Source of the DNA: a virus
Taxonomy: Duplodnaviria > Caudoviricetes
DNA length: 64,000 nt
IMG/VR virus record: IMGVR_UViG_3300028588_000015
Location: 161,548 to 225,547 of that record
Strand: one strand, 5' to 3'
Positions 1-64,000 of this stretch are shown in pieces; the first letter of the stretch is position 1; every line of letters begins with the position of its first letter. Under the pieces are notes generated by a model. That model saw only the letters and a list, made by a program, of their open reading frames with translations. It made no database searches and was not told the origin of the DNA. Made by a program: the position numbers and the translations under genes.

Positions 1-438
1 AGAACGTTCGTTCTGCTTGAGTTTCAGGATCATGCCCCGCAATTGGAACCGCGCATTGTAACAGTCAGTCCAATTCCACGCTGCCAAGGACTTGTCCAGT
101 CGCTTGGTCTCTTCCAGTGCATCGAAGCGCACACTCCCATTGGCATTGAAAGTCCGGGTGAATTGGCCAAAGCCGCAGCCGAATTCACGCGAAGTTTTCA
201 ATGTCGCTTTGAGCTTCCACAAACTCTCTTGCTCCACCAAACCTGCCGAGAATTCCCGCATGTCCATGTCCGCCCAATAGGCGTCGATCTCTTCAACCAA
301 CACCGGCAGGTAGGTCGTCGCATCGTTCGGTAGCTTCACCGATGCTGCGTAGGCTTGGCCGATTGCCATGATGGTAGCAAATGCCAACCACAGCGATGTG
401 ATCAAAACGGGACGATTCTTCGCAATGTACGCTTTCAT
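1..438 (-). CDS. Lytic transglycosylase (SLT-like) endolysin with N-terminal signal peptide/anchor; partial, runs off the window start; absent from the ORF track
   Basis: Manual translation from ATG at 438 (4-bp ATGA overlap with the upstream stop) is open for 146 codons: MKAYIAKNRPVLITSLWLAFATIMAIGQAYA-ASVKLP...AGLVEQESLWKLKATLKTSREFGCGFGQFTR. The xES...GxGxGQFT pattern is SLT-like. Confidence 0.8.
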   Translation of the reverse strand, partial: MKAYIAKNRPVLITSLWLAFATIMAIGQAYAASVKLPNDATTYLPVLVEEIDAYWADMDMREFSAGLVEQESLWKLKATLKTSREFGCGFGQFTRTFNANGSVRFDALEETKRLDKSLAAWNWTDCYNARFQLRGMILKLKQNERS

Positions 439-818
439 TTCAGGAAGTCGCACAGTTGCAGCAGGATCACCATGCGCACCACCCAGGTGAACTTGCTGGC
501 CCAGTAGATATGGGCGGCGCCGATGGGGTCTTGCATGGCCTTCTTGGCGGCCGACTGGATATCGACGCCCGGCTGGGTGGACATGCGAATCCAGAAGATC
601 GACAGTTCGAGCCAGGTGAGGATCGCCACCGCCCGGAAGATGATCAGGATTTCCGGGTAACGGTCCGGCACGCTGCTGCCGTGAAACCGCGCCAGATCGA
701 TCAGAGTATCGAGAATACCCGTCGCGGTCAAAAGCAGGATACCCAGCACCAGCGAGCGCAGGAAAGCGCGCTGGAGAACTTGCCAGGTCTTGTCGTTGAA
801 ACTTTTCAGAATGGACAT
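435..818 (-). CDS. Small membrane protein with 2-3 TM segments, putative holin
   Basis: Hydrophobic stretches AFLRSLVLGILLLTATGIL, ILIIFRAVAILTWLELSIFWI and IGAAHIYW...VILL; translationally coupled to the endolysin gene. Confidence 0.55.
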   Translation of the reverse strand: MSILKSFNDKTWQVLQRAFLRSLVLGILLLTATGILDTLIDLARFHGSSVPDRYPEILIIFRAVAILTWLELSIFWIRMSTQPGVDIQSAAKKAMQDPIGAAHIYWASKFTWVVRMVILLQLCDFLK

Positions 819-848
819 TTTTATTTCCCTAGTTAAAATAAAAGAAGA

Positions 849-870
849 GGAGAGGGCAGTTACCCTCTCC
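849..870 (-). terminator. Intrinsic terminator after the tail fibre gene
   Basis: GGAGAGGG-N6-CCCTCTCC stem followed by a T-rich tail on the minus strand. Confidence 0.7.
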
Positions 871-878
871 TTACAGCG

Positions 879-3800
879 TTAACTGAGGTTGTGCGTCAAG
901 ATATACTTGTCGCCCAACTTAACTTCCAAGGTATCGAGGTCTTCCACGTTCAGTGCCACAAACGTTGTCGGTACATCGATCCTTTTCACACTAATGACTG
1001 GAATCAACTCGCGATTCATCGAGACAAACGCGTCACCGACCACCACATCGCCTGCTTCTTTCCAGCGGTAGACGTTGAGCGCTTTGTCGTACACGAAGTG
1101 CGTGTGCGTCAGCGTCGAATGCAATCCATTCAGTTTCACAGATTTATTTAACACGAAGCGTTTGCACTGCCTCACCGAAGACACCTCGTTTACGCTCACG
1201 CGTGAAATGTTTTCTACCGTCCAGCTTTCCCAGTTATGTACACTGGAATCGAGCATGGTCGGTTCTGAGAAACTTGACACCATATCGCCTTCAACCAGAT
1301 CGTCGACTAGGCGATCACCCAAAGGTGTATGCAGCACTGTCCCTAAGGCAAAACAGCGCCCATCGACAACAAGACTGAAGCTGATCGTCGTCGCCACCGA
1401 TGGGTCATTGGCTTGGCGAACATTGATCGTCACTGTCGCGTTGACCGCGTCGTCGGGACTACTGTCTCGAGAATCGACCAACAGACCGCTGCTTAACGTA
1501 CCCCACGTGCCGTGGGGAATAGACGAGTTTACAAACCCGTTATCCGGGTTGTTATAGTAATCCACCATCACCATGGCTTCGAAGCCGGCTGCATTGCCGT
1601 TCAGGAAGCGGCCCGACTGCGATGGCGTTTTGTCACCCGTACCTTGTCCCGCAATAGCCCACGTACCGTCAGCATTCAGCCTGAACGTCATGGTGGCCAT
1701 GGAACCAGGACTGTACGAATACAGGTTAGCCGGAATGTTGTTAATCCCGCTGCTGAAAGGATTCACATAGCCGCAATACGCGCTCTTGGCTTCCAGCAAC
1801 TGTGCATAGCTACCGCCATTGCCGTCGGCGACAGATTGGTACTTGTCGTACTCTTGGCAGTATACGCTCAGGACTGTGCCCGCTGGCGGGTATTCATCCC
1901 ATCCGGTGATAAATGACACCGCATCGGAATACGGTGAGTTAATTTGTCCCGCAGCGCTGGTGGCATAGTAATGCGCGTAGACCGTATACGTCTTGTGGTT
2001 TTGCAACGCATTCGAGGGGATACTGATACTGCCAGGATCGCCTGCGACGGTGACGTGATCGTAGACTAAATTACCATCGCTGTCGTATACATTGCAGCGT
2101 GAGCCGCCATACGCCACGGTCCCATCGTTATTGTTGATAACCATGGGATTTAAACGAAGCGCGAGGGCGGCGTCTTTACTCGACAAGACAACGCCATTCG
2201 GCGACCACCACGTGGGTTTCGCGAGCGACGGTACTGGTGGTGGTGTATAGCCGCAGGTCGGGCTGTTGGTCTGGTACAGTTGGTTGTATGAACCGCCGTT
2301 GCCATCGGCATATGTACGCCACAGATCAAAACCCTGACAGTACTGGTTCAGCACGGTGCCTGCTGCCGGGGGCGAATAACCGCAGATCGTCGCATTCGTT
2401 TCCACCAAGACCGTGGTGTAACCACCATTGCCGTCAGCGATCTTATTGTACTTATCGTATTCTACGCATGTGTAGCCGATCACAGTGCCTTGTGGTGGAT
2501 ACTGTGGCGGTGGAACGTAGCCACAGTCAAGGCTGTTCTGTTCCAGCAACTGCTCGTGGTCAGTGCCGTCACCATTGGCAATGCGTTGGTACTTGTCTGT
2601 TCCTTTGCAATACGTGGCCAGAACAGTACCAGCGGCAGGTGGTGGTACATAGCCGCATTGAAGGCTATTGATCTCCTTGACAATGTCGGTTTCACCGCCA
2701 AGACCGTCAGCGTAGACTACGTGCAGGGTGAATGTCCCATACTCGCAATAACGACGCAGCTCTGTGCCCGCAGCTGGCGGCGGGATGTAGCCACACTCTA
2801 TGCTCTTTGGTTGAATGAGTTGATCATACTGACCATAGTTACCGTCAGCGTACGTACCCCATAGTTCGGTCGTGCCGGGCTTGCAGTAGCGACCAAGTTC
2901 AGTGCCTGGCGGCGTCGGTGGTACATAACCACAATCACCACTCTTGGCAGCGATGATCTGCTCGAACTCACCATAATTACCATTAGCGTAAATGCCCCAC
3001 AGGTCCACACCCTTGCAGAAGCGGCGCAGTTCAGTCCCGTATGGGATCGGTGGCACATAACCGCATTCGAGACTCTTGGGGTCGATGACCTGCTGGTACT
3101 CGCCATAGTTACCGTCCGCATAGGCGCCCCATTTTTCCACACCTTGGCAATACGTACGCAGCAGCGTGCCATACGGGATGGGTGGGATGTACCCACACTC
3201 AAGACTCTTTTCTTCCCACAGCTGTTCGTATTCCCCATTGCGGCCATCCGCGTAGACGTGCCACATCTGGATATCTTTACAATACGTTCGCAGGAGTGTT
3301 CCGGCGGCCGGGTATGGCGGCACCGTGTCGAATGCCGCAGCAGCCGACCAGTCGGAATAGGCACCTTCGACGTCCGTATACCTGAAACGCCAGTAGTACC
3401 GCTTTGATCCTTGAAGAAGCTCCGGCGGCTGATATGATTGCACGGACGCGTCAACAGTTGCGAGAAATTGAATGTCCGTAAAATCCGACGAGAGCGCCAC
3501 ATGAATCTGCGCTTGTTTTAGTGCGATACCGAAGAGTGAGTAATAATGCGAACCCTCAAACGGTGTTTCTAATTTTACGCCAGTCGCGCCATTTGCCGGT
3601 ACAAGCGCTTTTGGCCGGCGCACTGCGGGCAAAGTCGTGACAAGGTCTGACTTTTTGGCAAACTGGGGATGTGGGTCGGCATTTGCAATGTGCCCCGCCA
3701 TGAGCGCGTCCACGCCCTCTTTGATATGCGTGGCGGAAGTACTGCGCAAGTTTTGAATCACACCCGTCACTTGCAACCGCGCTGCATCTTCGCCAACACT

Positions 3801-4301
3801 ACTGGCCGACTGCATCCGGTGGATCGCGTCTTCCAAATACTCGGTGCCGTAAACTTCCGATACGTGGTGCAGGTGGGGTGCCGGATTAAAGCGTTCGGGC
3901 TTATCGATGATGTCTTCCCAGCGGACATTCTCTTCACCCGACCCCAACTGGGTCAATGCTTCGATCAATTTCTTTTTCGAGTAACTGTCCCAGCGCCCCA
4001 TTGCTTGGTAAGTAATGGTGATGTTATTGCTGACAGCCGGATCGGTAATCAAAACGATGGTGCAAATACGACGGCCGTATTTCTTGGTTTCTTCGGCCAG
4101 CATCTCGCCGGCGCGGTACTGCTGACTTGTCAGTGTTTTACCGGTATCCGCGTCTTTAACAATCAAACTGGCGACAAAGAAAGCACCGTAATCGGGCACT
4201 GCAATACGAACAGGGCGATTAACCAGCACATGCGGCTCATTCGCCACCTTGTTTGAAGGCGCTTTGCCGCTTCGGTCCAACGGGAAATAAATAGAATCCA
4301 T
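879..4301 (-). CDS. Long tail fibre-like virion protein: shared N-terminal attachment domain, FN3-like domains, nine Cys-pair repeats, C-terminal Hint domain
   Basis: N-terminus YFPLDRSG..SNKVANE is shared with three upstream paralogs; HxxxxDPHPQF fibre motif; YWRFRY..YSDWS FN3 motif; repeats; terminal CFALGT...THTHF...LTHN. Confidence 0.8.
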   Translation of the reverse strand: MDSIYFPLDRSGKAPSNKVANEPHVLVNRPVRIAVPDYGAFFVASLIVKDADTGKTLTSQQYRAGEMLAEETKKYGRRICTIVLITDPAVSNNITITYQAMGRWDSYSKKKLIEALTQLGSGEENVRWEDIIDKPERFNPAPHLHHVSEVYGTEYLEDAIHRMQSASSVGEDAARLQVTGVIQNLRSTSATHIKEGVDALMAGHIANADPHPQFAKKSDLVTTLPAVRRPKALVPANGATGVKLETPFEGSHYYSLFGIALKQAQIHVALSSDFTDIQFLATVDASVQSYQPPELLQGSKRYYWRFRYTDVEGAYSDWSAAAAFDTVPPYPAAGTLLRTYCKDIQMWHVYADGRNGEYEQLWEEKSLECGYIPPIPYGTLLRTYCQGVEKWGAYADGNYGEYQQVIDPKSLECGYVPPIPYGTELRRFCKGVDLWGIYANGNYGEFEQIIAAKSGDCGYVPPTPPGTELGRYCKPGTTELWGTYADGNYGQYDQLIQPKSIECGYIPPPAAGTELRRYCEYGTFTLHVVYADGLGGETDIVKEINSLQCGYVPPPAAGTVLATYCKGTDKYQRIANGDGTDHEQLLEQNSLDCGYVPPPQYPPQGTVIGYTCVEYDKYNKIADGNGGYTTVLVETNATICGYSPPAAGTVLNQYCQGFDLWRTYADGNGGSYNQLYQTNSPTCGYTPPPVPSLAKPTWWSPNGVVLSSKDAALALRLNPMVINNNDGTVAYGGSRCNVYDSDGNLVYDHVTVAGDPGSISIPSNALQNHKTYTVYAHYYATSAAGQINSPYSDAVSFITGWDEYPPAGTVLSVYCQEYDKYQSVADGNGGSYAQLLEAKSAYCGYVNPFSSGINNIPANLYSYSPGSMATMTFRLNADGTWAIAGQGTGDKTPSQSGRFLNGNAAGFEAMVMVDYYNNPDNGFVNSSIPHGTWGTLSSGLLVDSRDSSPDDAVNATVTINVRQANDPSVATTISFSLVVDGRCFALGTVLHTPLGDRLVDDLVEGDMVSSFSEPTMLDSSVHNWESWTVENISRVSVNEVSSVRQCKRFVLNKSVKLNGLHSTLTHTHFVYDKALNVYRWKEAGDVVVGDAFVSMNRELIPVISVKRIDVPTTFVALNVEDLDTLEVKLGDKYILTHNLS
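1760..3322 (-). repeat. Intragenic protein repeats of ~44 aa: eight in tandem (3322-2235) plus one isolated copy (1895-1760)
   Basis: Consensus PxxGTxLxxYCxxxxxWxxYADGxxGxYxQLxxxxSxxCGYxP read directly from the translation. Confidence 0.9.
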
Positions 4302-4315
4302 ACCAACTCCCTAAG

Positions 4316-5305
4316 TTACGAAGTGGTGAACGATGTCGCGGTAGACCACGGGGACCATTCGCCTTCGGTATTTTGATAAGACACGCGCCAGAAGTAACGC
4401 GTATTTGCAGACAGCGCCGACGCGTGTGTGTAGTTCTGTACTGCACCCAAGGTAACATCGGCGACCATGTTCGTGAAGTCACGCGCCAAAGCGATTTGAA
4501 TCCGCATCGCCTTTTGCGGAATACCGTAAAGGGCACGATAGGCATTGCAAGCAAAGGCCACGTTATTGCGGGTGACCGTTTTGGTTTGGTCCCCTGGGCT
4601 GACGTTCTTGGGGCGGCGCACTTGGGCGTATGCCAATAGCAGGGCGTTGCCAACTTCCGACTTCTTCAGGTAATACGGGTGAGCATTCGCGTCGCCCACG
4701 TGCGCATCCATGAGGCCTTGTGCGTCTGTCGGGATGCCCGTGCCATATGGACCCAAAATGTCACTGGCGTACTTCAACACCGCGTCGTAGGTGGACACCC
4801 TACCATTGACGATCGTGCCGCTCACTGCGTTCATTGCATTTTCCAGACTGGCAAAACCGAATTCATCGTCCGTAAAGTCAGCAGGGGTGAGTGCAGGTGG
4901 GTGGGGCAGAACGTCCGTCCATGCGGGTGACCGGGCACTGGCCAAACGGCGGGTAAGCATGGCAACCACGTCCGTTTCTGGCACACTGTACGGGCCGCCG
5001 ACCACTTGGTAATTCACCTTGACCGTATTGCTCACTGCGGGATCAGTAATGACAATCAAGCCGCAAATGTCTTTCTTGTACTTTGAGGTGGGTATGTTGT
5101 AACGCCATGCGGCGTAGTACTGGCTTTTTGCCAGAGGCTGATTGTTGGCAGTATCTACCAGTACCAGCGAGGTAGCGAAGAATGCACCAAAACGCAGCGC
5201 GAAAACCCGCAGACCTGTGTTCGGCACAGCACAGACTTCCCCTTGGACCAAATTGTTGACACTGGTACCGCTAGGGTCAAGTGGGTAAGTATCGAGAGAC
5301 GACAT
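4316..5305 (-). CDS. Virion tail fibre/baseplate-associated protein (paralog family), C-terminal FN3-like domain
   Basis: YPLDPSG..NNLVQGE N-terminus; HVGDANAHPYY; RYFWRVSY..EWSPWS. Confidence 0.7.
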   Translation of the reverse strand: MSSLDTYPLDPSGTSVNNLVQGEVCAVPNTGLRVFALRFGAFFATSLVLVDTANNQPLAKSQYYAAWRYNIPTSKYKKDICGLIVITDPAVSNTVKVNYQVVGGPYSVPETDVVAMLTRRLASARSPAWTDVLPHPPALTPADFTDDEFGFASLENAMNAVSGTIVNGRVSTYDAVLKYASDILGPYGTGIPTDAQGLMDAHVGDANAHPYYLKKSEVGNALLLAYAQVRRPKNVSPGDQTKTVTRNNVAFACNAYRALYGIPQKAMRIQIALARDFTNMVADVTLGAVQNYTHASALSANTRYFWRVSYQNTEGEWSPWSTATSFTTS

Positions 5306-5320
5306 GACGACTCCTTCTTA

Positions 5321-6319
5321 TTAAACGGCGCGGGTACTGAAGTACGTCACGGCACTCCAGTCTGACCACGACAGGTCGTCCGACTGGTACCGGGCGCGCC
5401 AAAAGAACATGGTGTTGGCGGTTAGCAAACTGTCGATTTGGTAGGTATCCGTAACCCCTTCCAGTACAACATCTTTTTCGAGCGTGCCAAACGAATTGTC
5501 GCGGGCAATTTGGACTTGGATTGCTTTTTGCGGATTGCGGTACATCGAATAATACGGCGATAGCTTGAATGCCAGATTACGCTGCACACCCGCTGCACCC
5601 TGTGAGGGTGTGATTCCCGCAGGAGTGCGTACCGTGAAGACGACGCTGTCGACTTTAGTGCGCAAAATGTACTGGCTATGTGCCATGGGGTCGACCGCGT
5701 GTTTGGCCAGCAGTTTCGATGCCAAAGCCGATGCAACTGCGGCGAGCGACTGCTTCATCGTGTCGACGTAGCGATAGTAGTTGTCGTAATCGATTACCGA
5801 AGAAACTTCCATGGCCATGCGCGCACGCTCTACCGCATGAACAACTGGTTCGAAACCATAGATATCGCCGAGATCGTGAAGGTGGCGGACGGGGTTGAAT
5901 TCAGTTGGGCGATTTTCGATTGCCATGTATTCGACAGAACGGCTATCGAGTTTTGCGATCTCGATCATGTCTAGAATTGGCAACAGTAAGTCTTCGTATT
6001 CGCCACCCACCACTTGGTACTGCAATTCCACGGTGTTACTGACGTGCGGGTCGGTAATCACAATTACTGCGCTGACCTCTTGACTAAAGCGTGCTGTCGG
6101 CTCAGCAATAATTCGGCTAATGATGTAATGCACACCACGCTCCAGTACGGTGTTACTGGCGCTGTCACGGATTTTCAGCGAGGCGGAGAAGAAAGCACCA
6201 TAGGTCGGCACGATTGCTCGCCGTGCACGGCTTTCAAGGGTACGTGCTTCTCTTTGGACGAGATTACCCGGACTCTTTCCGGATGGATCGAGTGGATAAC
6301 GGTGAAGATATCGGGACAT
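5321..6319 (-). CDS. Virion tail fibre/baseplate-associated protein (paralog family), C-terminal FN3-like domain
   Basis: YPLDPSG..GNLVQRE; HAVDPMAHSQY; FFWRARY..SWSDWS. Confidence 0.7.
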   Translation of the reverse strand: MSRYLHRYPLDPSGKSPGNLVQREARTLESRARRAIVPTYGAFFSASLKIRDSASNTVLERGVHYIISRIIAEPTARFSQEVSAVIVITDPHVSNTVELQYQVVGGEYEDLLLPILDMIEIAKLDSRSVEYMAIENRPTEFNPVRHLHDLGDIYGFEPVVHAVERARMAMEVSSVIDYDNYYRYVDTMKQSLAAVASALASKLLAKHAVDPMAHSQYILRTKVDSVVFTVRTPAGITPSQGAAGVQRNLAFKLSPYYSMYRNPQKAIQVQIARDNSFGTLEKDVVLEGVTDTYQIDSLLTANTMFFWRARYQSDDLSWSDWSAVTYFSTRAV

Positions 6320-6405
6320 AAGGGCTCCGGATTAAAAGGTTACTATGCGAAATAAACCAGCAACATGGCACTGTAGGCCACGCTGCTGGTTGGCATAGAA
6401 AGAAA

Positions 6406-7107
6406 TCAGGTATGGTAAGCCTGCACGTGGGCGGCTATCGCATCGGCTGCTGCCTTCGTCGCCATGGCTTGTGCTTGGGCATTCGTGGGTGCATCCAGCT
6501 GGGCGGCCGTCGTACCGTGGGGGTTGTTCTTGTCGCTCTTGTGACTGGCCAAGTCTTGACCGCCGCGCTGCGCAATTGTTGCAGTCATGGCGTTCAGGGC
6601 TGTTACCAGCGCTTCCATGCCTTTGAGATCGATGAGGCTGTATTCATGATCGATCACCGGGAAAGCATTGGGTAGGTTGATGAGTTGTTCCCACGACGTC
6701 ACGCGCGGGTTACCGATACGATTGGCCAGCAATTCAGCCAGTTCGGTATCACTTGGGACCCATCCACCACCGACCGTATTGTAGACCAAGGTGACCTTGC
6801 CGACCAACGCGGTGTTCAAAAAGCTAATGGAACCCCAGATCGGTTTGGCAGTGCTGTAGGACGCGTCGACAAAAGGATGAGAACAATAGTAGTCGATGTT
6901 CTTGTCCAGCGTACGCGGTGTATTCGTGACGCTGTCAACAAACACAATCGACAATGAATCTTCAAAGAACGGCGCGACCTTGGGGACGATGAAGTAGTAA
7001 TCACGCGGATTGGCGCCCGACAGGATTTGCTGTTCCCCGGTGATCTTGTTAGAGACTTTCGTACCCGTCGGATCGAACGGATACGACGTGGCGGTAATTG
7101 TGGACAT
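6406..7107 (-). CDS. Virion tail fibre/baseplate-associated protein (short paralog)
   Basis: YPFDPTG..SNKITGE; HKSDKNNPHGTTAAQL fibre-type motif. Confidence 0.7.
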   Translation of the reverse strand: MSTITATSYPFDPTGTKVSNKITGEQQILSGANPRDYYFIVPKVAPFFEDSLSIVFVDSVTNTPRTLDKNIDYYCSHPFVDASYSTAKPIWGSISFLNTALVGKVTLVYNTVGGGWVPSDTELAELLANRIGNPRVTSWEQLINLPNAFPVIDHEYSLIDLKGMEALVTALNAMTATIAQRGGQDLASHKSDKNNPHGTTAAQLDAPTNAQAQAMATKAAADAIAAHVQAYHT

Positions 7108-7200
7108 CTAGAAGCCCTCCAGGGGTAATCCGATATGTTATGGGCTCGACTGAGCAACTATATAATTTGTAAATTGCACCTTTCAAAGGCGAAATTCATC

Positions 7201-8436
7201 ATGTACACATTGGTTGAAGCAATCGCACGACCCATCGGCGGTGGTGGACGATGGACGGCCATCGCACTGGGAGACATGCTTCTCCCAAGCGTATTTTCCA
7301 CTTATGACCAAGTGCTGGCGACCTTGACCAACCCGTACCTGTCGGGCAAGGTCTGTCTCGATCTGGCCACGATCCGAGCTGATTATGGCAGCCAAGACAT
7401 TACCTTCAATAGTTTCTTGGAAGTTCAGGGTAATGTAACGCTGGACACAAGCGATACATTACCGGTCCTCAAGACCCGCTATGCCAAGTATAACGACGCG
7501 ATCCGCGCCAAGTACCACGTCCAATCGATCCATCCGAGCGCGGCGCTCGACGCACAGTTGCCGGCTTCGGAGCGTACGTGGCTCCTGATGACCAAAGCAG
7601 GACTGGATTACAATCTCTTCTATGAAAGCGCCTTGGTGTCGGTCAATGGGTTCATCCATCCGACCGACGTAAGCCAGGACGGTATCTACGTCAAAGAAGG
7701 CATGGTGTCACGCAACATGTCGGGCAAAGCGGAGATTGGTGTGTACTCGTTCCGCGAGCTTGGCAAACTCAGCTTTGTGCCGATCACGCCCGAGATGGTC
7801 TACAAGCAAGACGCGTCGCAACTCTTCAAAGACCGTGCTCACGTTGACCTCGGTATCGATGTGTCGAACAAAACGGTGATGCTGGTCCTGGGAGGCTACT
7901 TCCATGTCCTGGATGAACGCACCTTCTACCGTGTTAGTGATTCGGCTTTTGCTGTCGTCTTCAACAACTTGCCACTGTTCGACCGCTTTTACGATTCACG
8001 CAAGTACATCGATCTGAGTTCCCTGAATGTGGAAATCAGCGATAACAATCCGTCGCACTTTTCGGTAGAAGATTTGTTGTCTGACGCCGCCTTGCGCGCA
8101 TACCTGACTCTGCCGCAATCGTTCTTCGTGATCCTCGACAACCCGAACGTATTCGTCGAATACGCGCCCGTGCGCACCACCATGTTGCCGGGCCTATACA
8201 TCAGCGATGTGCCGCCAGCGTACCCACTCCTGTCGGAAATCGGAAAGATGGTGAACTACTGGTATCACTATGAGAATGAGCAATACTCGATTACCGCCAC
8301 CGATGCTTACCGTCACGACTACAATTACCGTACTGTGGCTGCTCGTAATGCGTTGAGTCTCGGCGATACTCGGAATACGGCTCGGCCTCTCGCCAATGGC
8401 GATTTGCGGTACTTACAGATTGGTGCTGATCTCTAG
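7201..8436 (+). CDS. Conserved jumbo-phage virion structural protein (probably baseplate)
   Basis: Long ORF with normal codon usage between tail genes; likely start MYTLVEA at 7201 (track starts at 7135). Function inferred from context. Confidence 0.5.
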   Translation: MYTLVEAIARPIGGGGRWTAIALGDMLLPSVFSTYDQVLATLTNPYLSGKVCLDLATIRADYGSQDITFNSFLEVQGNVTLDTSDTLPVLKTRYAKYNDAIRAKYHVQSIHPSAALDAQLPASERTWLLMTKAGLDYNLFYESALVSVNGFIHPTDVSQDGIYVKEGMVSRNMSGKAEIGVYSFRELGKLSFVPITPEMVYKQDASQLFKDRAHVDLGIDVSNKTVMLVLGGYFHVLDERTFYRVSDSAFAVVFNNLPLFDRFYDSRKYIDLSSLNVEISDNNPSHFSVEDLLSDAALRAYLTLPQSFFVILDNPNVFVEYAPVRTTMLPGLYISDVPPAYPLLSEIGKMVNYWYHYENEQYSITATDAYRHDYNYRTVAARNALSLGDTRNTARPLANGDLRYLQIGADL

Positions 8437-8450
8437 TTTTTTTGGTGCCA

Positions 8451-8487
8451 CCTACGGCTTACCCGTCAGTTCGGGGTAAGCCGTAGG
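8451..8487. terminator. Hairpin between convergent genes, followed by TATGCCG (8492-8498)
   Basis: CCTACGGCTTACCC...GGGTAAGCCGTAGG 14-bp stem. Confidence 0.7.
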
Positions 8488-8499
8488 GCTGTATGCCGT

Positions 8500-9519
8500 T
8501 TATCGAATATTCGGTGCCGTGACGTTGCCAGTTGACTTGATCGAGTCTACCGCCAACATGCCGCCACCCGCAAAGTCAAAACCACCACTCAGCGAGGAGA
8601 TGCTACCGCCCACCGCGAAGCCGCCCGAGAAGGTGGCTTTCTGCGTGACATTAAGTTTACCACTGATGCTGTAGTCACCTTTATGGTTGGTCTTGGCGGT
8701 GATAGTGTTGTCATCCGCTGTCAACTCATTGGTGGACGCCGTGATGACGTTCTTGGTCGCTTTCAAGGTATTGTTGGTAATCGTACCAATCATGTCAGTG
8801 GCGTCGATCGTGACCTTTTTGGATTTAAGAGCAATCAAGTCTTCAGCTTCAAAGTGAATCTCGCGCTTGTCAATCAGGACTCTGGAGCCATCGTTGTTGA
8901 GCATCTCCAGCTGCCGCTCAATCGAATTGAGCATAAACGACTGGCCGAGCGTATCTTGGATTTGCAGGAAGCCTTCGGCGCCATTGATCTGGATATCGAA
9001 ACCGGCTTTTTCTTTATTGGCCACCGAGGTATGTAAGTGGATGATTTTGGTATGGGTCGACAATTCGATGAAGTAACAGTTGTTGATGTCGAATGGCGCC
9101 TTTTCATCAGGATTGGCACTGAACGCCCAGACCACTGTTTCCAACTTACGCAGCCCAAGGTCATCCATCTCGGTCCAGTAATACGGTTCGGCTTCATCGA
9201 ACTGCCAGACCATCACTCGTGAACCGCGACGCAAGTCCGGCGGCGACAAACGGTTGCCGCGGGCAAAAGGTAGCCAGATGGCCTTGATAGAGTTAGAGGT
9301 ATCGGTCTCAACACTATACGCAGAACCATCCATGTCGGTGCCGGATGCCTTCAGCTTTTCGATATTGTCCGACAACTCACCATCGACCATCTGGAGTTGC
9401 TCGACCAAGACCACTTCAATTTCTTCGTTAAACGGTTTCTTGGGGTCGCCTGACGCTAGGGGTTTGTTGGCGGCCACATAGCCAATCGAGCGAAATACCA
9501 AACGAGATGGACTCAACAT
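8500..9519 (-). CDS. Baseplate central spike-like protein (OB-fold plus beta-helix type)
   Basis: C-terminal half has alternating small/hydrophobic beta repeats (NTLKATKNVITASTNELTADDNTITAKT...) as in gpV/gp5-type spikes. Confidence 0.6.
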   Translation of the reverse strand: MLSPSRLVFRSIGYVAANKPLASGDPKKPFNEEIEVVLVEQLQMVDGELSDNIEKLKASGTDMDGSAYSVETDTSNSIKAIWLPFARGNRLSPPDLRRGSRVMVWQFDEAEPYYWTEMDDLGLRKLETVVWAFSANPDEKAPFDINNCYFIELSTHTKIIHLHTSVANKEKAGFDIQINGAEGFLQIQDTLGQSFMLNSIERQLEMLNNDGSRVLIDKREIHFEAEDLIALKSKKVTIDATDMIGTITNNTLKATKNVITASTNELTADDNTITAKTNHKGDYSISGKLNVTQKATFSGGFAVGGSISSLSGGFDFAGGGMLAVDSIKSTGNVTAPNIR

Positions 9520-9590
9520 TTTCTTTTATTCCTTATCAAAAATTACGCACTTGGCACATGCTGTAGGCAAGCAAAACCAATAAGGCTAAC

Positions 9591-12143
9591 ATGAGATACA
9601 TTTCAATCGAAGTCAATCTACTCAAGCGTTTGCGCTTGAGTGGCATTCGGCGTCTCAAAATGACTTTCGAAGAAGTCATGCAACTTATCCTCGGCTCGAA
9701 TGGCAGCGGTAAGTCCTCGTTACTATACGAGGTGTCGATGTTGCCCGCAGAACCTTCGCGTTACGAGAAGGGTGGTAGCGCGATCGTGACGGCCGAAGCC
9801 GACGATGGTTACACTTATACCGCCACCACTGTGTTTGAACCTTCGACACGCTGTAAACTCGTGCGACACACCGACGAGGGGGATGTTGTTCTGAATAACT
9901 GGGGCACAGCATCGGCGCAGCGTTCTGAAGTTGAAAAGATTTTCAAGATGACGCCCGAGGTACGTAACTTGATCCTCGGTAAAGAACGTTTGACCCGCTT
10001 CGGGCCGGGTAAACGACGTGAGTGGTTCATGCGGTTGAACAACGCGAACTATGATTATGCGCTGGCGGTATTTGACCGCGCTAAGAAAGAATTCAACGAT
10101 CTCTCCGCTACGCTGCGTAAGACAAAAGAACGGTTGGTGGCAGAACAAGGTAAGGTCGTCTCACCAGAAGAGGCTAAGAAGCTGCAAGACGAAGTCGACC
10201 AAATGTATCGTGACATGGAAATGTTGTCCGAGAACCGGGCACCTGTCACGCGGGCCTCGCAAACCTACGAGAGCGAACAGAAGCAGCAGCTGGCGGAACT
10301 GGATGCACTCACGAAACAACTTTTCAGGTTGCGGTTTGTGGCGCCGTACGCCGGTCACGCACTGTCCCGGGAACGTCCGTCGTTTGGTTCCTTGATCGAA
10401 ATCAATGCCGAGATCGAGCGCTTGAAAGGTGAACTCATTTCGCGTAACGCTTTGATCGACAAAGCAGTGAAAGAGCATGACCGCCTGCAACAGCAATTCG
10501 ATGTGTTGTCCAAGACCGGTGAACAGGGTTTGGTAGCACTGCATCAGCGCTTTAAGGCAGTGCATTTGCGTAAAATCGATGTCCTCGCCACGAGGACGCT
10601 GGTGGACGTGATCGAGAAACTGGACAGCATCCACCCCATCAATGGTTTGGGCGCACTGGAGTCGCTCTGGGACACGCTGGAAGACCTTTCCAGTTCTATA
10701 CCGGATAACAATGAACGTATCTATGGCCAAGCCAAGATTCCAGCACTGACGGAAGAAATGATGCAGGCCACGCGTGCGTTCAATACCGCCCAAAATGCGT
10801 TGGAGAAACTGCAAGCCCGTAAAGTGCATGCGGAGCAACATCGCGGCAACGGTGAAACCACTTGCCCCAAGTGCGCTTACCGCTGGACGATCGGGTATAA
10901 CGAAGACGAATACAAACGGCTACTCAACGGGATCGCTGTCTACGAAGAACAAGTTGTGCAAGCCAAAGCGGGCATGCGTGACGTAGAAGAACGCATCGCT
11001 AAGAATTACGAGTACGGGGAAAAGTACCGCAGCTTCATCCGGCTGACCCAAGCTTGGCCAGTCCTTGCCCCGCTCTGGGACTATTTGATCGCCAACGAAT
11101 ACATGGTCACCAAAGCACGGATGACCATGGGTTTTGTCGATCGTTTCCGTCATGACCTACAAATCATGAAGGACGCACTGAGACTGGACGCTGAACTCGG
11201 TGAGATTGCCCAATTGATCGAATCGGCAGAAAAGCTCGGGGATGCGTCGCTAACCGACGTGCGTTTGGGACTGGAGCAATGGAACCATGAAGTCGAACAC
11301 CTGAGCCAAGAACGGGTGGCCTTGCAAAAAGACATCAACGACTACCAGACGTACTACCGCCAAATGAGCGAAGGTATCGAACTGGGCCGCCGCATCCGCC
11401 AATTGCGCAGTGACGTGGTGAATGTCAACCAAGAGTGGATTGAGATGTTGCGCCGGGAAACCATCCTGCACTGCATCAATCAGTTGCGCACGTCGCTACT
11501 GCGTAAGGAAGAAACCCTATCTTACATGACCACGCAAAAAGCCCGGGTGGAAGACATTGAAGAACAGATTCGCCAACTCACCATCGAAGAAGAAGCAGCG
11601 CGCTTGGTGGTACGTGAACTGTCACCCACCGAAGGCTTGATCGCCGAAGGGTTGCTGGGTTTCATTCAGCACTTTGTTGGCCAGATGAACGTTGTTATCA
11701 AGCGCATCTGGTCGTACCCGCTGGTGGTGCAAGATTGCGCGATCGAGACGTCGGGCGGCACGGAACTGGATTACAAGTTCCCGGTGGTGGTCAATGATCA
11801 AGATGAGCCAATCGACGATGTGGCCGACGGCAGTACCGGCATCATGGAAATCATTGACTTGGCGTTTCGTATTACCGCCATGCAGTCTTTGGGCTTGGCC
11901 AACAGTCCACTCTTCCTGGATGAATTTGGTGCCAGCTTTGACAAGTACCACCAAAACGCAGCTACCATGACGATTCTGAATATCATGGAGGAACGTCAAT
12001 TCACCCAACTCTTCATGGTGTCGCACTATGAAGCCAGTTACGGTGCAATGACCAACGCAGACATCTGTGTGCTGTGCCCGAGTAACATCACTGTGCCGAG
12101 TGACGGCCTTTACAACCAACATGTAGAAATGGAGTACGCATGA
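9591..12143 (+). CDS. sbcC: SbcC/Rad50-like ATPase (phiKZ gp165-like)
   Basis: Walker A GSNGSGKSS, long coiled coil with central CPKC zinc hook, signature-like DGSTG, Walker B LFLDEFG, H-loop MVSH. Confidence 0.92.
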   Translation: MRYISIEVNLLKRLRLSGIRRLKMTFEEVMQLILGSNGSGKSSLLYEVSMLPAEPSRYEKGGSAIVTAEADDGYTYTATTVFEPSTRCKLVRHTDEGDVVLNNWGTASAQRSEVEKIFKMTPEVRNLILGKERLTRFGPGKRREWFMRLNNANYDYALAVFDRAKKEFNDLSATLRKTKERLVAEQGKVVSPEEAKKLQDEVDQMYRDMEMLSENRAPVTRASQTYESEQKQQLAELDALTKQLFRLRFVAPYAGHALSRERPSFGSLIEINAEIERLKGELISRNALIDKAVKEHDRLQQQFDVLSKTGEQGLVALHQRFKAVHLRKIDVLATRTLVDVIEKLDSIHPINGLGALESLWDTLEDLSSSIPDNNERIYGQAKIPALTEEMMQATRAFNTAQNALEKLQARKVHAEQHRGNGETTCPKCAYRWTIGYNEDEYKRLLNGIAVYEEQVVQAKAGMRDVEERIAKNYEYGEKYRSFIRLTQAWPVLAPLWDYLIANEYMVTKARMTMGFVDRFRHDLQIMKDALRLDAELGEIAQLIESAEKLGDASLTDVRLGLEQWNHEVEHLSQERVALQKDINDYQTYYRQMSEGIELGRRIRQLRSDVVNVNQEWIEMLRRETILHCINQLRTSLLRKEETLSYMTTQKARVEDIEEQIRQLTIEEEAARLVVRELSPTEGLIAEGLLGFIQHFVGQMNVVIKRIWSYPLVVQDCAIETSGGTELDYKFPVVVNDQDEPIDDVADGSTGIMEIIDLAFRITAMQSLGLANSPLFLDEFGASFDKYHQNAATMTILNIMEERQFTQLFMVSHYEASYGAMTNADICVLCPSNITVPSDGLYNQHVEMEYA

Positions 12144-13213
12144 ACCAAGAACCCAAACAAGACGCCAATGAAGTTGTAGGTCTGCGCGAGGCCATCCTGC
12201 GTCTGGCGAGCGCCCAGAACCAAGTGGCGGAGGCCATGTTGGCGATCTACCAGTTGACGAAAGCACAAGGACTCGTGCTCGACCTACTGGTGTCCGAGAA
12301 ACACATCCCGATGGGTGACGCGGGTGGTATGGTGACGACGCTGGTGCCGGAAATCACGACACCAGTACCAGAACAAGATGTTACGCTGGATGACGCGACC
12401 ACGGAGAAGCCGGGCCTAGTCCGTCTCATCATGGCCGCAGGTGCCGGCGAGAAAGAAGCCATCCACCTCTACAATGAAGTTGCTAGGGATGCCAAACAAA
12501 ACGACGTCAGCCCGACACAAAAAGAATCTGGCGATACGGGCGCCGCCGATAATTTCCGCGCCCAGATGACATTCGAAAGCCCGCCACTGGGTGGCCCAAA
12601 GCCGATCGGTTTTGGCGACAACGCTCTGGACAGCGCAGTCGAGAAAGTCAGCGTCCACTATGAAGAGGAAATGGGCGCGCGTCGGACTGAAGTAGCCAAA
12701 CGGCTTGCTGAAGGCACGATTCCAGTCGAGGATACCGTCCCGATGCCCGAAGAAATGCCGCACCCGCAACCTGACCCAGCCGCAAAAAGTTTCAACTATG
12801 TGGCACGGCAGTTGCGGCCCATGCTTCAAGAGTTGTTGTCGCATCACGTGATCGAGAATGGTAAAGGTAATGTCGCGATGAAACACTACAACGCCGACAT
12901 TATGAAAGTGTCGCAGGATCACTGCTTCCGTTGGCCGTCCGGCTTTTACCGTTCCGATGTCGACAACACTGTCCAATTATTCCTGAATATCAAGGAAAAC
13001 AACAGGACGGTATTGTTGATACTGCCTTCGTTATATTCGGCCGGCAAATACCAACAATTGTACGTGACCGAAATGCAGCCGGCCACTATTCTCTGGCGAG
13101 ACGATGGTGGAGTTATCCGGGTAATCAACGACGAGACGCAGATCACTATCCGCGAGACCCTGATGCCATCCTTCGAAAACCTGTTCCGGACGTATCTCGA
13201 AAACCTGAAGTAA
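12140..13213 (+). CDS. Hypothetical protein with acidic, low-complexity central region
   Basis: 357-aa ORF overlapping the sbcC stop by 4 bp; ends at a terminator. Confidence 0.7.
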   Translation: MNQEPKQDANEVVGLREAILRLASAQNQVAEAMLAIYQLTKAQGLVLDLLVSEKHIPMGDAGGMVTTLVPEITTPVPEQDVTLDDATTEKPGLVRLIMAAGAGEKEAIHLYNEVARDAKQNDVSPTQKESGDTGAADNFRAQMTFESPPLGGPKPIGFGDNALDSAVEKVSVHYEEEMGARRTEVAKRLAEGTIPVEDTVPMPEEMPHPQPDPAAKSFNYVARQLRPMLQELLSHHVIENGKGNVAMKHYNADIMKVSQDHCFRWPSGFYRSDVDNTVQLFLNIKENNRTVLLILPSLYSAGKYQQLYVTEMQPATILWRDDGGVIRVINDETQITIRETLMPSFENLFRTYLENLK

Positions 13214-13219
13214 TCTATC

Positions 13220-13267
13220 CGGCATAAAAAGACCAGCACCTATTTCCAAGGTGCTGGTCTTATGCCG
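13220..13267. terminator. Bidirectional terminator flanked by CGGCATA / TATGCCG
   Basis: CGGCATAAAAA-GACCAGCACC-N9-GGTGCTGGTC-TTATGCCG between convergent genes. Confidence 0.8.
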
Positions 13268-13269
13268 CA

Positions 13270-13899
13270 TTATGGACGGACGGACGGATTCAACTGCGTT
13301 TGGATGTAATTCGTGAGCGCAGTCACTTGTTGCTGTAAACTGTCTGCTCGGTCGCGCTCGGCAAGAAAACGACCGTAGTCGGTGGTGGTCACCGTCATGT
13401 TGTTTTCTCGTGTAGACTCGATGATGACGTGGTCATCGTACGTTTTCAAAAGCGGCAAAGTGGTGACGATGGTCTTACTGAGTGCATCCACCCCGATCGT
13501 CTCTTTCACCGTTTCTGTCAGACGGAGTTTCAGTGGCGCGATATCGAAATCCATGGGCAGGATAGACAGGTCCAAGGCCACCATCAGGCCTTGGTATTTC
13601 ACGCCATCCACCTGGGGCATCTCGATGAAGTAGGACGATGGCACCACAATCGGCTCACTCACACCCGACTGCAATGTTACCAGAACAGCCCCGGCCACCA
13701 CATCGCGTACGAAATCTGCTTGGCTTAATTCTAGGGGCGTATAGAACATCTCTACCACATCGATGCCATTACCGGAAGCGTCACTGATCGTACGCACGCC
13801 GGTACAGGTGTATTCCAGTTCCGGGTTGAGCAGATTGTCAAGAGGTGCGTCGAGGCGGAACTGCCCCTTGGCACCTACATTGGGCATATAGATCGACAC
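13270..13899 (-). CDS. Conserved jumbo-phage hypothetical/virion protein
   Basis: 209-aa ORF co-transcribed with the upstream gene; C-terminal short coiled coil. Confidence 0.6.
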   Translation of the reverse strand: MSIYMPNVGAKGQFRLDAPLDNLLNPELEYTCTGVRTISDASGNGIDVVEMFYTPLELSQADFVRDVVAGAVLVTLQSGVSEPIVVPSSYFIEMPQVDGVKYQGLMVALDLSILPMDFDIAPLKLRLTETVKETIGVDALSKTIVTTLPLLKTYDDHVIIESTRENNMTVTTTDYGRFLAERDRADSLQQQVTALTNYIQTQLNPSVRP

Positions 13900-13901
13900 G
13901 A

Positions 13902-15233
13902 TTAGCCTCCCTGCGCCGGTACGAACTCGTCAGCGTAGTTAGCCCGTACCGCCATCAGGAAGTTAACGTTGCCGACGTTGGTCACCAAGTAAATGGTACC
14001 GTTGCGTTTGCTACGCGTCATCCCGTGCGGCACGCTGGAGAACTCGGTCATCTTCTCAGCTTCCACCAGTTGGCGTTGCAAAATGTCGAGCCAGTCCTTC
14101 GTTGCCTGGGCCATGCGGTTGTAATCCTGACTGGCGGTCGGAACCGACAAGTAATCTGGATAAAAGTCCGTGATTTTGAACTTGCCTTCACGGTTGTCTG
14201 GGCTACCCACGACAATGAGGGAAAGCGAATTGTACGGGTGTCCCATCACCGTGGTGTTCTCATTAATATGAGCATCGGTGTATGCCGGCGCCAGTTCCTT
14301 GACTCGTGCTACGATCTTATTGATCGACAGCACGGGGGAGTAGACGCCGCCTGGTTGCGTCATGCGCGGACTGATCGCATACTGGAACCACGACGGGATG
14401 ATCAGGCATTCCGTGCGCCGAAACAAATCTGGCAGGATTTGGCTCCACTCTTCCCTGGTATGCGTGCTGTGACCAAGGATGTAGTCGATGAGTGCATCGC
14501 TGATGCTGTCGACGTTATTGCCCGCCGCGCCGTAAATCAGCAGACCCCAGTTCGAGGGGACGCGGTGCGAAGGAAAAAGTGGATCGACGTAATCGTACGT
14601 TGCATCCGTCATGATGGTGTAGGGCTTGCCGTTGCTTGCATCCTGCATGCGCGCCACCATGGTCTTGATCGTCAGGCTCGAGAGCATGAGATCGACTTCG
14701 GTACCGGTCTTGAAGAAGTTGTCCAGCACGTCGGTAGGTGGCACCACGGTGATTTCGAATTCGTCGTATTGGAGACGGAAGTTTTCGTCAGCGAACCAGA
14801 TGCGCAGCTCGTTGCTGTCCACTCCTGCGATATTTTTGGCTTTCCATGCGAGCCATTCCGGCACGTAGTACTGGCCATCGGTAACCATCTCGCCACAGGT
14901 AAACGCTTCGCCGCTGGTGGCGAAGTCAGCGAACAGATTCTCCAGCAAAACATCGCTGAAGACTTCGCCCGAATTGTTCAGGGTGTTGCTATAGACATAC
15001 TTGGCCACCGCCAGTACATGGGCCACCAGCGCCGGCGGAATGGTCGTGGCGACCCCGTCCTGTTTGCAGAAGAAACTGTGCAGCGTGAGGTTGGGGGAAG
15101 CATCCGAGATGTATTGGCCAACGTCCCGGGCATAAGTTGCCGCTTCCGTGGACAGTTCACCAAACGGGGCAATCGTGTCCGCTTGGTTGTTCACGAATTG
15201 CGAATGAGGGATAAAACCTTTCAGTACCAGCAT
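13902..15233 (-). CDS. Conserved jumbo-phage virion structural protein
   Basis: 443-aa ORF, GGAG RBS before the ATG, strong codon bias; family assignment is from recall only. Confidence 0.6.
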   Translation of the reverse strand: MLVLKGFIPHSQFVNNQADTIAPFGELSTEAATYARDVGQYISDASPNLTLHSFFCKQDGVATTIPPALVAHVLAVAKYVYSNTLNNSGEVFSDVLLENLFADFATSGEAFTCGEMVTDGQYYVPEWLAWKAKNIAGVDSNELRIWFADENFRLQYDEFEITVVPPTDVLDNFFKTGTEVDLMLSSLTIKTMVARMQDASNGKPYTIMTDATYDYVDPLFPSHRVPSNWGLLIYGAAGNNVDSISDALIDYILGHSTHTREEWSQILPDLFRRTECLIIPSWFQYAISPRMTQPGGVYSPVLSINKIVARVKELAPAYTDAHINENTTVMGHPYNSLSLIVVGSPDNREGKFKITDFYPDYLSVPTASQDYNRMAQATKDWLDILQRQLVEAEKMTEFSSVPHGMTRSKRNGTIYLVTNVGNVNFLMAVRANYADEFVPAQGG

Positions 15234-15367
15234 TGGGGTCTCCTGCGTGTGAACACGCGTGAAGGATAAGAAATATCAAATATCTTGACAAAAGGAAACC
15301 ATTCTGCTGTACTACGCAAAATGGTAAAACCGAACTATAAAATACTGAGAGAAGGCGCAAACACACT

Positions 15368-15802
15368 ATGTTAACTGCATTCAAAATCTTGACGATGCTC
15401 TGGCCCTTCGTCAAAGAAATGCTCTTTGGCCAGAAAAAAGCAGGACAAATCCTTACCGAACACAAAGCCATGGTGGCGATGATGGTATTGATTGTTGCGT
15501 CGGTAGCGTTAAACGCTTTTCTCATCAAACGTGTCGTGGGTATTTCGCAAGAATATCTGATTCTCAAGAAACATGTCAAGGAAGTAGAATCGGCGCCCAT
15601 TCCGATCAAGGAAAAGAAAGAAATACCGGCAATGATTACGCCACCCCGCCAGTCCAATGATTCGCACCCCGAGGTCAAAGTCACTCCGGTGGTAGTGACA
15701 CCAAAAAAGAAACGGGATGCGCGCCGGTATCGGCAACTGCAAAATTCCTTTACGACGATTCAGGAGCGTGAAGGTAAAGAACTCTCTACCCCAGCTGAAT
15801 GA
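15368..15802 (+). CDS. Single-TM membrane protein, candidate inner-membrane spanin (Rz-like)
   Basis: TM AMVAMMVLIVASVALNAFLI followed by a soluble tail; directly upstream of a lipoprotein gene. Confidence 0.45.
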   Translation: MLTAFKILTMLWPFVKEMLFGQKKAGQILTEHKAMVAMMVLIVASVALNAFLIKRVVGISQEYLILKKHVKEVESAPIPIKEKKEIPAMITPPRQSNDSHPEVKVTPVVVTPKKKRDARRYRQLQNSFTTIQEREGKELSTPAE

Positions 15803-15812
15803 AGGAGCCATC

Positions 15813-16199
15813 GTGATCAAGCGACCTTATCTCACCATTCCCGCAATGCTTGTGTTCGCATTACTGGGGTGCAGTAGTTTTAACAGTTACCAGTACCCAC
15901 CACCCATTGTGGTGGTGGGTAACACCGATACACCAAGTGCACCAGCCACGGCAATAACGGTGGCAGACGCGTGTGTTTACCCAAGACGTGAACGCGACAC
16001 GCCTCCAGAAGTACCGCTTAAGGAGTTGGCCAAGGTTGATCCATTCGACGACGCTGCATTGGATGCGATCCAGCAAAAGCATATCAGAGAATTACGGGCA
16101 TTTATCCAGCAAGAACGAAAGGCTGAAGAAGATGCTTACCAAGCTTACTTGAAACGTTGCGAAAACTACCTACGGATGACCGTAAAAAATACGGGGTAG
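15813..16199 (+). CDS. Lipoprotein, candidate outer-membrane spanin (Rz1-like)
   Basis: AAGGAG RBS at 15802-15807 then GTG at 15813; signal KRPYLTIPAMLVFALLG-C (lipobox LLGC); Pro-rich linker, extra Cys residues, C-terminal helix. Confidence 0.55.
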   Translation: MIKRPYLTIPAMLVFALLGCSSFNSYQYPPPIVVVGNTDTPSAPATAITVADACVYPRRERDTPPEVPLKELAKVDPFDDAALDAIQQKHIRELRAFIQQERKAEEDAYQAYLKRCENYLRMTVKNTG

Positions 16200-16239
16200 G
16201 CAGATTTTGTAGAGTAGGCTTAATTATGAGGAAAAAAGG

Positions 16240-17802
16240 ATGAGTGAAGAAAATGCAGTAGATCAGGGGATGGTCTGGTACTCCGATGGCGGCTGCCGCC
16301 CGAAGTCACGTGGCTTTGGTGGCTACGGTATCCACGGTTTCTTGTACAAAGTCACCCCGCCGAAAAAGGGTATTGGTTTGTCGGGGGTCATGACCACCGA
16401 CGAAGGCTACAAAGACAAAGCTGAACTGGAATCGCCAGATGTTTCCGAAGAATTCCTTGACGGTGAAATGACGGCGGCGGAATACAAGAAAGCCAATGCA
16501 CCGACGTTCAGTCCGGTAACACCACTCCAATACTTCGACGGCATGGGTTCACTTGGCACGGACGATAACCCGGTAACCAACAACTACGCGGAAGTCATGG
16601 GTGCCATGCGGGCGTTCCAAGAAGCTGCCAAGTTCGATGTCAAGCGCGTCGTGCTGTATAGCGACAGCGAATACGTGATCCAAGGCTTGGAGAAGAATGC
16701 GGCCAACTGGGCCAAGGCAGGATGGGTCAAACCGGATGGTGAACCACGCCCCAATGCCGAGACCTGGAAAGAACTGCTCGCCTGGCGTGACACACTGGTC
16801 GAACGCGGGGTGTCGATCGAAGCCAAATGGGTACGGGGGCACAACGATGATGTTGGCAACGAGCGTGCCGATAGCTACGCTACCATCGGCGTCATGCACA
16901 GCATGGCGGGTGAGCAAAAGGAAACGCTGGAGCGTTCTCCCGCAGACGGTTACTGGGGCTACGAAGCCACCCGTGATCCTCTCCTGTTCCAGCGTCGTAT
17001 CTATTTCAATACCGATACCAACCATTTCAAGCCGGGCGAGTACTTTACCGGCAGCCATGGCAAAGACGACGAAGACGTCGGTATCCGTACTGCGGAAGCG
17101 TGTTGCGGCATCGTGCGCTTGCACAAACCCGACAGCGTGATCGATGCAGTCCGAGTCCACCAAGCCAAGGTGTGCGACAACGTCGGCTACGTGGCCATGA
17201 TCAAGGTCGACAGTCTGTTCCGGCCTGACACGCATCGTCAAGTGAGCGCGTATGGGCCCTTCGCCACGGTGCGTCCGCGGCCCTACAAGTTCGATCTCGA
17301 ATGTACCGACGAAGAACCGATGACCCGGGTGTTCGTCCCGCCACGCACCTCGATGCGTGTGATCGAGGCCTTGACCAGCCTCGATGAAAAGCTGGCGTGG
17401 TACCTGGCAAAGGACCCACGGATCGTTATTACGGACATGACACCTATCTTGTATGAGACGGTCGTTAAAACCCCCAAGAGCGGTCCACCGACTACCCATC
17501 AGGTCCTGAAAGACATCTACAACGTGGGATACGCTGCATTGCGTCTGGAGGCCAACTACAAGTCGGTCGACGGAACCATTCAGGCTGTGCCGATTACCCT
17601 CAATCTCGGCGTGGACATGCCTGACCGCAATGCACTGAAACGGATGGAGGTTAACACCCCCGTCGTCACGTTGATCAGCTGGGAAGAAGCCGACTACGTT
17701 TTCCGCTATGCGGTCGTGGTCGAAACCACCAGCGGGATGGGTATTTACGCCGGCGTGTACAGTAACATCCGCATGTTGGAACGTGCTGACAAACCGAAGT
17801 AA
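16240..17802 (+). CDS. rnhA: Ribonuclease HI with long C-terminal extension (phiKZ gp155-like)
   Basis: WYSDGGC, TNNYAE, LYSDSEYV and WVRGH..DVGNERADSYA give the D-E-D-D catalytic set. Confidence 0.92.
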   Translation: MSEENAVDQGMVWYSDGGCRPKSRGFGGYGIHGFLYKVTPPKKGIGLSGVMTTDEGYKDKAELESPDVSEEFLDGEMTAAEYKKANAPTFSPVTPLQYFDGMGSLGTDDNPVTNNYAEVMGAMRAFQEAAKFDVKRVVLYSDSEYVIQGLEKNAANWAKAGWVKPDGEPRPNAETWKELLAWRDTLVERGVSIEAKWVRGHNDDVGNERADSYATIGVMHSMAGEQKETLERSPADGYWGYEATRDPLLFQRRIYFNTDTNHFKPGEYFTGSHGKDDEDVGIRTAEACCGIVRLHKPDSVIDAVRVHQAKVCDNVGYVAMIKVDSLFRPDTHRQVSAYGPFATVRPRPYKFDLECTDEEPMTRVFVPPRTSMRVIEALTSLDEKLAWYLAKDPRIVITDMTPILYETVVKTPKSGPPTTHQVLKDIYNVGYAALRLEANYKSVDGTIQAVPITLNLGVDMPDRNALKRMEVNTPVVTLISWEEADYVFRYAVVVETTSGMGIYAGVYSNIRMLERADKPK

Positions 17803-17836
17803 CGTCACACAGGGCTTTCCTTTCTTTAACCTAAAC

Positions 17837-18322
17837 ATGACTCACCGAGTGTTCCAAAACCGCTCGGTAGGTCTTTGGAGTTTCTTTGCCATGAGTTTAT
17901 CCAATCTGCGGGAGGTAGCAAAACAGAAAGCTGTCCGCTTTTTTGGCGCGCATTTACCGGTTCGTATGAAACGGCTGGTACACATTGCGTCACTCGGAGC
18001 CTATCTCAAAGGCTCGACGTCCCTCGACGACGCCACGATGAACAAGCTCAATACCGTCATGGGATTGGGCAGCAACGCTAAGGCCCTGAAACTGCCTGTG
18101 TTGCTATCACGCGTGATATGGGATGGCAAGATCCAGACACATGATCTCAAAATGGAGACACCGCTGACAGTTACGCCGGAAGTCATGGCGCAAATGAAAG
18201 CACGCTGCATGAAGGGTACACCCCGATGGCTGCGTTATGGTGAGGACACGCTGATCGAAAGCGAAGTGGGCAAACTGCTGACGATGTTCCAAAGTTCGCA
18301 GGAAGTGAAATCTTCGTCATAA
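17837..18322 (+). CDS. Hypothetical protein
   Basis: Likely start MTHRVFQ at 17837 within the track ORF 17708..18322; ends at a terminator. Confidence 0.55.
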   Translation: MTHRVFQNRSVGLWSFFAMSLSNLREVAKQKAVRFFGAHLPVRMKRLVHIASLGAYLKGSTSLDDATMNKLNTVMGLGSNAKALKLPVLLSRVIWDGKIQTHDLKMETPLTVTPEVMAQMKARCMKGTPRWLRYGEDTLIESEVGKLLTMFQSSQEVKSSS

Positions 18323-18326
18323 AAGT

Positions 18327-18376
18327 AAAACACCTATCCCGGACTGGCGGAGTCCCGGGATAGGTGTTTTATGCCG
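18327..18376. terminator. Bidirectional terminator followed by TATGCCG
   Basis: AAAACACCTATCCCGGACT / AGTCCCGGGATAGGTGTTTT stem with one bulge, between convergent genes. Confidence 0.8.
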
Positions 18377-18382
18377 CCTACA

Positions 18383-19201
18383 TTACTTCTTCTTCATGAC
18401 CTTGTCGAAATGCTCCACGGTCTGGTTGACGCAGGTGATGAAGACTTCTGCCTTGTAGTAAGCGATGGCGTAGAACTCCAGTTCGCTCGCTGCTTGGAAT
18501 GCTCCGTCGGCCAGGTTCAGGACGGTTTGATTAGCAACCTTTCCGACTTTGCCTTCCCGGGCCATCTTCAGGATGACTTCGAGGTGGGCGTTGCACTCGT
18601 TAACTTTCTTGAGCAGCACGCCGCGGTCAATGCGGTTGATAACGTCGGTGATGTCACGGCAACGCTGGAACACATCCTTCCAGTCCGCATTACGCTTGAC
18701 CACGTCGCCGAGGGCGGCTTCTGACTTGGTCGACCCCTTCTTGAAGCAGGCACCGAGTTCTTCGTTGATGCGCTTGCGTTCTTCTTCGAGCAGTTTGAAT
18801 TCCGACTCGAAGCTCTTGGTCGACAGGCCCGCTTCACGGTCCATCACGAGTTGAGCCAGGTAGGTACTGTAAGGCGCGAGCACGTCCATGATCTTACTGG
18901 CATGCTGGACTGCCTCGTACAGCACTTCGGCGTAGTCGATGTACGGCACATCCAGACCTTCGGGCACATACGCGGTTACTTGCGAGACGCCCATGTAGGT
19001 GTGGTTGTTCAGTTCCTTTTCGAAGTCTTTTTGTTTCGAGGTGAACTGGATCGTGTGCTGCTTGGGATTGAAGCGGGCAACGAAGTCGGTGAACGATTCG
19101 CTCAGGGCCGGCATCACGCTTTGGAAGTACGAAGTCACGTCACGCATCGAGAACGCTTCGAGGGCGACTCCTTGACGGAGGGTATGGAGTTTTTGGGGCA
19201 T
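18383..19201 (-). CDS. Virion (head) structural protein with probable N-terminal ALE protease site
   Basis: 272 aa, helical, strong codon bias; GVALE|AFS at residues 11-18. Confidence 0.55.
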   Translation of the reverse strand: MPQKLHTLRQGVALEAFSMRDVTSYFQSVMPALSESFTDFVARFNPKQHTIQFTSKQKDFEKELNNHTYMGVSQVTAYVPEGLDVPYIDYAEVLYEAVQHASKIMDVLAPYSTYLAQLVMDREAGLSTKSFESEFKLLEEERKRINEELGACFKKGSTKSEAALGDVVKRNADWKDVFQRCRDITDVINRIDRGVLLKKVNECNAHLEVILKMAREGKVGKVANQTVLNLADGAFQAASELEFYAIAYYKAEVFITCVNQTVEHFDKVMKKK

Positions 19202-19329
19202 GATAGCGATTCCGTGTGGGGGGAAGAGGCACCTTCTCTAGCGACTAAAGAAGAGTAAGAATAATTAACTACAGGACATAAAATAAAACGCAGACGACGA
19301 ATGATGTGTAGTGAAAGGAGTCAATTGCC

Positions 19330-19584
19330 ATGTTCACAGACGAAACGCGCTGTCACCCCAAGAGTGGCAACAAAAAATTCGAAGTTGTTCCGATCACTAG
19401 CATCGACGACGCTTATTTGTACACAAACAGGAATTTGGTCTCGATGCTAAAGAAAATCATCCATAATGAAACTGGAAAACCTATTGAGGTAGGCGGTTTT
19501 GTTGTGTCAGCACACAATCAGTCGGTGTATCCCTTCTATATCACCAAAGAACAAGCAGCGGAATACGTGCCCGTCCAACGCTAA
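19330..19584 (+). CDS. Small hypothetical protein
   Basis: AAAGGAG RBS; 84 aa. Confidence 0.65.
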   Translation: MFTDETRCHPKSGNKKFEVVPITSIDDAYLYTNRNLVSMLKKIIHNETGKPIEVGGFVVSAHNQSVYPFYITKEQAAEYVPVQR

Positions 19585-19599
19585 AACTAGGATGCTGCC

Positions 19600-19944
19600 A
19601 TGTCATCGTCGACCATCAAATACAGTCTGTACGGGATTGTCCAACGCATCGATAAGCCACATAGCCGTGAGCACCGCGGGATGCGCATCTTGACGCTGCA
19701 TTCCCCGGGAGAATACACCACCCAAGTGATGGTGAGCGAAAAGTTCGTCAACACCCATAAACTGGAAGTGGGCCAAGTGCTCTTAAAGCAACTCGATGGT
19801 TCGACCATCGTGGTGACTCAAGAAGAATTCGCCAAGGCGGTTTTCGTGCGCCAAGAAGTGCGGCCGATGGACGAGAGCGAAATTACCAATGAACTTCATA
19901 ACAACGCGCGGCGTTATCTGGACCGCAAGGTGAATCATGTCTAA
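19600..19944 (+). CDS. Small hypothetical protein
   Basis: AGGA RBS; 114 aa; overlaps the next gene. Confidence 0.65.
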   Translation: MSSSTIKYSLYGIVQRIDKPHSREHRGMRILTLHSPGEYTTQVMVSEKFVNTHKLEVGQVLLKQLDGSTIVVTQEEFAKAVFVRQEVRPMDESEITNELHNNARRYLDRKVNHV

Positions 19945-20227
19945 AAAGAAGATTTTGGAATCGTGGAGGATCGGCGGTATCTACTGGCCGAGGCAGGATG
20001 ACTTCGAAGGCTATATCGAACCGCACTATGACCACAATCCGGTGTTTGATGTAAAGAATGGCCGGGTACCTAATTTTGTGGTGAAAATCAGATTCCCAGT
20101 ATCGTTCTTTGCCAATCCCAAAATCAAAAGAATGAACTACCTCGTGCAATATACCGATAACACCTACGAGGTGTTTACGCCGCAAGAATACAAACAACTT
20201 AAGAAAGAAGGCAATCATGGGCTTTAA
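19937..20227 (+). CDS. Small hypothetical protein
   Basis: 96 aa; overlaps neighbours on both sides. Confidence 0.65.
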   Translation: MSKKKILESWRIGGIYWPRQDDFEGYIEPHYDHNPVFDVKNGRVPNFVVKIRFPVSFFANPKIKRMNYLVQYTDNTYEVFTPQEYKQLKKEGNHGL

Positions 20228-21707
20228 CTCTTCATTTACTCCGGCACCGGATGTCAAAGTCAAGATCAATATCGGTTGCGGCTGGGACATTCCGACGGGG
20301 CGTTTTGTTACTGGCGCCCGTAATGAATCCTTGCTCAACGGCGGTTTGGCAGCCACGACAGGATTCATCGGCACCGGCAATCTGTTCAAGTCCACCCAGA
20401 TGCACTATCAGGTGCTGACCGCACTGTCGCGCGTGCATGGCTCAGAAGGTGGTACTTACGACACCGAGGTCAGCGTCGAACACGAACGCATGGCCAACTT
20501 CTCGGTCAACAGTATTCGCGACTTCAACGGTGAAGACGTGATTAGTACCGGGCGCTGGCAAATCACCGACACCACGGTGTACAGTGGCAACAAATGGTGG
20601 GATCTGGAAAAAAGCGTTCTGCGGGACAAACCCAAAGAAAAGAACATCATGATCCGTACACCGTTCATGAATTACAACCGGACCGAATCCTTTAAGATGC
20701 TGCGGCCGACATTCCGTGAAGTCGACTCGCTATCGGCCTGGAAATCGGATCGTGTCGAGAAAGTGTACGAAGACACTGAGATTGGCGACAAAGAAGCCAA
20801 CATGGTGTACATGATGGGCGGCAACGACAAAACTCGTCTGGTGGAAGAACTGCCATCGATCACGGGCCGCTACAATCACTACATGTTGTTGTCGGCTCAC
20901 CTCGGACAAAAGTTCAACCTCGACCCGCGCGCGCCCGTGCGGTCACAGTTGCAACATATTCCGCGCGACTTCAAGATCAAAGGCGCCCCGGAAAAGTTCA
21001 CCTTCCACATGAATAACGCTTGGCTTTGCATCAGTGCCGACCTGATGCAACAGCAAGACAGCGAAAAGAAGGTCGAATACCCGCGCGATTCGAACGATGA
21101 TAACAAGAAGGAAACCGACCTGAACTTGATCTGGGTCGTCCAGACTCGTGGTAAAAACGGTCCTTCCGGCATGCCGCTCGGGATTGTGGTGTCACAAGAA
21201 GAAGGCATCCTGCCGTCCTTGTCCGAATTCCACATGTGCAAACTGAACGATCGGTTCGGTATCCATGGTTCGGCTAGCGCGGCGGACACCAAGAACTACT
21301 TCATGGAAATGGTGCCTGAATTCAAGTTGTCGCGCACCACTGTTCGTCGCAAAATCGATTCCGATCACCGGCTGCGCCAAGCTATTCTCTTCACATCACA
21401 GATGTGCCAGATCAGCCAACTCTGGCACGATGACATCACGAAGATGTTGATGTGCACGCCGGGTGAACTGGCGATGGACCTACATAAGAAGGGTTACAAC
21501 TGGGAAGTGCTGCTTGATACCCGTGGTTGGGTTGGGCTCGATATGGACGCCGAGTACGATCGCCATTACCTGTCGACGATGGACCTGCTGCGCATGCGTC
21601 TGCCACACGACCACAAACTGGCCTATCACCCGTACTGGATGGCGCCGCGCAATGCCGATGGCTCGGTCACGACGAACGAGATCATCGAAGTCAAGAAACT
21701 GCCGTAA
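20217..21707 (+). CDS. uvsX: UvsX/RecA-like recombinase (phiKZ gp152-like)
   Basis: P-loop GFIGTGNLFKST, Walker B-like REVDSLS, RecA-fold motif order; adjacent to RNase H as in phiKZ-like genomes. Confidence 0.8.
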   Translation: MGFNSSFTPAPDVKVKINIGCGWDIPTGRFVTGARNESLLNGGLAATTGFIGTGNLFKSTQMHYQVLTALSRVHGSEGGTYDTEVSVEHERMANFSVNSIRDFNGEDVISTGRWQITDTTVYSGNKWWDLEKSVLRDKPKEKNIMIRTPFMNYNRTESFKMLRPTFREVDSLSAWKSDRVEKVYEDTEIGDKEANMVYMMGGNDKTRLVEELPSITGRYNHYMLLSAHLGQKFNLDPRAPVRSQLQHIPRDFKIKGAPEKFTFHMNNAWLCISADLMQQQDSEKKVEYPRDSNDDNKKETDLNLIWVVQTRGKNGPSGMPLGIVVSQEEGILPSLSEFHMCKLNDRFGIHGSASAADTKNYFMEMVPEFKLSRTTVRRKIDSDHRLRQAILFTSQMCQISQLWHDDITKMLMCTPGELAMDLHKKGYNWEVLLDTRGWVGLDMDAEYDRHYLSTMDLLRMRLPHDHKLAYHPYWMAPRNADGSVTTNEIIEVKKLP

Positions 21708-21799
21708 ACCACAATTCAAAATGGATGGATACGTCTGTATCCATCCATAGTGTGCATCTATTGCTCACTGTTAACTTATTCAACTAGGAACCTGAAACC

Positions 21800-22150
21800 A
21801 TGACCACTGCAACTGCACAGAAAAGCGAGGCTTACGTCGAGTCCGCCAATGCCGAAGAAGTTTTCGACAAAGTGACCCAACTGCTGACCGACGCCAATCA
21901 CCCGAACCCATCCGCCTGGGTGAACGACCTCGTCAAAACCATGGGCGAACAAGTCAAGCAAGAACAGGCACCGGTGGCGCGCGTCGCCGTGAACAGCTAC
22001 TGGGCGCACAAGCTCGGCATGCTGGGCATCAACAAGCGCATCGACACCGCCAACGAGCGCTTCTGTCTCGAAGACCGCTGCTCGGAAAAGGAATGGCACG
22101 AACTGATGAAGAAGATCGTGACACCGACGATCGCCGCGCACGCCCTGTGA
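21800..22150 (+). CDS. Hypothetical protein with highly biased codon usage
   Basis: AGGAA RBS; 116 aa; followed by a terminator. Confidence 0.7.
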   Translation: MTTATAQKSEAYVESANAEEVFDKVTQLLTDANHPNPSAWVNDLVKTMGEQVKQEQAPVARVAVNSYWAHKLGMLGINKRIDTANERFCLEDRCSEKEWHELMKKIVTPTIAAHAL

Positions 22151-22156
22151 GGCGTT

Positions 22157-22215
22157 ACTCCCATGTAGCCGTTACCGTGAGGTAGCCCCTACATGGGAGT
22201 CTTTCTTTTATGCCG
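22157..22215 (+). terminator. Terminator hairpin plus T tract plus TATGCCG upstream of vRNAP beta-C
   Basis: ACTCCCATGTAG...CTACATGGGAGT then CTTTCTTTTATGCCG. Confidence 0.7.
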
Positions 22216-22302
22216 CAGCCAGCCAATTCATCTTATGGTTTTTTGGAGGGAGCGACAATGCTCATTTCCATTACATGCATGAATTATCCAAAGGAAAATA
22301 AG

Positions 22303-22992
22303 ATGGCTGGTAACCGCAAGAAAGCCGAGCAGGAATTGCTCGAAGGAATAGAAAGTATACTCCCCGGCTCCGATAACGTTCGTATTTACAAAGAACTGTT
22401 TGCCGGTATGAATGACAAGCAGTTTGAAGACTTCATGAAAGGGCTGGAAGACGGCAGCATCATTCCCGCCATCATCGTACCGAATCGGGTCAAGCCTGAT
22501 CCCAAAGTGCCGCGTTTGAGTACCAAACGTAATTTGGCACTGGCCAAGAAATGGGGACACAACTTCTTCGAAAAGATTTGGTTCAACCATGGAGACGACC
22601 GGCCGCCGTACCTGTCAAACGAAACCTATCTGATCGTGGACTTACCGCTGCGCCGACAAGCGCAGTTGCTGACGAAAAAGATTTCGATCCCCGAAGACAA
22701 CAAGTCGGTCGACGATTTCACCGGTCAAGCCACGGGTAAATCCAAAGGCAGTCGTCTGTCGTATCCGGAGATTCAATTGCTGGCGGCTTGGGGCTTGGAT
22801 AACTCCATTCTCGAACTCATCAAGATGCGAGGCGGTGATGTTGGTATGTTCAATGCCTCCAACGCCATGGCGAGCCGCACGGGCACCGTGAGCCAGAAAG
22901 TGGTGGAACCTTTCGGTGGTACTGTCAAGTCAACCCAGATGCTGCACACGCTATTTACTTGCATGCACTACAAGAGCACCTTGCTAAAGTAA
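22303..22992 (+). CDS. rpoB: Virion RNA polymerase beta subunit, C-terminal fragment (phiKZ gp149-like)
   Basis: RQAQLLTKKIS...FTGQATGKSKGSRLSYPEIQLLAAWG..ILELIKMRGGD aligns by eye with the bacterial beta C-terminus (TQQP..G..FGEME..L.A.G...L.E....KSDD). Start at 22303 after AAGGA. Confidence 0.8.
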   Translation: MAGNRKKAEQELLEGIESILPGSDNVRIYKELFAGMNDKQFEDFMKGLEDGSIIPAIIVPNRVKPDPKVPRLSTKRNLALAKKWGHNFFEKIWFNHGDDRPPYLSNETYLIVDLPLRRQAQLLTKKISIPEDNKSVDDFTGQATGKSKGSRLSYPEIQLLAAWGLDNSILELIKMRGGDVGMFNASNAMASRTGTVSQKVVEPFGGTVKSTQMLHTLFTCMHYKSTLLK

Positions 22993-23004
22993 AGAAAGAA
23001 GAAC

Positions 23005-23514
23005 ATGAACAAACACAATTTCACACCCAACGAGATGGAAGGCATCGGCGAAGTGTTGCGCAATGCATACCTCGCTGCATTTCTGAATCTGGGAGAAGAG
23101 AGGCAAGTAGACGTAACGCAATTTTGGCGAGAACACCTAATGACCGCCAAGCCTTACCTGATGGTAACGGAAAAAGGTGTGGTAGAAGCTTCCCGAAGAA
23201 TCTTCTCGAATGAAACCTTGTTGGACTTCATGTTGCAGTTCACCAACAATTTCTTCATGCTCTGGGGGGCAGATCACAATACCCGCGTTGCATTTGTCGA
23301 CCACGTATCCGTTGGTCTTTGCAATGAGATGGGTATCGCTACCGGCAAGGTGAGCAGCTACACTGCCGCGCACAAGGATGTGTATCAGCGCATGGCCACC
23401 GTCGATGACGTAAAGAATGTGCTGTCACGCAACACGTGGCTGTTGGTATTGGTCATCTCACCGACTTACTTGTCGTTCCGAGAATACGACCAAGAAAAGG
23501 GTAAGAAGAAATGA
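23005..23514 (+). CDS. Conserved hypothetical protein
   Basis: 169-aa ORF in the operon after beta-C. Confidence 0.65.
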   Translation: MNKHNFTPNEMEGIGEVLRNAYLAAFLNLGEERQVDVTQFWREHLMTAKPYLMVTEKGVVEASRRIFSNETLLDFMLQFTNNFFMLWGADHNTRVAFVDHVSVGLCNEMGIATGKVSSYTAAHKDVYQRMATVDDVKNVLSRNTWLLVLVISPTYLSFREYDQEKGKKK

Positions 23515-24227
23515 AAGCGCTGGAAGGGCAGGCCGATATCTACATCAGTCTCGACGAACTGCTCGATACCCGTCGGGGCACCTTGGAACTGATGGACCCG
23601 GCGCTCAACGAACAGATCGACGAAGAGGCGTACCAGAAACGCGCCTCGGATGTGTTTCCTGGTGTAAACCGAACAGACTTTCGAGAACGCTACAAGAATC
23701 GCGACGGCGACACGCTGATGGTCAGTGTCATGACCAATGCGATCAAATTGCTGCGCAAACTCGTGGCTACGGCTGCCGAGCAAATGGACTCCCGGCCGTA
23801 CTACAGCCAATGCTCGATCGTCGTGAACTGCCACCCGTACAACCTGCATCAGGCTGTGGTTGACGCTCTGCACCAAGCTCTGCAAGTGCGCATCGGGGTG
23901 GACCTCCCGATCAAGATGGTCAACTGGCCCATCTCGGTCCTCACGCCGGAGAAATGTAAAAAAGAGTTTGGTATCCTCATTATGTACAACCCGGAAGAGT
24001 GGTTTAATACGCACATGCCGGCGTTGGAACGTAACCCGATGCCAGAAGTCATCATGTTGGCCCCGATGATCCATCACGTGCTGGAACCAAATGACAAAGA
24101 ATTGGGGCAACTCAAAGCGGCAGGTGCTGCCCCGTTCTTAGCGTTCGAAATGATGGCGCGGCCGTTGGTGTCACTTGACATGATTGAAGTGGAATTCTTT
24201 TCCATTTTAAATGCAAACGGCATATAG
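23511..24227 (+). CDS. Conserved hypothetical protein
   Basis: 238 aa; ATGA overlap with the upstream gene; N-terminal IYISLDELLDTR motif. Confidence 0.65.
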   Translation: MKALEGQADIYISLDELLDTRRGTLELMDPALNEQIDEEAYQKRASDVFPGVNRTDFRERYKNRDGDTLMVSVMTNAIKLLRKLVATAAEQMDSRPYYSQCSIVVNCHPYNLHQAVVDALHQALQVRIGVDLPIKMVNWPISVLTPEKCKKEFGILIMYNPEEWFNTHMPALERNPMPEVIMLAPMIHHVLEPNDKELGQLKAAGAAPFLAFEMMARPLVSLDMIEVEFFSILNANGI

Positions 24228-24255
24228 CCTAGTGGGGCATTTTGCCCCACTAGGC
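24227..24255. terminator. Hairpin between convergent genes with adjacent CGGCATA (24218-24224)
   Basis: GCCTAGTGGGGCA-TTT-TGCCCCACTAGGC perfect 13-bp stem. Confidence 0.75.
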
Positions 24256-24256
24256 C

Positions 24257-24718
24257 TTATTCTGCTGCACTGGGTAGTGGCGTGGTGACAACCGTATTTT
24301 GCGTGAATTCTTGGTAAGACAATTGACGCGGATTGACCGACGTTTCGCCGTCAACGAGGTTGATACCTACTAAGTGATCCGGCACGGTGGGAATCATACC
24401 CACACCGGCGCCAGTGGGTCGCTCGTTCACGTCAACCAGGTAAGGGTTCTTTTGACCGCTGACACTTTGCAGCACGTGGGCGAGCAAACGTGCCACTTGC
24501 TCTTGGCCAGCACTGGCGCGGTCGTCCGCTTTGATGCGCATGCGACCTAGGGCAACTTTGTCGTTGCCATCCAGTGCTTTCAGGATGAGAGCTTTGTCTT
24601 TTGGATCTTCAGGGAGTTTGCCGTCTGGCATCAACAGTTGGATAAATGATTTTCGTTGGTCGACACTTTCGTCCAACAAGATTTCATCCACCGTCTTGGC
24701 GTCATTTTCGGGTAACAT
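24257..24718 (-). CDS. Hypothetical protein
   Basis: Likely start MLPENDAK at 24718 after AAGGA (track starts at 24763). Confidence 0.65.
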   Translation of the reverse strand: MLPENDAKTVDEILLDESVDQRKSFIQLLMPDGKLPEDPKDKALILKALDGNDKVALGRMRIKADDRASAGQEQVARLLAHVLQSVSGQKNPYLVDVNERPTGAGVGMIPTVPDHLVGINLVDGETSVNPRQLSYQEFTQNTVVTTPLPSAAE

Positions 24719-24846
24719 GGTGTATTCCTTAGAGAGTATATCGATGCTTTGATACCGAACCACTTCCAGAATAGTTCAGTCACATATCATCAATTTGAAA
24801 TATCATACAAGATATTCAAAACTAACTTTAAGAAGGAGTCAAAGAA

Positions 24847-25203
24847 ATGGCAAAATCGAAAGAGCAAAAACGCCGCGAAGCAATTGAGCGTGCAAGGAAG
24901 AACGTGGTGGATGTATTGATCCCCCGATATACTGAGGCGTCCACAACCGTTAATCCGGGCAGCACGTTCCCTCTGCCGCTCTTTAATAGAGCACTGGTGT
25001 ATGGCGCCTACGCTGCGCACTGTGACCGCCATGGCAACCCGCTCGACTGGCAGTACTACGAAAAGGCGACTCGGGCAACCGGACAGAACCCTGACCCACT
25101 GTACCTGGCCACCACGCACCAGTTGCTCGCGCCGGAAATACTCAAGGGTATTTATCATCGCGAAGAACTGCGCTCGTTGTACGACGTAGCGTTTGGCGTG
25201 TAA
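24847..25203 (+). CDS. Hypothetical protein
   Basis: AAGGAG RBS; 118 aa. Confidence 0.65.
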   Translation: MAKSKEQKRREAIERARKNVVDVLIPRYTEASTTVNPGSTFPLPLFNRALVYGAYAAHCDRHGNPLDWQYYEKATRATGQNPDPLYLATTHQLLAPEILKGIYHREELRSLYDVAFGV

Positions 25204-25208
25204 ACACC

Positions 25209-25736
25209 ATGTGGGTGAAATACAAGATGAGACTGACCAAGTGGTTTCTACGGGGACGTTTTAACCGCACTAAAAAGCAGATCGAAAACCAGCGCGAGTT
25301 GATGAACGAGCGTGGTCGCTGCACGGTAATGCTGAACGAAATTACAACGGCGCAGTTCGCCTTGTACCACGTCAGTAGCGGCAATGCGTACACCGTCAAA
25401 GTACCCGAACGCAGTATCGACGGCTACATCGAACGGCTGCGTAAAGCCCGCACTACCGTGCACCTGGACCGCATTTTAAATGCGAATGACTTCAATTGGG
25501 ACGCAGTAACGGTCACCGTTGACGAATTCTTTATTTCATCTGACGGCTATTATCAAGACGTCGAAAAAGCAGTAGAACGGCTGAAGAAGGCAGCCCTTGA
25601 TTTATGTGCTGAAAGCGAAAAAACCGATGACGCTGAATATGGTATCCACGAACATAACCGGCGCCTCTTAACGAAGCTGTTTATCAATCTTCAAGAACTG
25701 TCCGAAGCATTGATCGACGTAAGCCTTACGAATTAG
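25209..25736 (+). CDS. Hypothetical protein
   Basis: 175 aa; basic aromatic N-terminus. Confidence 0.65.
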   Translation: MWVKYKMRLTKWFLRGRFNRTKKQIENQRELMNERGRCTVMLNEITTAQFALYHVSSGNAYTVKVPERSIDGYIERLRKARTTVHLDRILNANDFNWDAVTVTVDEFFISSDGYYQDVEKAVERLKKAALDLCAESEKTDDAEYGIHEHNRRLLTKLFINLQELSEALIDVSLTN

Positions 25737-25772
25737 CCAATTCACTGGATTGGTCAAAGAAAGGATTAAGAA

Positions 25773-26234
25773 ATGAGAAAGAACAAGTCAAACCCTATAC
25801 AGCAATTGCTGATACGCCAAGGGAAAGGAAAATCCGAACCCTCCGGAGTAAAGGGACAGTTGGCCGCGCTTTACCGCTCGATCCTCGACGACATCAGTAT
25901 GAATACGATGTGGTGGGAAAACCTCATGAACGAATTCTTGTCGGATTACGCCAAAGGGGTGACTGCCAGTCGCAAGAAGATCACCAGCATGCGCGGTAAC
26001 CTCATAAAGGAACTGGGGAAAGACGAAATGACCTGGAAGGTGTTTTACAAAGGTCTGCGTTATCTCCAACCCATCCGTGCTGAATTTTCTGTGCGCATTC
26101 ACTGGCGCAGCAAACGCATTACCGAACATACCAAAATGCTCGAATTCGGCGATCGTGCCAACTTGGCCGAACTCCTTGACGAACTTAAGGAAACCGACGA
26201 AGACGAAAAAGACGATAAGGAAGACAAAGAATGA
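25773..26234 (+). CDS. Hypothetical protein with acidic C-terminal tail
   Basis: AAGGA RBS; 153 aa. Confidence 0.65.
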   Translation: MRKNKSNPIQQLLIRQGKGKSEPSGVKGQLAALYRSILDDISMNTMWWENLMNEFLSDYAKGVTASRKKITSMRGNLIKELGKDEMTWKVFYKGLRYLQPIRAEFSVRIHWRSKRITEHTKMLEFGDRANLAELLDELKETDEDEKDDKEDKE

Positions 26235-26800
26235 TGACCAGTAATAAAAAGACCACGCCCGACGTGACTCACTACCCCTCCGTGGCACCTGTACCAGCCA
26301 TCGTCCCCGAAAAAGACAACATCACCCACATCAACATCTATAAATACAGCGCCTCTGAGTTGGGTAAACTCTTGGCACCGGTGACGCACATGCCCTTCGT
26401 CCATCCGACACTCGGTTCGTTCCAGAACCTACAAGGTTTCTGGGAATGGATCAGATCCAAAGACAGGCCGGATGCGCTGCGCTTTGCGTCAGGCAGCCGG
26501 GCAATCGGTATCGGCCGCAGTCTTGTGAAGATTCGGGTGGACGATTTCGAAGCAATCTTTCTGGAGGCCAGCTTCTGCCGGATCGACCAGAACCAAAAGC
26601 TGCGCGAACTCTTCTTGCGTTCTACGCTACCCTTCGACATGTATTTTCTCATGGACCCCAATAACCCCGAGTCGCTGGCTCAGCGACCGGGGTCACGCGA
26701 TATCGTCGTGGACACCTTCACGAAATTGCGTACCATGATGTCATTCGATGAAATGCCGCCGGGTTTTGGAAACTACCGCCGCCCCCTGAGTTCGCGCTAA
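26231..26800 (+). CDS. NADAR-like (T4 gp30.3-type) protein
   Basis: INIY..S.LG.LL....PF.HP..G.F..L.GFW, SG..A...GR and F.......QN..LR.L motifs resemble gp30.3/NADAR by eye. Confidence 0.45.
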   Translation: MMTSNKKTTPDVTHYPSVAPVPAIVPEKDNITHINIYKYSASELGKLLAPVTHMPFVHPTLGSFQNLQGFWEWIRSKDRPDALRFASGSRAIGIGRSLVKIRVDDFEAIFLEASFCRIDQNQKLRELFLRSTLPFDMYFLMDPNNPESLAQRPGSRDIVVDTFTKLRTMMSFDEMPPGFGNYRRPLSSR

Positions 26801-26821
26801 GCGAACTTGCACCACTTCAAG

Positions 26822-26845
26822 AGAGGGCTTTGGCCCTCTTTTTTT
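26822..26845 (+). terminator. Intrinsic terminator
   Basis: AGAGGGC-TTTG-GCCCTCT followed by a T run. Confidence 0.75.
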
Positions 26846-26868
26846 CTTTGTTTTAAGGATACCCCACG

Positions 26869-28392
26869 ATGGCCACTACTCTGGCAAAAACCACCTTCGC
26901 CGCTGGGCCGCTCGACAGCGTGGCCACAGTGGACGTCTATACGCAGCGCAGCAACAGTGTTATTAATAATCGACCCGATACCTTGGCTAACTCTGGACTG
27001 AGTCTTGCCAGTTCTTTGTTTGGCGGCAAAGGCATGTTGGCGTCGCTGCCGCTGGGTGGCGGTGTCAGTGGCCTTCTCAATGACGTCACCAAAAATTTAA
27101 CGTCACAACTTGGGATCACGAATCCGAAATTAGCCAAAGCGGTTAATGCGCTGACACCAATCGTCACCAAAGAAATTGAAAAGAAATTACCGACTGCCAA
27201 GATCAACACCATGATCGCGACAGCGGGTGGCATCGAACGCGCGATTAACATGGTCAGTAATGGCAATGTTTCAGGCGTAGTAAGTTCGGTCAATTCGATC
27301 GCACAAACTGCGGGTGTGCCGGGGATTACGATCAAAGACCCTAAGGGGTTGATCGCCCTCAGTACCGGGTTGGTGGACCAAGGCGTCAAGAACGGTGTGC
27401 CGGGTGTATTGACAACATTGAAAAGCAGTAACATCATCACGAGTAATGCCCAGATGAATGCCGTGGTTAAAGGTGTATTGCCGAGTATTATCCAAAAAGG
27501 CGATCTCGGGACCTTGAAAGAAATTACCACCGTAGCGCCCAGTTCGTTATCTACGCTGGACGATAAAGCGCTCAATGAGTTTGCCAAGTATTACCCAGCG
27601 CCCGATTCACCCAAATCGATTGCACAGTACCAATCAGATTTCGGTGACACCAAGTCGACTTTTGCTGCAATTAAACCGGACTGGTTGAGCGCACCGCGCA
27701 CGGCGAGCAACGGCACCACAGACGATGCATTGAATTTGGGCACGCTTAACAGTGCATCGTCGGAGTTCAAAAAAATGGTTTCCATCGGGGCATTAACTAG
27801 CGGCAATCCTGATGACAAATGGCTGCTGGCGGCCACCGCAACGCCAGTACCTGAATACACTGCCGAACAAAAAGCTGCGTGGGACGGTATCACGATCACT
27901 GCTGGAGAAACCAAGTTCACGCCATTTAACCAAGAAGAATCCGAAGCCAAGTACGCTGCTTATCTGAAGCAGTACCCGACGCCAGAAGCACGGGCCGCCA
28001 TGCTGTATCCGGCGGCCAATGGTAAGACATCGGTCAGCCAACCGCCAGTTGACCCACGCGCGCTGGCCGAAGTGGAACGTCTTAAAACAGTACAGTCTGG
28101 CCAAAAAGCACCCGTTACCACGGTGCGCGCGCCGGGTTTCATTCAGGGTGATATGGACCGCACCATGGACCAGTGGACTGCGGAACTTAAAACGAGTTAC
28201 GAACCAGAACGAGCACTCATCGCAGCCTATACACAACAGTACGGTAAAGACTCTGTCCAAGTCCGTGCTCAAACGGCAAAAGCCGAGTCCATTAAAGTCG
28301 CCATTGACGATAAATGGAAACGGATCTACGATGCGTACTCGACCGAGTTCACAGCGGCGGTGGCTGTTTACGATCAAACAACTATTACGTGA
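26869..28392 (+). CDS. Virion structural protein (tail-associated, inferred from context)
   Basis: 507 aa, Ala/Gly/Thr-rich, convergent with the tail hub genes. Confidence 0.55.
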   Translation: MATTLAKTTFAAGPLDSVATVDVYTQRSNSVINNRPDTLANSGLSLASSLFGGKGMLASLPLGGGVSGLLNDVTKNLTSQLGITNPKLAKAVNALTPIVTKEIEKKLPTAKINTMIATAGGIERAINMVSNGNVSGVVSSVNSIAQTAGVPGITIKDPKGLIALSTGLVDQGVKNGVPGVLTTLKSSNIITSNAQMNAVVKGVLPSIIQKGDLGTLKEITTVAPSSLSTLDDKALNEFAKYYPAPDSPKSIAQYQSDFGDTKSTFAAIKPDWLSAPRTASNGTTDDALNLGTLNSASSEFKKMVSIGALTSGNPDDKWLLAATATPVPEYTAEQKAAWDGITITAGETKFTPFNQEESEAKYAAYLKQYPTPEARAAMLYPAANGKTSVSQPPVDPRALAEVERLKTVQSGQKAPVTTVRAPGFIQGDMDRTMDQWTAELKTSYEPERALIAAYTQQYGKDSVQVRAQTAKAESIKVAIDDKWKRIYDAYSTEFTAAVAVYDQTTIT

Positions 28393-28400
28393 TCGGCAAA

Positions 28401-28442
28401 AAAAGAAGAGTCCGGGTGGACTCTTCTTTTTCTTTTATGCCG
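28401..28442. terminator. Bidirectional terminator plus TATGCCG
   Basis: AAAAGAAGAGTCC-GGGT-GGACTCTTCTTTT perfect stem. Confidence 0.8.
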
Positions 28443-28443
28443 A

Positions 28444-30591
28444 CTACCGTGTGACACCTTTGTAGAACATCGACAACATGCGCGCAGGCGGCGCATCGCC
28501 AATGAAGCTGGCAAAGTGTGTCGCACTGAAAAACGAATCCAGATTCTTCATACTGCGGGTAAGGTTCAGTTTGAACTTACGCCACGAATAGATTTGGTCC
28601 GGCAAGCTTTGACTGGCGAGCACAGCGCAGTAATCACTGAACATGGTATCGTCCGAGAACGCACCCTTCCAAGCCGCAATGGCGGCCACACCTGCGTCGA
28701 CTACCGCACCAGCAGCACCAAAGACCGCAGCACCGGTGGCGCCGCCCGCTGCGGCGCCCGCACCAGCACCTGCCACACCACCTGCCACAGTTCCCACAGG
28801 ACCGATCACCGAGCCAGCACTACCTCCGACAACGCCACCAGCTACACCTCCTACGACGCCACCCGATACTGCACCAAACGTGGCACCGGCAGCTGCACCT
28901 GTCCAAGTCATGCCTTCAGAAATCGGCATGGCCATGATGGACGAGAGGTCGGTCACCGTGATGGTCACGTCAATACCCATTGGCACACCGTTTGAATCGA
29001 AACCCAAATTGCCTTCACCACGCGAGACTGTCAGATTGGTGATCATTGCCAATCGCGACTGACAGCGACCTTGGTCATAGAACTCACAGATGAAGGGACT
29101 TGTGTACGAGTGCTTGCCAGTAGACAACGGCAAAGCGCCTGCCAGCAACATACAGAGCGGTGCGTAGATATTGACAAGACGCGAGATGGGATTGTTGGTC
29201 CAACTGCGCAGTGGGATCGTGTATGACATCTGCGGCATGTCCGCCGTCGAACTCGTCCAGTGTTTCGGAATATCGACAAAGGCCGCGCCACCCAGTGCTG
29301 CCAAACCAGATGCCCCTACACCTGCTGCGATACCACTGGCGGCGTCTTTAACCACATTGGCAATACTACCCAACACATCCCCCACCACCCCACCCACGAT
29401 ATTGCCGTTGGCGATTGAGAAGTTGGTTGAACGCGAAGAACTTGACATGCTGTTAATTTGGTTTTGCAAATCCGATTCCGCCACTTGGCTGGAAAAGGTT
29501 TCACTGACTGCGCCGGTGGAATTGACCGAGAATGTCGCAAACGCGCCGCCATCGTTCAGTTCCGTTTGCAACAGTTCGAGCCAGTTGGCAGTCTTGTCTG
29601 CGCTGTTGTTAGCGCTTTCGGTATTGACATCGGTTTTACCGTCTGCCGTTTTGGGTTGCGATACCAAGGCGCCAAACCACTTTTGCATGTACGCCTTAAA
29701 CCCAACCGGTTTATCGTCGAGCTTGACATTTTGCAGTTCGATCACCCGATCACGCAGCTCCCCAAGATCGTCGCGGTCGAAGATCGACTGCACGGCAGCA
29801 CGACGTCGTTGCGCCAGACGCTGCGCACGGGTGGCCATCGCGAAGACATCGATACCGCCGCCCGGGGCAAAGATACTTGGCATCTTGTCCGAGATCGCCT
29901 TCAAGCCGTCTTTGTCGAACTCATACTTTTCGCCAAAGCGCTTGTTGCCATCATCTTCACCGAAAATACGCGGCACCACACCCATGTTGACTGCGATCTG
30001 GTTCAGCATGGTTTGCACCGCATTCCAATATAGCGGCATGGTCGGCTTCAAGTAGTAAAACTTGGTGGACGGCTTTTGTAAGAAGAAACGCAAGCCGTTA
30101 CCAACTACGTTTGCCACAAGAAGCGGCCAATACACAATACTGGCTACAAAGCCTGCGGCCAAGCCAAGCGTGTAGAAGAAGTTCTTGGCGCGACCGGTAC
30201 GTGCCAGTTGACCTGCTTCGGCATTGTAAAAGCCGGTGAAGAAAGTTGAGAGCGCGTTGAATTCCGGGACTCCAAAACGAAAACTCACCCGCTGCGCGTT
30301 GTTGTTAATCGCTTCCCCGTAATACCGCCCCATGCCCTTACTGCCCGGGAACATGGAATAGATTTCCGTGGAGTCCCCATGCTCATCCATCAGGGTGGCC
30401 TTAGGGTCAGCAAACCGGGTGAACTGGGGTGGCGGGTTGATCGACAAATTACCACCCGGTGTGGTGTCTTGGAAATCGTCGAGGATGTTGGTCCGTGTTT
30501 GGTTTTGGACGCTGAGTTTAGCCATGTCCTTGGTGTTGACCAAGAACGCTTGCCGCACCCACTTGGCGTCTTTGAGCATTGCACCACTCAT
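28444..30591 (-). CDS. Tail/baseplate hub virion protein (phiKZ gp182-like) with glycine-zipper segment
   Basis: Immediately downstream of the gp181-like gene; likely start MSGAMLKD at 30591; Gly/Ala-rich stretch near the C-terminus. Confidence 0.6.
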   Translation of the reverse strand: MSGAMLKDAKWVRQAFLVNTKDMAKLSVQNQTRTNILDDFQDTTPGGNLSINPPPQFTRFADPKATLMDEHGDSTEIYSMFPGSKGMGRYYGEAINNNAQRVSFRFGVPEFNALSTFFTGFYNAEAGQLARTGRAKNFFYTLGLAAGFVASIVYWPLLVANVVGNGLRFFLQKPSTKFYYLKPTMPLYWNAVQTMLNQIAVNMGVVPRIFGEDDGNKRFGEKYEFDKDGLKAISDKMPSIFAPGGGIDVFAMATRAQRLAQRRRAAVQSIFDRDDLGELRDRVIELQNVKLDDKPVGFKAYMQKWFGALVSQPKTADGKTDVNTESANNSADKTANWLELLQTELNDGGAFATFSVNSTGAVSETFSSQVAESDLQNQINSMSSSSRSTNFSIANGNIVGGVVGDVLGSIANVVKDAASGIAAGVGASGLAALGGAAFVDIPKHWTSSTADMPQMSYTIPLRSWTNNPISRLVNIYAPLCMLLAGALPLSTGKHSYTSPFICEFYDQGRCQSRLAMITNLTVSRGEGNLGFDSNGVPMGIDVTITVTDLSSIMAMPISEGMTWTGAAAGATFGAVSGGVVGGVAGGVVGGSAGSVIGPVGTVAGGVAGAGAGAAAGGATGAAVFGAAGAVVDAGVAAIAAWKGAFSDDTMFSDYCAVLASQSLPDQIYSWRKFKLNLTRSMKNLDSFFSATHFASFIGDAPPARMLSMFYKGVTR

Positions 30592-30620
30592 GTAAACCCC
30601 TTCTGAAGATGTAGAAAACA

Positions 30621-30644
30621 CCAGGAGGAGCGAACCCCTCCTGG
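30621..30644 (-). terminator. Hairpin after the tape-measure/transglycosylase gene
   Basis: CCAGGAGG-N8-CCTCCTGG. Confidence 0.5.
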
Positions 30645-30648
30645 TGGC

Positions 30649-33600
30649 TTAGCCGTTCACGGCCATGGAGACAGGCGCATTCGCCATGGGTCGCATCGGT
30701 CCACGACTCGCACCAGCGGCTGGCTTGACCACCTCTACCGGCTTATCCAGCGTTTGAGACGCGGTGGTCAGCGGCGCTTTACGCAGATCCTTCAGAACTT
30801 CCAGACTCTGCTTAGCGATACCGAGAAGTTCACTTTGAACACCATACGACTTTTCGAGAATCTGATTGGTCGTGGTAAGTTTCTCAGCCGCTTGGTCCCG
30901 CTGGTACTGTTGCTGTGCAGCGAGATTACGCGAACGGGTCGAACTATACCCCGTCATCTCAACTGGGTCTGGTGCTGATGCAGCAGGTGCCTCCGTAGGA
31001 ATCGCCGCCGCAGCCACGACCGGCGCTGCCTTGGTAGGCGTGGTCGGTGACGTCACTGCTGCCGTTGGAATTGGCGTTTGGTCACTCACTGGTAGAGACA
31101 CCGCTTTTGGCGCGGCCGCCACTACCGCAGCTGCTGCTGGTGGCGCGCTGCTCGATGGTGCACTGGCACTGACAATCTTCTCGGAACCATCATCAATACC
31201 AAACTGCTTACCTTTGTTGCGAATCAGCCCATTCAGTTTGGCATACACCTCGGCCACCGTAAGGGCGCGGCCACTGCTATAGAAGATCGACTGATTCGCT
31301 GCTGCTGCATCTGGCATCACGTTCGCCGCAATGGCGTCGGGACTTGCACTCAAAAACTTCTTGGCGCCACCTGCACCCAGAAAGTGCGCCGTGTACAGGT
31401 CGGTGTCCGTGAGCTTACGTCCAAGACCTGCCAATGATTGCGCATTGTACTTGATGAACTCGGCACCCAACAATGCATTTGCACGCGGGTCCGTGGCGGG
31501 CGTGTCGGGATCAATGCCGTACTTGGCCGCAAACTTCTGCTTCATCGAATTCCACGTGTCCCGCGTAAACTGATACAAGCCCGTTGCTGAACTCGTAGTG
31601 GCCTTGATGCTGTAATTGAACCCAGATTCAATCGCCGCCATCGTGGCCATCAGTTTCTCATCCACCCCCACCATTTTGGCTGCTGCCGTGATGGTGTCTT
31701 TCAACGCCGCCCAACTACCATTGCCCTTGGGCATGGGGATGGCATTGATGTCACCACCCGTACCTTTTCCTGGGTGCGCAATTTCACGTCCCGAACTGGT
31801 CGAGAGCATATCCTTAGCATTCTCGTAAATCCGCGAGAAGATGTTACCAGAAGGCTTGTTCTGCGCGTCTTTACGCTCTGCAAAGAGCTTACCGAAAAAG
31901 CCTGGTTTCGACTCTTCCTTGGCCTGGCTACCCGTACTGCTGTTGGTCACACCTTGCCTAACGTCTGTCGACTCTTCCAAGACAACGGCCCGTTTGGCTT
32001 GGTCTTTCAGACTTTGGAAGTTGCCTTCCGTGGTCTTAACGTCTGCATTAAGTTGGTAACCCGGCCACGGGCTTTGCTGAATCTGCCACACCGACACCAT
32101 ACTACCATTGTAACTGCCCTTGGCAGTGTAGATCATCGTGGCCACATCCACTGCTTGGATCGCAGTGAGGGCTGGCACCGCTTGTTCCAGCGTCGTCTTC
32201 TTGGTGGTGGTCACCATCGCCGATACATAGGCCAAGTAGGTGGGCAAGAAACGCCCATTGAACCAACTGAGCCACGTATACGCGTCGTCATTGGCGACGC
32301 CTTGTACACCAAAAGTCGATCCCATGGCAGCAATCATCTTTTCCACCGAGCCCGTCCAAGATGCCACCCCTTTGACGATGGTCATGCCTTTCTTGGTTTC
32401 AGCTTCCAGCAGATTCAATGCACGCACTTTATCCGACTGGAATTCCACTAGACCATACGTACGGTAACGCAGCGCCGTCAGGGCATCTAAACGGCCGGTA
32501 TTGAGTACGTCCGACATGATATCGGGACCTGCCACGGTAATTGCGCCAGTGGTGGTCGCCCCTGCGCCCAGGGCGCCGCGAGTGATCTGATTGACCTTGC
32601 CGGTGTCAATCTTTTCTAGTGGAACCTTTTCTGGTAGCTTAACTCCAGGGAGCCCCGCTGACGGTGCCGCTGTGACGGCAGCAATCGCGGCGGTGGCACC
32701 AGGCCGTGCTCCATCCTTTGCTGTTGCTGGAGCACCTTTTTCATCCTTCTGGAGTGCCGCTTCTGCCAGTTCAGTTGCCGCTGCCACTTCTGGTTGCCCG
32801 ACAACAAGTTGGCTCTGATCCGGGAAAGGCGAGGTAAAGACATTATACGGTCCTCCAGGAAACTTAGCAACATTCAGGTATTGCCATTTCTGTGGGACGG
32901 TCAACTCTGCAATATCGCGTAATGATTTTTTAGGATCGACTGCACGCAATGCAGCCACGTTGTTAAGGAAAGTGGGTTTGAAACGCCCATCAAACCACAG
33001 GATGAAGTTTTGCACCTGTTCACGTTTTTTGACGTCGATATCGAACAAGCCGAGTACCTTCTTGGCGTCAACCTTCTTTTCGTCAAAACTGGCCTTGCCG
33101 TCGCTGAAGACAGCGATGTCCGTGAACATTGACTCCAATTCAAAAATCTGCTGCAAATGCTTATCATCCTCGCCCAAAAAACCGTACTGCGCATAACGCA
33201 ACCGCGAGTAAGGATCGAGTTTGAACTTGGTAAGGTACTTGTATCCATAGTAGCCAGCTGCGCCGATTGCGCCGACTGCTAAGGCTGTCAAGACAACGGG
33301 CGATGCGAGTACCGAACCAATACCGGCCGCGACTGCGCCTAAGCCTCCAGCAACACCACCCAAGCCACCCATCAAACCACTGATACCGCCCGTGGTGAGT
33401 AAGGCACCCCCCGCCGTCAGGCCGGCGTCGATAGCAGCATCGCCGTAGTTACCCTCTTGGAGATTTTGGTATGCGCTATATGCACCGTAAGCAGTACCCA
33501 CACCACCTAAGAGCTTACCGCCCATTCCCAAAAGGCGCTTACCCATTCCTAACCCGCCGCGGCCAGCCGCCTTGACCTTATTCCAAAAACCCTTGGGCTT

Positions 33601-36600
33601 ACGACGGCGCCGACGCCGGCGGCGATGATGTTCATTGTCGTTGGCGGCGTCGATATCAATATCGACGCCATCGTCGTCTTCCCCGTCCTTCTTCTTCTTT
33701 TTGAAGTAGTCGAGCAGGCTCTTGGTCTTTTCACCTGCGGTACCGAGCAAACTTTTACCGCCCTTCTTGGCAGCCGCTAGCTTCTCGCCCGCTTTTTCCT
33801 TTACCGCTTTCAGCTTTTCCTTTTGGCGCCTCAAGAGGTCTTGGTAACTACCATCGCGGACACCGTCTCCGTCAGAGTCACCGGCGACCTTCTTTTTACC
33901 AAAGTACTTTTCGAAGAGTTCAGCCATTTTGTCTTTGGCTTTGTTCTTCTTGTTGCGGCCTTTTTCACGCAGTTCTTTCAGGCGTTCTTTCAGGTTCAAC
34001 TTTTCCAGTTGTTCCCTGGCCTTCGAGAATCCGTTATTGACGCTTTCCTTCAGGCGCTTAGTGTTACCACCCACCGCGTCAATATGGACATCTTCAGCAA
34101 AGGTCGTGCGTTCACCCGGCAAACGTGCATTAAGCATGTCGCGGATTTGCAACAGCAAAACCGATTGGTTACGGGACTGTGTACCGATATTCATGCCAAA
34201 GTTGAAATCAAACCCTTTAGCCAATCCCCTGGCCTTGTCCACTACCCAGTCTTTCGCGCCACGGAAGGCGCCAGTGACCGCTTTAAGACTGCGCGAAGCG
34301 AAGTTCTTAACACGCTGGAGGAGTCCCTTATACCCCGTCTTTAATGGATTGCCGTGTTTGTCCAAAAGACCCGAGGCCAATTGCTCGGCAGTCAAGACAA
34401 CGTCACCTCGTTCATCCACCACCGGTCCATCGATCTGAGAAGGACGGCGGATTTCGTTACTGGTAATGCGTGAGGCGTACCCACCAGCGCGCATCGTTAC
34501 CGCGAGCAGGACAGGGTCTTTCTTGCCAGCCACATAGATGTCTTGGGGTTGGTCCAAGAGTTCACCCACCTTTTTGAAGGTGTCGATCCCGAGTTTCAAG
34601 CCGCGACCGTAAATACCCGGCACCACTCGTTGGACCATGTCCCACGAGTTCTTGGCTTGGCGTCTAACAAAACCCAAAGCCGAGATCAACTTCTTACCGA
34701 GACGCGATTTCTCGAACGCCTGCTGCGCTTGTTCCAGCGTCAGGACGACGTTGCCATCTTCGTCCACCACTGCATTTTTAATGTCCTTGTACGAGCGAAT
34801 GATGTCGCCCGTCACTTGGTCGCGATATCGTTCGGCGCGCAGCTTCCAAGCGAGTAGGCGCGGCTTGGCTTCACCTTCGATGTAAACGTCGTTGAATTCC
34901 TTGAGCTTCTTGGAACCCCATTCACCGAGGCGCCTTGCGCCATCCCATGCACTGGATACTGCACCTGTTACGCGCTGCCGTCCTGCGCTGACACGATTCC
35001 GCAACCATTTCGCACTGTTGACTGTGCCGTCCCAAGTGCTGCTTGCGAGACTGCCGACACTGCGATTCCACCAACGGCCGGATTGGCGACCAGAACCTGA
35101 ACCACCGTGGGTCATGATGCCATTTTCCAGCAACTCGATGATGTGGGCCAACATCTTGTTACCATCATTGATCGCCATCGTCGGATTAGCCGCCTCGATG
35201 GCGCGCACCACATCGCTGTTGTCCTGACGTGCGGTAGTCGCTGGCGAGGCTTGCGGTGTTACCTGCACTTGCGGCGCCACACCTGGTTGTTGCTGATTAG
35301 AAGACGGCATTTGGAGTTGCCGCACCGGCATCCGCGTAACTGGCGCAGTTTGGCCATCACGGCGACGGCTCACGCGGCGGCCGTTGACTTGGCTCGTTGG
35401 CACATTGCTGTCGTCTGCGAGCAGATACTCCCGCAGCTTTTCCATGTTGATAGTGTCGCCATCCAAAATGCCGAGATCATCGAGATGATGACGTTGGTTT
35501 AGGTTGACAATATCTTGGACACTCGCCCGTTTGTCCGAGATGTGGTGGCCCAATCCAGCGAACTGATTGGCAAATACCTTACGCTTGAGTTCATTCTCAT
35601 CGTCGGCAAAATACTTCTTGAATACCGCGGCCATCTTCTCTGCGTCATCATTACTGAGGGAGCGGTACACGTCGGAGCGCTCGTCCATGTACTTTCTGGA
35701 GTCGCCCACTTGCCCGTCCAGATTGTTTTCCAACATCTTCTTGCCAAGCGTGCGCTTTTGTTCTGGCGTCAGTTGGTTGCCTTGATCCAGCTCGGCGACA
35801 AAATCGTCCAATTCCCGCTTGAGTGCATCCTTGTCACCCTTACCCACGAGTTTGTTCAGGATATTGGAGCGGACCGTGGATGATTCGGCAAATTTATTGT
35901 TCGTGTAATCGTACTCGACGAGTTCCTGTTTGTCATCACCCGTACGGATAATTTTCAATTCGCGGTAAATACGCGACAGGTAGCCCGGGATGATGTCAGT
36001 GATTGAGCGGTTCGTACGACGGTTGAAAACATCAACATTGCGCACGTCCTCCAGTTTGTCAGATTCCACGTTGGTGGATTCGGGCGACAGCACCGAACGG
36101 ATGTTTTCTTTAATGGCGTCCATCCAACCGGAGCCAGTACCAAATCCGTTTTTACCGATGCCGCGGTCACTGCGCGCCCATTCGAGCGCCAGCTGCGGCA
36201 AGTTCTGTACAAAGTACGCGGCCCGATTACCACCCTTGGTAATTTTCTGGTTCTTCTCCATCTGGCTGTTGAGCCAGGAAGCAAACTTATTGGTGTGGTG
36301 CTGCGAGAGCATACCGCCCGCCATACCGGCCGCTTGTTCGCCCCCCGTCTGTTGACGCCCGAACTGGGCCTGCATCTCTCGCAGCTCTGCCAGGGATTCA
36401 TATGCGCCCAAGCCAGCGCGCACTTGGTCCACCCCATTACGTACCTTGTCTTGCAGTTGACCACCCGCACGCTTGACCATGTTGGCCATGAAGTTGCGGC
36501 GCTTGTTCTGCAAGGTGTCCCCGATCTTGTCGAGGAAGCGATTGCGCACCATCTCCGCCAAACGCTCGGAGGTTTTCAGTTTGGCATATTCCGGCAAGCC

Positions 36601-37368
36601 GGTGTTTTTGAGGATGCCTTCCAGGTGGGTTGACGTCGCTATGTTTTGACGTTTGTTTTCTTCCAGCGACTCGGCCTGCACGTAGTAACTGCGCAGTTGC
36701 AATTCGAGTGATTTGCGCTGGTAGTTGATACCGATGGTGCGTTGGTATTCTGACAGTTCCTGCATACTGCGCCGCATCGGTGCCAAGTTACTCAGCACAT
36801 CCTTGTGACGAGTAAATGCAACACCGTCACGCACACGTTCCCGTGCGTCACCCTCGACTTGACGTTTGTGCGTTTCTTCCGCCTGCGCTTTGAAAATGTC
36901 ACCCAGTTCCGCCTGGATACCGGCTTCCTTCATCTGTTCGCGGGTGAGGTCAGCCGAGCCATTCGTTTGGATTGAATGCGTCCAATTTTTAAACTTCTCT
37001 GCCAGCTTTTTCGGTAAGACTTTGTCGGCCGCCGGGATCAAGCGCTGTGAGGTTTTCTTGATCTCATTGATGACTGGCTTGACCTCTTTGGCCGTCGTAT
37101 TGTATAGACTCCTCAGCGAGCTGGCGGTTTGATCGGCAGTATCGAGCGCTTCGCCGTATCCACGAGGTAATGCTTTCTTGACAAAATGGCGAATATTGTC
37201 CGGGCTGATATGGTTTTCCAAATACCCTTCCCCTGCGGCCATCAATAACTTGGTAGCAGGTTTGCGGTCGTCTTTAACAGGCGGGCCATTGCCAAAATCA
37301 AAATCAGGAAGATCGAGTTCGTCGTCGAAATCCCATGCGTCCATCTCTAACTTCTTGTTTTTGGCCAT
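30649..37368 (-). CDS. Tail-associated lytic transglycosylase / tape-measure-like protein (phiKZ gp181-like)
   Basis: 2239 aa; SLT motif MAAIESGF...SSATGLYQFTRDTW (Glu at 31629-31627); central hydrophobic Gly-rich helices; divergent from the vRNAP genes. Confidence 0.88.
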   Translation of the reverse strand: MAKNKKLEMDAWDFDDELDLPDFDFGNGPPVKDDRKPATKLLMAAGEGYLENHISPDNIRHFVKKALPRGYGEALDTADQTASSLRSLYNTTAKEVKPVINEIKKTSQRLIPAADKVLPKKLAEKFKNWTHSIQTNGSADLTREQMKEAGIQAELGDIFKAQAEETHKRQVEGDARERVRDGVAFTRHKDVLSNLAPMRRSMQELSEYQRTIGINYQRKSLELQLRSYYVQAESLEENKRQNIATSTHLEGILKNTGLPEYAKLKTSERLAEMVRNRFLDKIGDTLQNKRRNFMANMVKRAGGQLQDKVRNGVDQVRAGLGAYESLAELREMQAQFGRQQTGGEQAAGMAGGMLSQHHTNKFASWLNSQMEKNQKITKGGNRAAYFVQNLPQLALEWARSDRGIGKNGFGTGSGWMDAIKENIRSVLSPESTNVESDKLEDVRNVDVFNRRTNRSITDIIPGYLSRIYRELKIIRTGDDKQELVEYDYTNNKFAESSTVRSNILNKLVGKGDKDALKRELDDFVAELDQGNQLTPEQKRTLGKKMLENNLDGQVGDSRKYMDERSDVYRSLSNDDAEKMAAVFKKYFADDENELKRKVFANQFAGLGHHISDKRASVQDIVNLNQRHHLDDLGILDGDTINMEKLREYLLADDSNVPTSQVNGRRVSRRRDGQTAPVTRMPVRQLQMPSSNQQQPGVAPQVQVTPQASPATTARQDNSDVVRAIEAANPTMAINDGNKMLAHIIELLENGIMTHGGSGSGRQSGRWWNRSVGSLASSTWDGTVNSAKWLRNRVSAGRQRVTGAVSSAWDGARRLGEWGSKKLKEFNDVYIEGEAKPRLLAWKLRAERYRDQVTGDIIRSYKDIKNAVVDEDGNVVLTLEQAQQAFEKSRLGKKLISALGFVRRQAKNSWDMVQRVVPGIYGRGLKLGIDTFKKVGELLDQPQDIYVAGKKDPVLLAVTMRAGGYASRITSNEIRRPSQIDGPVVDERGDVVLTAEQLASGLLDKHGNPLKTGYKGLLQRVKNFASRSLKAVTGAFRGAKDWVVDKARGLAKGFDFNFGMNIGTQSRNQSVLLLQIRDMLNARLPGERTTFAEDVHIDAVGGNTKRLKESVNNGFSKAREQLEKLNLKERLKELREKGRNKKNKAKDKMAELFEKYFGKKKVAGDSDGDGVRDGSYQDLLRRQKEKLKAVKEKAGEKLAAAKKGGKSLLGTAGEKTKSLLDYFKKKKKDGEDDDGVDIDIDAANDNEHHRRRRRRRRKPKGFWNKVKAAGRGGLGMGKRLLGMGGKLLGGVGTAYGAYSAYQNLQEGNYGDAAIDAGLTAGGALLTTGGISGLMGGLGGVAGGLGAVAAGIGSVLASPVVLTALAVGAIGAAGYYGYKYLTKFKLDPYSRLRYAQYGFLGEDDKHLQQIFELESMFTDIAVFSDGKASFDEKKVDAKKVLGLFDIDVKKREQVQNFILWFDGRFKPTFLNNVAALRAVDPKKSLRDIAELTVPQKWQYLNVAKFPGGPYNVFTSPFPDQSQLVVGQPEVAAATELAEAALQKDEKGAPATAKDGARPGATAAIAAVTAAPSAGLPGVKLPEKVPLEKIDTGKVNQITRGALGAGATTTGAITVAGPDIMSDVLNTGRLDALTALRYRTYGLVEFQSDKVRALNLLEAETKKGMTIVKGVASWTGSVEKMIAAMGSTFGVQGVANDDAYTWLSWFNGRFLPTYLAYVSAMVTTTKKTTLEQAVPALTAIQAVDVATMIYTAKGSYNGSMVSVWQIQQSPWPGYQLNADVKTTEGNFQSLKDQAKRAVVLEESTDVRQGVTNSSTGSQAKEESKPGFFGKLFAERKDAQNKPSGNIFSRIYENAKDMLSTSSGREIAHPGKGTGGDINAIPMPKGNGSWAALKDTITAAAKMVGVDEKLMATMAAIESGFNYSIKATTSSATGLYQFTRDTWNSMKQKFAAKYGIDPDTPATDPRANALLGAEFIKYNAQSLAGLGRKLTDTDLYTAHFLGAGGAKKFLSASPDAIAANVMPDAAAANQSIFYSSGRALTVAEVYAKLNGLIRNKGKQFGIDDGSEKIVSASAPSSSAPPAAAAVVAAAPKAVSLPVSDQTPIPTAAVTSPTTPTKAAPVVAAAAIPTEAPAASAPDPVEMTGYSSTRSRNLAAQQQYQRDQAAEKLTTTNQILEKSYGVQSELLGIAKQSLEVLKDLRKAPLTTASQTLDKPVEVVKPAAGASRGPMRPMANAPVSMAVNG

Positions 37369-37464
37369 TGTTAATAGCTCCTAATAAACGGTGGGTATGG
37401 TACCCCCTTCATAATTTAAGTCCTTGGCGCGCCAAGGACGTTGATTTATCCTTAAGGTGTTCGC

Positions 37465-39096
37465 ATGGCACAGAATTCCGATATCCCATTTAACCTAACA
37501 CTACTGGAAACTTCGTTGCCGCAGTTACAAGGACTGCGCCCCACCCGGGCACTCGACATCTTCGAGGGCACTACCGGAAACTTTGCCGAAGATGGTTTCT
37601 TCTCGGCGTTGACATTTGGTAAGGTTGGCGACCCTCGGCGTTTGACCCGGTTCTCCTATGTCGATATCAAAATCGAGGTTTTCCATCCAGCGATTTACCG
37701 GGCGTTCATCGCATTAAAGCGTATGTACGCGGGTATTCTGTCGGGCCAAGAATACGTCCTGTGGAACGACGAACTGGGCGACTTTGAGCGCTCGGACTCG
37801 ACCAACGGCAAGACGGGGTTTGCGTACTTCGTCAAGTACTGGAAAAGTATCAAGTTCACGGAAAGCAAGAGTGTCCTGCGGATGCAGAACATCCTCTTGA
37901 TCGAAAACTTCAAGAACGGCAAAGAAGACGCGATGACACGCCGTATCATCGTGATGCCGGCGGGACTGCGCGACATCGAAGTCGGCGAAGACGGCCGGAC
38001 CCGGGAAGATGAAATCAACGGCATGTACCGGACGCTATTGTCGGTGAGTAACACGATCACCGAGTCGACTGTGAGCAACAACCCGGAAGTGCTTGACACG
38101 GCGCGGTATGCATTGCAGATGAAGTTTATCGAGATTTACGAAACGGTGGAGCGGATGGTCGAGGGCAAGAAGAAACTGCTCTTGAACAAGTTTGCGTCGC
38201 GCGCCATCATGAACGGCACCCGTAACGTGATCACGGCCATGGACACCAGTGTGGCGTACTTGGGCGCGGATGGCAACATCGACTTCAATACCACGATCGT
38301 CGGTCTGTACCAGGCCAGTAAAGCCATCCTGCCGATGTCGCAGTACATGATCAGGAATGGCTTCCTGTCGAAGGTTTTTCACACGGTCAATACGCCCGCT
38401 ACCTTGGTCAACAAGAAAACATTGGCCCGGGAAGAGGTATTGCTCAAGCCCGCCCAGTTTACTTACTGGATGACGGACGAAGGCGTCGAAAAGATTCTGA
38501 CGCGTTTCGCTGAAGAATCGATTCGCGACGTGCCGGTGGAAATCGAAGGCCGTTACTTGGGCCTGGTTTACAAAGGCCCGGATGGCACCTTCAAGCTGAT
38601 GCAAGACATCAGCGAACTGCCGGAAGGCCGCTCGAAAGAGCACGTGACGCCCATCACGTTGTGTGAACTGATCTACTTGTCCGGCTACAAAGAGTGGAAC
38701 AAGTACGCCATGTACGTCACACGTTACCCGATCGAAGGCCCGGGTAGCATTTACCCGAGCATGATGCACGTCAAGACGACGATCGTCTCCGAAGTGCGAC
38801 GCGAACTCGATGAGAATTGGATAGTGATGGGTGACGACTGTGTTGCCTACGAATTCCCCACCAAAGGACCGTACATTAACAGTATGGTTCCACACTCTTC
38901 CCGTTTAGTGCGCATGAAGGCTGACTTCGACGGCGACATGACATCGGGCAACGGTGCGTATACCCAAGAGTCTCTGGCCGAACTGGCCGAGTTCTTCCAA
39001 TCCAAACAAGCCTATGTCGGCACCGACGGTGACTTCCTTTTCAGTACCGATGTGTCCACCGTCAACCTGGTACTCCACAACATGACCGGCGACTAA
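37465..39096 (+). CDS. rpoC: Virion RNA polymerase beta' subunit N-terminal/catalytic fragment (phiKZ gp180-like)
   Basis: ADFDGD at 38920-38937; GFFS..TFG, RIIVMPAGLRD and TRYPI motifs parallel bacterial beta'. Confidence 0.92.
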   Translation: MAQNSDIPFNLTLLETSLPQLQGLRPTRALDIFEGTTGNFAEDGFFSALTFGKVGDPRRLTRFSYVDIKIEVFHPAIYRAFIALKRMYAGILSGQEYVLWNDELGDFERSDSTNGKTGFAYFVKYWKSIKFTESKSVLRMQNILLIENFKNGKEDAMTRRIIVMPAGLRDIEVGEDGRTREDEINGMYRTLLSVSNTITESTVSNNPEVLDTARYALQMKFIEIYETVERMVEGKKKLLLNKFASRAIMNGTRNVITAMDTSVAYLGADGNIDFNTTIVGLYQASKAILPMSQYMIRNGFLSKVFHTVNTPATLVNKKTLAREEVLLKPAQFTYWMTDEGVEKILTRFAEESIRDVPVEIEGRYLGLVYKGPDGTFKLMQDISELPEGRSKEHVTPITLCELIYLSGYKEWNKYAMYVTRYPIEGPGSIYPSMMHVKTTIVSEVRRELDENWIVMGDDCVAYEFPTKGPYINSMVPHSSRLVRMKADFDGDMTSGNGAYTQESLAELAEFFQSKQAYVGTDGDFLFSTDVSTVNLVLHNMTGD

Positions 39097-39122
39097 AAAC
39101 TTACCTCTTAACAGGAGTAATA

Positions 39123-39239
39123 ATGAATAAGGCCATCGAGATTTTTGGTCTGGCATGCTTCATACTGGCGGGACTTTTGATGTTGTCGCCGTATTTCATC
39201 ATGGCATGGAACGGCCTGATGGAAGAACGAAAAAGGTAA
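39123..39239 (+). CDS. 38-aa single-TM microprotein (not in the ORF track)
   Basis: AGGAG RBS at 39113-39117; MNKAIEIFGLACFILAGLLMLSPYFIMAWNGLMEERKR; fills the gap between beta' and beta. Confidence 0.6.
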   Translation: MNKAIEIFGLACFILAGLLMLSPYFIMAWNGLMEERKR

Positions 39240-39246
39240 AAAACAA

Positions 39247-42200
39247 ATGGCACTTTCCCCCTACGACACTTACTTCCGGGTGGCCGGGGTGCGCACGACT
39301 GCGCACTTGACCACCCCGCCTTTGATCAATGTCGCCAAACTGCAACTGCCACGGGCGGCAGTCCTGCATTACTTAAGCAATGGCCAGTTGGATTTGGCAC
39401 CGTCACCGAACGATCCCATTTTCTTGGGCTACAGCAAACCCATCCTGATCAACCACCAAATCGAACTGGTCAATCCGGAAGGACGACCTGTCCATGTGCC
39501 AGCTGGCTTGGCACAAGAAATCAAGGACTATCACGCCAGTGGTCGTAACCGCCGTTTCCGCCGCCTGCACGATCTTGCGTCGGCGATCCGGGACGAACCG
39601 ACACTCGTCGTCTACAACTACGGCTACCTGAACAAAGCGTACAAGTACCCGCGCTCGATGTACAGTGAGTTCTATCGTTGGCACAACGACCAAAAAACGA
39701 TGTGGGCCAATATCGTCAACGTGATTGCCGCCACACAGCGGCAGCAGTTCATCCGCTGTCATCTGCCGAAGTTGCTGCCCAGTATCTCGGAAATGAAAAC
39801 CGGCGAAGGCGGCCTGTCGCAGCGTGTGGTGAACCTCTTCGATTCCCCCGAGAGCCTGATGCTGTTGGAACTGTGGAAGTGGTTCGGTAAAGACCGCCAA
39901 ACCTCGCTGTTAGCTCATCTGAACGACGAGCAAGCGCATCATGTCAATCTGGTGTTTGTGGAATCGGGTCGCTGGTTTGTGGTAAACCTGGGCTTGATGA
40001 ATGATTGGCGTAAAGCCACAGATGAAGAACTGGCGACCAACCCCAAGGCCAATCGCCGCGGTATCGCCGCCTCGGATGTGCAGATTCGTTTCTTGCGATT
40101 GATGATGGCCCTCTTCGAAGTGCGCACCGTGGCTGGTCCCGAGACCGATGCTCGCACAGAGGCCGAGAAGGCAATTGATGCAGGTCAGAGTAAGACAGTC
40201 GTCCAGCCAAGTGCCAAGGTACCGAAGATGGACCGGACCACCGGTAAAGTGGTGCTGTCGGACCCTGAAGACGACACCACCTTGGTGGGCACGGGTGACC
40301 AGCATGCTGCCACTGAAACCGGTGACGATGTCAAGGCCGACCCGAAGCTCACCGAAGAGATGGCGGAAGCTTTGAACAAGCTGGAGTTCTTGGCACAGCA
40401 ACGATTAGCCGCCCAAGGCCAGAACGATGAGACAGTCGATGCAGAACCGCCCCGGGAAACCCCAGAAGAACGAATGCTGGCGGTCCTTGATCAGAAAGCG
40501 GCTGACGGCTACATCTCTGGCGCCGAATACAACCGGTTTACCAAGTTGGCAGCGAGTTACAAGACCATGCTGGCACCCGATGGCTCGGCCACGTTGGAGC
40601 ACTTCATCAAGATCGATCCTGCCTTGGTGAAGATCGACGAGTCGCCCTCGATTGTCGATATCCCGACCGTGATCGATAAGACGATGCTCAAGTCGAGCCT
40701 TTTGGCCTATGACAGCCGTTACGTGAAGAATGTGTTCCAGCGTGACGTGGCTGGCATGGTGATGTCGGTACAAAACGCCGGCATTGCAGTCACGGGTTTT
40801 GACGTGGAAGAAGTGGAAAACATCACGGGCGGCTACCGTAGTTACACCTTGCGGGTCGCACCCATCGAAGGTGCGGCCTCCACGCTGCGCTTTAAGCTAC
40901 CGATCGTCGATGAAGAAGGCACTTACCGTGCCAACGGCATCAACTACAAGCTGCGCAAACAAGACATCGACTTGCCGATACGTAAAGTGGCGCCCTCCAA
41001 AGTGGCACTCACGAGCTACTATGGTAAGACCTTCGTTACGCTCAGCGATAAGCGAGTGAATGATTATGCCACTTGGCTGACCAATAACGTCATGGCAAAA
41101 GGACTGGATGATGCAGACCTGACCGTCGTGGACCTGTACCCGGCTAACGTGTTCGACAACAAATTCTTGGCGCCGCGTCTCTACAGTTCGCTGGCAATGC
41201 GTTTCCGCGGTATCACAGTAGCGGGGTTTGCCATGAACTTCGACCACACCAAGCGTGAATCGCTTTACACCAAAGAAGTGTTGGCGCAATACGAAAAAGA
41301 TGGCGCCTTGGTGGTGGGGTCGAACAAGAAGAACCAATTCATGGTGATGGACAAGAACGGCGTCCTGTATATCGGCGAAAGTGGTGTCCTTAAAGATTTG
41401 GGGACACTGGAAAGTCTGATCCATTTGGACAGTACCGGCGCGCCCGTCGACTTCGCTGAACTGAAAGTGCGTAACCGCACGATCCCGCTGGGTGTGGTGT
41501 TGGGTTACGAAATGGGCTTGACCAAGCTCATGCGCCTTCTGAAGGTGGAACCGCGACGTGTACCGGCCGGTGGCCGCAAGCAACTGCAACCGAACGAATA
41601 CGCGTTGGAATTTAGCGATGAATCGCTGATCTTTGACCGCAACGATCGAAAAGCTGCACTGGTGCTTGCAGGCTTTAAAGAATTCCACCGCGCGATCCGC
41701 AATTACAGCGTGTATGAATTCGATCGCCCAGCAGTGTATCTGAACACGCTGGAATCGAATGGACTGAAAATCCACCACCTGCGTGAAATCGACTTGATGT
41801 ACCAGATGTTTGTCGATTCGATCACGAAAGAGTTGCTGATTGAAATGAAGGAGCCAACGGACTTCCGTGGTCTGTTGCTGCGCAGTGCCGAACTCCTGAT
41901 GGTGGATTACCATCCGGACGAGAACGACGCCGCCTTCATGCGTAAACGCGGCTACGAGCGGATGGCTGGCGCTGTGTACACCAACCTGATCGAATCGATC
42001 CGGGCGCACAACTCGCGTGGTAGTAAATCCAAGGTCCCGATCGAACTGCACCCGTACGCAGTCTGGAAGACGATTGCGGAAGATGCCTCGGTATCCTTGG
42101 TGTCGGAAATCAATCCGATTCAAGACTTGAAAGAAAAGGAAGCTGTCACCAGCGGTGGCACCGGTGGTCGCAGCAGCCGCAGCATGACCAAGAAGAACCG

Positions 42201-43521
42201 TTCGTTCCACCGCAACGCGATGGGTACGATTTCGGAATCGACGGTCGACAGTTCGGACGTGGGCATCAACACGTACACGAGTGCCGACCCGCAGTTCACT
42301 TCGCTGCGCGGTATCTCGCGCCGCTACGATAAAGACACGCATGGCGCAACTGCGCTGTTGTCGACGTCTGCCTTGACGTCGGTCGGTGCCGACATGGACG
42401 ATCCACGTCGTGTGAACTTCATCGGTATTCAAAACGGCCACACTGTCTCGTGCAATGGCTACCGTCAATTACCGGTGCGTACTGGTTACGAGCAAGTCAT
42501 CGCACACCGGACCAGTTCGCTGTTTGCTGCCAGTGCTAAGAAAGACGGCAAGGTGGTGGCAGTGAATGATAGCGGCATCATGGTTGAATATGCTGACGGT
42601 GAAATTAAAGGCTTCCCATTGGGTCGCAAGTATGGCGCAGCCGCCGGCATGACCATTCCGCACACGCTTGTGACGGAATTGAAAGAGGGCCAGAAGTTCA
42701 AGGCCGGTGACATCATCACTTACAACAATGGCTTCTTCGAACGCGACGTACTGAATCCGAAAAACGTCGTCTGGATGCAAGGTGCACTGGTGAAGGTGGC
42801 CCTCATGGAAAACCCAGCCACGCTGGAAGACTCGTCCATGATTTCGCCGAAGGTCTCTGACCTCATGCGCACTAAGATCACCAAGGTGCGCATGATCAAA
42901 TTGAACTTCGATCAAGTGATCAGCCGGGTGCGTAAACCAGGTGAAGTGCTGAAAACCGAAGATATTTTATGTGTGATTGAAGATTCGGTAACGGCTAACC
43001 AAAACCTGTTTGACGAAACCTCACTGGACACGCTGCGCGCTCTGAGTGCGCACACCCCAACCGCCAAGGCCAAAGGTGTGCTGGAACATATCGAAGTGTT
43101 CTACCACGGCGACAAAGAAGACATGTCGGAGTCGCTGCGCGCGCTGGCAACAGCCTGTGACAAGGGTTTGGTGACACGGCAAAAAGCCGAAGGCAAGAAA
43201 GCTTATACCGGACAGGTCGATGACAGTTTCCGGGTAGAAGGCGATCCCCTGATGCTCGATACCTTGGTCATCAAGTTCTACATCACCAGTGAGGTCCCGG
43301 CCGGTGAAGGTGACAAAGGTGTGTTTGCCAACCAGCTGAAAACGGTGTTTGGTAAAGTCATGACCGGGGAAGTCAAGAGTGAGTCGGGCGTGATCGTGGA
43401 CGCCATCTTCGGTGCAAAGTCAGTGGACGATCGTATCGTTAACTCGCCTTACGCCATGGGCACCACCACCACGCTGCTTAAGGTTCTGGCCAAGCGCGCC
43501 GTGAAAGCCTACCGCAGTTAA
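39247..43521 (+). CDS. rpoB: Virion RNA polymerase beta subunit, large N-terminal fragment (phiKZ gp178-like)
   Basis: 1424 aa; motifs TVDSSDVGI, DDPRRVNFIGIQNGH, LEDSSMIS, GDKGVFANQLK, DAIFG..S...R match beta conserved regions. Confidence 0.92.
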   Translation: MALSPYDTYFRVAGVRTTAHLTTPPLINVAKLQLPRAAVLHYLSNGQLDLAPSPNDPIFLGYSKPILINHQIELVNPEGRPVHVPAGLAQEIKDYHASGRNRRFRRLHDLASAIRDEPTLVVYNYGYLNKAYKYPRSMYSEFYRWHNDQKTMWANIVNVIAATQRQQFIRCHLPKLLPSISEMKTGEGGLSQRVVNLFDSPESLMLLELWKWFGKDRQTSLLAHLNDEQAHHVNLVFVESGRWFVVNLGLMNDWRKATDEELATNPKANRRGIAASDVQIRFLRLMMALFEVRTVAGPETDARTEAEKAIDAGQSKTVVQPSAKVPKMDRTTGKVVLSDPEDDTTLVGTGDQHAATETGDDVKADPKLTEEMAEALNKLEFLAQQRLAAQGQNDETVDAEPPRETPEERMLAVLDQKAADGYISGAEYNRFTKLAASYKTMLAPDGSATLEHFIKIDPALVKIDESPSIVDIPTVIDKTMLKSSLLAYDSRYVKNVFQRDVAGMVMSVQNAGIAVTGFDVEEVENITGGYRSYTLRVAPIEGAASTLRFKLPIVDEEGTYRANGINYKLRKQDIDLPIRKVAPSKVALTSYYGKTFVTLSDKRVNDYATWLTNNVMAKGLDDADLTVVDLYPANVFDNKFLAPRLYSSLAMRFRGITVAGFAMNFDHTKRESLYTKEVLAQYEKDGALVVGSNKKNQFMVMDKNGVLYIGESGVLKDLGTLESLIHLDSTGAPVDFAELKVRNRTIPLGVVLGYEMGLTKLMRLLKVEPRRVPAGGRKQLQPNEYALEFSDESLIFDRNDRKAALVLAGFKEFHRAIRNYSVYEFDRPAVYLNTLESNGLKIHHLREIDLMYQMFVDSITKELLIEMKEPTDFRGLLLRSAELLMVDYHPDENDAAFMRKRGYERMAGAVYTNLIESIRAHNSRGSKSKVPIELHPYAVWKTIAEDASVSLVSEINPIQDLKEKEAVTSGGTGGRSSRSMTKKNRSFHRNAMGTISESTVDSSDVGINTYTSADPQFTSLRGISRRYDKDTHGATALLSTSALTSVGADMDDPRRVNFIGIQNGHTVSCNGYRQLPVRTGYEQVIAHRTSSLFAASAKKDGKVVAVNDSGIMVEYADGEIKGFPLGRKYGAAAGMTIPHTLVTELKEGQKFKAGDIITYNNGFFERDVLNPKNVVWMQGALVKVALMENPATLEDSSMISPKVSDLMRTKITKVRMIKLNFDQVISRVRKPGEVLKTEDILCVIEDSVTANQNLFDETSLDTLRALSAHTPTAKAKGVLEHIEVFYHGDKEDMSESLRALATACDKGLVTRQKAEGKKAYTGQVDDSFRVEGDPLMLDTLVIKFYITSEVPAGEGDKGVFANQLKTVFGKVMTGEVKSESGVIVDAIFGAKSVDDRIVNSPYAMGTTTTLLKVLAKRAVKAYRS

Positions 43522-43526
43522 GAACA

Positions 43527-43552
43527 CGCAGGCGGGGATGCCCTCGCCTGCG
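43527..43552 (+). terminator. Intrinsic terminator after vRNAP beta
   Basis: CGCAGGCG...CGCCTGCG followed by T-rich sequence. Confidence 0.65.
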
Positions 43553-43600
43553 GTCTTGTTTTATTTCGCTTATATACAAGGACCTTTTTAAGGAATTCCC

Positions 43601-43798
43601 ATGCAATCTCCCCAGACTGTGACGACGGTGGTCGTGCTCGCCAATGCAGCCGAACTCGTCAACAACATCGCGCGCGGTGTGCTCGGTAACGATGTTGCCG
43701 ATACCTTCCAGGGCAGCGTGATCTCGCGCGGCCTTATTTACAACATGGTGCAAACCCAAGCGCAGCAGAAGTTGGCTGCCCACCTGCAAGGAGGCTAA
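43601..43798 (+). CDS. Small hypothetical protein
   Basis: AAGGAA RBS; 65 aa; its end contains the RBS (GGAGG) of the next gene. Confidence 0.65.
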   Translation: MQSPQTVTTVVVLANAAELVNNIARGVLGNDVADTFQGSVISRGLIYNMVQTQAQQKLAAHLQGG

Positions 43799-43799
43799 C

Positions 43800-45242
43800 A
43801 TGCTCAGCCGTGAAGCACTCGAAACCACCCTGCCGCTGGCAGAACGTCTGGACGCCAACAAGATCATCCTGATGCCGCTGCCGGGCTCGCAACTGGACGC
43901 ACTGGTGCGCGACACCCGCGCCAGTACCCTGTTCAACATCCAGATGGGCGATGGCGGCGTGATGCCCGACATCGACAACATCGCCTTTGTCGCCAACACC
44001 AGAAACGAAAAGCTGGGCTTTTCGGACCACGATATCCAGATGGACGACTGCTCCGAACTCGTGGCGGATGCGGTGCGCAAGCATATCGCCTATGCCCGCA
44101 CTGTCGTGACGCCGGTGATCCTCGACATGGTCGAACGCGTGACAACCGCGCAGAAGAACTCGCCGAGCATTTCCTCGCTGCTGGGCCTGGAAGTCGTGGT
44201 CTGGAATCCGCCGGCGCCGCTGACCAACAACAACTTCGCCGGCAGTCTGCGTGAATACGAAGGCGTGGCCTTTATCGAAGCGAACTTCCCGTTTACCCTG
44301 GAAGCCAAATCGTTCGAGGAACTGGTCACCCTGATGGAAACCGGCAAGTCGTCGGTCGACACCGACATCCGTGCCTGGGCTGCTGCAAAAGGCGCAGACT
44401 TCTTCCTGGGTGTCTGGGCCGAAGCATTCCAGAACATGCTGCGCAAAGAAGTTGGTGGTCGTCCCCGTACCTTCTACGAAATGACCTCGCACAGTGAAAC
44501 CGGTGCCGACTTCGCTCTGGCCGTGTTCCTGCTGGCGCGCCGCCTGATCGAGGACCCGCCGGAAAACACCGGCCTCGCGCTGCAAGCATACAAAGAAGGC
44601 ATGGCGGCCTTCCGTGACCAGGCAGCGCTGCGCCTGAACGCCGTACTGTCCGAACTGGAACGCGACACCAACGTCGGTCGTCTGGTTCGTAACATTAGCG
44701 GCAAAGTTACAATTGTCAGCGGTCCCGTCTACAAGGCATGGATCGAACAGGATGGCAGCAACGAAATCCTGTTCGGCAACATGCTGTCGAATACGCCGAT
44801 GTACACGGTCGATCAGATCAACGGCCAAGCTGCTGCCCTGCGTGCGTACTGGCACCGTCACGAGACGGCCACGGTCCTGACCGAAAACGCGGCACGCTTG
44901 AACCGCGACCTGGCCCTGCTGCGTAAGGTTTTCATCGAGCAGCTCCACGAGCTGACCGATCCGAACGAAGCCAACCAGCAAAACATCACGATCATCACGC
45001 GCCTGTTCGATAAAGAACTGGGCATGGTCACGAAGGACGACTTCAAGAACCTGCGCACGCTATGCATGCGCTTGATCTGCCGCTCGCGCTTCTACCAGAC
45101 CGATGCAGAATTCATCCTCGAAAGCGGCGACGCAATCTTGCGTGAATTCCCGAATATCGACCCGCGTGAAGCTTACGCCATGGCAACTATCGAATACATC
45201 ATTCGCTGGGTGCTGTCGCAGATCAAACCCGTGTCGGCCTAA
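43800..45242 (+). CDS. Conserved head-associated protein (phiKZ gp177-like)
   Basis: 480 aa, strong codon bias, syntenic between vRNAP beta and the protease. Confidence 0.6.
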   Translation: MLSREALETTLPLAERLDANKIILMPLPGSQLDALVRDTRASTLFNIQMGDGGVMPDIDNIAFVANTRNEKLGFSDHDIQMDDCSELVADAVRKHIAYARTVVTPVILDMVERVTTAQKNSPSISSLLGLEVVVWNPPAPLTNNNFAGSLREYEGVAFIEANFPFTLEAKSFEELVTLMETGKSSVDTDIRAWAAAKGADFFLGVWAEAFQNMLRKEVGGRPRTFYEMTSHSETGADFALAVFLLARRLIEDPPENTGLALQAYKEGMAAFRDQAALRLNAVLSELERDTNVGRLVRNISGKVTIVSGPVYKAWIEQDGSNEILFGNMLSNTPMYTVDQINGQAAALRAYWHRHETATVLTENAARLNRDLALLRKVFIEQLHELTDPNEANQQNITIITRLFDKELGMVTKDDFKNLRTLCMRLICRSRFYQTDAEFILESGDAILREFPNIDPREAYAMATIEYIIRWVLSQIKPVSA

Positions 45243-45245
45243 GCG

Positions 45246-45971
45246 ATGGATCTCACCCGCTATATCCGTGACGCGGATCGGGTGCATGCGAGTTTGAAAG
45301 AACTCGCCGATGAAAGCCTGGTGGCCGTGCGTCCGCTGAAGCTGTACGTTCCTGTGCGCTTTGCGGAGCACGGTCTGGCCGAGGTTGGCATCGAAACGTA
45401 TGTGTGCGGGATCGTCATGTATCTTGTCGAGGACAAGTACTATTCGATCTCGCTCATCAACGCCATGATGCGCATCACGCCCACGTCCACCCTGAAGGTC
45501 ACCCTGGAAGAAGAAGAATACTACGAGTTCTATTTTGAACCCGGTAGTACCGTCATCCCTTCTTTGCAACTCATCCGCACTGACACCCTGGTGTATGAAA
45601 TCTTTGACGAACTCTTCGCCAAAGGTCGTGTACCGAAGTACGTCACGTACGACGACATGTCGCGTATCTTTGATACCGCGAAGAAACACGCAAACGCCAA
45701 TGTAGGTGGTAACCACGAAGTGACTTCCATGTTGGTGTCGCTCATCGCCCGCAATGCCAAGAACCGGCGCCAGTACTATCGCCAGTTCGTCACAACCCAG
45801 AGCGACCTCACGACCAATCCTCCGATCTGGACTGCGCTGTACAGCGTCACCGATGCGGCCACCAATACGCTCAATAAGCTCGCGGGCTCGTACTTCCACG
45901 AAGGTGTGGTCAGTGCGCTGAACAGCCCATCGGAGCGCAAAGAACGTATCGAAACCCTCTTAACGAGTTAA
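45246..45971 (+). CDS. Probable vRNAP beta' C-terminal fragment (phiKZ gp176-like)
   Basis: C-terminal TNTLNKLAGSYFHEGVVSAL..P..R.ERIE.LL resembles the beta' S...ASFQET...L..AA region; adjacent to the protease as in phiKZ and SPN3US. Confidence 0.6.
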   Translation: MDLTRYIRDADRVHASLKELADESLVAVRPLKLYVPVRFAEHGLAEVGIETYVCGIVMYLVEDKYYSISLINAMMRITPTSTLKVTLEEEEYYEFYFEPGSTVIPSLQLIRTDTLVYEIFDELFAKGRVPKYVTYDDMSRIFDTAKKHANANVGGNHEVTSMLVSLIARNAKNRRQYYRQFVTTQSDLTTNPPIWTALYSVTDAATNTLNKLAGSYFHEGVVSALNSPSERKERIETLLTS

Positions 45972-45974
45972 GTC

Positions 45975-46784
45975 ATGACGACCATGCCACCCCGTAACTC
46001 CATTCGCTTTGCCTGTACGTCTCTGAAAGGAACGAACAAGGTCGGCGTTTTGCCTGTCGATGAAAATGGTTACCGGACCATGATCGTCGGCGCCCTCAAC
46101 ATGTTCAATTCGGCTGGCGAATTCTACGTGGCAGAAGAGGCCAAGGAGCTGATTGTTAACAGCTCCAGTGCGTTCCAGCGCCGTGTCGCACGCGGCGTCC
46201 TGAAGGCCGAATACGGCCATCCCAAGCCCTTCCCGGGGCAATCGGAGCGCTCGTTCGCGGCACGCGTCCTCAACATCGATGAAGACCGGGTCGCAGCGCA
46301 CCACAAAGAAATCTGGCTCGACTTCGATGCCAAAGCCCCAGATGGCAAATCCGTGATCGGCATCATGAGTAAGGTGCGCGATTCCGGTCCGTTCGGCCCA
46401 ACCCTGGCCCGTTCACTGGAAAACAAAGACGAGAACGTTTGCTTCTCGATCCGCGCTTTCACGGACGACAAGATGATGGGCGGTATCAATTACCGCACGC
46501 TGCGCCAGATCATCACGTTTGACTACGTGAATGAGCCCGGCATGGCGTTGGCTGAAAAGTTCCGCTCGCCGGCACTCGAAGGTTTCACCGGTTCGTTCCT
46601 GAACCCGGCAGCATTTGAAACCGACTTCGAACGCACCATGACGCGCAGCATGCTGGAAGCTGGTCTGGCAGAAGACACCCGTAACGGTGTGGCAACTGAA
46701 TCGGCTTTCCTGAATGCAGTCGATCTATACCGCACGATGGGCTGGCAGCAAACGGCCGATTTGCCCGCTTGGGCGAAGTGGTAA
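45975..46784 (+). CDS. Prohead (head maturation) serine protease (phiKZ gp175-like)
   Basis: EYGHP and FSIRAFT catalytic-type motifs, TFDYVNEPG, C-terminal AxE sites (ALE, AFE, ATE). Confidence 0.85.
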   Translation: MTTMPPRNSIRFACTSLKGTNKVGVLPVDENGYRTMIVGALNMFNSAGEFYVAEEAKELIVNSSSAFQRRVARGVLKAEYGHPKPFPGQSERSFAARVLNIDEDRVAAHHKEIWLDFDAKAPDGKSVIGIMSKVRDSGPFGPTLARSLENKDENVCFSIRAFTDDKMMGGINYRTLRQIITFDYVNEPGMALAEKFRSPALEGFTGSFLNPAAFETDFERTMTRSMLEAGLAEDTRNGVATESAFLNAVDLYRTMGWQQTADLPAWAKW

Positions 46785-46787
46785 AGT

Positions 46788-46819
46788 AAAGGAGAAGCTT
46801 CGGCTTCTCCTTTATGCCG
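46788..46819 (+). terminator. Intrinsic terminator plus TATGCCG
   Basis: AAAGGAGAAGC-TTCG-GCTTCTCCTTT-ATGCCG. Confidence 0.85.
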
Positions 46820-46939
46820 TGTGGTCAAAATAATTACAACCACATATCACCGATGTGTATTCGATCCATGATTGATCGATTTTTATACTGGGTTGCTATC
46901 GTTTTATGAAGTATAACCTTTTACGGAAAGTTAACCAGC

Positions 46940-47422
46940 ATGACTGAACAAACCGCGCAGCAGCACCTGCTGATTCTGAACGGCACCAAGTACGACCTCG
47001 ACAAAGTGCGGAACATCCCCGGCACGATCATCGAGGTCAAACGTGAAGACCTTTGCCCTGACATCAACTGCTCTGAAATTCAAGTCGGCCTGCACGCTGT
47101 GACGGCGCCCCAGCAAGTGACTTACCAAGAAAACACACCGCGTGCTGGTTACCGCGAATACCAGAGCGATCCATCGGATGCGGTGGTGGTCATTAAGCAC
47201 ATGGGCAAGTTCCTGCTGCTGCTTGGCCACGCGACAATTTTGCGTTCGACCAAGCGGCTGGTCCGGGTGCGCCTGATTACAACCGTCGCCATGAAGGACC
47301 GAGCGCGCTTGCCGAATGCACCTGCGCCCGCTGAACCGGCGTGGGTGGCACCTGCCAGTTCGTATAACAACGAATTCAAGAACACGCCGCGTTTCAAAGA
47401 ACACAAGAAATTTACCCGATAG
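46940..47422 (+). CDS. Hypothetical protein
   Basis: 160-aa ORF. Confidence 0.65.
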   Translation: MTEQTAQQHLLILNGTKYDLDKVRNIPGTIIEVKREDLCPDINCSEIQVGLHAVTAPQQVTYQENTPRAGYREYQSDPSDAVVVIKHMGKFLLLLGHATILRSTKRLVRVRLITTVAMKDRARLPNAPAPAEPAWVAPASSYNNEFKNTPRFKEHKKFTR

Positions 47423-47491
47423 CATTTCGCTGTCACCTCTTGCAGTACCCATTGACCCGTAAGGGCATTAACCATGAAAAAGGAAACAACC

Positions 47492-48016
47492 ATGAGCACC
47501 GAAAACATCACCGAGATCAGCGACGTCGTTGTCAAAGAAACCGTCACCATGACCATCACCGCGCCGGACGACGGCCTGAATGACGAAGTGCGCCACATCG
47601 CCAAGGTCGCCGAAGACACCCTGAAGGGCAAGTTCGACATCAACGGCGTCGGCAAAGCGGACAAGGACACCTACGTGACCCAGATGCTGACCGACGGCCT
47701 GACCGAAGCCGAGATCACCCGCTTCACCGGCCACCACCGCAACGCCATGGCCGGCCTGGGTCTGGGCGCCGGCCTCGCTGCGTTCGCGTTCATGCAGGAA
47801 AACCCGGACGTCAACGTCGTGCGCGCGGACATCCCGACCGTCGGCAAAGACTACTACTCGGTCAAGGTCACCAAGCAACGCGACGTCGCCGGCAACACCA
47901 GCTACGGCCTGGTCCAAGTCTCGCACGAACTGCACGGCAGCGGCAAGGACGACCCGATGAATAAGGTCAAGTCGATCCTGGGCAACCACGCGCGCCAACT
48001 GTTCGCCAAGCTGTAA
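47492..48016 (+). CDS. Hypothetical protein with extreme C/G third-position bias, probably highly expressed
   Basis: AAGGAA RBS before ATG 47492; almost all codons end in C or G. Confidence 0.7.
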   Translation: MSTENITEISDVVVKETVTMTITAPDDGLNDEVRHIAKVAEDTLKGKFDINGVGKADKDTYVTQMLTDGLTEAEITRFTGHHRNAMAGLGLGAGLAAFAFMQENPDVNVVRADIPTVGKDYYSVKVTKQRDVAGNTSYGLVQVSHELHGSGKDDPMNKVKSILGNHARQLFAKL

Positions 48017-48028
48017 TTCGGCCGCCTT

Positions 48029-48078
48029 CGGCATAAAAGTAAAAACCGCGGTCCTTCGGGGCGGCGGTTTTTATGTCG
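48029..48078. terminator. Terminator flanked by CGGCATA and TATGTCG
   Basis: AAAAACCGC..TTCG..GCGGTTTTT. Confidence 0.75.
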
Positions 48079-48111
48079 TCTATTCTTTTTTTGTTGATTA
48101 GGAGAAAAATA

Positions 48112-48762
48112 ATGAATCTTCCCAATAGCCGATATCCCACGCAATTCGGCGGCCACTTCCCCGAAGGCGAGAAAATTGAAGTCGACGCTGAAGCCTTCCG
48201 CAAAATCCTCAACGCGCTTCTTTCCAGTCAAACGCACCATATTCTGGAACACATGGCCACACGGAATTTGCCGGATAGCGAAATCCGTACTCTCCAGATA
48301 AACATGGAGGTGCACCTGATCAAGCATGTTTTGAAAAACGGTTTGAATAGTGACGGCGACGCCCAAGCACTCGCTAACTTGGTTGCCCAAACAAAAGAAC
48401 GGGTGGAAAAAGATGCGGACGAAGCTTACGCAAAAAATCGTATTCAAATCGCCAGTATGCTCGACATCGCCGAAACGTACCCGAAATCGTTCCCCAGTGG
48501 CTTCAGTGAAGGCGAGATCGTGAAGAGGAAGGACGGCAAACCGTTCTTTCTCGGGGAAACAAAATATGTCGAAGACGCCGTCCTTGTAAGAAGCCAACCG
48601 GAACACAATCTTTTGTTTCTCGGTACTACGACAGACTTCAGCACGACATGGTCTGCACCCACTGAGCTTCTGAATGAAGTCGAGTCGACGGGCATCTTCC
48701 TCGATGCAGAAAGCATGCAGCATTTGCTGATCGCTTACGAAGTACTGGTCGGAAAGGAATAA
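48112..48762 (+). CDS. Hypothetical protein
   Basis: AGGAG RBS before ATG 48112. Confidence 0.65.
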   Translation: MNLPNSRYPTQFGGHFPEGEKIEVDAEAFRKILNALLSSQTHHILEHMATRNLPDSEIRTLQINMEVHLIKHVLKNGLNSDGDAQALANLVAQTKERVEKDADEAYAKNRIQIASMLDIAETYPKSFPSGFSEGEIVKRKDGKPFFLGETKYVEDAVLVRSQPEHNLLFLGTTTDFSTTWSAPTELLNEVESTGIFLDAESMQHLLIAYEVLVGKE

Positions 48763-48765
48763 ACC

Positions 48766-49011
48766 ATGACTGAAGAACCCGATGTCGATGCGCCTCAGGA
48801 ATTGATTGATGATATCTTGAAGCGCAGAAAGAACAATAAGCCGCAGTCTCCGTTTCACTTCGGCAAGATGGAATTCAAGCCGGAAATAATCGAAGTACTA
48901 CCCGTGAAGCGTAACGGCGGTAAGCCGTGGCGTGGCGAAGTCAAACCCAGGCATCTGCGGGAACAGGAACCCTACCGTCACCCTTTTCTGAACACCGACA
49001 GCCGTGACTAA
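48766..49011 (+). CDS. Small hypothetical protein
   Basis: 81 aa; AAGGA RBS. Confidence 0.55.
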   Translation: MTEEPDVDAPQELIDDILKRRKNNKPQSPFHFGKMEFKPEIIEVLPVKRNGGKPWRGEVKPRHLREQEPYRHPFLNTDSRD

Positions 49012-49423
49012 GCGTATCCTGATCTGGACCTGTCAAATGGCACGGCACCGTAGGCTCAAAGAGCTTGGGGTGCCTTTCCTCGATATCACCGCCATGTCCG
49101 GCTTACAGCATTTCGCACCAGAGATGCGGTATGTTCGGATGTACAAGAGTGGGACCATGTTAGAAGACGAATACACCCGTATCTATATCGACAAGATGCG
49201 GCGTTCGGTGCGGGACCACGCCAAGGCATGGGAAGACTTGGCGCAGTACGAAAAAGTCGCGGTGGCGTGTTACTGCCGAGTTGGGGTGTTTTGTCACCGT
49301 CATATCTGGGTGACCTTGGTGAAGAAGTATTTTGCAAGGAAAGGCATTGCTGTCATTGACATGGGGGAATTTACCTGCGATGACGATTTGAAAAAAGAAG
49401 TACCAGAAGTTGTAAACGAATAA
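49004..49423 (+). CDS. DUF488-like protein
   Basis: FAP....V..YK.G.....EY...Y...M and terminal CYC.....CHRH pattern. Confidence 0.6.
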   Translation: MTKRILIWTCQMARHRRLKELGVPFLDITAMSGLQHFAPEMRYVRMYKSGTMLEDEYTRIYIDKMRRSVRDHAKAWEDLAQYEKVAVACYCRVGVFCHRHIWVTLVKKYFARKGIAVIDMGEFTCDDDLKKEVPEVVNE

Positions 49424-49446
49424 CCAATTTTAAGAAAGAGTAAATC

Positions 49447-49746
49447 ATGAACGATGATGGCTTTAAATTGTTTGCGTTATCTCATCTCTTAATCCTCGTT
49501 GCAGGATTATGGTGTTTCGTCACATTCTCAATCGAAGGCACCTATACGGACGAATCAATTTTGATTGATCAACAAATCGAGCATCGTTTCAACCAACCCT
49601 ACAAAGTCGTCCTGTTAAAAACATCAGTATTCGTATTAACGCTACTCAGTGGACCCTTTTGTGGCTTTACCATTAGTTGCTTGGCCAAAAAAGCTAAGCG
49701 ATATTTGCAATTTCACAACGTAAGAATAAGCATATTTTTACAATAA
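49447..49746 (+). CDS. Two-TM membrane protein in an AT-rich islet
   Basis: Hydrophobic LFALSHLLILVAGLWCFVTF and VFVLTLLSGPFCGFTISCL. Confidence 0.55.
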   Translation: MNDDGFKLFALSHLLILVAGLWCFVTFSIEGTYTDESILIDQQIEHRFNQPYKVVLLKTSVFVLTLLSGPFCGFTISCLAKKAKRYLQFHNVRISIFLQ

Positions 49747-49801
49747 AGAATTGAAAGGAAAAGAAATCGACACCGATCTCGACAACATAAAAGGAGAATA
49801 G

Positions 49802-50212
49802 ATGTATTTACCAATTGCTATTCACAAAGACCCCAATAGCAGCTACGGAGTGGCAATCCCCGATGTAGTAGGCTGTTTCTCGGGAGGTACTACCATCGAA
49901 GAGGCAATGGAGAATGCGCAGAAAGCAGTCTACGCGCATCTCGCTGCCGCCGAAGCCGTAGGAATACCCTTCGAAGTCAAAGCATCTTCGGTTCAGGAGT
50001 TAATGGAAAAAGAACCGAAAGCATATGCTGGGGCAATGTGGGCTTACATCAGAATTGACTTGGCAGAAATGAATTCAAAAACGGCCCGTATTAACGTTTC
50101 GGCCAATAGTCAAGCAATTGAAAGGATTGATAACTATCTGAAGAATCGTCCTGAAAATCGCAGCGAGTTTTTGATTCAGTCCGCACTCGCCATTATCGAT
50201 AAATCGGCATAA
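49802..50212 (+). CDS. hicB: HicB-like antitoxin with C-terminal ribbon-helix-helix domain
   Basis: YGVAIPDVVGCFSGG.TIEEAMENAQKAV is the HicB N-terminal fold; RINVS......ID.......RSEFL is RHH-like. Confidence 0.85.
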   Translation: MYLPIAIHKDPNSSYGVAIPDVVGCFSGGTTIEEAMENAQKAVYAHLAAAEAVGIPFEVKASSVQELMEKEPKAYAGAMWAYIRIDLAEMNSKTARINVSANSQAIERIDNYLKNRPENRSEFLIQSALAIIDKSA

Positions 50213-50258
50213 AGGAAAATAAAAGCCACACCCAGTTACGGGTGTGGCTTTTATGCCG
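50205..50258. terminator. Bidirectional terminator flanked by CGGCATA / TATGCCG
   Basis: TAAAAGCCACACCC-N6-GGGTGTGGCTTTTA between convergent genes. Confidence 0.85.
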
Positions 50259-50293
50259 CGAACTTAAGGAGCCGAGGCTCCTTTTTCTTTGGC

Positions 50294-51169
50294 TTAGAAA
50301 CGAACGGCTTGGGCGCCCAGCTGCTCGACGTTGGCCTTGTAGCCGGCCGCAGCCGCTTGCACGGCAGCGTCGATCTGCGAGACGAACGCCGGACGGTTCC
50401 ACGGGTTCGCGCCACTGATCTGTACGCTTTGCAGGACTTCACGGGCCAGGTTGTTCACGCCTTGGCCTTGCTGAGTCAGCGCGGCGAACTGGATGCTGAC
50501 CATCTTCTGCTCGGCCGCTTGGGTGAGGTCGCGCTTGGCGGTGATCTCGCCCGTGCTCTTCGGCCAGAAGTTGGCGACCAGGTACGCCTGCACCGGGTTC
50601 AGCATGGTGGCGTCCGGTTCCACGAACAGTACCGTACCCGCATACAGATCGGCCAGGTGGTCGGTCGGACGGGTGATGCCGGTCATGGTCATGATGTCCG
50701 GGTAGCCCGTCTGCGGATTGATCATGAACGTGCGCACGAAGGTACGCCAGAAGTTGGCGATCGACATGTTGTACTTCTCGGGCCACTCGCCTTGCGGTTG
50801 GGTCCGCGCCTCGGTGGCTTTCGTGAAGTCTTCCATCATCTGGCCCGAACCACCGACCGCGTTCTCGATGACTTCCAGTTCGTAACCGCCTTGGAAGCCG
50901 GTCCACGATTGGCAGTGCAGTTCGATCAGGGCCTTGTAGGCGATGATCCAGGCACGCTTGTCGGCGTCCGGCAGCAGGTCGAATGCTTTCGGATACTCGA
51001 TCACGAACGAGATCAGGTTCTTCTGGACGTACGCTTGCGTGCTGATCCATTGGGTGAAGTCCGGCGACAGACCGTTCATGCCGCCGTATGCGAGGTTCAG
51101 GGATTGGTTGAGAATCCCCAGCTGCGGGCCGGAGCCCGGTTTCATCAGGGTGTCTGCGAAGCGGCTCAT
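50294..51169 (-). CDS. Tail tube protein (phiKZ gp30-like)
   Basis: 291 aa, directly downstream of the sheath, strong codon bias. Confidence 0.8.
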   Translation of the reverse strand: MSRFADTLMKPGSGPQLGILNQSLNLAYGGMNGLSPDFTQWISTQAYVQKNLISFVIEYPKAFDLLPDADKRAWIIAYKALIELHCQSWTGFQGGYELEVIENAVGGSGQMMEDFTKATEARTQPQGEWPEKYNMSIANFWRTFVRTFMINPQTGYPDIMTMTGITRPTDHLADLYAGTVLFVEPDATMLNPVQAYLVANFWPKSTGEITAKRDLTQAAEQKMVSIQFAALTQQGQGVNNLAREVLQSVQISGANPWNRPAFVSQIDAAVQAAAAGYKANVEQLGAQAVRF

Positions 51170-51170
51170 A

Positions 51171-53252
51171 TTAGGCTACCATGTCCTCGATGCGTTGACC
51201 TTCGATGGACAGCGTCTGCACCGTCTTCATGCCAGGGGCACCGATGGTGATTTTCGTCGTCCAGCTGTAACCGCGCTTCTCGTCGAAGGCGGTGATGTAG
51301 GCCTTGGGTTGGATGATGAAGCGGTTGTCGTAGCGACCCGCGATCCGGTTCGTCATGTACTTGTTGACTTCCGTGACGAATTCCAGATTGGACAGGTCCG
51401 AACGACCGCTGAACTTGCGGCGGGTTTCTTCGCCGATCATTTGCAGGTCGCAGATGGCCAACATCGTGGTCACCGAGTTCAGCACCGAGTCATCGCGGTC
51501 GTACACCGTCTGGAACGCTTCGATGTAGTACTGCGAACGGTCGTACGACGCCGGGGTGATGAGGCCCACGACCCAATTGGCGTCGCGCGTGTCGTCGCTG
51601 CGGGCGTTGACGTTCAGGTTGGTGAACAGCTTGATGTCGCGACCTTCGTCGACGTCAAAGCGGCTGCCCGACTTCCAGTTGCCGTCAGCGGCGCCAGTGT
51701 AGCTCGACACCATGTCCAGCAGTTCGAGGGTCAGCGGCAAGTCCTTGCGGATCGCGCTGCCGATGTAACGACCCGAACCGCCCATCAGTACAGCGCGGAA
51801 GCAACCGGTACCGAAGTACTCGGAGTCCGGGTACATCTGGACGTGTGCCAGCAGCGTGGTGGCCATGGCGGTTTCTTCCGCCGCCGTCAGTGGCTTGGTG
51901 CCGAAGATATGCGTGGCGAGTGCCACCCAGGTGTTCTTGCGTTGGGCCAAGATTTCACACAGGGCCTTCTTGGTGTTCAGCGAGAAACCGGTGTCGTAGA
52001 TGGACGTGTATGGGTACTTGGCCATGTCCTTCCACGGGCTCTTCGGGTCAGCGAATTGCGCGCAGGCCGCCGCCACGAGGGCGTCGTAGGTGGCGTTGGT
52101 CATGGTGCCATCGCTGCCGCCAGCCGCCATCAGGTTGCTGTTTTCCGACAGACGCACCGCGCCGCCAGTGCCGTTGATGATCTGGCAGGTGTGGTACGGT
52201 GCCCCTTGGCTGCTGGTGGCGCCGAACAGGTTGAAGCGGTATTCTTCACCAGCTTCGCCGGTGAAGTCCGAGAACTCATCGCGCTTGGCCACTTCCTTGG
52301 CATACAGGTCGGCCAGCAGGTCGGCGATCTGGTCGTCATAGACGTGGATTTCGCCGAACGGACCGTATTGGACGGTGCCGGCCGCGCTGTCGATGTTTTG
52401 GTAGTTCTCGGTGAAGATGTCGCCAAGGTAGTACTCCTTGTCGTTGGTGCGGTCGAATGCACCCGGCTTCAGAGAGAAATCGATGAACTGGGCGCCGGTG
52501 AGCGTCGTGGCGATTTTCGGCGACGACAGTTCGTTGGCACGTTGGACCAGGGCCAGACGGAACGGGTAGAAACCTTCGTTCTTGACGACCGTGGCGTCCA
52601 TCGGGTTTCGGCCGCCCAGCGTCGGTGCCCACAGGCGCACGCCGTTGTTGTTGCCGTGGGCACCGAAGGTCGGGACGCGCAGGTCCATGATCGGGATACG
52701 CACCGATTGGTTTTCGTCGTCGTCCGTCTGGTCGCCTGCTTGTTGCACGGCCAGGCCGAAGGTGTCAGCACCGTCGACACCTGGTTGCACGGTTTCGAGT
52801 AGGAACTTGATCTTGGAGCCATCGATCGGGACGCCGGCGGCCACAGGCACGCCATTGACGAGCTTGATGCTGCCATCGGCGTTGCGTTGGTAGTCCTGGA
52901 CTTTGGTGACCAGCACGTCCGCCAACAGGCGCACGGAAGCTGGCGGTGCCGCATCTTCAGGTTGGAGACGCAGCATGAAAAATGCGTTGGCATTCTTCAT
53001 GGCGCCGTTGGCGGTTTCAGTCCCGTGGGTGGCGTACTTTTTGCGCATGTCGAAGGTGTCGACGCCGAAAATCGACTTCGCCGTGGCGGCGTCGACAAAC
53101 GTCAGATCCGTCGGACCTTTCTGCGCAAAGAGGGGTACAACAGGGCAATGCTGGGGACGCGCTTCCTGTACCGCCGGCTGCTGCGCGGTACTGGCGTCAT
53201 CCGTACCGAGCATTACCGACCGGGGAGTGCCGCGGATAATCGTTTCCGACAT
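51171..53252 (-). CDS. Contractile tail sheath protein (phiKZ gp29-like)
   Basis: 693 aa; P..AQKGP N-terminal sheath motif, YDTGF, AFQTVY..D.SVLN C-terminal pattern; sheath-tube order. Confidence 0.85.
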   Translation of the reverse strand: MSETIIRGTPRSVMLGTDDASTAQQPAVQEARPQHCPVVPLFAQKGPTDLTFVDAATAKSIFGVDTFDMRKKYATHGTETANGAMKNANAFFMLRLQPEDAAPPASVRLLADVLVTKVQDYQRNADGSIKLVNGVPVAAGVPIDGSKIKFLLETVQPGVDGADTFGLAVQQAGDQTDDDENQSVRIPIMDLRVPTFGAHGNNNGVRLWAPTLGGRNPMDATVVKNEGFYPFRLALVQRANELSSPKIATTLTGAQFIDFSLKPGAFDRTNDKEYYLGDIFTENYQNIDSAAGTVQYGPFGEIHVYDDQIADLLADLYAKEVAKRDEFSDFTGEAGEEYRFNLFGATSSQGAPYHTCQIINGTGGAVRLSENSNLMAAGGSDGTMTNATYDALVAAACAQFADPKSPWKDMAKYPYTSIYDTGFSLNTKKALCEILAQRKNTWVALATHIFGTKPLTAAEETAMATTLLAHVQMYPDSEYFGTGCFRAVLMGGSGRYIGSAIRKDLPLTLELLDMVSSYTGAADGNWKSGSRFDVDEGRDIKLFTNLNVNARSDDTRDANWVVGLITPASYDRSQYYIEAFQTVYDRDDSVLNSVTTMLAICDLQMIGEETRRKFSGRSDLSNLEFVTEVNKYMTNRIAGRYDNRFIIQPKAYITAFDEKRGYSWTTKITIGAPGMKTVQTLSIEGQRIEDMVA

Positions 53253-53471
53253 GGTGGTATCCTGTCACTGGTGAATAAATGGTATGGTTTCTGGGACGAT
53301 GCCTTGCATCATAATAATGTAATTTTTTACTTCGGTTACTGCGAGTAATAAAAAGCATTCGCCCGGTAAAATAAATAGGCCGAAAACGTATTTATTTAAC
53401 ATAGGATGATGCAAGAGCGTGGGCATGTTGCCCTTTCTTGTGCCCCTTCTCTTTTTACTTAGGAATGCATC

Positions 53472-54419
53472 ATGACGATTTACCATACTGCTTACGACAC
53501 GACGCAATGCGAAGGCTTCGGCCCGGGCGTGAATAAAACACAACAACAGATGCAAGCAGCCATCGCCATGGGCGCGCTGATCTACGCCTCACCTGATATG
53601 CTGCTTGTCTACGACGGTGATAACTACCGTAATGCGATCGCGGGTTTTACCCATCCGATGCGGGTATCGAACAAGCCTTCGCAAGAAAAAGGTGACCGCC
53701 AAGCACTGGCCATCGATGTGCGTCCGTTCGGTAGCTGGAGCCGCAACCAAAACAAATTCGTCGTGCGCGACGAATCGCAAATGATCATGGCACTCCTGCG
53801 GCTGCGCTTGAGTTCGATCTGGTTGACCGAAGAACGGTCGTATCTGCGCAACGTCTCGCCGATCCCGATCAAGATGTTCGCCAGCTGGATCATGGAGTCC
53901 CTGGCCAACAAGTTCGCCCTCGAACCACTCGAGCGCATGAACGTGTCGATTTTGGCGGGTGTTCTATACCTGTCCAACTTCAGTGACACCACCGAACTGG
54001 ACGAAAACGAGCGCACCCGCTTGGCGGCATCGCTCAGCCGTGACCTCGCCATTGATGTCAAGGAAATCCTGCCGGTGGTTGACCAGTACCCGAGCCTTGC
54101 TGGCGTCGACGCTTTCTGCAAAGCGGCCAGTGCAATGTGCGGTGTGCGTCTGGCTGAACTGAATCGCGGCCTCTTGTACGCGTCGCTGGGTGGCTCGTGG
54201 TTCGGTTATAACTTCAAAGAAGTGCTCGCGGTTGCATTGGAACACCCGCCGACCTGGCTGGCCATCGTCTACACAGCGGGTACCGACCGGTCGTATCGCA
54301 ACACGCGCCTGTTCAAGACGTTTGAGAACAACAGCCGCGGCGGTACCGACGACCTGTTCAAAAATTCACTGAAGCGCTTGGTGGACAACCTGGCACCGCT
54401 CACCACCGCCGACCTCTAA
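53472..54419 (+). CDS. Conserved virion/baseplate protein (phiKZ gp28-like)
   Basis: 315 aa; syntenic position divergent from the sheath. Confidence 0.55.
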   Translation: MTIYHTAYDTTQCEGFGPGVNKTQQQMQAAIAMGALIYASPDMLLVYDGDNYRNAIAGFTHPMRVSNKPSQEKGDRQALAIDVRPFGSWSRNQNKFVVRDESQMIMALLRLRLSSIWLTEERSYLRNVSPIPIKMFASWIMESLANKFALEPLERMNVSILAGVLYLSNFSDTTELDENERTRLAASLSRDLAIDVKEILPVVDQYPSLAGVDAFCKAASAMCGVRLAELNRGLLYASLGGSWFGYNFKEVLAVALEHPPTWLAIVYTAGTDRSYRNTRLFKTFENNSRGGTDDLFKNSLKRLVDNLAPLTTADL

Positions 54420-54441
54420 ACTCCAGTCTCCAGTCAATCCG

Positions 54442-54474
54442 GCCACTCTGTCGCCTTAGCCGCGACAGAGTGGC
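54442..54474 (+). terminator. Intrinsic terminator
   Basis: GCCACTCTGTCGC-N7-GCGACAGAGTGGC then TATTCTTTT. Confidence 0.7.
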
Positions 54475-54497
54475 TATTCTTTTGTCAAAGGTTCGTC

Positions 54498-57071
54498 ATG
54501 AGTTTAGACTATATCGTCAATCATGCCATTCTGAATGCATGGTGCAATCCGAAACAGGATTTGCAATCCATCGTCAAACCGAAGCGCATCACGCGCAAGA
54601 TCGGCGTATGGGGTGACTTCGACGCCGGCAAGATCAATTACCTGTTGCCTGACAAGACCAGCCGGTTCCATGTGTTTCAGGTTGGCCAATTGAGTCCAGC
54701 ACTGATGGGACTGATGGAAACGAATGGCCTGTGGTTCAACGTGGCGGACACCTGCCACAAGAAGAAGCTGGTCGTGGACATTTATAGTCAGTTCGGTATC
54801 GAGTTTCCGCGCACCCAAACGTGGTACATGGTAACGCGCAACCGTAACTTGATCTTCGCGATTAAGGAAGTACCGAGTATTTCGGTGAGTCTGCGCGAGG
54901 TTGACATCTTCTTGCGGGTCTACACCAACGCTTTCTTCCAAAGCCGCCGTGCCGGTATCAACGTCGACGACATCAAAGTCACGGGGCAGGCAATCAGTAC
55001 CACCGACGACGTTCTGAAGTTGCAAAACATGCTTACCGCATGGCAAACACTGCCGGGTGTGGCCTACGCCTTTGTGAATGGCTATAAAGTTTCCCACGTG
55101 ACCATGTTCTCGGCCAAAGTGGGCGATTACGTCGAACTGGTGTACGACAGTTCTGTTGAGCGCATTGTTGATTTCCCGCTAAAGGATCTGAAAGCGTTCA
55201 ACAGCACCCTCGACAAAAAAGTCAAGTACCTGTTGCATTACCCGGGCCAAGGCTCGGGGACGATCGACTACCATGACGACATCGATTTCTTTTTGGTGCG
55301 GCGTAATCCCCGCAATGGCCGGCACCGGGGCGTGTACTACCACCGCAATGCACAACAAGCGGATGCAGTGCGGATGGTGACCCACAAAGATTACGCGATC
55401 CCGGTCGATTACATCGATGCGTACTTGGATTCCCAGACGGCGTGGAATTTTGAAGAAGTTTTGCTGCGCATGCATGTACGCCAATCAGGTTACCACCGCC
55501 CCCTGATCGACGAAGCCAACCGCATCAAAGAACTGTACAAGATGAAAGATGCAGACATCGCTGAAGCCCTGCTCTCGGTCGATGCAGTCGTACCTAACTG
55601 GACGGCGGCGACACTGGAAGCGTCAGCCTACGCAGAAGTCATGCGTTCGCCCACGGCCAACATGAGCCCACGTCTGGTTCAGGATGCCTATGGCTACAAC
55701 GCCATCAGCAAGCTGCTGTGCGACAGTCCGCTGTTCATAGTGGTCAATTCGGGGCAACGTACGGTGAACCTGCCGTACGGCCTGCAAGTTCGCTGCGGTG
55801 CGTATGAGTACGATGCCAGTGGGTTCTTGCTCGGTTATTACCAACACACCCAAGGCGCGCTGTATTCGGCGCGCAACAAGAATACGCGCTTGGTGGAATT
55901 CGTGGCCGGGATTCTTAGCACTCAACTGGAAGAAACCTACGGGGCACAGGAAGTCGAAATCGATGCCGCCGTCGATTACCGTTTCTACACCTGCGGCATC
56001 GAGTACGACGGCACGATCAATAACAAATGGGTCGATGTCACGGATACGGCGTTGTACGCTATCGTGGACAACAAGGTGACGTGGTTCACCAATCCCGCGA
56101 CGACCTACACCTTGGTGCGTGGTAACAGTCGGTTCTTGGCGTATAGCCTTAATCTCGACAACAGCGATGGCTTGGTGCGCTTTTCGTTGACGCATCTCGC
56201 CATGCGCGGCGGAACGCTTGGTAACCACGTGATGCAAATCCCGATGGGTGAATTGGATGTTTTTATGAATGGCCGCTCCTTGATCAAGGATGTCGACTAC
56301 TATGTGGACTTCCCCGTGGCCGTGGTCACCAACAAAGCTTATCTGAGTGCAGGTACCACCCAGCACATCGATGTGCGATTCACCGGCTTTTGTCACAGCG
56401 ACATGAGCATGGAACGTTTTGATGAGAATGGTTTCATCGATCACGGCCTACTCTCGTCGAACAACCGTTTCGACATTCGGGACGACAAGATTCAGCGCAT
56501 CACGGCGGGTGGTGCGCTGTACGAGCGACAGGAACTGTTGTTTGCAGAGGACGATCTAGGCGTGCGGGTGCCGGATGCTCGCAATGGCTTACCGTATTCG
56601 ATTCGTGACGTGATCGCACCACTGCGCGGTATTGCAGCGGACGACACGTACACCCTGCGCGCCAAGTCAGTAGCGACGGACAAAGTCGTCAGAAATTACC
56701 TCACCCAGAAGTTGCCACAGCAAACGTTCAATACACCGAACGCCATCAAGGATTTGTATCCGGTCTTCAGCCCGTTCTGTGCCAAGATTTTGTTTGACCT
56801 CAAGAACGGCAACCTGAATGACCCGCGCTTGAAGGCGTTTTACAGCGACAGCGATGTCTATGACATATGCGAGCCGTACGAAGCGCTGCTCAAATGCGAC
56901 CCGACGCAAGATGGGTTGCAGCCGGACCTCAACTACGTGGCCGTTCACCCTCACCAGCTTAACACCGTGGTGGATGTCGACATCTACGGTTACAAATTCC
57001 TCACCCGTGTGGTGAAACTGTATCTGAAGGGCCGTGTGAACTTGTCGCAGTTCATCCGCCTTTCGGCTTAA
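54498..57071 (+). CDS. Virion structural/baseplate protein (phiKZ gp27-like)
   Basis: 857 aa; synteny in the terminase-sheath block. Confidence 0.6.
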   Translation: MSLDYIVNHAILNAWCNPKQDLQSIVKPKRITRKIGVWGDFDAGKINYLLPDKTSRFHVFQVGQLSPALMGLMETNGLWFNVADTCHKKKLVVDIYSQFGIEFPRTQTWYMVTRNRNLIFAIKEVPSISVSLREVDIFLRVYTNAFFQSRRAGINVDDIKVTGQAISTTDDVLKLQNMLTAWQTLPGVAYAFVNGYKVSHVTMFSAKVGDYVELVYDSSVERIVDFPLKDLKAFNSTLDKKVKYLLHYPGQGSGTIDYHDDIDFFLVRRNPRNGRHRGVYYHRNAQQADAVRMVTHKDYAIPVDYIDAYLDSQTAWNFEEVLLRMHVRQSGYHRPLIDEANRIKELYKMKDADIAEALLSVDAVVPNWTAATLEASAYAEVMRSPTANMSPRLVQDAYGYNAISKLLCDSPLFIVVNSGQRTVNLPYGLQVRCGAYEYDASGFLLGYYQHTQGALYSARNKNTRLVEFVAGILSTQLEETYGAQEVEIDAAVDYRFYTCGIEYDGTINNKWVDVTDTALYAIVDNKVTWFTNPATTYTLVRGNSRFLAYSLNLDNSDGLVRFSLTHLAMRGGTLGNHVMQIPMGELDVFMNGRSLIKDVDYYVDFPVAVVTNKAYLSAGTTQHIDVRFTGFCHSDMSMERFDENGFIDHGLLSSNNRFDIRDDKIQRITAGGALYERQELLFAEDDLGVRVPDARNGLPYSIRDVIAPLRGIAADDTYTLRAKSVATDKVVRNYLTQKLPQQTFNTPNAIKDLYPVFSPFCAKILFDLKNGNLNDPRLKAFYSDSDVYDICEPYEALLKCDPTQDGLQPDLNYVAVHPHQLNTVVDVDIYGYKFLTRVVKLYLKGRVNLSQFIRLSA

Positions 57072-57081
57072 TGGAGAAACT

Positions 57082-58761
57082 ATGTCCGAAATCAATTCTA
57101 CCGGTGTTGTCGGCAGTCTCGATAACAAAGAGCCGGTGTACGACCCCAACCGTGGATGGCGCACTTGGGCGCTGTTCGAGATATTCCAGGGCGACATCGG
57201 TGAAGGCAAATTCGTACCGAACGTCAAAGATCGCGTGCTCGATACCGATACCGAAACCTACTGGCGTGTGGTCAGTATCGACCCCACGACGCTGGTACCG
57301 ACCCTGGTGAAAGCCACCCCGACAGTGGTGGACGGGGTCTTCAGTGAAGAAGACGTGCTGCTGGGTGTCGGCCCGGGCCCGCAAAACAACACCTATTTTG
57401 CGTACCTGAACGACAAAGTGCTGCCGTTCTCGATGACAATCGACATGCGTTGTTTCATCTGGTACTCGCGTGCCAAGTACGCGCGCGTCATGCGCGGGGG
57501 TGTGGCCGGTGCAGCGAGCCGGGTGGTCAGCGCTGTGTACGATGCCTCCGGCAATCTGGTCGGCCAGGACATCCCGCTGGAACTGGCCGAGTTCGTGGGC
57601 AACAAAACCCGCAAGGTCGTGCCGCCGTTCAAGTGTACCGAACGCATTCCCAACGGTGAACCGGTTTACGTCGTGTTCTACGACGATGCCAACCAAATTC
57701 TATCCAAGCGTCAGGTGTTGGTGGAAAACAGCGACTTCATCGCTGTGCCGAATACGGGTGTCAAGTACATTAAGGACGTGTATCTCGATACGCCATTCCT
57801 GTCGGCGTCCGACGCGACACTGCTCCAGTACCCGATCAACGTACTGATGCAGGGCCTGAACATGATGGGTGTGGTCGAATACAGTGACGGCACCAAAGCA
57901 CGTTTGCCGATCGACGGTACCAAGTTTGAACTGTTCGGTCTGGAAGACTACCTGTTGTCGGTCGTGGGGCAAGAACTGCCACTTGTTCTGAACTACAACA
58001 TGTCCAGCGAGGAAGTGGCATCGGGACCTGAGATCGGTGAGAACCGCAACATCCCCAAGAAGTACCGTGCCAAAACGCTGGTGGCGAATGGTTCGTACTC
58101 GGTCAAACTGTTCACCTTCCCAGTATGGATCGGCGAGCAAGATGGTTACCGTCTCGAATGGTTCCTGACCAATCTGGAACGCACCAACATCTGGCGCTGC
58201 ACCTCGCAAGTGCGGATCAACGAAGGTGGCCGGCAATTCAGTCCCAGTGAATATGGTACCAACCAGCGCCTCGTGGTGTCGGTTGACCTGCAATCGGTCA
58301 ACCCGTCATTCAACAAGTACAAGCATGTGCAAACTCTCGATGTCACCCTGTTGGCACCGGGCACAGACCACAACACCAACTGGCAAATCGGTTTCCAGCC
58401 GGGACAGAACCCGCCGTTTGGTGTCCAAAACTATGCGGCAACGACCTTCGTCGATGTCAACAACTGGAAGGTCAAGATCGACATGGGCTTGACTGACGTG
58501 AACCTGTGGCTCGAACGGGTGTTCTACCGCACACTACCGCTGTTTGATCCGCAGAAAGAAGCCAAGGCGCCAGCACCGACGCACTTCGCGTTCGACTTCG
58601 TGGGACGCTCGATCGAATTCCCGATTGCGGAATGGAAGACCGAGCACACCATCAGCGAAGCAGTGGCTAACGGCGGTACGCTGTTCGTCCGGTTCTTCAA
58701 GCGCACGCCGGATAACGACATTCAGTTGTCGATCTGCGGTCTGCCGATCTACCAAGCATAA
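57082..58761 (+). CDS. Virion structural/baseplate protein (phiKZ gp26-like)
   Basis: 559 aa; immediately upstream of terminase. Confidence 0.6.
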   Translation: MSEINSTGVVGSLDNKEPVYDPNRGWRTWALFEIFQGDIGEGKFVPNVKDRVLDTDTETYWRVVSIDPTTLVPTLVKATPTVVDGVFSEEDVLLGVGPGPQNNTYFAYLNDKVLPFSMTIDMRCFIWYSRAKYARVMRGGVAGAASRVVSAVYDASGNLVGQDIPLELAEFVGNKTRKVVPPFKCTERIPNGEPVYVVFYDDANQILSKRQVLVENSDFIAVPNTGVKYIKDVYLDTPFLSASDATLLQYPINVLMQGLNMMGVVEYSDGTKARLPIDGTKFELFGLEDYLLSVVGQELPLVLNYNMSSEEVASGPEIGENRNIPKKYRAKTLVANGSYSVKLFTFPVWIGEQDGYRLEWFLTNLERTNIWRCTSQVRINEGGRQFSPSEYGTNQRLVVSVDLQSVNPSFNKYKHVQTLDVTLLAPGTDHNTNWQIGFQPGQNPPFGVQNYAATTFVDVNNWKVKIDMGLTDVNLWLERVFYRTLPLFDPQKEAKAPAPTHFAFDFVGRSIEFPIAEWKTEHTISEAVANGGTLFVRFFKRTPDNDIQLSICGLPIYQA

Positions 58762-58809
58762 TCCCCGCCGCCGCCCTTGTTTCGACAGGGACGGCAATAG
58801 GAGAGACTC

Positions 58810-61071
58810 ATGAGTAGCATCATTTTGTTTGCGGACGACTGGTTGAAATTCCCGACCGCTCGTCCAGACTGGGATACGAAGAATGAAAGCTTCGTGCGCA
58901 TGGCCGCACTGTTGCATTCGATGGGCGTGAAAAATTGCTGCTTCTTTCTGGCCCTCCTGAACCCGCGTCTGAAAGGAGTGGACCCCCGCAGTAAAGATTT
59001 GACGGTCGAACAAATGACCGACATCGGGGTAGAATGTAAACTCAACCCATGGTACTTCTTCCGTGAAGTGGCGCTGGCACCAGGTAACGGTAGTAACGAT
59101 GGCGTGATGGTGGAAGCCAATCGCGGCAACATTTGTCTCTGGTGGTTGTTCTTCAACCACATCACGGTGTTCTTGATTCAGATTCGTCAGACGGGTAAAT
59201 CATTTTCGACCGACGTATTGATGGTATTGCTGATGGAATTCATCTGTGAGAAGACCGTCATCAACTTGTTAACGAAAGATGATACGCTGCGACGCTCGAA
59301 CATTGAGCGTATGAAGTCGATTATCGCTGACTTGCCCAAGTACCTGCAATTGAAGCATCCGGACGATGCCAATAACACGGAAGAAATTACCGTGATGGCC
59401 CAAGGCAACCGATACAAAACGCACGTGCCGCAGCAGTCGGCAAAACGCGCAATCAACATGGGTCGTGGTTTGACTTCGCCGATCTTCCAAATTGACGAAG
59501 CCCCATTCCAGCCGAACATTGAGATTGCACTGCCCGCCGCACTGGCAGCAACGGGTGCGGCCGTCGATCGTGCAAAAGAACAGGGTTCGCCGTACGGTAC
59601 CATCTTCACGACAACCGCGGGTAAGAAAGACGATAAAGACGGTGCGTATATCTACCGTTTGATTTCGAATTCAGCAATCTGGTCAGAAGCGTTTTACGAC
59701 GCCAAAGACCAAGTGGAACTGGAAAGCCTGATCGCCTCCGGTTGCCGAGCTGAAGGCAAGATCAAAACGATCGCTGTGAACGCCACCTTTAACCACCGCC
59801 AGTTGGGTAAGACGGACGATTGGTTGGCAGAGAAGTTGGCGAAGTCGTTTGCAACCGGTGAAGATGCAAACCGAGACTACTTTAACATGTGGACCTCGGG
59901 TAGCCAAACCTCACCGCTGCCGATGGAAGTGTTGGAAGCAATGGCGCGGTCGGTCAAGGATGTGGCGTATACCGAAATCAGTCGGCCGTACAATTACATC
60001 ACGCGTTGGTACATTCCGAAGCATCAAATCGCAGAGCGCATGGCCACTGGTAAGTTTGTGATGGGCATGGACACCAGTGAGGCGATTGGACGAGATGAAA
60101 TTTCGCTCGTCTTGATGGATGTGGAAACCTTGGAAGTAGTAGCAGCCGGTTCGTATAACGAATTGAACTTGATTACGTTCTCGGAGTGGCTCTGTGACTT
60201 CATGATACGCTTTGAAAACGTGACCGGTATCATTGAACGCAAATCGACTGGTGGTATGATTTTGGATTACCTGATCCTGTTCCTCAATAAAGCCGGGATC
60301 GATCCATTCAAACGTCTATTCAACTGGTATGTGAATGATCAAGCGGTGCAAAAGGAACGGTTCAGGGAACTGTGCCAAGTACCCTTGGGTCGTCGACCGT
60401 ATGGCTGGATCGACCGCGTCAAACGTTTGTTCGGGTTTGCCACGGCAGGATCGGGTGCAACGTCGCGTTCTGAACTCTACTCGACCACGCTACAAAATGC
60501 GGCGCGCCTCGGGATGAACACAATGAACGATAAGGCACTGGTCGACCAGACCGCAGGCTTGGTCACGAAGAACGGTCGTGTGGACCACCCTCCCGGTGAA
60601 CACGACGACATGACCATCGGCTGGTTGTTGGTCAACTGGTTACTCACCCAAGGTACCAACTTGGTACACTACGGGATCGATCCCGGTAAAATCATGAGCC
60701 GTGTTTCGCGCACGGGCAAACAGAAGACACCGGACGAACTGTGGGAAGAAGAGGAACAGGCAGACTACCGGGCACGGATGGAAATCCTGATCGAAAGGCT
60801 GCGCCAAGAACCAGACGAATTCGTTTCGCAAAAGCTGGAACAAGAACTGCGCATGATTGACCGCCGTATTGTGCGCGATGTGGGCGAAACCCATAGCTTG
60901 GACCAACTCTTGCAAAACGTAAAGGAAGCAAAGTGGCAGCGGCGCCGCGATGCACAAAAGTTCACTGGCAACCATCGCCCTCCACCGAGTGCGGCTGCGC
61001 CAAGTGCGGGCCAAGGGTACGGATTCTATACCAACGAATCTCCCCACTGGAACCGTAACCGTCGTTTCTAA
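58810..61071 (+). CDS. terL: Terminase large subunit (phiKZ gp25-like)
   Basis: Walker A IRQTGKS, Walker B FQIDEAP, motif III TTTAG, nuclease MGMDTS ... HDDM. Confidence 0.93.
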   Translation: MSSIILFADDWLKFPTARPDWDTKNESFVRMAALLHSMGVKNCCFFLALLNPRLKGVDPRSKDLTVEQMTDIGVECKLNPWYFFREVALAPGNGSNDGVMVEANRGNICLWWLFFNHITVFLIQIRQTGKSFSTDVLMVLLMEFICEKTVINLLTKDDTLRRSNIERMKSIIADLPKYLQLKHPDDANNTEEITVMAQGNRYKTHVPQQSAKRAINMGRGLTSPIFQIDEAPFQPNIEIALPAALAATGAAVDRAKEQGSPYGTIFTTTAGKKDDKDGAYIYRLISNSAIWSEAFYDAKDQVELESLIASGCRAEGKIKTIAVNATFNHRQLGKTDDWLAEKLAKSFATGEDANRDYFNMWTSGSQTSPLPMEVLEAMARSVKDVAYTEISRPYNYITRWYIPKHQIAERMATGKFVMGMDTSEAIGRDEISLVLMDVETLEVVAAGSYNELNLITFSEWLCDFMIRFENVTGIIERKSTGGMILDYLILFLNKAGIDPFKRLFNWYVNDQAVQKERFRELCQVPLGRRPYGWIDRVKRLFGFATAGSGATSRSELYSTTLQNAARLGMNTMNDKALVDQTAGLVTKNGRVDHPPGEHDDMTIGWLLVNWLLTQGTNLVHYGIDPGKIMSRVSRTGKQKTPDELWEEEEQADYRARMEILIERLRQEPDEFVSQKLEQELRMIDRRIVRDVGETHSLDQLLQNVKEAKWQRRRDAQKFTGNHRPPPSAAAPSAGQGYGFYTNESPHWNRNRRF

Positions 61072-61073
61072 CA

Positions 61074-61121
61074 CGGAATAAAGCCCCCTCCTAGCGTTCT
61101 GCCGGGAGGGGGCTTATGCTG
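61074..61121. terminator. Bidirectional terminator with variant flanks CGGAATA / TATGCTG
   Basis: AAGCCCCCTCC...GGAGGGGGCTT. Confidence 0.75.
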
Positions 61122-61132
61122 CAATTTCTGGG

Positions 61133-61522
61133 TCAAGCTATAGACATGCGTGCAATCACAAGATCGAGGTAAGCAGAGATGGCACTGATACGCTGTAAGC
61201 TGTCGTCCACAAAAAGTGGCAACTGAGCAGGTATATCAATCTCCAACTTACAGGCTTGGATGATATCGCCGGGTGCATTGGCACTTACCACGCTAAAGAC
61301 GTGGTATATCACAAAATGCCGGTTCAGTGCCGACCAGCGGTGATATACCCGACAGTATTGCTTACGTTGGCAATAAATGTGGATTTCATAATCGGCAAAC
61401 GACTGGCCGACCAGATGGCTGATATCTTGGCCACCTGCGTCGATACGGACGAACGTTTGCCCCCCTTTGATTCTCTCCAGAAAAACCACGAACAATGATA
61501 ACAGCCGATTGAAAATCGCCAT
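61133..61522 (-). CDS. Hypothetical protein
   Basis: 129 aa; hydrophobic N-terminus. Confidence 0.55.
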   Translation of the reverse strand: MAIFNRLLSLFVVFLERIKGGQTFVRIDAGGQDISHLVGQSFADYEIHIYCQRKQYCRVYHRWSALNRHFVIYHVFSVVSANAPGDIIQACKLEIDIPAQLPLFVDDSLQRISAISAYLDLVIARMSIA

Positions 61523-61552
61523 GACTGTCCCCTAGAGAGCCAGTATTGGATT

Positions 61553-62881
61553 TTACGCGTGCGTGGCGTAGTGGTGCATGGTAAACGCCCGCAATACGAT
61601 GTAGAGCAGGATACCGGTACGAACACTCGCGATGACGTGGTCATTCCGGTTTGCTGTGGCACGCTCTACGACACGCTCGGCCGTTTCACGCAAATGGAAC
61701 AATTCAGGGTCGGTAGAACGCGATGAGGTATACACGCCCCGTAGTCGACTGAGCAGTTCTGCAAGATTGGTATTCTTGCTCACCAGTTCGCGATTGTCCG
61801 CCAGATAAGCAAACGCATGGACCAACACCTTATCCAGAACTTCTTCGATGTCTTTGGATTGGCGGTGGTTGTAATTATCCGACATGTACTCGAGCGTCTT
61901 GCGGAACAAAGACTCTGGCATGGTTTGCATGGCTGAGCCCACCACATCGACCAACTCTTCCCGGATAAAGGAGTTGCGGTCAGAGATCACCGAACGAATG
62001 TACGTACCATACGCACTTAGGTTCTTGGTCTTGTCACGCAAGATTTCTGCGCCGTCGTGCTCCACCACAGCACTGGTGGAATAAATCCGGGTACCCTGTC
62101 GATGGACCTGCATGAACACCTCGTAGATGTTTTTCATGACGTCCCGGATACGCCCTTGGACATCATTGAGCATGTCTTGGATATCGTCGTCATTATCGAA
62201 CTTACGAATCGTCTCGTAATGGATACCACCTTCTTTCGCGGGCTTGATGATTTCTTCAGCCCGGTAGCGGAAGAATTCCGACCAGTTCTTGAGTTGCTTA
62301 ATCAGGAAGCGACCGGAGAGCGATGCGTAAGTGGCTTCGGCCACAGCTGGATCAGCGGGATAGCGGAAGTACTGGAACAGCAAGCTGGTGAGGAATTTGT
62401 ATTGCAAGGCCAGCAGTACGTCGACCATTGCTTCTTCCTTGACTTTCTCACTGATAAACTTGCTGTGGAAGATGGCGTGTAACAACCATACGACCGACAA
62501 GTTCATTGTGTCGCTGGAAACGATACGCTTGTCAAAGTCAATGCGAGTACCGACTTCTTTGCCGCGCTCGTCGTAAACTTTGAGTTGGGCCAGCCGGCCA
62601 CCAAGTGGACCTTCTTCAGCTTGAAGAACTTCTTCGAACCAGCGGCTACGGTCACTGGCATAAAAACGAACCGTCTGCACACCCAACAGGTGGCCACCGA
62701 AAAACTCGATGTGTTCACGGTTTTTGTTGACAAAAGAGACGTGGTACAAGTGCACTGTTCTTGCAAACCGTGCATCAATTTTCAACGCTTTGCATTCATC
62801 GTCGAAAATGCTTTTGATGGATTCGGACATGGGGCCGCTCTCGTAAAAAAGAGGTGGATACACAAGATTAGCGCTTTTCAT
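61553..62881 (-). CDS. Conserved jumbo-phage protein near terminase, function unknown (start 62881 or 62830)
   Basis: 442-aa ORF with normal codon usage; all-helical appearance. Confidence 0.6.
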   Translation of the reverse strand: MKSANLVYPPLFYESGPMSESIKSIFDDECKALKIDARFARTVHLYHVSFVNKNREHIEFFGGHLLGVQTVRFYASDRSRWFEEVLQAEEGPLGGRLAQLKVYDERGKEVGTRIDFDKRIVSSDTMNLSVVWLLHAIFHSKFISEKVKEEAMVDVLLALQYKFLTSLLFQYFRYPADPAVAEATYASLSGRFLIKQLKNWSEFFRYRAEEIIKPAKEGGIHYETIRKFDNDDDIQDMLNDVQGRIRDVMKNIYEVFMQVHRQGTRIYSTSAVVEHDGAEILRDKTKNLSAYGTYIRSVISDRNSFIREELVDVVGSAMQTMPESLFRKTLEYMSDNYNHRQSKDIEEVLDKVLVHAFAYLADNRELVSKNTNLAELLSRLRGVYTSSRSTDPELFHLRETAERVVERATANRNDHVIASVRTGILLYIVLRAFTMHHYATHA

Positions 62882-62898
62882 GTCCTGTAAGAAATATG

Positions 62899-62931
62899 CG
62901 GCATAAAGACCAGCACCCGTAGGTACTGGTC
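62899..62931 (-). terminator. Terminator plus TATGCCG on the minus strand
   Basis: Minus strand GACCAGTACC-TACG-GGTGCTGGTC-TTTATGCCG; the single stem mismatch is a G-U wobble only on this strand. Confidence 0.75.
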
Positions 62932-62936
62932 AAAAA

Positions 62937-63431
62937 TCAGCCGAAACGGGCTTTGGCGAAGGCTTCCAAACTCGGGTAAACCTTGCAACCGGCAGCGCGT
63001 GCATAGGCTTCAACGGCCGTCACCAGATCTTTGGCCTTGGGTGCAACCTCGCCTTCTGGGGATTCTTCGATGACGACAACATAGTCGTCACGACCATCGA
63101 GCGGCATGCTGGCGATGTCGTTGGTTACGTTCACCACGTCTTGTTCGGTCATCTCGGCTTCCGAAACACCGTACACCTGGAGAGCACTTTGGTTCTGGGG
63201 TTTCTCCTCAGTCGTGAGCAAGGAGACCAGTTTCACCATGGCCGAATTATCCAGCTGCTGACTTTCCAACGCCGGTTTGTTTTCTTCGTCAGGCTCTTTC
63301 TTGCCGTATTCTTGTTGCAATGCTTCGGTCAGCGCATTGCCCAAGGGGCCATTGAGTTTGATGGGTTGGCTACCCGCGTCGGCCTCTTCGAGGGCACGCC
63401 GCAGATTCTGGCTAAGTTGGATGGTCATCAC
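62937..63431 (-). CDS. Acidic virion head protein with ALE protease site
   Basis: 164 aa; PALE|SQQ at 63272-63264; AAGGA RBS. Confidence 0.55.
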   Translation of the reverse strand: MMTIQLSQNLRRALEEADAGSQPIKLNGPLGNALTEALQQEYGKKEPDEENKPALESQQLDNSAMVKLVSLLTTEEKPQNQSALQVYGVSEAEMTEQDVVNVTNDIASMPLDGRDDYVVVIEESPEGEVAPKAKDLVTAVEAYARAAGCKVYPSLEAFAKARFG

Positions 63432-64000
63432 ACGTCCTTTAAGTAAATAGGAACAAAACTGTCACACTATGGCAAACCTTATTAATGAGGTTTAAAAAAG
63501 CCAAAAGGATTTAAACGCGTTTTGAGAGCTTCTATATAGAAGTGATAGGCTGCTTCGTCTAGGTCAGTTTGATGGCGATATAGAAGCTCTCATGCAGTCT
63601 TAAGCGCATTACTGAGGCCATCGGCGGGCGGGGGCGGGCCGGGCCGCGCGCCTATCAATATCACAATGCAGCCCTTTTTCTGTATCCCATAGTCTTTCAT
63701 CAAAAAAGATAAAGTGTAAGCAACTTCGTTTGCATTTTGTTTATCGTTCGTTTGCTTGTTCTTGGTTGCTTTGCAACGCTGACGCTCAAAAAGGATTTTT
63801 CTCCAGAAAAAATCCTTTTTTAAAGAAACTTGATTCTGGTGAATATATAACTGATCTAACGTATTTTTTAATCACTCATACACTAATTTATGAGTAAACT
63901 CTGACGCAAAATTTCAGAAAAAAATCATCAACAAAAATCAGTTTACTCATAAAAACCATACGTAGAGAAACGTGGCAGGGGGTAGGGGGGCCTTATGTTA
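63432..64000. other. Long non-coding region with inverted repeats, AT tracts and G tracts (origin/packaging-site candidate)
   Basis: No ORF of 60 aa or more over ~570 bp; three inverted repeats, one palindrome and a G4 motif read directly. Confidence 0.55.

Follow-up and report, generated by a model that had tools for sequence, protein, structure and literature searches.

In this uncultured giant phage of the phiKZ-like kind, the 1,140-aa tail fibre (P0002) carries an intact Hint domain at its C-terminal end. We give a probability of about 55% to the reading that this domain is a catalytically intact, type A bacterial intein-like (BIL-like) cap, which excises itself from the C-terminus of the fibre tip module. 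Positions below are those of the window, i.e., the whole stretch of 64,000 nucleotides that was analysed. The fibre gene is laid out as follows.

879..4301, minus strand: fibre gene P0002, 1,140 aa (ORF translation)
3657..4301, minus strand: N-terminal anchor domain, residues 1-215 (phrog_2163, E = 7e-43; phrog_23008, "tail fiber protein")
2217..3326, minus strand: eight tandem repeats of ~44 aa, residues ~326-695, each with two Cys and a C-G-Y-x-P-P end
1752..1901, minus strand: ninth copy of the same repeat type, residues 801-850
1356..1751, minus strand: pre-Hint tip domain, residues 851-982, a beta-sandwich (alignment; model pLDDT 88)
848..871, minus strand: terminator-like hairpin with 10 pairs and a trailing T-run, immediately after the stop of the gene

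P0002 is the fourth and longest member of a tandem array of four paralogues that have one N-terminal anchor domain in common. This anchor is also common to virion and tail-fibre proteins of phiKZ-like jumbo phages, and a tblastn search with P0002 matched 178 jumbo-phage records solely through it; a Megablast search of 50,697 phage records with the gene gave no match. The ~44-aa Cys repeats matched no Pfam family and are present also in P0160, P0161, P0004, and P0013. In the alignment, the tip domain travels together with the subfamily to which the Hint of P0002 belongs. Structural matches to the tip-domain model were generic only (Ig/pilin-like, Z of about 6), and an ESM Atlas feature search with this domain returned no usable match. 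The tip domain is presumed to be the receptor-binding end of the mature fibre.

The Hint domain and its key residues map to the following positions.

888..1355, minus strand: Hint (type A BIL-like) autoprocessing domain, residues 983-1138, 156 aa (profile and model)
1353..1355, minus strand: Cys983, Hint position 1, nucleophile of the N-S acyl shift (recomputed codons; alignment)
1104..1115, minus strand: block B, T-L-T-H, with Thr1063 and His1066 (family alignment)
888..893, minus strand: block G, His1137-Asn1138 (recomputed codons; alignment)
879..887, minus strand: tail Leu1139-Ser1140 (887-882) and stop codon TAA (881-879) (recomputed codons)

The predicted scissile bond is Arg982-Cys983. 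A sequence-only reading of the same DNA had placed a Hint domain at the fibre C-terminus, with Cys983 at 1355-1353 and His-Asn at 893-888, and recomputation returned exactly these positions. It had also stated that no Cys, Ser, or Thr occupies position +1, which is indeed Leu1139. Its assignment of the TxxH motif stood only in part: the T-H-T-H-F-V from which the motif had been taken is present (residues 1065-1070), but the register was two residues off, Thr1065 and His1068 falling in variable alignment columns, and the true pair is Thr1063 and His1066.

Hint_2 (PF13403) scored 19 bits on P0002 against a gathering cut-off of 28.4 and covered only block A, while PT-HINT (PF07591) gave no match to the protein in the Pfam search. 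The protein passed no Pfam cut-off at all, and an NCBIfam search of the protein returned nothing, which is why standard annotation misses the domain. A phmmer search of the PDB with the single sequence also gave nothing meaningful. As these three approaches were insufficient, detection required a family profile, which matched residues of the C-terminal stretch with an E value of 8e-56. In phage records, tblastn with the Hint domain had Phage NCTB as its sole match (E = 3e-3). The homologue P0004 scores 29.5 bits for Hint_2, and the family profile detected no second Hint domain elsewhere in the genome.

The sequence-only reading had proposed profile searches and structure prediction as a check of the fold, and both came down on the side of a Hint. 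The family profile ranked the bacterial intein-like domain 2lwy first in the PDB (E = 1.8e-15), with inteins appearing only from an E value of 4e-6 and the Hint of the 8w20 toxin protein as the second-best PDB sequence match, and AlphaFold2 modelled the domain with a pLDDT of 95.3. Foldseek with this model also placed 2lwy on top (E = 7e-9), and all 34 PDB matches with E values of 1e-3 or lower were Hint domains. By VIA-align, 30 solved Hint structures reached a Z score of at least 8, the maximum being the 18.7 of 2lwy (rmsd 1.6 A, 132 of 138 residues). BUBL BIL2 of Tetrahymena was the second-best structural and profile match. Given the family profile, the PDB profile, the AlphaFold2 model, and the structural matches, the Hint match of the C-terminus is far beyond chance, and this region has the pseudo-twofold beta-fold, the Cys1, and the block B Thr-x-x-His of the Hint superfamily. 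A prediction of a three-copy Hint complex scored 0.00, which counts neither for nor against trimerisation; the known Hint domains are, to our knowledge, monomers.

Relatives were sought among 1.8 billion proteins, and more than 150, taken as clusters at 50% identity, were found. Catalytic residues were counted in 131 complete domains with identities down to about 25%. Position 1 is Cys in 124 of these, Ser in one, and Thr in one, with gaps in five; the block B Thr column holds Thr in 116/131 and Ser in 12/131, and the His column holds His in 124/131. In block G, His is found in 131/131 domains and Asn in 130/131. Catalytic residues that stay nearly invariant even where identity falls to about 25% bear the mark of selection for chemistry and not for shape; as judged from the alignment, purifying selection on the catalytic set is strong throughout this large family of terminal fibre Hints. 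Members cap tail collar fibres, central tail fibres J, collagen-like fibres, and jumbo-phage baseplate fibres, so that the terminal fibre Hint appears widespread. When 66 members were searched with Pfam, PT-HINT (PF07591) was found in 41 (E < 0.01) and Hint_2 in 32.

The terminal position is a property of the family as well: among the 130 domains in which tails were counted, at most 13 residues follow the Asn in 111 (85%) and at most 3 in 45. Position +1 is Ser or Thr in 9/130, Lys in 29/130, and Cys in none. In the closest subfamily, at least 90% of members have Ser at position +2, in a tail of the pattern x-Ser(-Ala). Position -1 is Arg in P0002 and Gly in most other members, and the identity of this residue may affect reaction rates.

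Among orthologues, no fibre segment is better conserved than the Hint (59, 54, and 51% identity), and the mid region and the tip domain are the least conserved ones (32, 34, and 30% for the tip), a distribution that would fit an enzyme adjoining a fast-evolving receptor-binding end. A different phage, one with a T4-type baseplate (gp25, gp53-like), carries the same tip-plus-Hint cassette on one of its fibres at 45% identity; tip and Hint travel as a cassette between unrelated phages. A search of viral contigs with a tip-plus-Hint profile yielded 4 loci, too few for neighbourhood analysis. The two phage lineages that carry the cassette have different genes downstream of it, in the case of P0002 one for a small membrane protein behind the terminator, and a conserved downstream partner gene was rejected because the neighbours vary by lineage. 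Salmonella phage Sen-NF (108 kb) was likewise rejected as a case of a T5-like fibre with a Hint in place of S74, since its locus resembles the tail module of Y3 and Alexandra.

One homologue, P0161, naturally lacks the Hint. It has the same repeats and the same tip, ends 7 residues past the position aligned with Asp980, and shows no Hint remnant downstream. Since P0161 ends near the junction, a free C-terminus is viable there, which indirectly suggests that P0002 could reach the same end by self-release.

An alternative is that the Hint escapes processing and remains part of the virion as a distal structural or binding domain, its catalytic residues owing their conservation to structural constraints or recent ancestry. 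In RefSeq, Alexandra gp112 and related Hint-ending tail proteins from jumbo phages in culture are named "virion structural protein," phrog_38766 bears the same label, and cleavage is mentioned in none of the RefSeq and phrog records so labelled. However, such a label covers the whole gene product and is silent on which part sits in the virion. That the nucleophile, block B, and His-Asn are so strictly kept, Cys being replaced by Ser or Thr only, argues against a retained Hint, as does a Hint-less homologue that ends at the junction, and we consider retention improbable.

The distribution of the domain could also be that of a passenger, either a self-removing, near-neutral Hint that serves as a conserved 3' DNA block for the swapping of tips or the relic of a selfish mini-intein. 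The best-conserved segment does flank the least conserved one, the cassette is found on unrelated fibre scaffolds in unrelated phages, and P0161 manages without a Hint. Yet the domain comes without a homing endonuclease and without a conserved insertion site, and tip and Hint co-vary as one cassette, whereas a recombination handle would stay constant while tips are swapped. A passenger would still need to excise itself and would thus differ from a cap in purpose, not in mechanism; we regard this explanation as very unlikely.

Taken together, the intact Hint fold, the catalytic set, the lack of a +1 nucleophile, purifying selection, and the terminal site make self-release of a C-terminal cap the most reasonable reading. 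The analysis shows the fold, catalytic residues, conservation, terminal position, and modular spread, and we infer the actual chemistry and the purpose. After translation and folding of the Hint, Cys983 would attack the carbonyl of Arg982 in an N-S acyl shift assisted by Thr1063 and His1066, giving a thioester. Asn1138, aided by His1137, would cyclise and free the Leu-Ser dipeptide. The thioester might then be resolved by water or a thiol, leaving a fibre that ends in ...V-V-D-G-R, or, as proposed for type A BILs, by the amine of the freed Leu-Ser, leaving ...G-R-L-S. By either route, the beta-sandwich tip domain would terminate the mature fibre and the 17-kDa Hint would be discarded. The invariant His-Asn and, in the closest subfamily, the near-invariant +2 Ser suggest a role for the C-terminal reaction as well. 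The same residues speak against the cap, since N-terminal cleavage alone would not need His-Asn or an x-Ser(-Ala) tail, and Hedgehog Hints manage without them. The benefit of the Hint is probably that it assists or masks the tip during folding and assembly, by analogy with the S74 chaperone; against this stand the monomeric state of known Hint domains and P0161, which indicates that a tip can do without a Hint.

The thioester at Arg982 could instead be attacked by an external nucleophile, so that the tip becomes covalently coupled while the Hint is released. Proposed acceptors are lysines on other virion proteins or on an adjacent fibre chain, small molecules, and amines or hydroxyls of the host surface. 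The tip of a receptor-binding fibre is the place where such chemistry would matter, Lys follows the Asn directly in the 29 relatives counted above, and the Hedgehog Hint, which transfers its N-terminal domain to cholesterol, offers a precedent. BUBL BIL2, the second-best match, offers another, as it joins the C-terminus of its upstream domain to lysines of several substrates by an isopeptide bond without ATP (PMC8616854). Against ligation, only two residues follow the Hint of P0002, leaving no adduct-recognition region; no conserved partner gene accompanies it, its neighbour being the small membrane protein behind the terminator; and the alignment shows no conserved acceptor lysine in the tip. 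In addition, a thioester-prone bond is unlikely to last on free virions, and the Hint-less homologue shows a tip working without a Hint. We consider ligation unlikely on this balance. Slightly more doubtful is its specific form, in which a BUBL BIL2- or Hedgehog-like reaction would couple the tip to a subunit lysine (tip lock) or to an amine or hydroxyl of the host envelope (receptor capture), with His-Asn and the x-Ser(-Ala) or Lys tails taking part in a timing or acceptor mechanism. If the thioester did serve ligation and not hydrolysis, it would form the first system for covalent modification at the receptor-binding tip of a phage.

The known routes of phage-fibre maturation rely on separate chaperones or on the self-cleaving S74 chaperone. 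A self-excising Hint cap, as a thioester-based end module, would represent a third, chemically distinct, and so far uncharacterised route of fibre maturation. Small terminal Hints that are independent of a +1 nucleophile could also find use as self-cleaving tags or as tools for ligation.

S74 is a C-terminal, self-cleaving, and discarded module of phage fibres such as endosialidase tailspikes and T5 L-shaped fibres. Its resemblance to the P0002 Hint is one of function only, as it has an unrelated fold and an unrelated chemistry, with a Ser-Lys dyad in an obligate trimer, and S74 (PF13884) was found neither in the P0002 protein nor in the whole 225.5-kb record. Hedgehog/Hog domains (1at0, 6tyy) have the same fold as the P0002 Hint (Z = 16.4), are also C-terminal in their precursor, and free an N-terminal functional part through the Cys1 thioester. 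However, in them a sterol/adduct-recognition region follows the Hint and the terminal His-Asn is missing, and the P0002 family is the opposite on both counts. BUBL BIL2 (6tmm, 6y75) is a Hint that resolves its thioester by aminolysis; it sits between ubiquitin-like domains, whereas P0002 has neither a ubiquitin-like nor a downstream domain, and no known acceptor. The PT-HINT (PF07591) of polymorphic toxins precedes and frees a C-terminal toxin, while only Leu-Ser lies past the P0002 Hint, and toxin release was rejected for want of a toxin domain there. A canonical class 1 intein was rejected as well, because position +1 is Leu and there is neither a C-extein nor an endonuclease; the Hint-less P0161, too, just stops close to the junction. 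The terminator hairpin behind the stop implies that no hidden C-extein is read, and read-through was rejected on this ground and because homologues keep the stop in the same place.

The closest known systems are the type A BIL domains, reportedly described by Amitai in 2003 and Dassa in 2004, which in vitro cleave themselves at both junctions and splice to some extent. These are defined by a terminal His-Asn without a +1 nucleophile, and cleavage products predominate (PMC4031507). The sequence-only reading had held that such domains cleave and do not splice when the +1 nucleophile is missing; this is too simple, since type A BILs can also splice, the amine freed by Asn cyclisation attacking the thioester (PMC4031507). 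The Clostridium thermocellum BIL (2lwy) resembles the P0002 Hint in having Cys1, the block B Thr and His, and a terminal His-Asn that no +1 nucleophile follows. Differences are the low identity of about 22% and block F, which is V-E-x-x-D-T in P0002. P0002 thus has the His-Asn and the non-nucleophilic +1 residue (Leu) of type A BILs and is nearer to BILs than to inteins. It departs from them in context: described BILs lie inside bacterial secreted or variable proteins with a real, substantial C-terminal flank, whereas the P0002 Hint ends a phage fibre and has a two-residue tail.

In full-text literature searches, we found no functional study of a terminal Hint on a phage fibre. GenBank annotations do record the domain in cultured phages, as "contains intein domain" for Y3 and "large intein domain protein" for NCTB. 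The cultured-phage kin are Erwinia phage Y3 gp110, Alexandra gp112, Dickeya AD1, Yersinia fHe-Yen9-02, and Phage NCTB BN7874_132. Their terminal Hints belong to the same family as that of P0002 but to a different subfamily (about 23 to 31% identity), and they sit on collagen-like or other scaffolds. Culturable carriers of a terminal fibre Hint thus exist in Erwinia phages Y3 and Alexandra and in Dickeya AD1.

The gene for the tail fibre protein P0002, whose product ends in the Hint domain (residues 983-1138), is located among phiKZ-type RNA polymerase beta-like, baseplate assembly and virion genes in the final 64 kb of the 225.5-kb IMG/VR virus record. Codon positions of the Hint landmarks were recomputed and agree with those of the sequence-only reading.

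Fibre gene, flanking features and anchor-sharing paralogues
879..4301, minus strand: fibre gene P0002, ORF of 1140 residues
1355-1353, minus strand: Cys983
893-888, minus strand: His1137-Asn1138
887-882, minus strand: Leu1139-Ser1140
881-879, minus strand: stop codon TAA of P0002
871-848, minus strand: hairpin of 10 pairs with T-run, directly 3' of the stop
435-818, minus strand: next gene after P0002, with its own start, for a small hydrophobic protein
2217-3326 and 1752-1901, minus strand: nine tandem ~44-residue repeats, two Cys each, ending C-G-Y-x-P-P (residues 326-695 and 801-850)
4316-5305, minus strand: paralogue sharing the anchor, 329 aa, phrog_2163
5321-6319, minus strand: paralogue sharing the anchor, 332 aa, phrog_2163
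6406-7107, minus strand: paralogue sharing the anchor, 233 aa, phrog_2163

No C-extein could be read beyond the P0002 stop, which is followed by the hairpin and T-run and then by the separate gene; past the fibre's terminator, this gene encodes 127 residues with several hydrophobic stretches.

P0002 consists of an N-terminal anchor, an Ig-like domain, the nine repeats, a second Ig-like region, a 130-residue beta-sandwich tip and the Hint domain. Residues 1 to ~215 match phrog_2163, phrog_13857 and phrog_23008 (virion, tail and tail-fibre proteins), and this part alone matched 178 jumbo-phage records by tblastn, with Pseudomonas, Erwinia, Ralstonia, Xanthomonas and others as hosts. The three shorter paralogues directly upstream have the ~200-residue anchor in common and differ at their ends, an arrangement that is syntenic in a related locus (L003). 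Since they carry the same N-terminal domain, P0002 belongs to a group of fibres attached to the baseplate; the three paralogues look like a set that is interchangeable at a single attachment site. The repeats matched no Pfam family; they recur in other jumbo-phage fibres with or without a Hint (P0160, P0161, P0004 and P0013) and may form a shaft module stabilised by disulfides or metal.

On P0002 itself, Pfam gave only Hint_2, at 19 bits where the cut-off is 28.4, with the match confined to block A, and NCBIfam gave no match. Searching 1.84 billion representatives exhaustively with phmmer returned over 150 relatives, of which 34 had E below 1e-10. In an alignment of 66 of these, Cys1 and the terminal His and Asn were all invariant, and members matched PT-HINT (41), Hint_2 (32), Intein_splicing (24) and the Hedgehog Hint module (16). 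Against solved structures, the alignment profile matched the Clostridium thermocellum bacterial intein-like (BIL) domain 2lwy (E 1.8e-15), as well as the toxin-associated Hint 8w20 and Tetrahymena BUBL BIL2, true inteins appearing only from E 4e-6 onwards. AlphaFold2 run on the same alignment gave a model with a pLDDT of 95.3 and a pTM of 0.89, for which Foldseek ranked 2lwy first (E 7e-9), followed by BIL2, inteins and Hedgehog 1at0; VIA-align superposed it on 2lwy with Z 18.7 and rmsd 1.6 Å over 132/138 residues. Profile search and structure prediction thus both bore out the Hint fold proposed from the sequence, with 2lwy as best match.

We then counted the catalytic residues in 131 complete domains from cluster representatives, aligned to the family profile.

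Conservation of catalytic positions among 131 domains
Position 1: Cys 124/131, Ser 1, Thr 1, gaps 5
Block A Thr: 115/131, plus Ser 9
Block B Thr: 116/131, plus Ser 12
Block B His: 124/131
Block F Asp: 119/131
Terminal His: 131/131
Terminal Asn: 130/131

Thr1063 and His1066 (T-L-T-H) form the block B pair of P0002. The string T-H-T-H-F-V, taken for block B in the sequence-only reading, is present, but the Thr1065 and His1068 that it implies fall in variable columns; this register shift is a small correction and leaves the overall picture unchanged. That the Hint stays unprocessed on the virion as a knob is hard to square with such a conservation pattern.

Among the 130 complete domains with His-Asn, at most 13 residues follow the Asn in 111 and at most 3 in 45; the +1 position holds Ala (30 domains), Lys (29), many aliphatic residues, Ser or Thr (9) and no Cys. 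In long family members, the N-terminal part is recognisably that of a tail fibre (tail collar fibre, central tail fibre J and others), and at least 7 cluster representatives have a terminal Hint together with the jumbo-phage anchor of P0002. We class the P0002 Hint as a BIL-type Hint domain used in phage fibres as a terminal cap. Full-text literature searches returned no functional study of a terminal Hint on phage fibres, only annotation notes. Two to four tandem Hint domains, with junctions such as V-H-N-K-G-G-C-F, occur in seven relatives (P0033, P0047, P0054, P0089, P0094, P0105 and P0125), which are arrays and not terminal caps.

A collagen-like tail protein ending in a Hint of the same broad family is carried by cultured "hairy" jumbo phages that infect Erwinia and Dickeya (~55 records), which are ready experimental models; their Hint belongs to another subfamily than that of P0002. 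Gp112 of Erwinia phage Alexandra (L008:1972-3414) is collagen-like and ends in V-H-N plus 10 residues, and gp110 of Erwinia phage Y3 (L009:1532-2968) is annotated "contains intein domain"; Dickeya AD1, Yersinia fHe-Yen9-02 and Phage NCTB are further cultured carriers in that other subfamily. In Phage NCTB (L001), a gene is annotated "large intein domain protein", and the best BFVD match to the P0002 Hint, the nameless A0A1C3NF88, has 1304 residues, the length of that gene's product. The next two matches, A0A1C3NFC5 and A0A1C3NFC6, bear UniProt accessions close to that one, so there may be several Hint-ending proteins in Phage NCTB (1304, 153 and 506 aa).

The closest relatives (a 20-sequence alignment) share a cassette made of the beta-sandwich tip, the junction x-A-D-G-x-Cys-Phe-Ala and a C-terminal His-Asn-x-Ser(-Ala), the Ser at +2 being kept in at least 90%. 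With this co-travelling tip and x-Ser(-Ala) tail, the subfamily is distinct, and P0002 places it on the fibre set of a phiKZ-like jumbo phage. The cassette occurs in a syntenic jumbo phage (P0003), at 45% identity on a fibre from another phage, whose baseplate genes include gp25 and gp53-like ones (P0004), and in a 350-residue protein of a 375-kb phage (P0006), indicating that it is swapped between scaffolds. In comparison with the orthologues P0003, P0007 and P0012, no segment is better conserved than the Hint (59, 54 and 51% identity), while the adjacent tip reaches 32, 34 and 30%, which fits purifying selection on an enzyme that adjoins a fast-evolving end for receptor binding.

Type A BILs are defined by a terminal His-Asn and an absent +1 nucleophile, and give mostly cleavage products with some splicing, which arises when Asn cyclisation frees an amine that then attacks the N-terminal thioester (PMC4031507). 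Because the P0002 Hint has every sequence-level feature of this type, we commit to a predicted self-excising cap. An N-S acyl shift at Arg982-Cys983 would be followed by cyclisation of Asn1138, setting Leu-Ser free, and the thioester would be resolved by hydrolysis or by the freed dipeptide; either way, the mature fibre would terminate in the tip domain. We argue that the C-terminal reaction probably belongs to the function, since the His-Asn is invariant and short tails are conserved, neither of which a pure Hedgehog-like N-cleavage needs. The thioester could instead serve for ligation, as in BUBL BIL2, the second-nearest structure, which ligates to lysines in exactly this way (PMC8616854); with no acceptor seen, and both an adduct-recognition region and a conserved partner gene absent, we consider this unlikely.

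A Hint-less fibre ending near the junction exists in nature. P0161 (732 aa; L016:3001-5199, on a 315-kb phage contig) has the same repeats as P0002 and a tip domain 34% identical, and stops 7 residues beyond the site aligned with Asp980, itself 2 residues ahead of the P0002 Hint junction. A profile search in all six frames found no Hint remnant downstream, so a fibre ending there is viable. Such an end would be expected if the mature P0002 product also stopped there; P0161 is a useful comparison partner.

A Hint acting as a recombination handle or passenger would still require self-excision, and bears on purpose. The S74 domain is absent from this genome; the Hint may assist in folding or assembly, or shield the tip, by analogy with the S74 chaperone, to which it is unrelated.

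Follow-up and report, generated by a model that had tools for sequence, protein, structure and literature searches.

TATGCCG behind intergenic hairpins as the probable 3' half of the transcription terminators of an uncultured phiKZ-like jumbo phage

The heptamer TATGCCG, which recurs directly behind hairpins in the genome of an uncultured jumbo phage, is very probably the 3' half of the main transcription terminator of that phage, and would act by stalling the polymerase just beyond the stem so that the hairpin can release the RNA. Judged by its sequence, it is the GC-rich form of the terminator box TTATKYYG(T) of phages phiKZ and 201phi2-1, ie a new example of a known signal.

Results

The window analysed is a stretch of 64,000 nucleotides from a phiKZ-like (chimallivirus-type) genome of 225.5 kb and 53% GC, recovered from leaf litter. 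Jumbo phages of the phiKZ type transcribe with their own multisubunit RNA polymerases, and the present phage belongs with them: an RNA polymerase beta-subunit homologue is encoded (phrog_3148, E = 0), together with tail sheath, terminase and a homologue of GP123. The best phage relatives are FLC9, RP12 and RSL2. A megablast of 6 kb against a phage collection gave no match, and a scan of viral contigs with the tail-sheath protein gave no relative. Rfam at gathering thresholds returned no family in the window, and the only literature match to the heptamer was a PCR primer from a Klebsiella phage announcement.

Exact TATGCCG is present 14 times in the window, compared with 6.85 +/- 2.67 copies expected from shuffled sequences, and none of 100 shuffles reached 14. 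The initial annotation had tied the heptamer to intergenic hairpins, and the count over the whole genome bears this out: 39 of the 59 exact copies are intergenic, where intergenic DNA makes up 8.6% of the genome. Hairpins and spacings were measured with an RNAfold-based approach. A clean GC-rich stem-loop, as in phiKZ-type terminators, stands immediately upstream of 40 of the 59 copies, at a distance of 0-12 nt and with a median dG of -20.7 kcal/mol, and an unbiased scan returned TATGC/TTATG as the top-enriched 5-mers behind hairpins. A generic scan for hairpins with a U-tract found 28 sites against 23.7 expected, ie no excess, and missed most of the box terminators; sigma-70-like promoters were not enriched either (9 against 11.8). 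By itself, without a hairpin, the box shows nothing detectable, genic copies not being avoided (8 sense, 8 antisense). Two exact copies in the window, at 2306 (- strand) and 14281 (+ strand), are intragenic, have no hairpin and look like chance occurrences.

For the remaining copies in the window, all the coordinates first reported for TATGCCG on the + strand, for its complement CGGCATA and for five near-variants were correct, and each of these copies has, at a distance of 0-8 nt, a hairpin of -14 to -30 kcal/mol. Four putative terminators are unidirectional. That of gene 7201-8436 (8447-8498, + strand) has a hairpin at 8447-8489 (dG -28.9), a gap of 2 nt and TATGCCG at 8492-8498; the heptamer lies directly next to the stop of convergent gene 8500-9519. 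Between tandem + genes, at 22157-22215 (+ strand), the hairpin 22157-22200 (dG -29.5) is separated by an 8-nt T-rich spacer from TATGCCG at 22209, and behind gene 45975-46784, at 46789-46819 (+ strand), a hairpin with a TTCG loop (46789-46812, dG -24.6) runs without a gap into TATGCCG at 46813. The fourth lies between tandem - genes at 62899-62931 (- strand), with the hairpin at 62908-62931 and TATGCCG on the - strand at 62899-62905 (CGGCATA at 62899).

Four others carry a box on each side of the hairpin and are predicted to act in both directions between convergent genes. At 13220-13267, between genes 12140-13213 (+) and 13270-13899 (-), CGGCATA at 13220 is followed by the hairpin 13230-13260 and TATGCCG at 13261. 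At 18315-18376 the variant CGTCATA (TATGACG on the - strand) at 18315, which overlaps the TAA stop of gene 17891-18322, precedes the hairpin 18328-18369 and an exact TATGCCG at 18370. The element at 28394-28442, between genes 26869-28392 and 28444-30591, consists of the variant CGGCAAA at 28394, the hairpin 28400-28431, a TTTTTCTTT tract and TATGCCG at 28436. Gene 49802-50212 (+) and the tail-sheath operon (-) are separated by the element at 50205-50283: CGGCATA at 50205 overlaps the TAA stop, the hairpin 50222-50251 and TATGCCG at 50252 come next, and further on 50266-50283 forms another hairpin, which carries a TTTTCTTTG tail. The putative terminator at 24218-24264, between the convergent genes 23511-24227 (+) and 24257-24718 (-), has an exact box on the - strand (24218-24224, CGGCATA at 24218), a hairpin at 24226-24256 and a degenerate TATTCTG on the + strand. 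Two further elements are palindromic: 48029-48078, 3' of gene 47474-48016 in a tandem + context (CGGCATA at 48029, hairpin 48042-48071, variant TATGTCG at 48072), and 61074-61121, 3' of the terminase gene 58810-61071 (variant CGGAATA at 61074, which is TATTCCG on the - strand; hairpin 61082-61114; variant TATGCTG on the + strand at 61115). A survey of one leaf-litter metatranscriptome run (X2) over 44000-63900 of the window gave five short contigs, at 44689-44909, 47424-47574, 47806-48032, 48943-49093 and 60475-60728, which as contigs cannot show RNA ends. Run X1, of DNA, is probably the source assembly.

The box stands where a U-tract would. The distance from the GC core of the stem to the box is 0-4 nt in 35 of the 40 hairpin-linked copies, and T is found at -1 and at -2 in 32 of 43 copies each. 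No U-tract of at least five T in eight bases right behind the stem is the rule at these sites, and a scan for it misses 46813, 50252 (+), 61115 and 62899. At five of the 40 copies a TTTTTTCTTT tract precedes the box, which is 9-12 nt behind it; transcription would there be expected to stop ahead of the box, which counts against our preferred explanation.

Only the heptamer and its flanking T's are shared among copies. Stems and loops differ, and the homology over the full copy length that marks a dispersed repeat was not found. By our reading, ten of the 40 hairpin-linked copies form five exact palindromic pairs, eight others are matched by a partner with a single mismatch, and 22 are unpartnered. 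The earlier statement that several copies lack a complementary partner thus holds genome-wide, with the exception of the copy at 24218, whose degenerate partner TATTCTG (24258-24264) is still compatible with the phiKZ consensus. As the stems of different copies are not related to one another and 22 of the 40 copies stand without a partner, it is the sequence that appears to be selected and not the pairing.

Of 16 convergent junctions 12-14 carry the box, as do about one quarter of the tandem junctions, while no exact copy occurs at any of 15 divergent junctions. It therefore marks 3' ends and not promoters, and this location, with bidirectionality at convergent genes, is that of phiKZ-type terminators. 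Two copies (genome positions 100269 and 110287) are oriented against both neighbouring genes, which tells against the terminator reading.

When 50 kb was sampled per phage, the box was seen behind strong hairpins in the jumbo phages FLC9, RP12, RSL2, Xoo-sp14 and Eowyn, of which FLC9 infects Burkholderia (B. glumae), RP12 Ralstonia, Xoo-sp14 Xanthomonas and Eowyn Klebsiella; it was not seen behind hairpins in the corresponding sample of Bacillus phage AR9. At the end of the orthologous tail-sheath operon the stems differ and TATGCCG is kept in five of six phages. The heptamer is retained at orthologous and non-orthologous terminators alike in phages whose proteins are only about 40-50% identical. 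Its persistence through a change from 37% to 53% GC and through complete turnover of the stem, and its presence in phages of at least five host genera, speak for direct selection on its sequence.

The reference for these comparisons is the phiKZ terminator consensus BCCYCCCCHWWDGGGRRGGBYTTATKYYGT, derived from 61 sites by ONT-cappable-seq (Putzeys et al. 2024, Microlife, PMC10914365), which terminator motif A of 201phi2-1 'strongly resembles' (PMC11512511). The boxes of the present phage fit its TTATKYYG part, TTATGCCG exactly, and so do the variants TATGTCG, TATGCTG and TATTCTG. As in phiKZ and 201phi2-1, a GC-rich stem-loop is directly followed by (Y)TTATKYYG(T) at the ends of transcription units, often bidirectionally where genes converge, and the phage is phiKZ-like and has polymerases of its own. 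Terminator sites are also about as numerous, with roughly 50 here, 61 in phiKZ and 59 in 201phi2-1. There are also differences. YY is nearly always CC in this genome of 53% GC, compared with 37% in phiKZ; the T after the G of the consensus is not conserved, T three bases later being favoured instead (28 of 43 copies); and the stems are diverse where those of phiKZ and 201phi2-1 recur as GGGAGGGC/GCCCTCCC, the terminators here being known from sequence alone.

When the published phiKZ termination sites were placed on NC_004629, the RNA 3' ends fell inside the box, between TAT and G, after TATGY, or between TATGYY and G, although 3' ends from ONT reads do not separate termination from processing or trimming. 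The RNA invariably ended on a pyrimidine 6-9 nt from the stem, and in four of the six sites carrying TATG the next base was G.

Discussion

The suggestion that the heptamer is a sequence-specific termination signal is supported by its place at the position of a U-tract, its location at 3' ends on the transcribed strand, its match to the phiKZ consensus and the phiKZ 3' ends within the box. The terminator would consist of a GC-rich hairpin of arbitrary sequence, 0-4 pyrimidines (mostly TT) and TATGCCG. The polymerase would transcribe the hairpin and run on 3-6 nt into the box, a weak rU/rA-rich hybrid (UUUAU) taking the place of the U-tract; the pyrimidine-to-G steps of the box (TAT to G, CC to G) may then hold the polymerase 6-9 nt beyond the stem, whereupon the hairpin would release the RNA. 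We infer the pausing, the polymerase that would read the box, and the same course of events in this uncultured phage. A polymerase pause/release signal is our best guess at why the exact sequence of the box is kept.

Multisubunit polymerases reportedly share a consensus elemental pause, G-10 Y-1 G+1. The phiKZ box may be analogous, since its 3' ends are pyrimidines commonly followed by G and a stem G lies about 10 nt upstream. Canonical Rho-independent terminators resemble the proposed arrangement in having a hairpin and in releasing the RNA from a weak U/A-rich hybrid 6-9 nt further on, and some phage terminators work with host polymerase (201phi2-1 assays, PMC11512511). They differ in that most terminators here have, instead of a U-tract, a fixed non-U heptamer, with tails such as ggctgTATGCCG, ccaccTATGCCG and gctctTATGCCG.

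It is conceivable, if rather unlikely, that the box acts as a pause-and-release signal which is specific to the polymerase and is read on the DNA and not on the RNA, either through the non-template TATG entering the beta-lobe pocket used at late promoters or through a stall at the pyrimidine-to-G step, the stall 6-9 nt after the hairpin again substituting for the U-tract. If true, a single recognition event would serve both initiation and termination. It would explain conservation beyond the mapped RNA 3' end in phages of Pseudomonas, Burkholderia, Ralstonia, Xanthomonas and Klebsiella, and would account for the box not being seen behind hairpins in AR9, whose non-virion polymerase reads promoters differently. 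Eight 201phi2-1 terminators are active in uninfected Pseudomonas (PMC11512511), and box reading specific to the phage polymerase is therefore not required for termination as such.

An RNA-level signal, ie a processing site or a binding site in the 3' tail for a protein concerned with stabilisation or with export from the phage nucleus, seems improbable. A hairpin with a short conserved tail could plausibly serve a protein as a handle, and termination and cleavage look the same in ONT 3' ends. However, with the phiKZ ends inside the box the last conserved bases (Y, G, T) are mostly outside the RNA, the box lies at exactly the distance of a U-tract from the stem, and in uninfected Pseudomonas such terminators do stop transcription (PMC11512511).

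We give still less credence to the reading of TATG in the box as a phiKZ-type late promoter start for the non-virion polymerase, with the G as +1, in a cassette that ends one transcript and begins the next. The tetranucleotide is indeed the one that phiKZ late promoters require, with +1 at G (Yakunina 2015, PMC4666361), and the polymerase family is the same. The GP123 pocket has been linked to this start-site element (IUCrJ 2026), and the GP123 homologue here retains the pocket residues F151, H185, H331, S144, S334 and Q466 in a weak pairwise alignment (27% identity). A same-strand gene lies downstream of 17 hairpin-linked copies, and the phiKZ late start sites P049 and P075 are at a second TATG, 5-10 nt downstream of a box. 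But the box is commonest at convergent junctions, where a promoter would yield only antisense RNA, and is absent, as an exact copy, from the 15 divergent regions; phiKZ late promoters lie upstream of late genes and have no hairpin, P119L being an example, and they show no conservation after TATG (PMC4666361) to match the CCG kept here. None of 119 published phiKZ start sites (P008-P126) falls at the G of a hairpin-adjacent box, so that re-initiation at the box itself is not supported. What survives of the composite terminator/re-initiation cassette first proposed is a separate promoter, often 5-45 nt downstream.

The early-type promoter motif CACATAT occurs 25-35 nt after the box at six sites. 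One of them is in the window, where the terminator 46789-46819 and the early-promoter-like motif CACATATCAC (46841-46850, + strand; 28 nt downstream of the box and ~99 nt upstream of gene 46940) appear by sequence to form a terminator/early-promoter cassette. Most boxes have no promoter behind them. A similar motif, CACATATCAT, at 24781-24790 (+ strand), 66 nt upstream of gene 24847, lies in a divergent region with no box. The arrangement recalls the PeSLs (promoter-early stem-loops) of T4-type phages, said to place a terminator hairpin closely before an early promoter, in its order of elements and its occurrence at early-module boundaries. PeSLs are near-identical repeats thought to mediate recombination, whereas the stems here are unrelated and the spacing varies between 25 and 35 nt.

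That the heptamer has no specific function and results from palindromic stem extension, from base composition or from the spread of a repeat (REP, MITE or PeSL-like) is very hard to credit and already contradicted by the conservation across phages, as well as by the shuffles, the unpaired copies and the otherwise unrelated stems, although the five perfect CGGCATA...TATGCCG pairs do lengthen the stem and some stem sequence is common to 13230-13260 and 62908-62931, and to 46789-46812 and genome 148448-148473.

Two other roles were considered and rejected. As a start codon, the ATG of the box would be in frame with the gene that follows it at 22210 and 48073, but it lacks a ribosome-binding site; good ones accompany the starts further downstream, and the majority of boxes point towards a convergent gene. 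A palindrome binding a dimeric protein is not indicated, the half-site spacing varying from 41 to 47 nt and most copies being single.

The finding bears on how the non-canonical polymerases of nucleus-forming jumbo phages end transcription, a question on which published work covers the motif and not the mechanism. For chimallivirus genomes a hairpin followed by TATGYYG is a better predictor of terminators than tools based on the U-tract, and it delimits operons in uncultured jumbo phages. Box terminators are also compact terminator parts, and they present a clean target for mutational studies of the phiKZ polymerases in vitro.

Occurrence and position of the box

The window is the final 64 kb of one 225,547-bp contig from a leaf-litter metagenome. 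Its genes include a tail sheath, a large terminase and a homologue of the RNA polymerase beta subunit (phrog_3148, E = 0). The best relatives are phiKZ-like jumbo phages, among them Burkholderia phage FLC9 (50% identity in the protein compared), the Ralstonia phages RP12/RP31 and RSL2, and Xanthomonas phages. Judged by its encoded proteins and best relatives, the source is an uncultured phiKZ-like (chimallivirus-type) phage. Transcription in phiKZ is independent of the host RNA polymerase and uses two phage-encoded polymerases (PMC4666361).

All 12 exact copies of TATGCCG (the box) and the five near-variants reported in the initial annotation are where it placed them. Two further exact copies, at 2306 (-) and 14281 (+), are intragenic and lack a hairpin. 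The total of 14 compares with 6.85 ± 2.67 in shuffled sequences, and none of 100 shuffles reached 14. When the count was extended genome-wide, as had been suggested, 39 of 59 copies proved to be intergenic, in the 8.6% of the genome left intergenic by gene calls, and 40 lay just 3' of a clean hairpin (median dG -20.7 kcal/mol). TTATG, TATGC and TATGCC were the top enriched words 3' of hairpins in an unbiased scan, and the extended consensus is T-T-TATGCCG-N-N-T. True terminators elsewhere carry one-mismatch variants (TATTCCG, TTTGCCG, TATGCGG, TATGCCC, TATGCCT, TATGACG, TATGTCG and TATGCTG), and no one position of the box is immune to change. Intragenic copies are evenly divided between sense (8) and antisense (8) and show no clear depletion, a Markov model predicting about 26; the heptamer on its own therefore has no detectable effect.

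With up to one mismatch allowed, 12 of 16 convergent junctions carry the box on the + strand, 14 on the - strand and 11 on both. About a quarter of tandem junctions have it. No exact box was found at the 15 divergent junctions, and one-mismatch matches there numbered only four. The box is a mark of 3' ends, not of promoters.

That several copies lack a complementary partner, as first noticed, is true genome-wide: of the 40 copies linked to a hairpin, 10 pair up as five exact CGGCATA...TATGCCG palindromes, another 8 face a partner with one mismatch and 22 have no partner. The stems are also mutually unrelated in sequence, and stem extension thus fails to explain the conservation of the box. In 35 of the 40 copies, 0-4 nt separate the GC core of the stem from the box. 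In the other five a TTTTTTCTTT tract is followed by the box at 9-12 nt, which the termination model leaves unexplained. The same T-rich tract recurs in a second class of terminators, in which the hairpin is followed by TTTTTTCTTTG without TATGCCG (window 50266-50292; genome 88324-88790, 113962-114700, 124258-124620 and 187778-188380).

Two hairpin pairs share stems and may be duplicated terminators: AGACCAGCACC... at window 13230-13260 and 62908-62931, and AAGGAGAAGCTTCGGCTTCTCCTT at window 46789-46812 with AAGGAAAAGCTTCGGCTTTTCCTT at genome 148448-148473. At window 18320-18322 and 50210-50212 a gene end overlaps an antisense-strand box, whose complement (CGNCATAA) provides the TAA stop of the upstream + gene. 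Hairpin-linked boxes at genome 100269 and 110287 are oriented opposite to both flanking + genes, which the model does not explain; their targets may be antisense transcripts, or the gene calls may have missed small genes on the minus strand.

Termination or re-initiation

Putzeys et al. 2024 identified 133 phiKZ termination sites by ONT-cappable-seq (PMC10914365). The TTATGCCG of the present phage fits TTATKYYG of the phiKZ consensus exactly, and on the phiKZ sequence (NC_004629, 100-150 kb) the pattern appears as a hairpin followed by TTATGTTG, TTATGTCG or TTATGCTG. Motif A of 201phi2-1 (n = 59) "strongly resembles" the phiKZ terminator motif, and eight 201phi2-1 terminators are active in uninfected Pseudomonas chlororaphis (PMC11512511). 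The box is a terminator element of this published kind, seen in a new phage.

Published phiKZ termination coordinates (Table S4, preprint 10.1101/2023.10.13.562163) within 100-150 kb were placed on the sequence. At terminators with a TATG or TTTAT tail the last RNA base (capital, before the slash) lies inside the tail: ...ttttatgC/tg, ...attatgtC/g, ...tttatgtT/g, ...cattaT/gttg, ...cttatgaC/g, ...cttatgT/tg and, at three degenerate sites, the T of TTTAT. It is a pyrimidine at every site, 6-9 nt past the stem, and the next base is G in 4 of 6 TATG-bearing sites; trimming by one or two bases is possible, and nanopore 3' ends may reflect either termination or cleavage. The early part of the box is thus the terminal RNA:DNA hybrid, at the position expected of a U-tract. 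Its final conserved bases lie at the RNA end or beyond, so that a signal acting while the polymerase transcribes, on DNA or hybrid, is more likely than one in the finished RNA.

The interpretation in the initial annotation was half right. A sequence-specific termination signal is supported by the boxes at convergent 3' ends, the fit to TTATKYYG and the phiKZ RNA ends inside the tail; re-initiation at the box is not supported. The latter drew on phiKZ late promoters, which require TATG with +1 at G (PMC4666361). The beta-like subunit GP123 binds the non-template TATG in a pocket (PMC12809450). None of 119 published phiKZ starts examined (P008-P126) coincides with the G of a box next to a hairpin, and late promoter P119L has no hairpin. 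For late starts P049 and P075 a second TATG, 5-10 nt past a box, is used, and several starts of both the early and the late class are found 20-45 nt beyond a box. Terminators and promoters therefore often adjoin, but the box itself is not a promoter.

The present phage has a promoter-like motif, CACATAT(Y)AC after an A-rich stretch (A-rich...gtCACATAT(Y)AC), similar to the core TATATTAC of phiKZ early (virion RNAP) promoters. About 17 copies, all +, lie 45-180 nt before start codons, and no 7-mer is more enriched in upstream regions than CACATAT, which has 15 of its 25 genomic copies there. Six copies are 25-35 nt past a box, including window 46841-46850 (+); that at window 24781-24790 (+) has no box. 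Other examples (+) are at genome 245, 2536, 7493, 17877, 26263, 38388, 84151, 90195, 114744, 122289, 124640, 137693 and 157271. Short leaf-litter metatranscriptome contigs match window 47424-47574, 47806-48032, 48943-49093, 44689-44909 and 60475-60728 with 99-100% identity. Depth is greatest (7.9x) for the contig over the 3' part of gene 47474-48016, a member of the two-gene unit behind the promoter-like motif at 46841. Sigma-70-like promoters were not enriched (9 vs 11.8), and a generic hairpin and U-tract scan gave no excess (28 vs 23.7) and missed most box terminators.

Proposed mechanism and conservation

The evidence best supports hairpin-dependent termination by the phage polymerases, with a terminator in which TATGCCG would replace the U-tract. 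The structural operons (tail sheath, terminase) and the short operon starting from the CACATAT motif at 46841 all end at the box or at a near variant of it; the virion and non-virion polymerases therefore probably both respond to it. The sequence might be kept because of a weak UUUAU hybrid and stalling at Y/G steps, by analogy with the elemental pause of cellular polymerases. In a bolder version, the elongating enzyme would re-bind non-template TATG in the GP123 pocket. A homologue of GP123, the beta-like subunit of the phiKZ non-virion polymerase, is encoded outside the window at genome 138983-140647 (E = 5.8e-60, 28% identity). Aligned pairwise at 27% identity, it keeps pocket residues F151, H185, H331, S144, S334 and Q466, which hints weakly at such re-binding.

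In 50-kb samples per phage, TTATG or TATGC was a top or near-top word 3' of hairpins in phiKZ, FLC9, RP12, RSL2, Xoo-sp14 and Klebsiella phage Eowyn. Strong hairpins in the sampled relatives lead into TATGCCG, TATGCCC, TATGACG, TATGCTG or TATGTCG, often without a preceding T. Bacillus phage AR9 (26.5% GC) had solely T-rich tails in its 50-kb sample. A near-identical stem (GGGAGGG(G)C-loop-G(C)CCCTCCC) is reused at many terminators in Xoo-sp14, Eowyn and phiKZ; stems are diverse in the source phage, FLC9 and RP12. In the six phages compared where the tail-sheath operon ends, an orthologous site, the stems are unrelated and TATGCCG is kept in five, RSL2 having TTTTTGCCG, which argues for selection on the heptamer itself. 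The main use of the new example is as evidence for sequence conservation of the box across distant jumbo phages.
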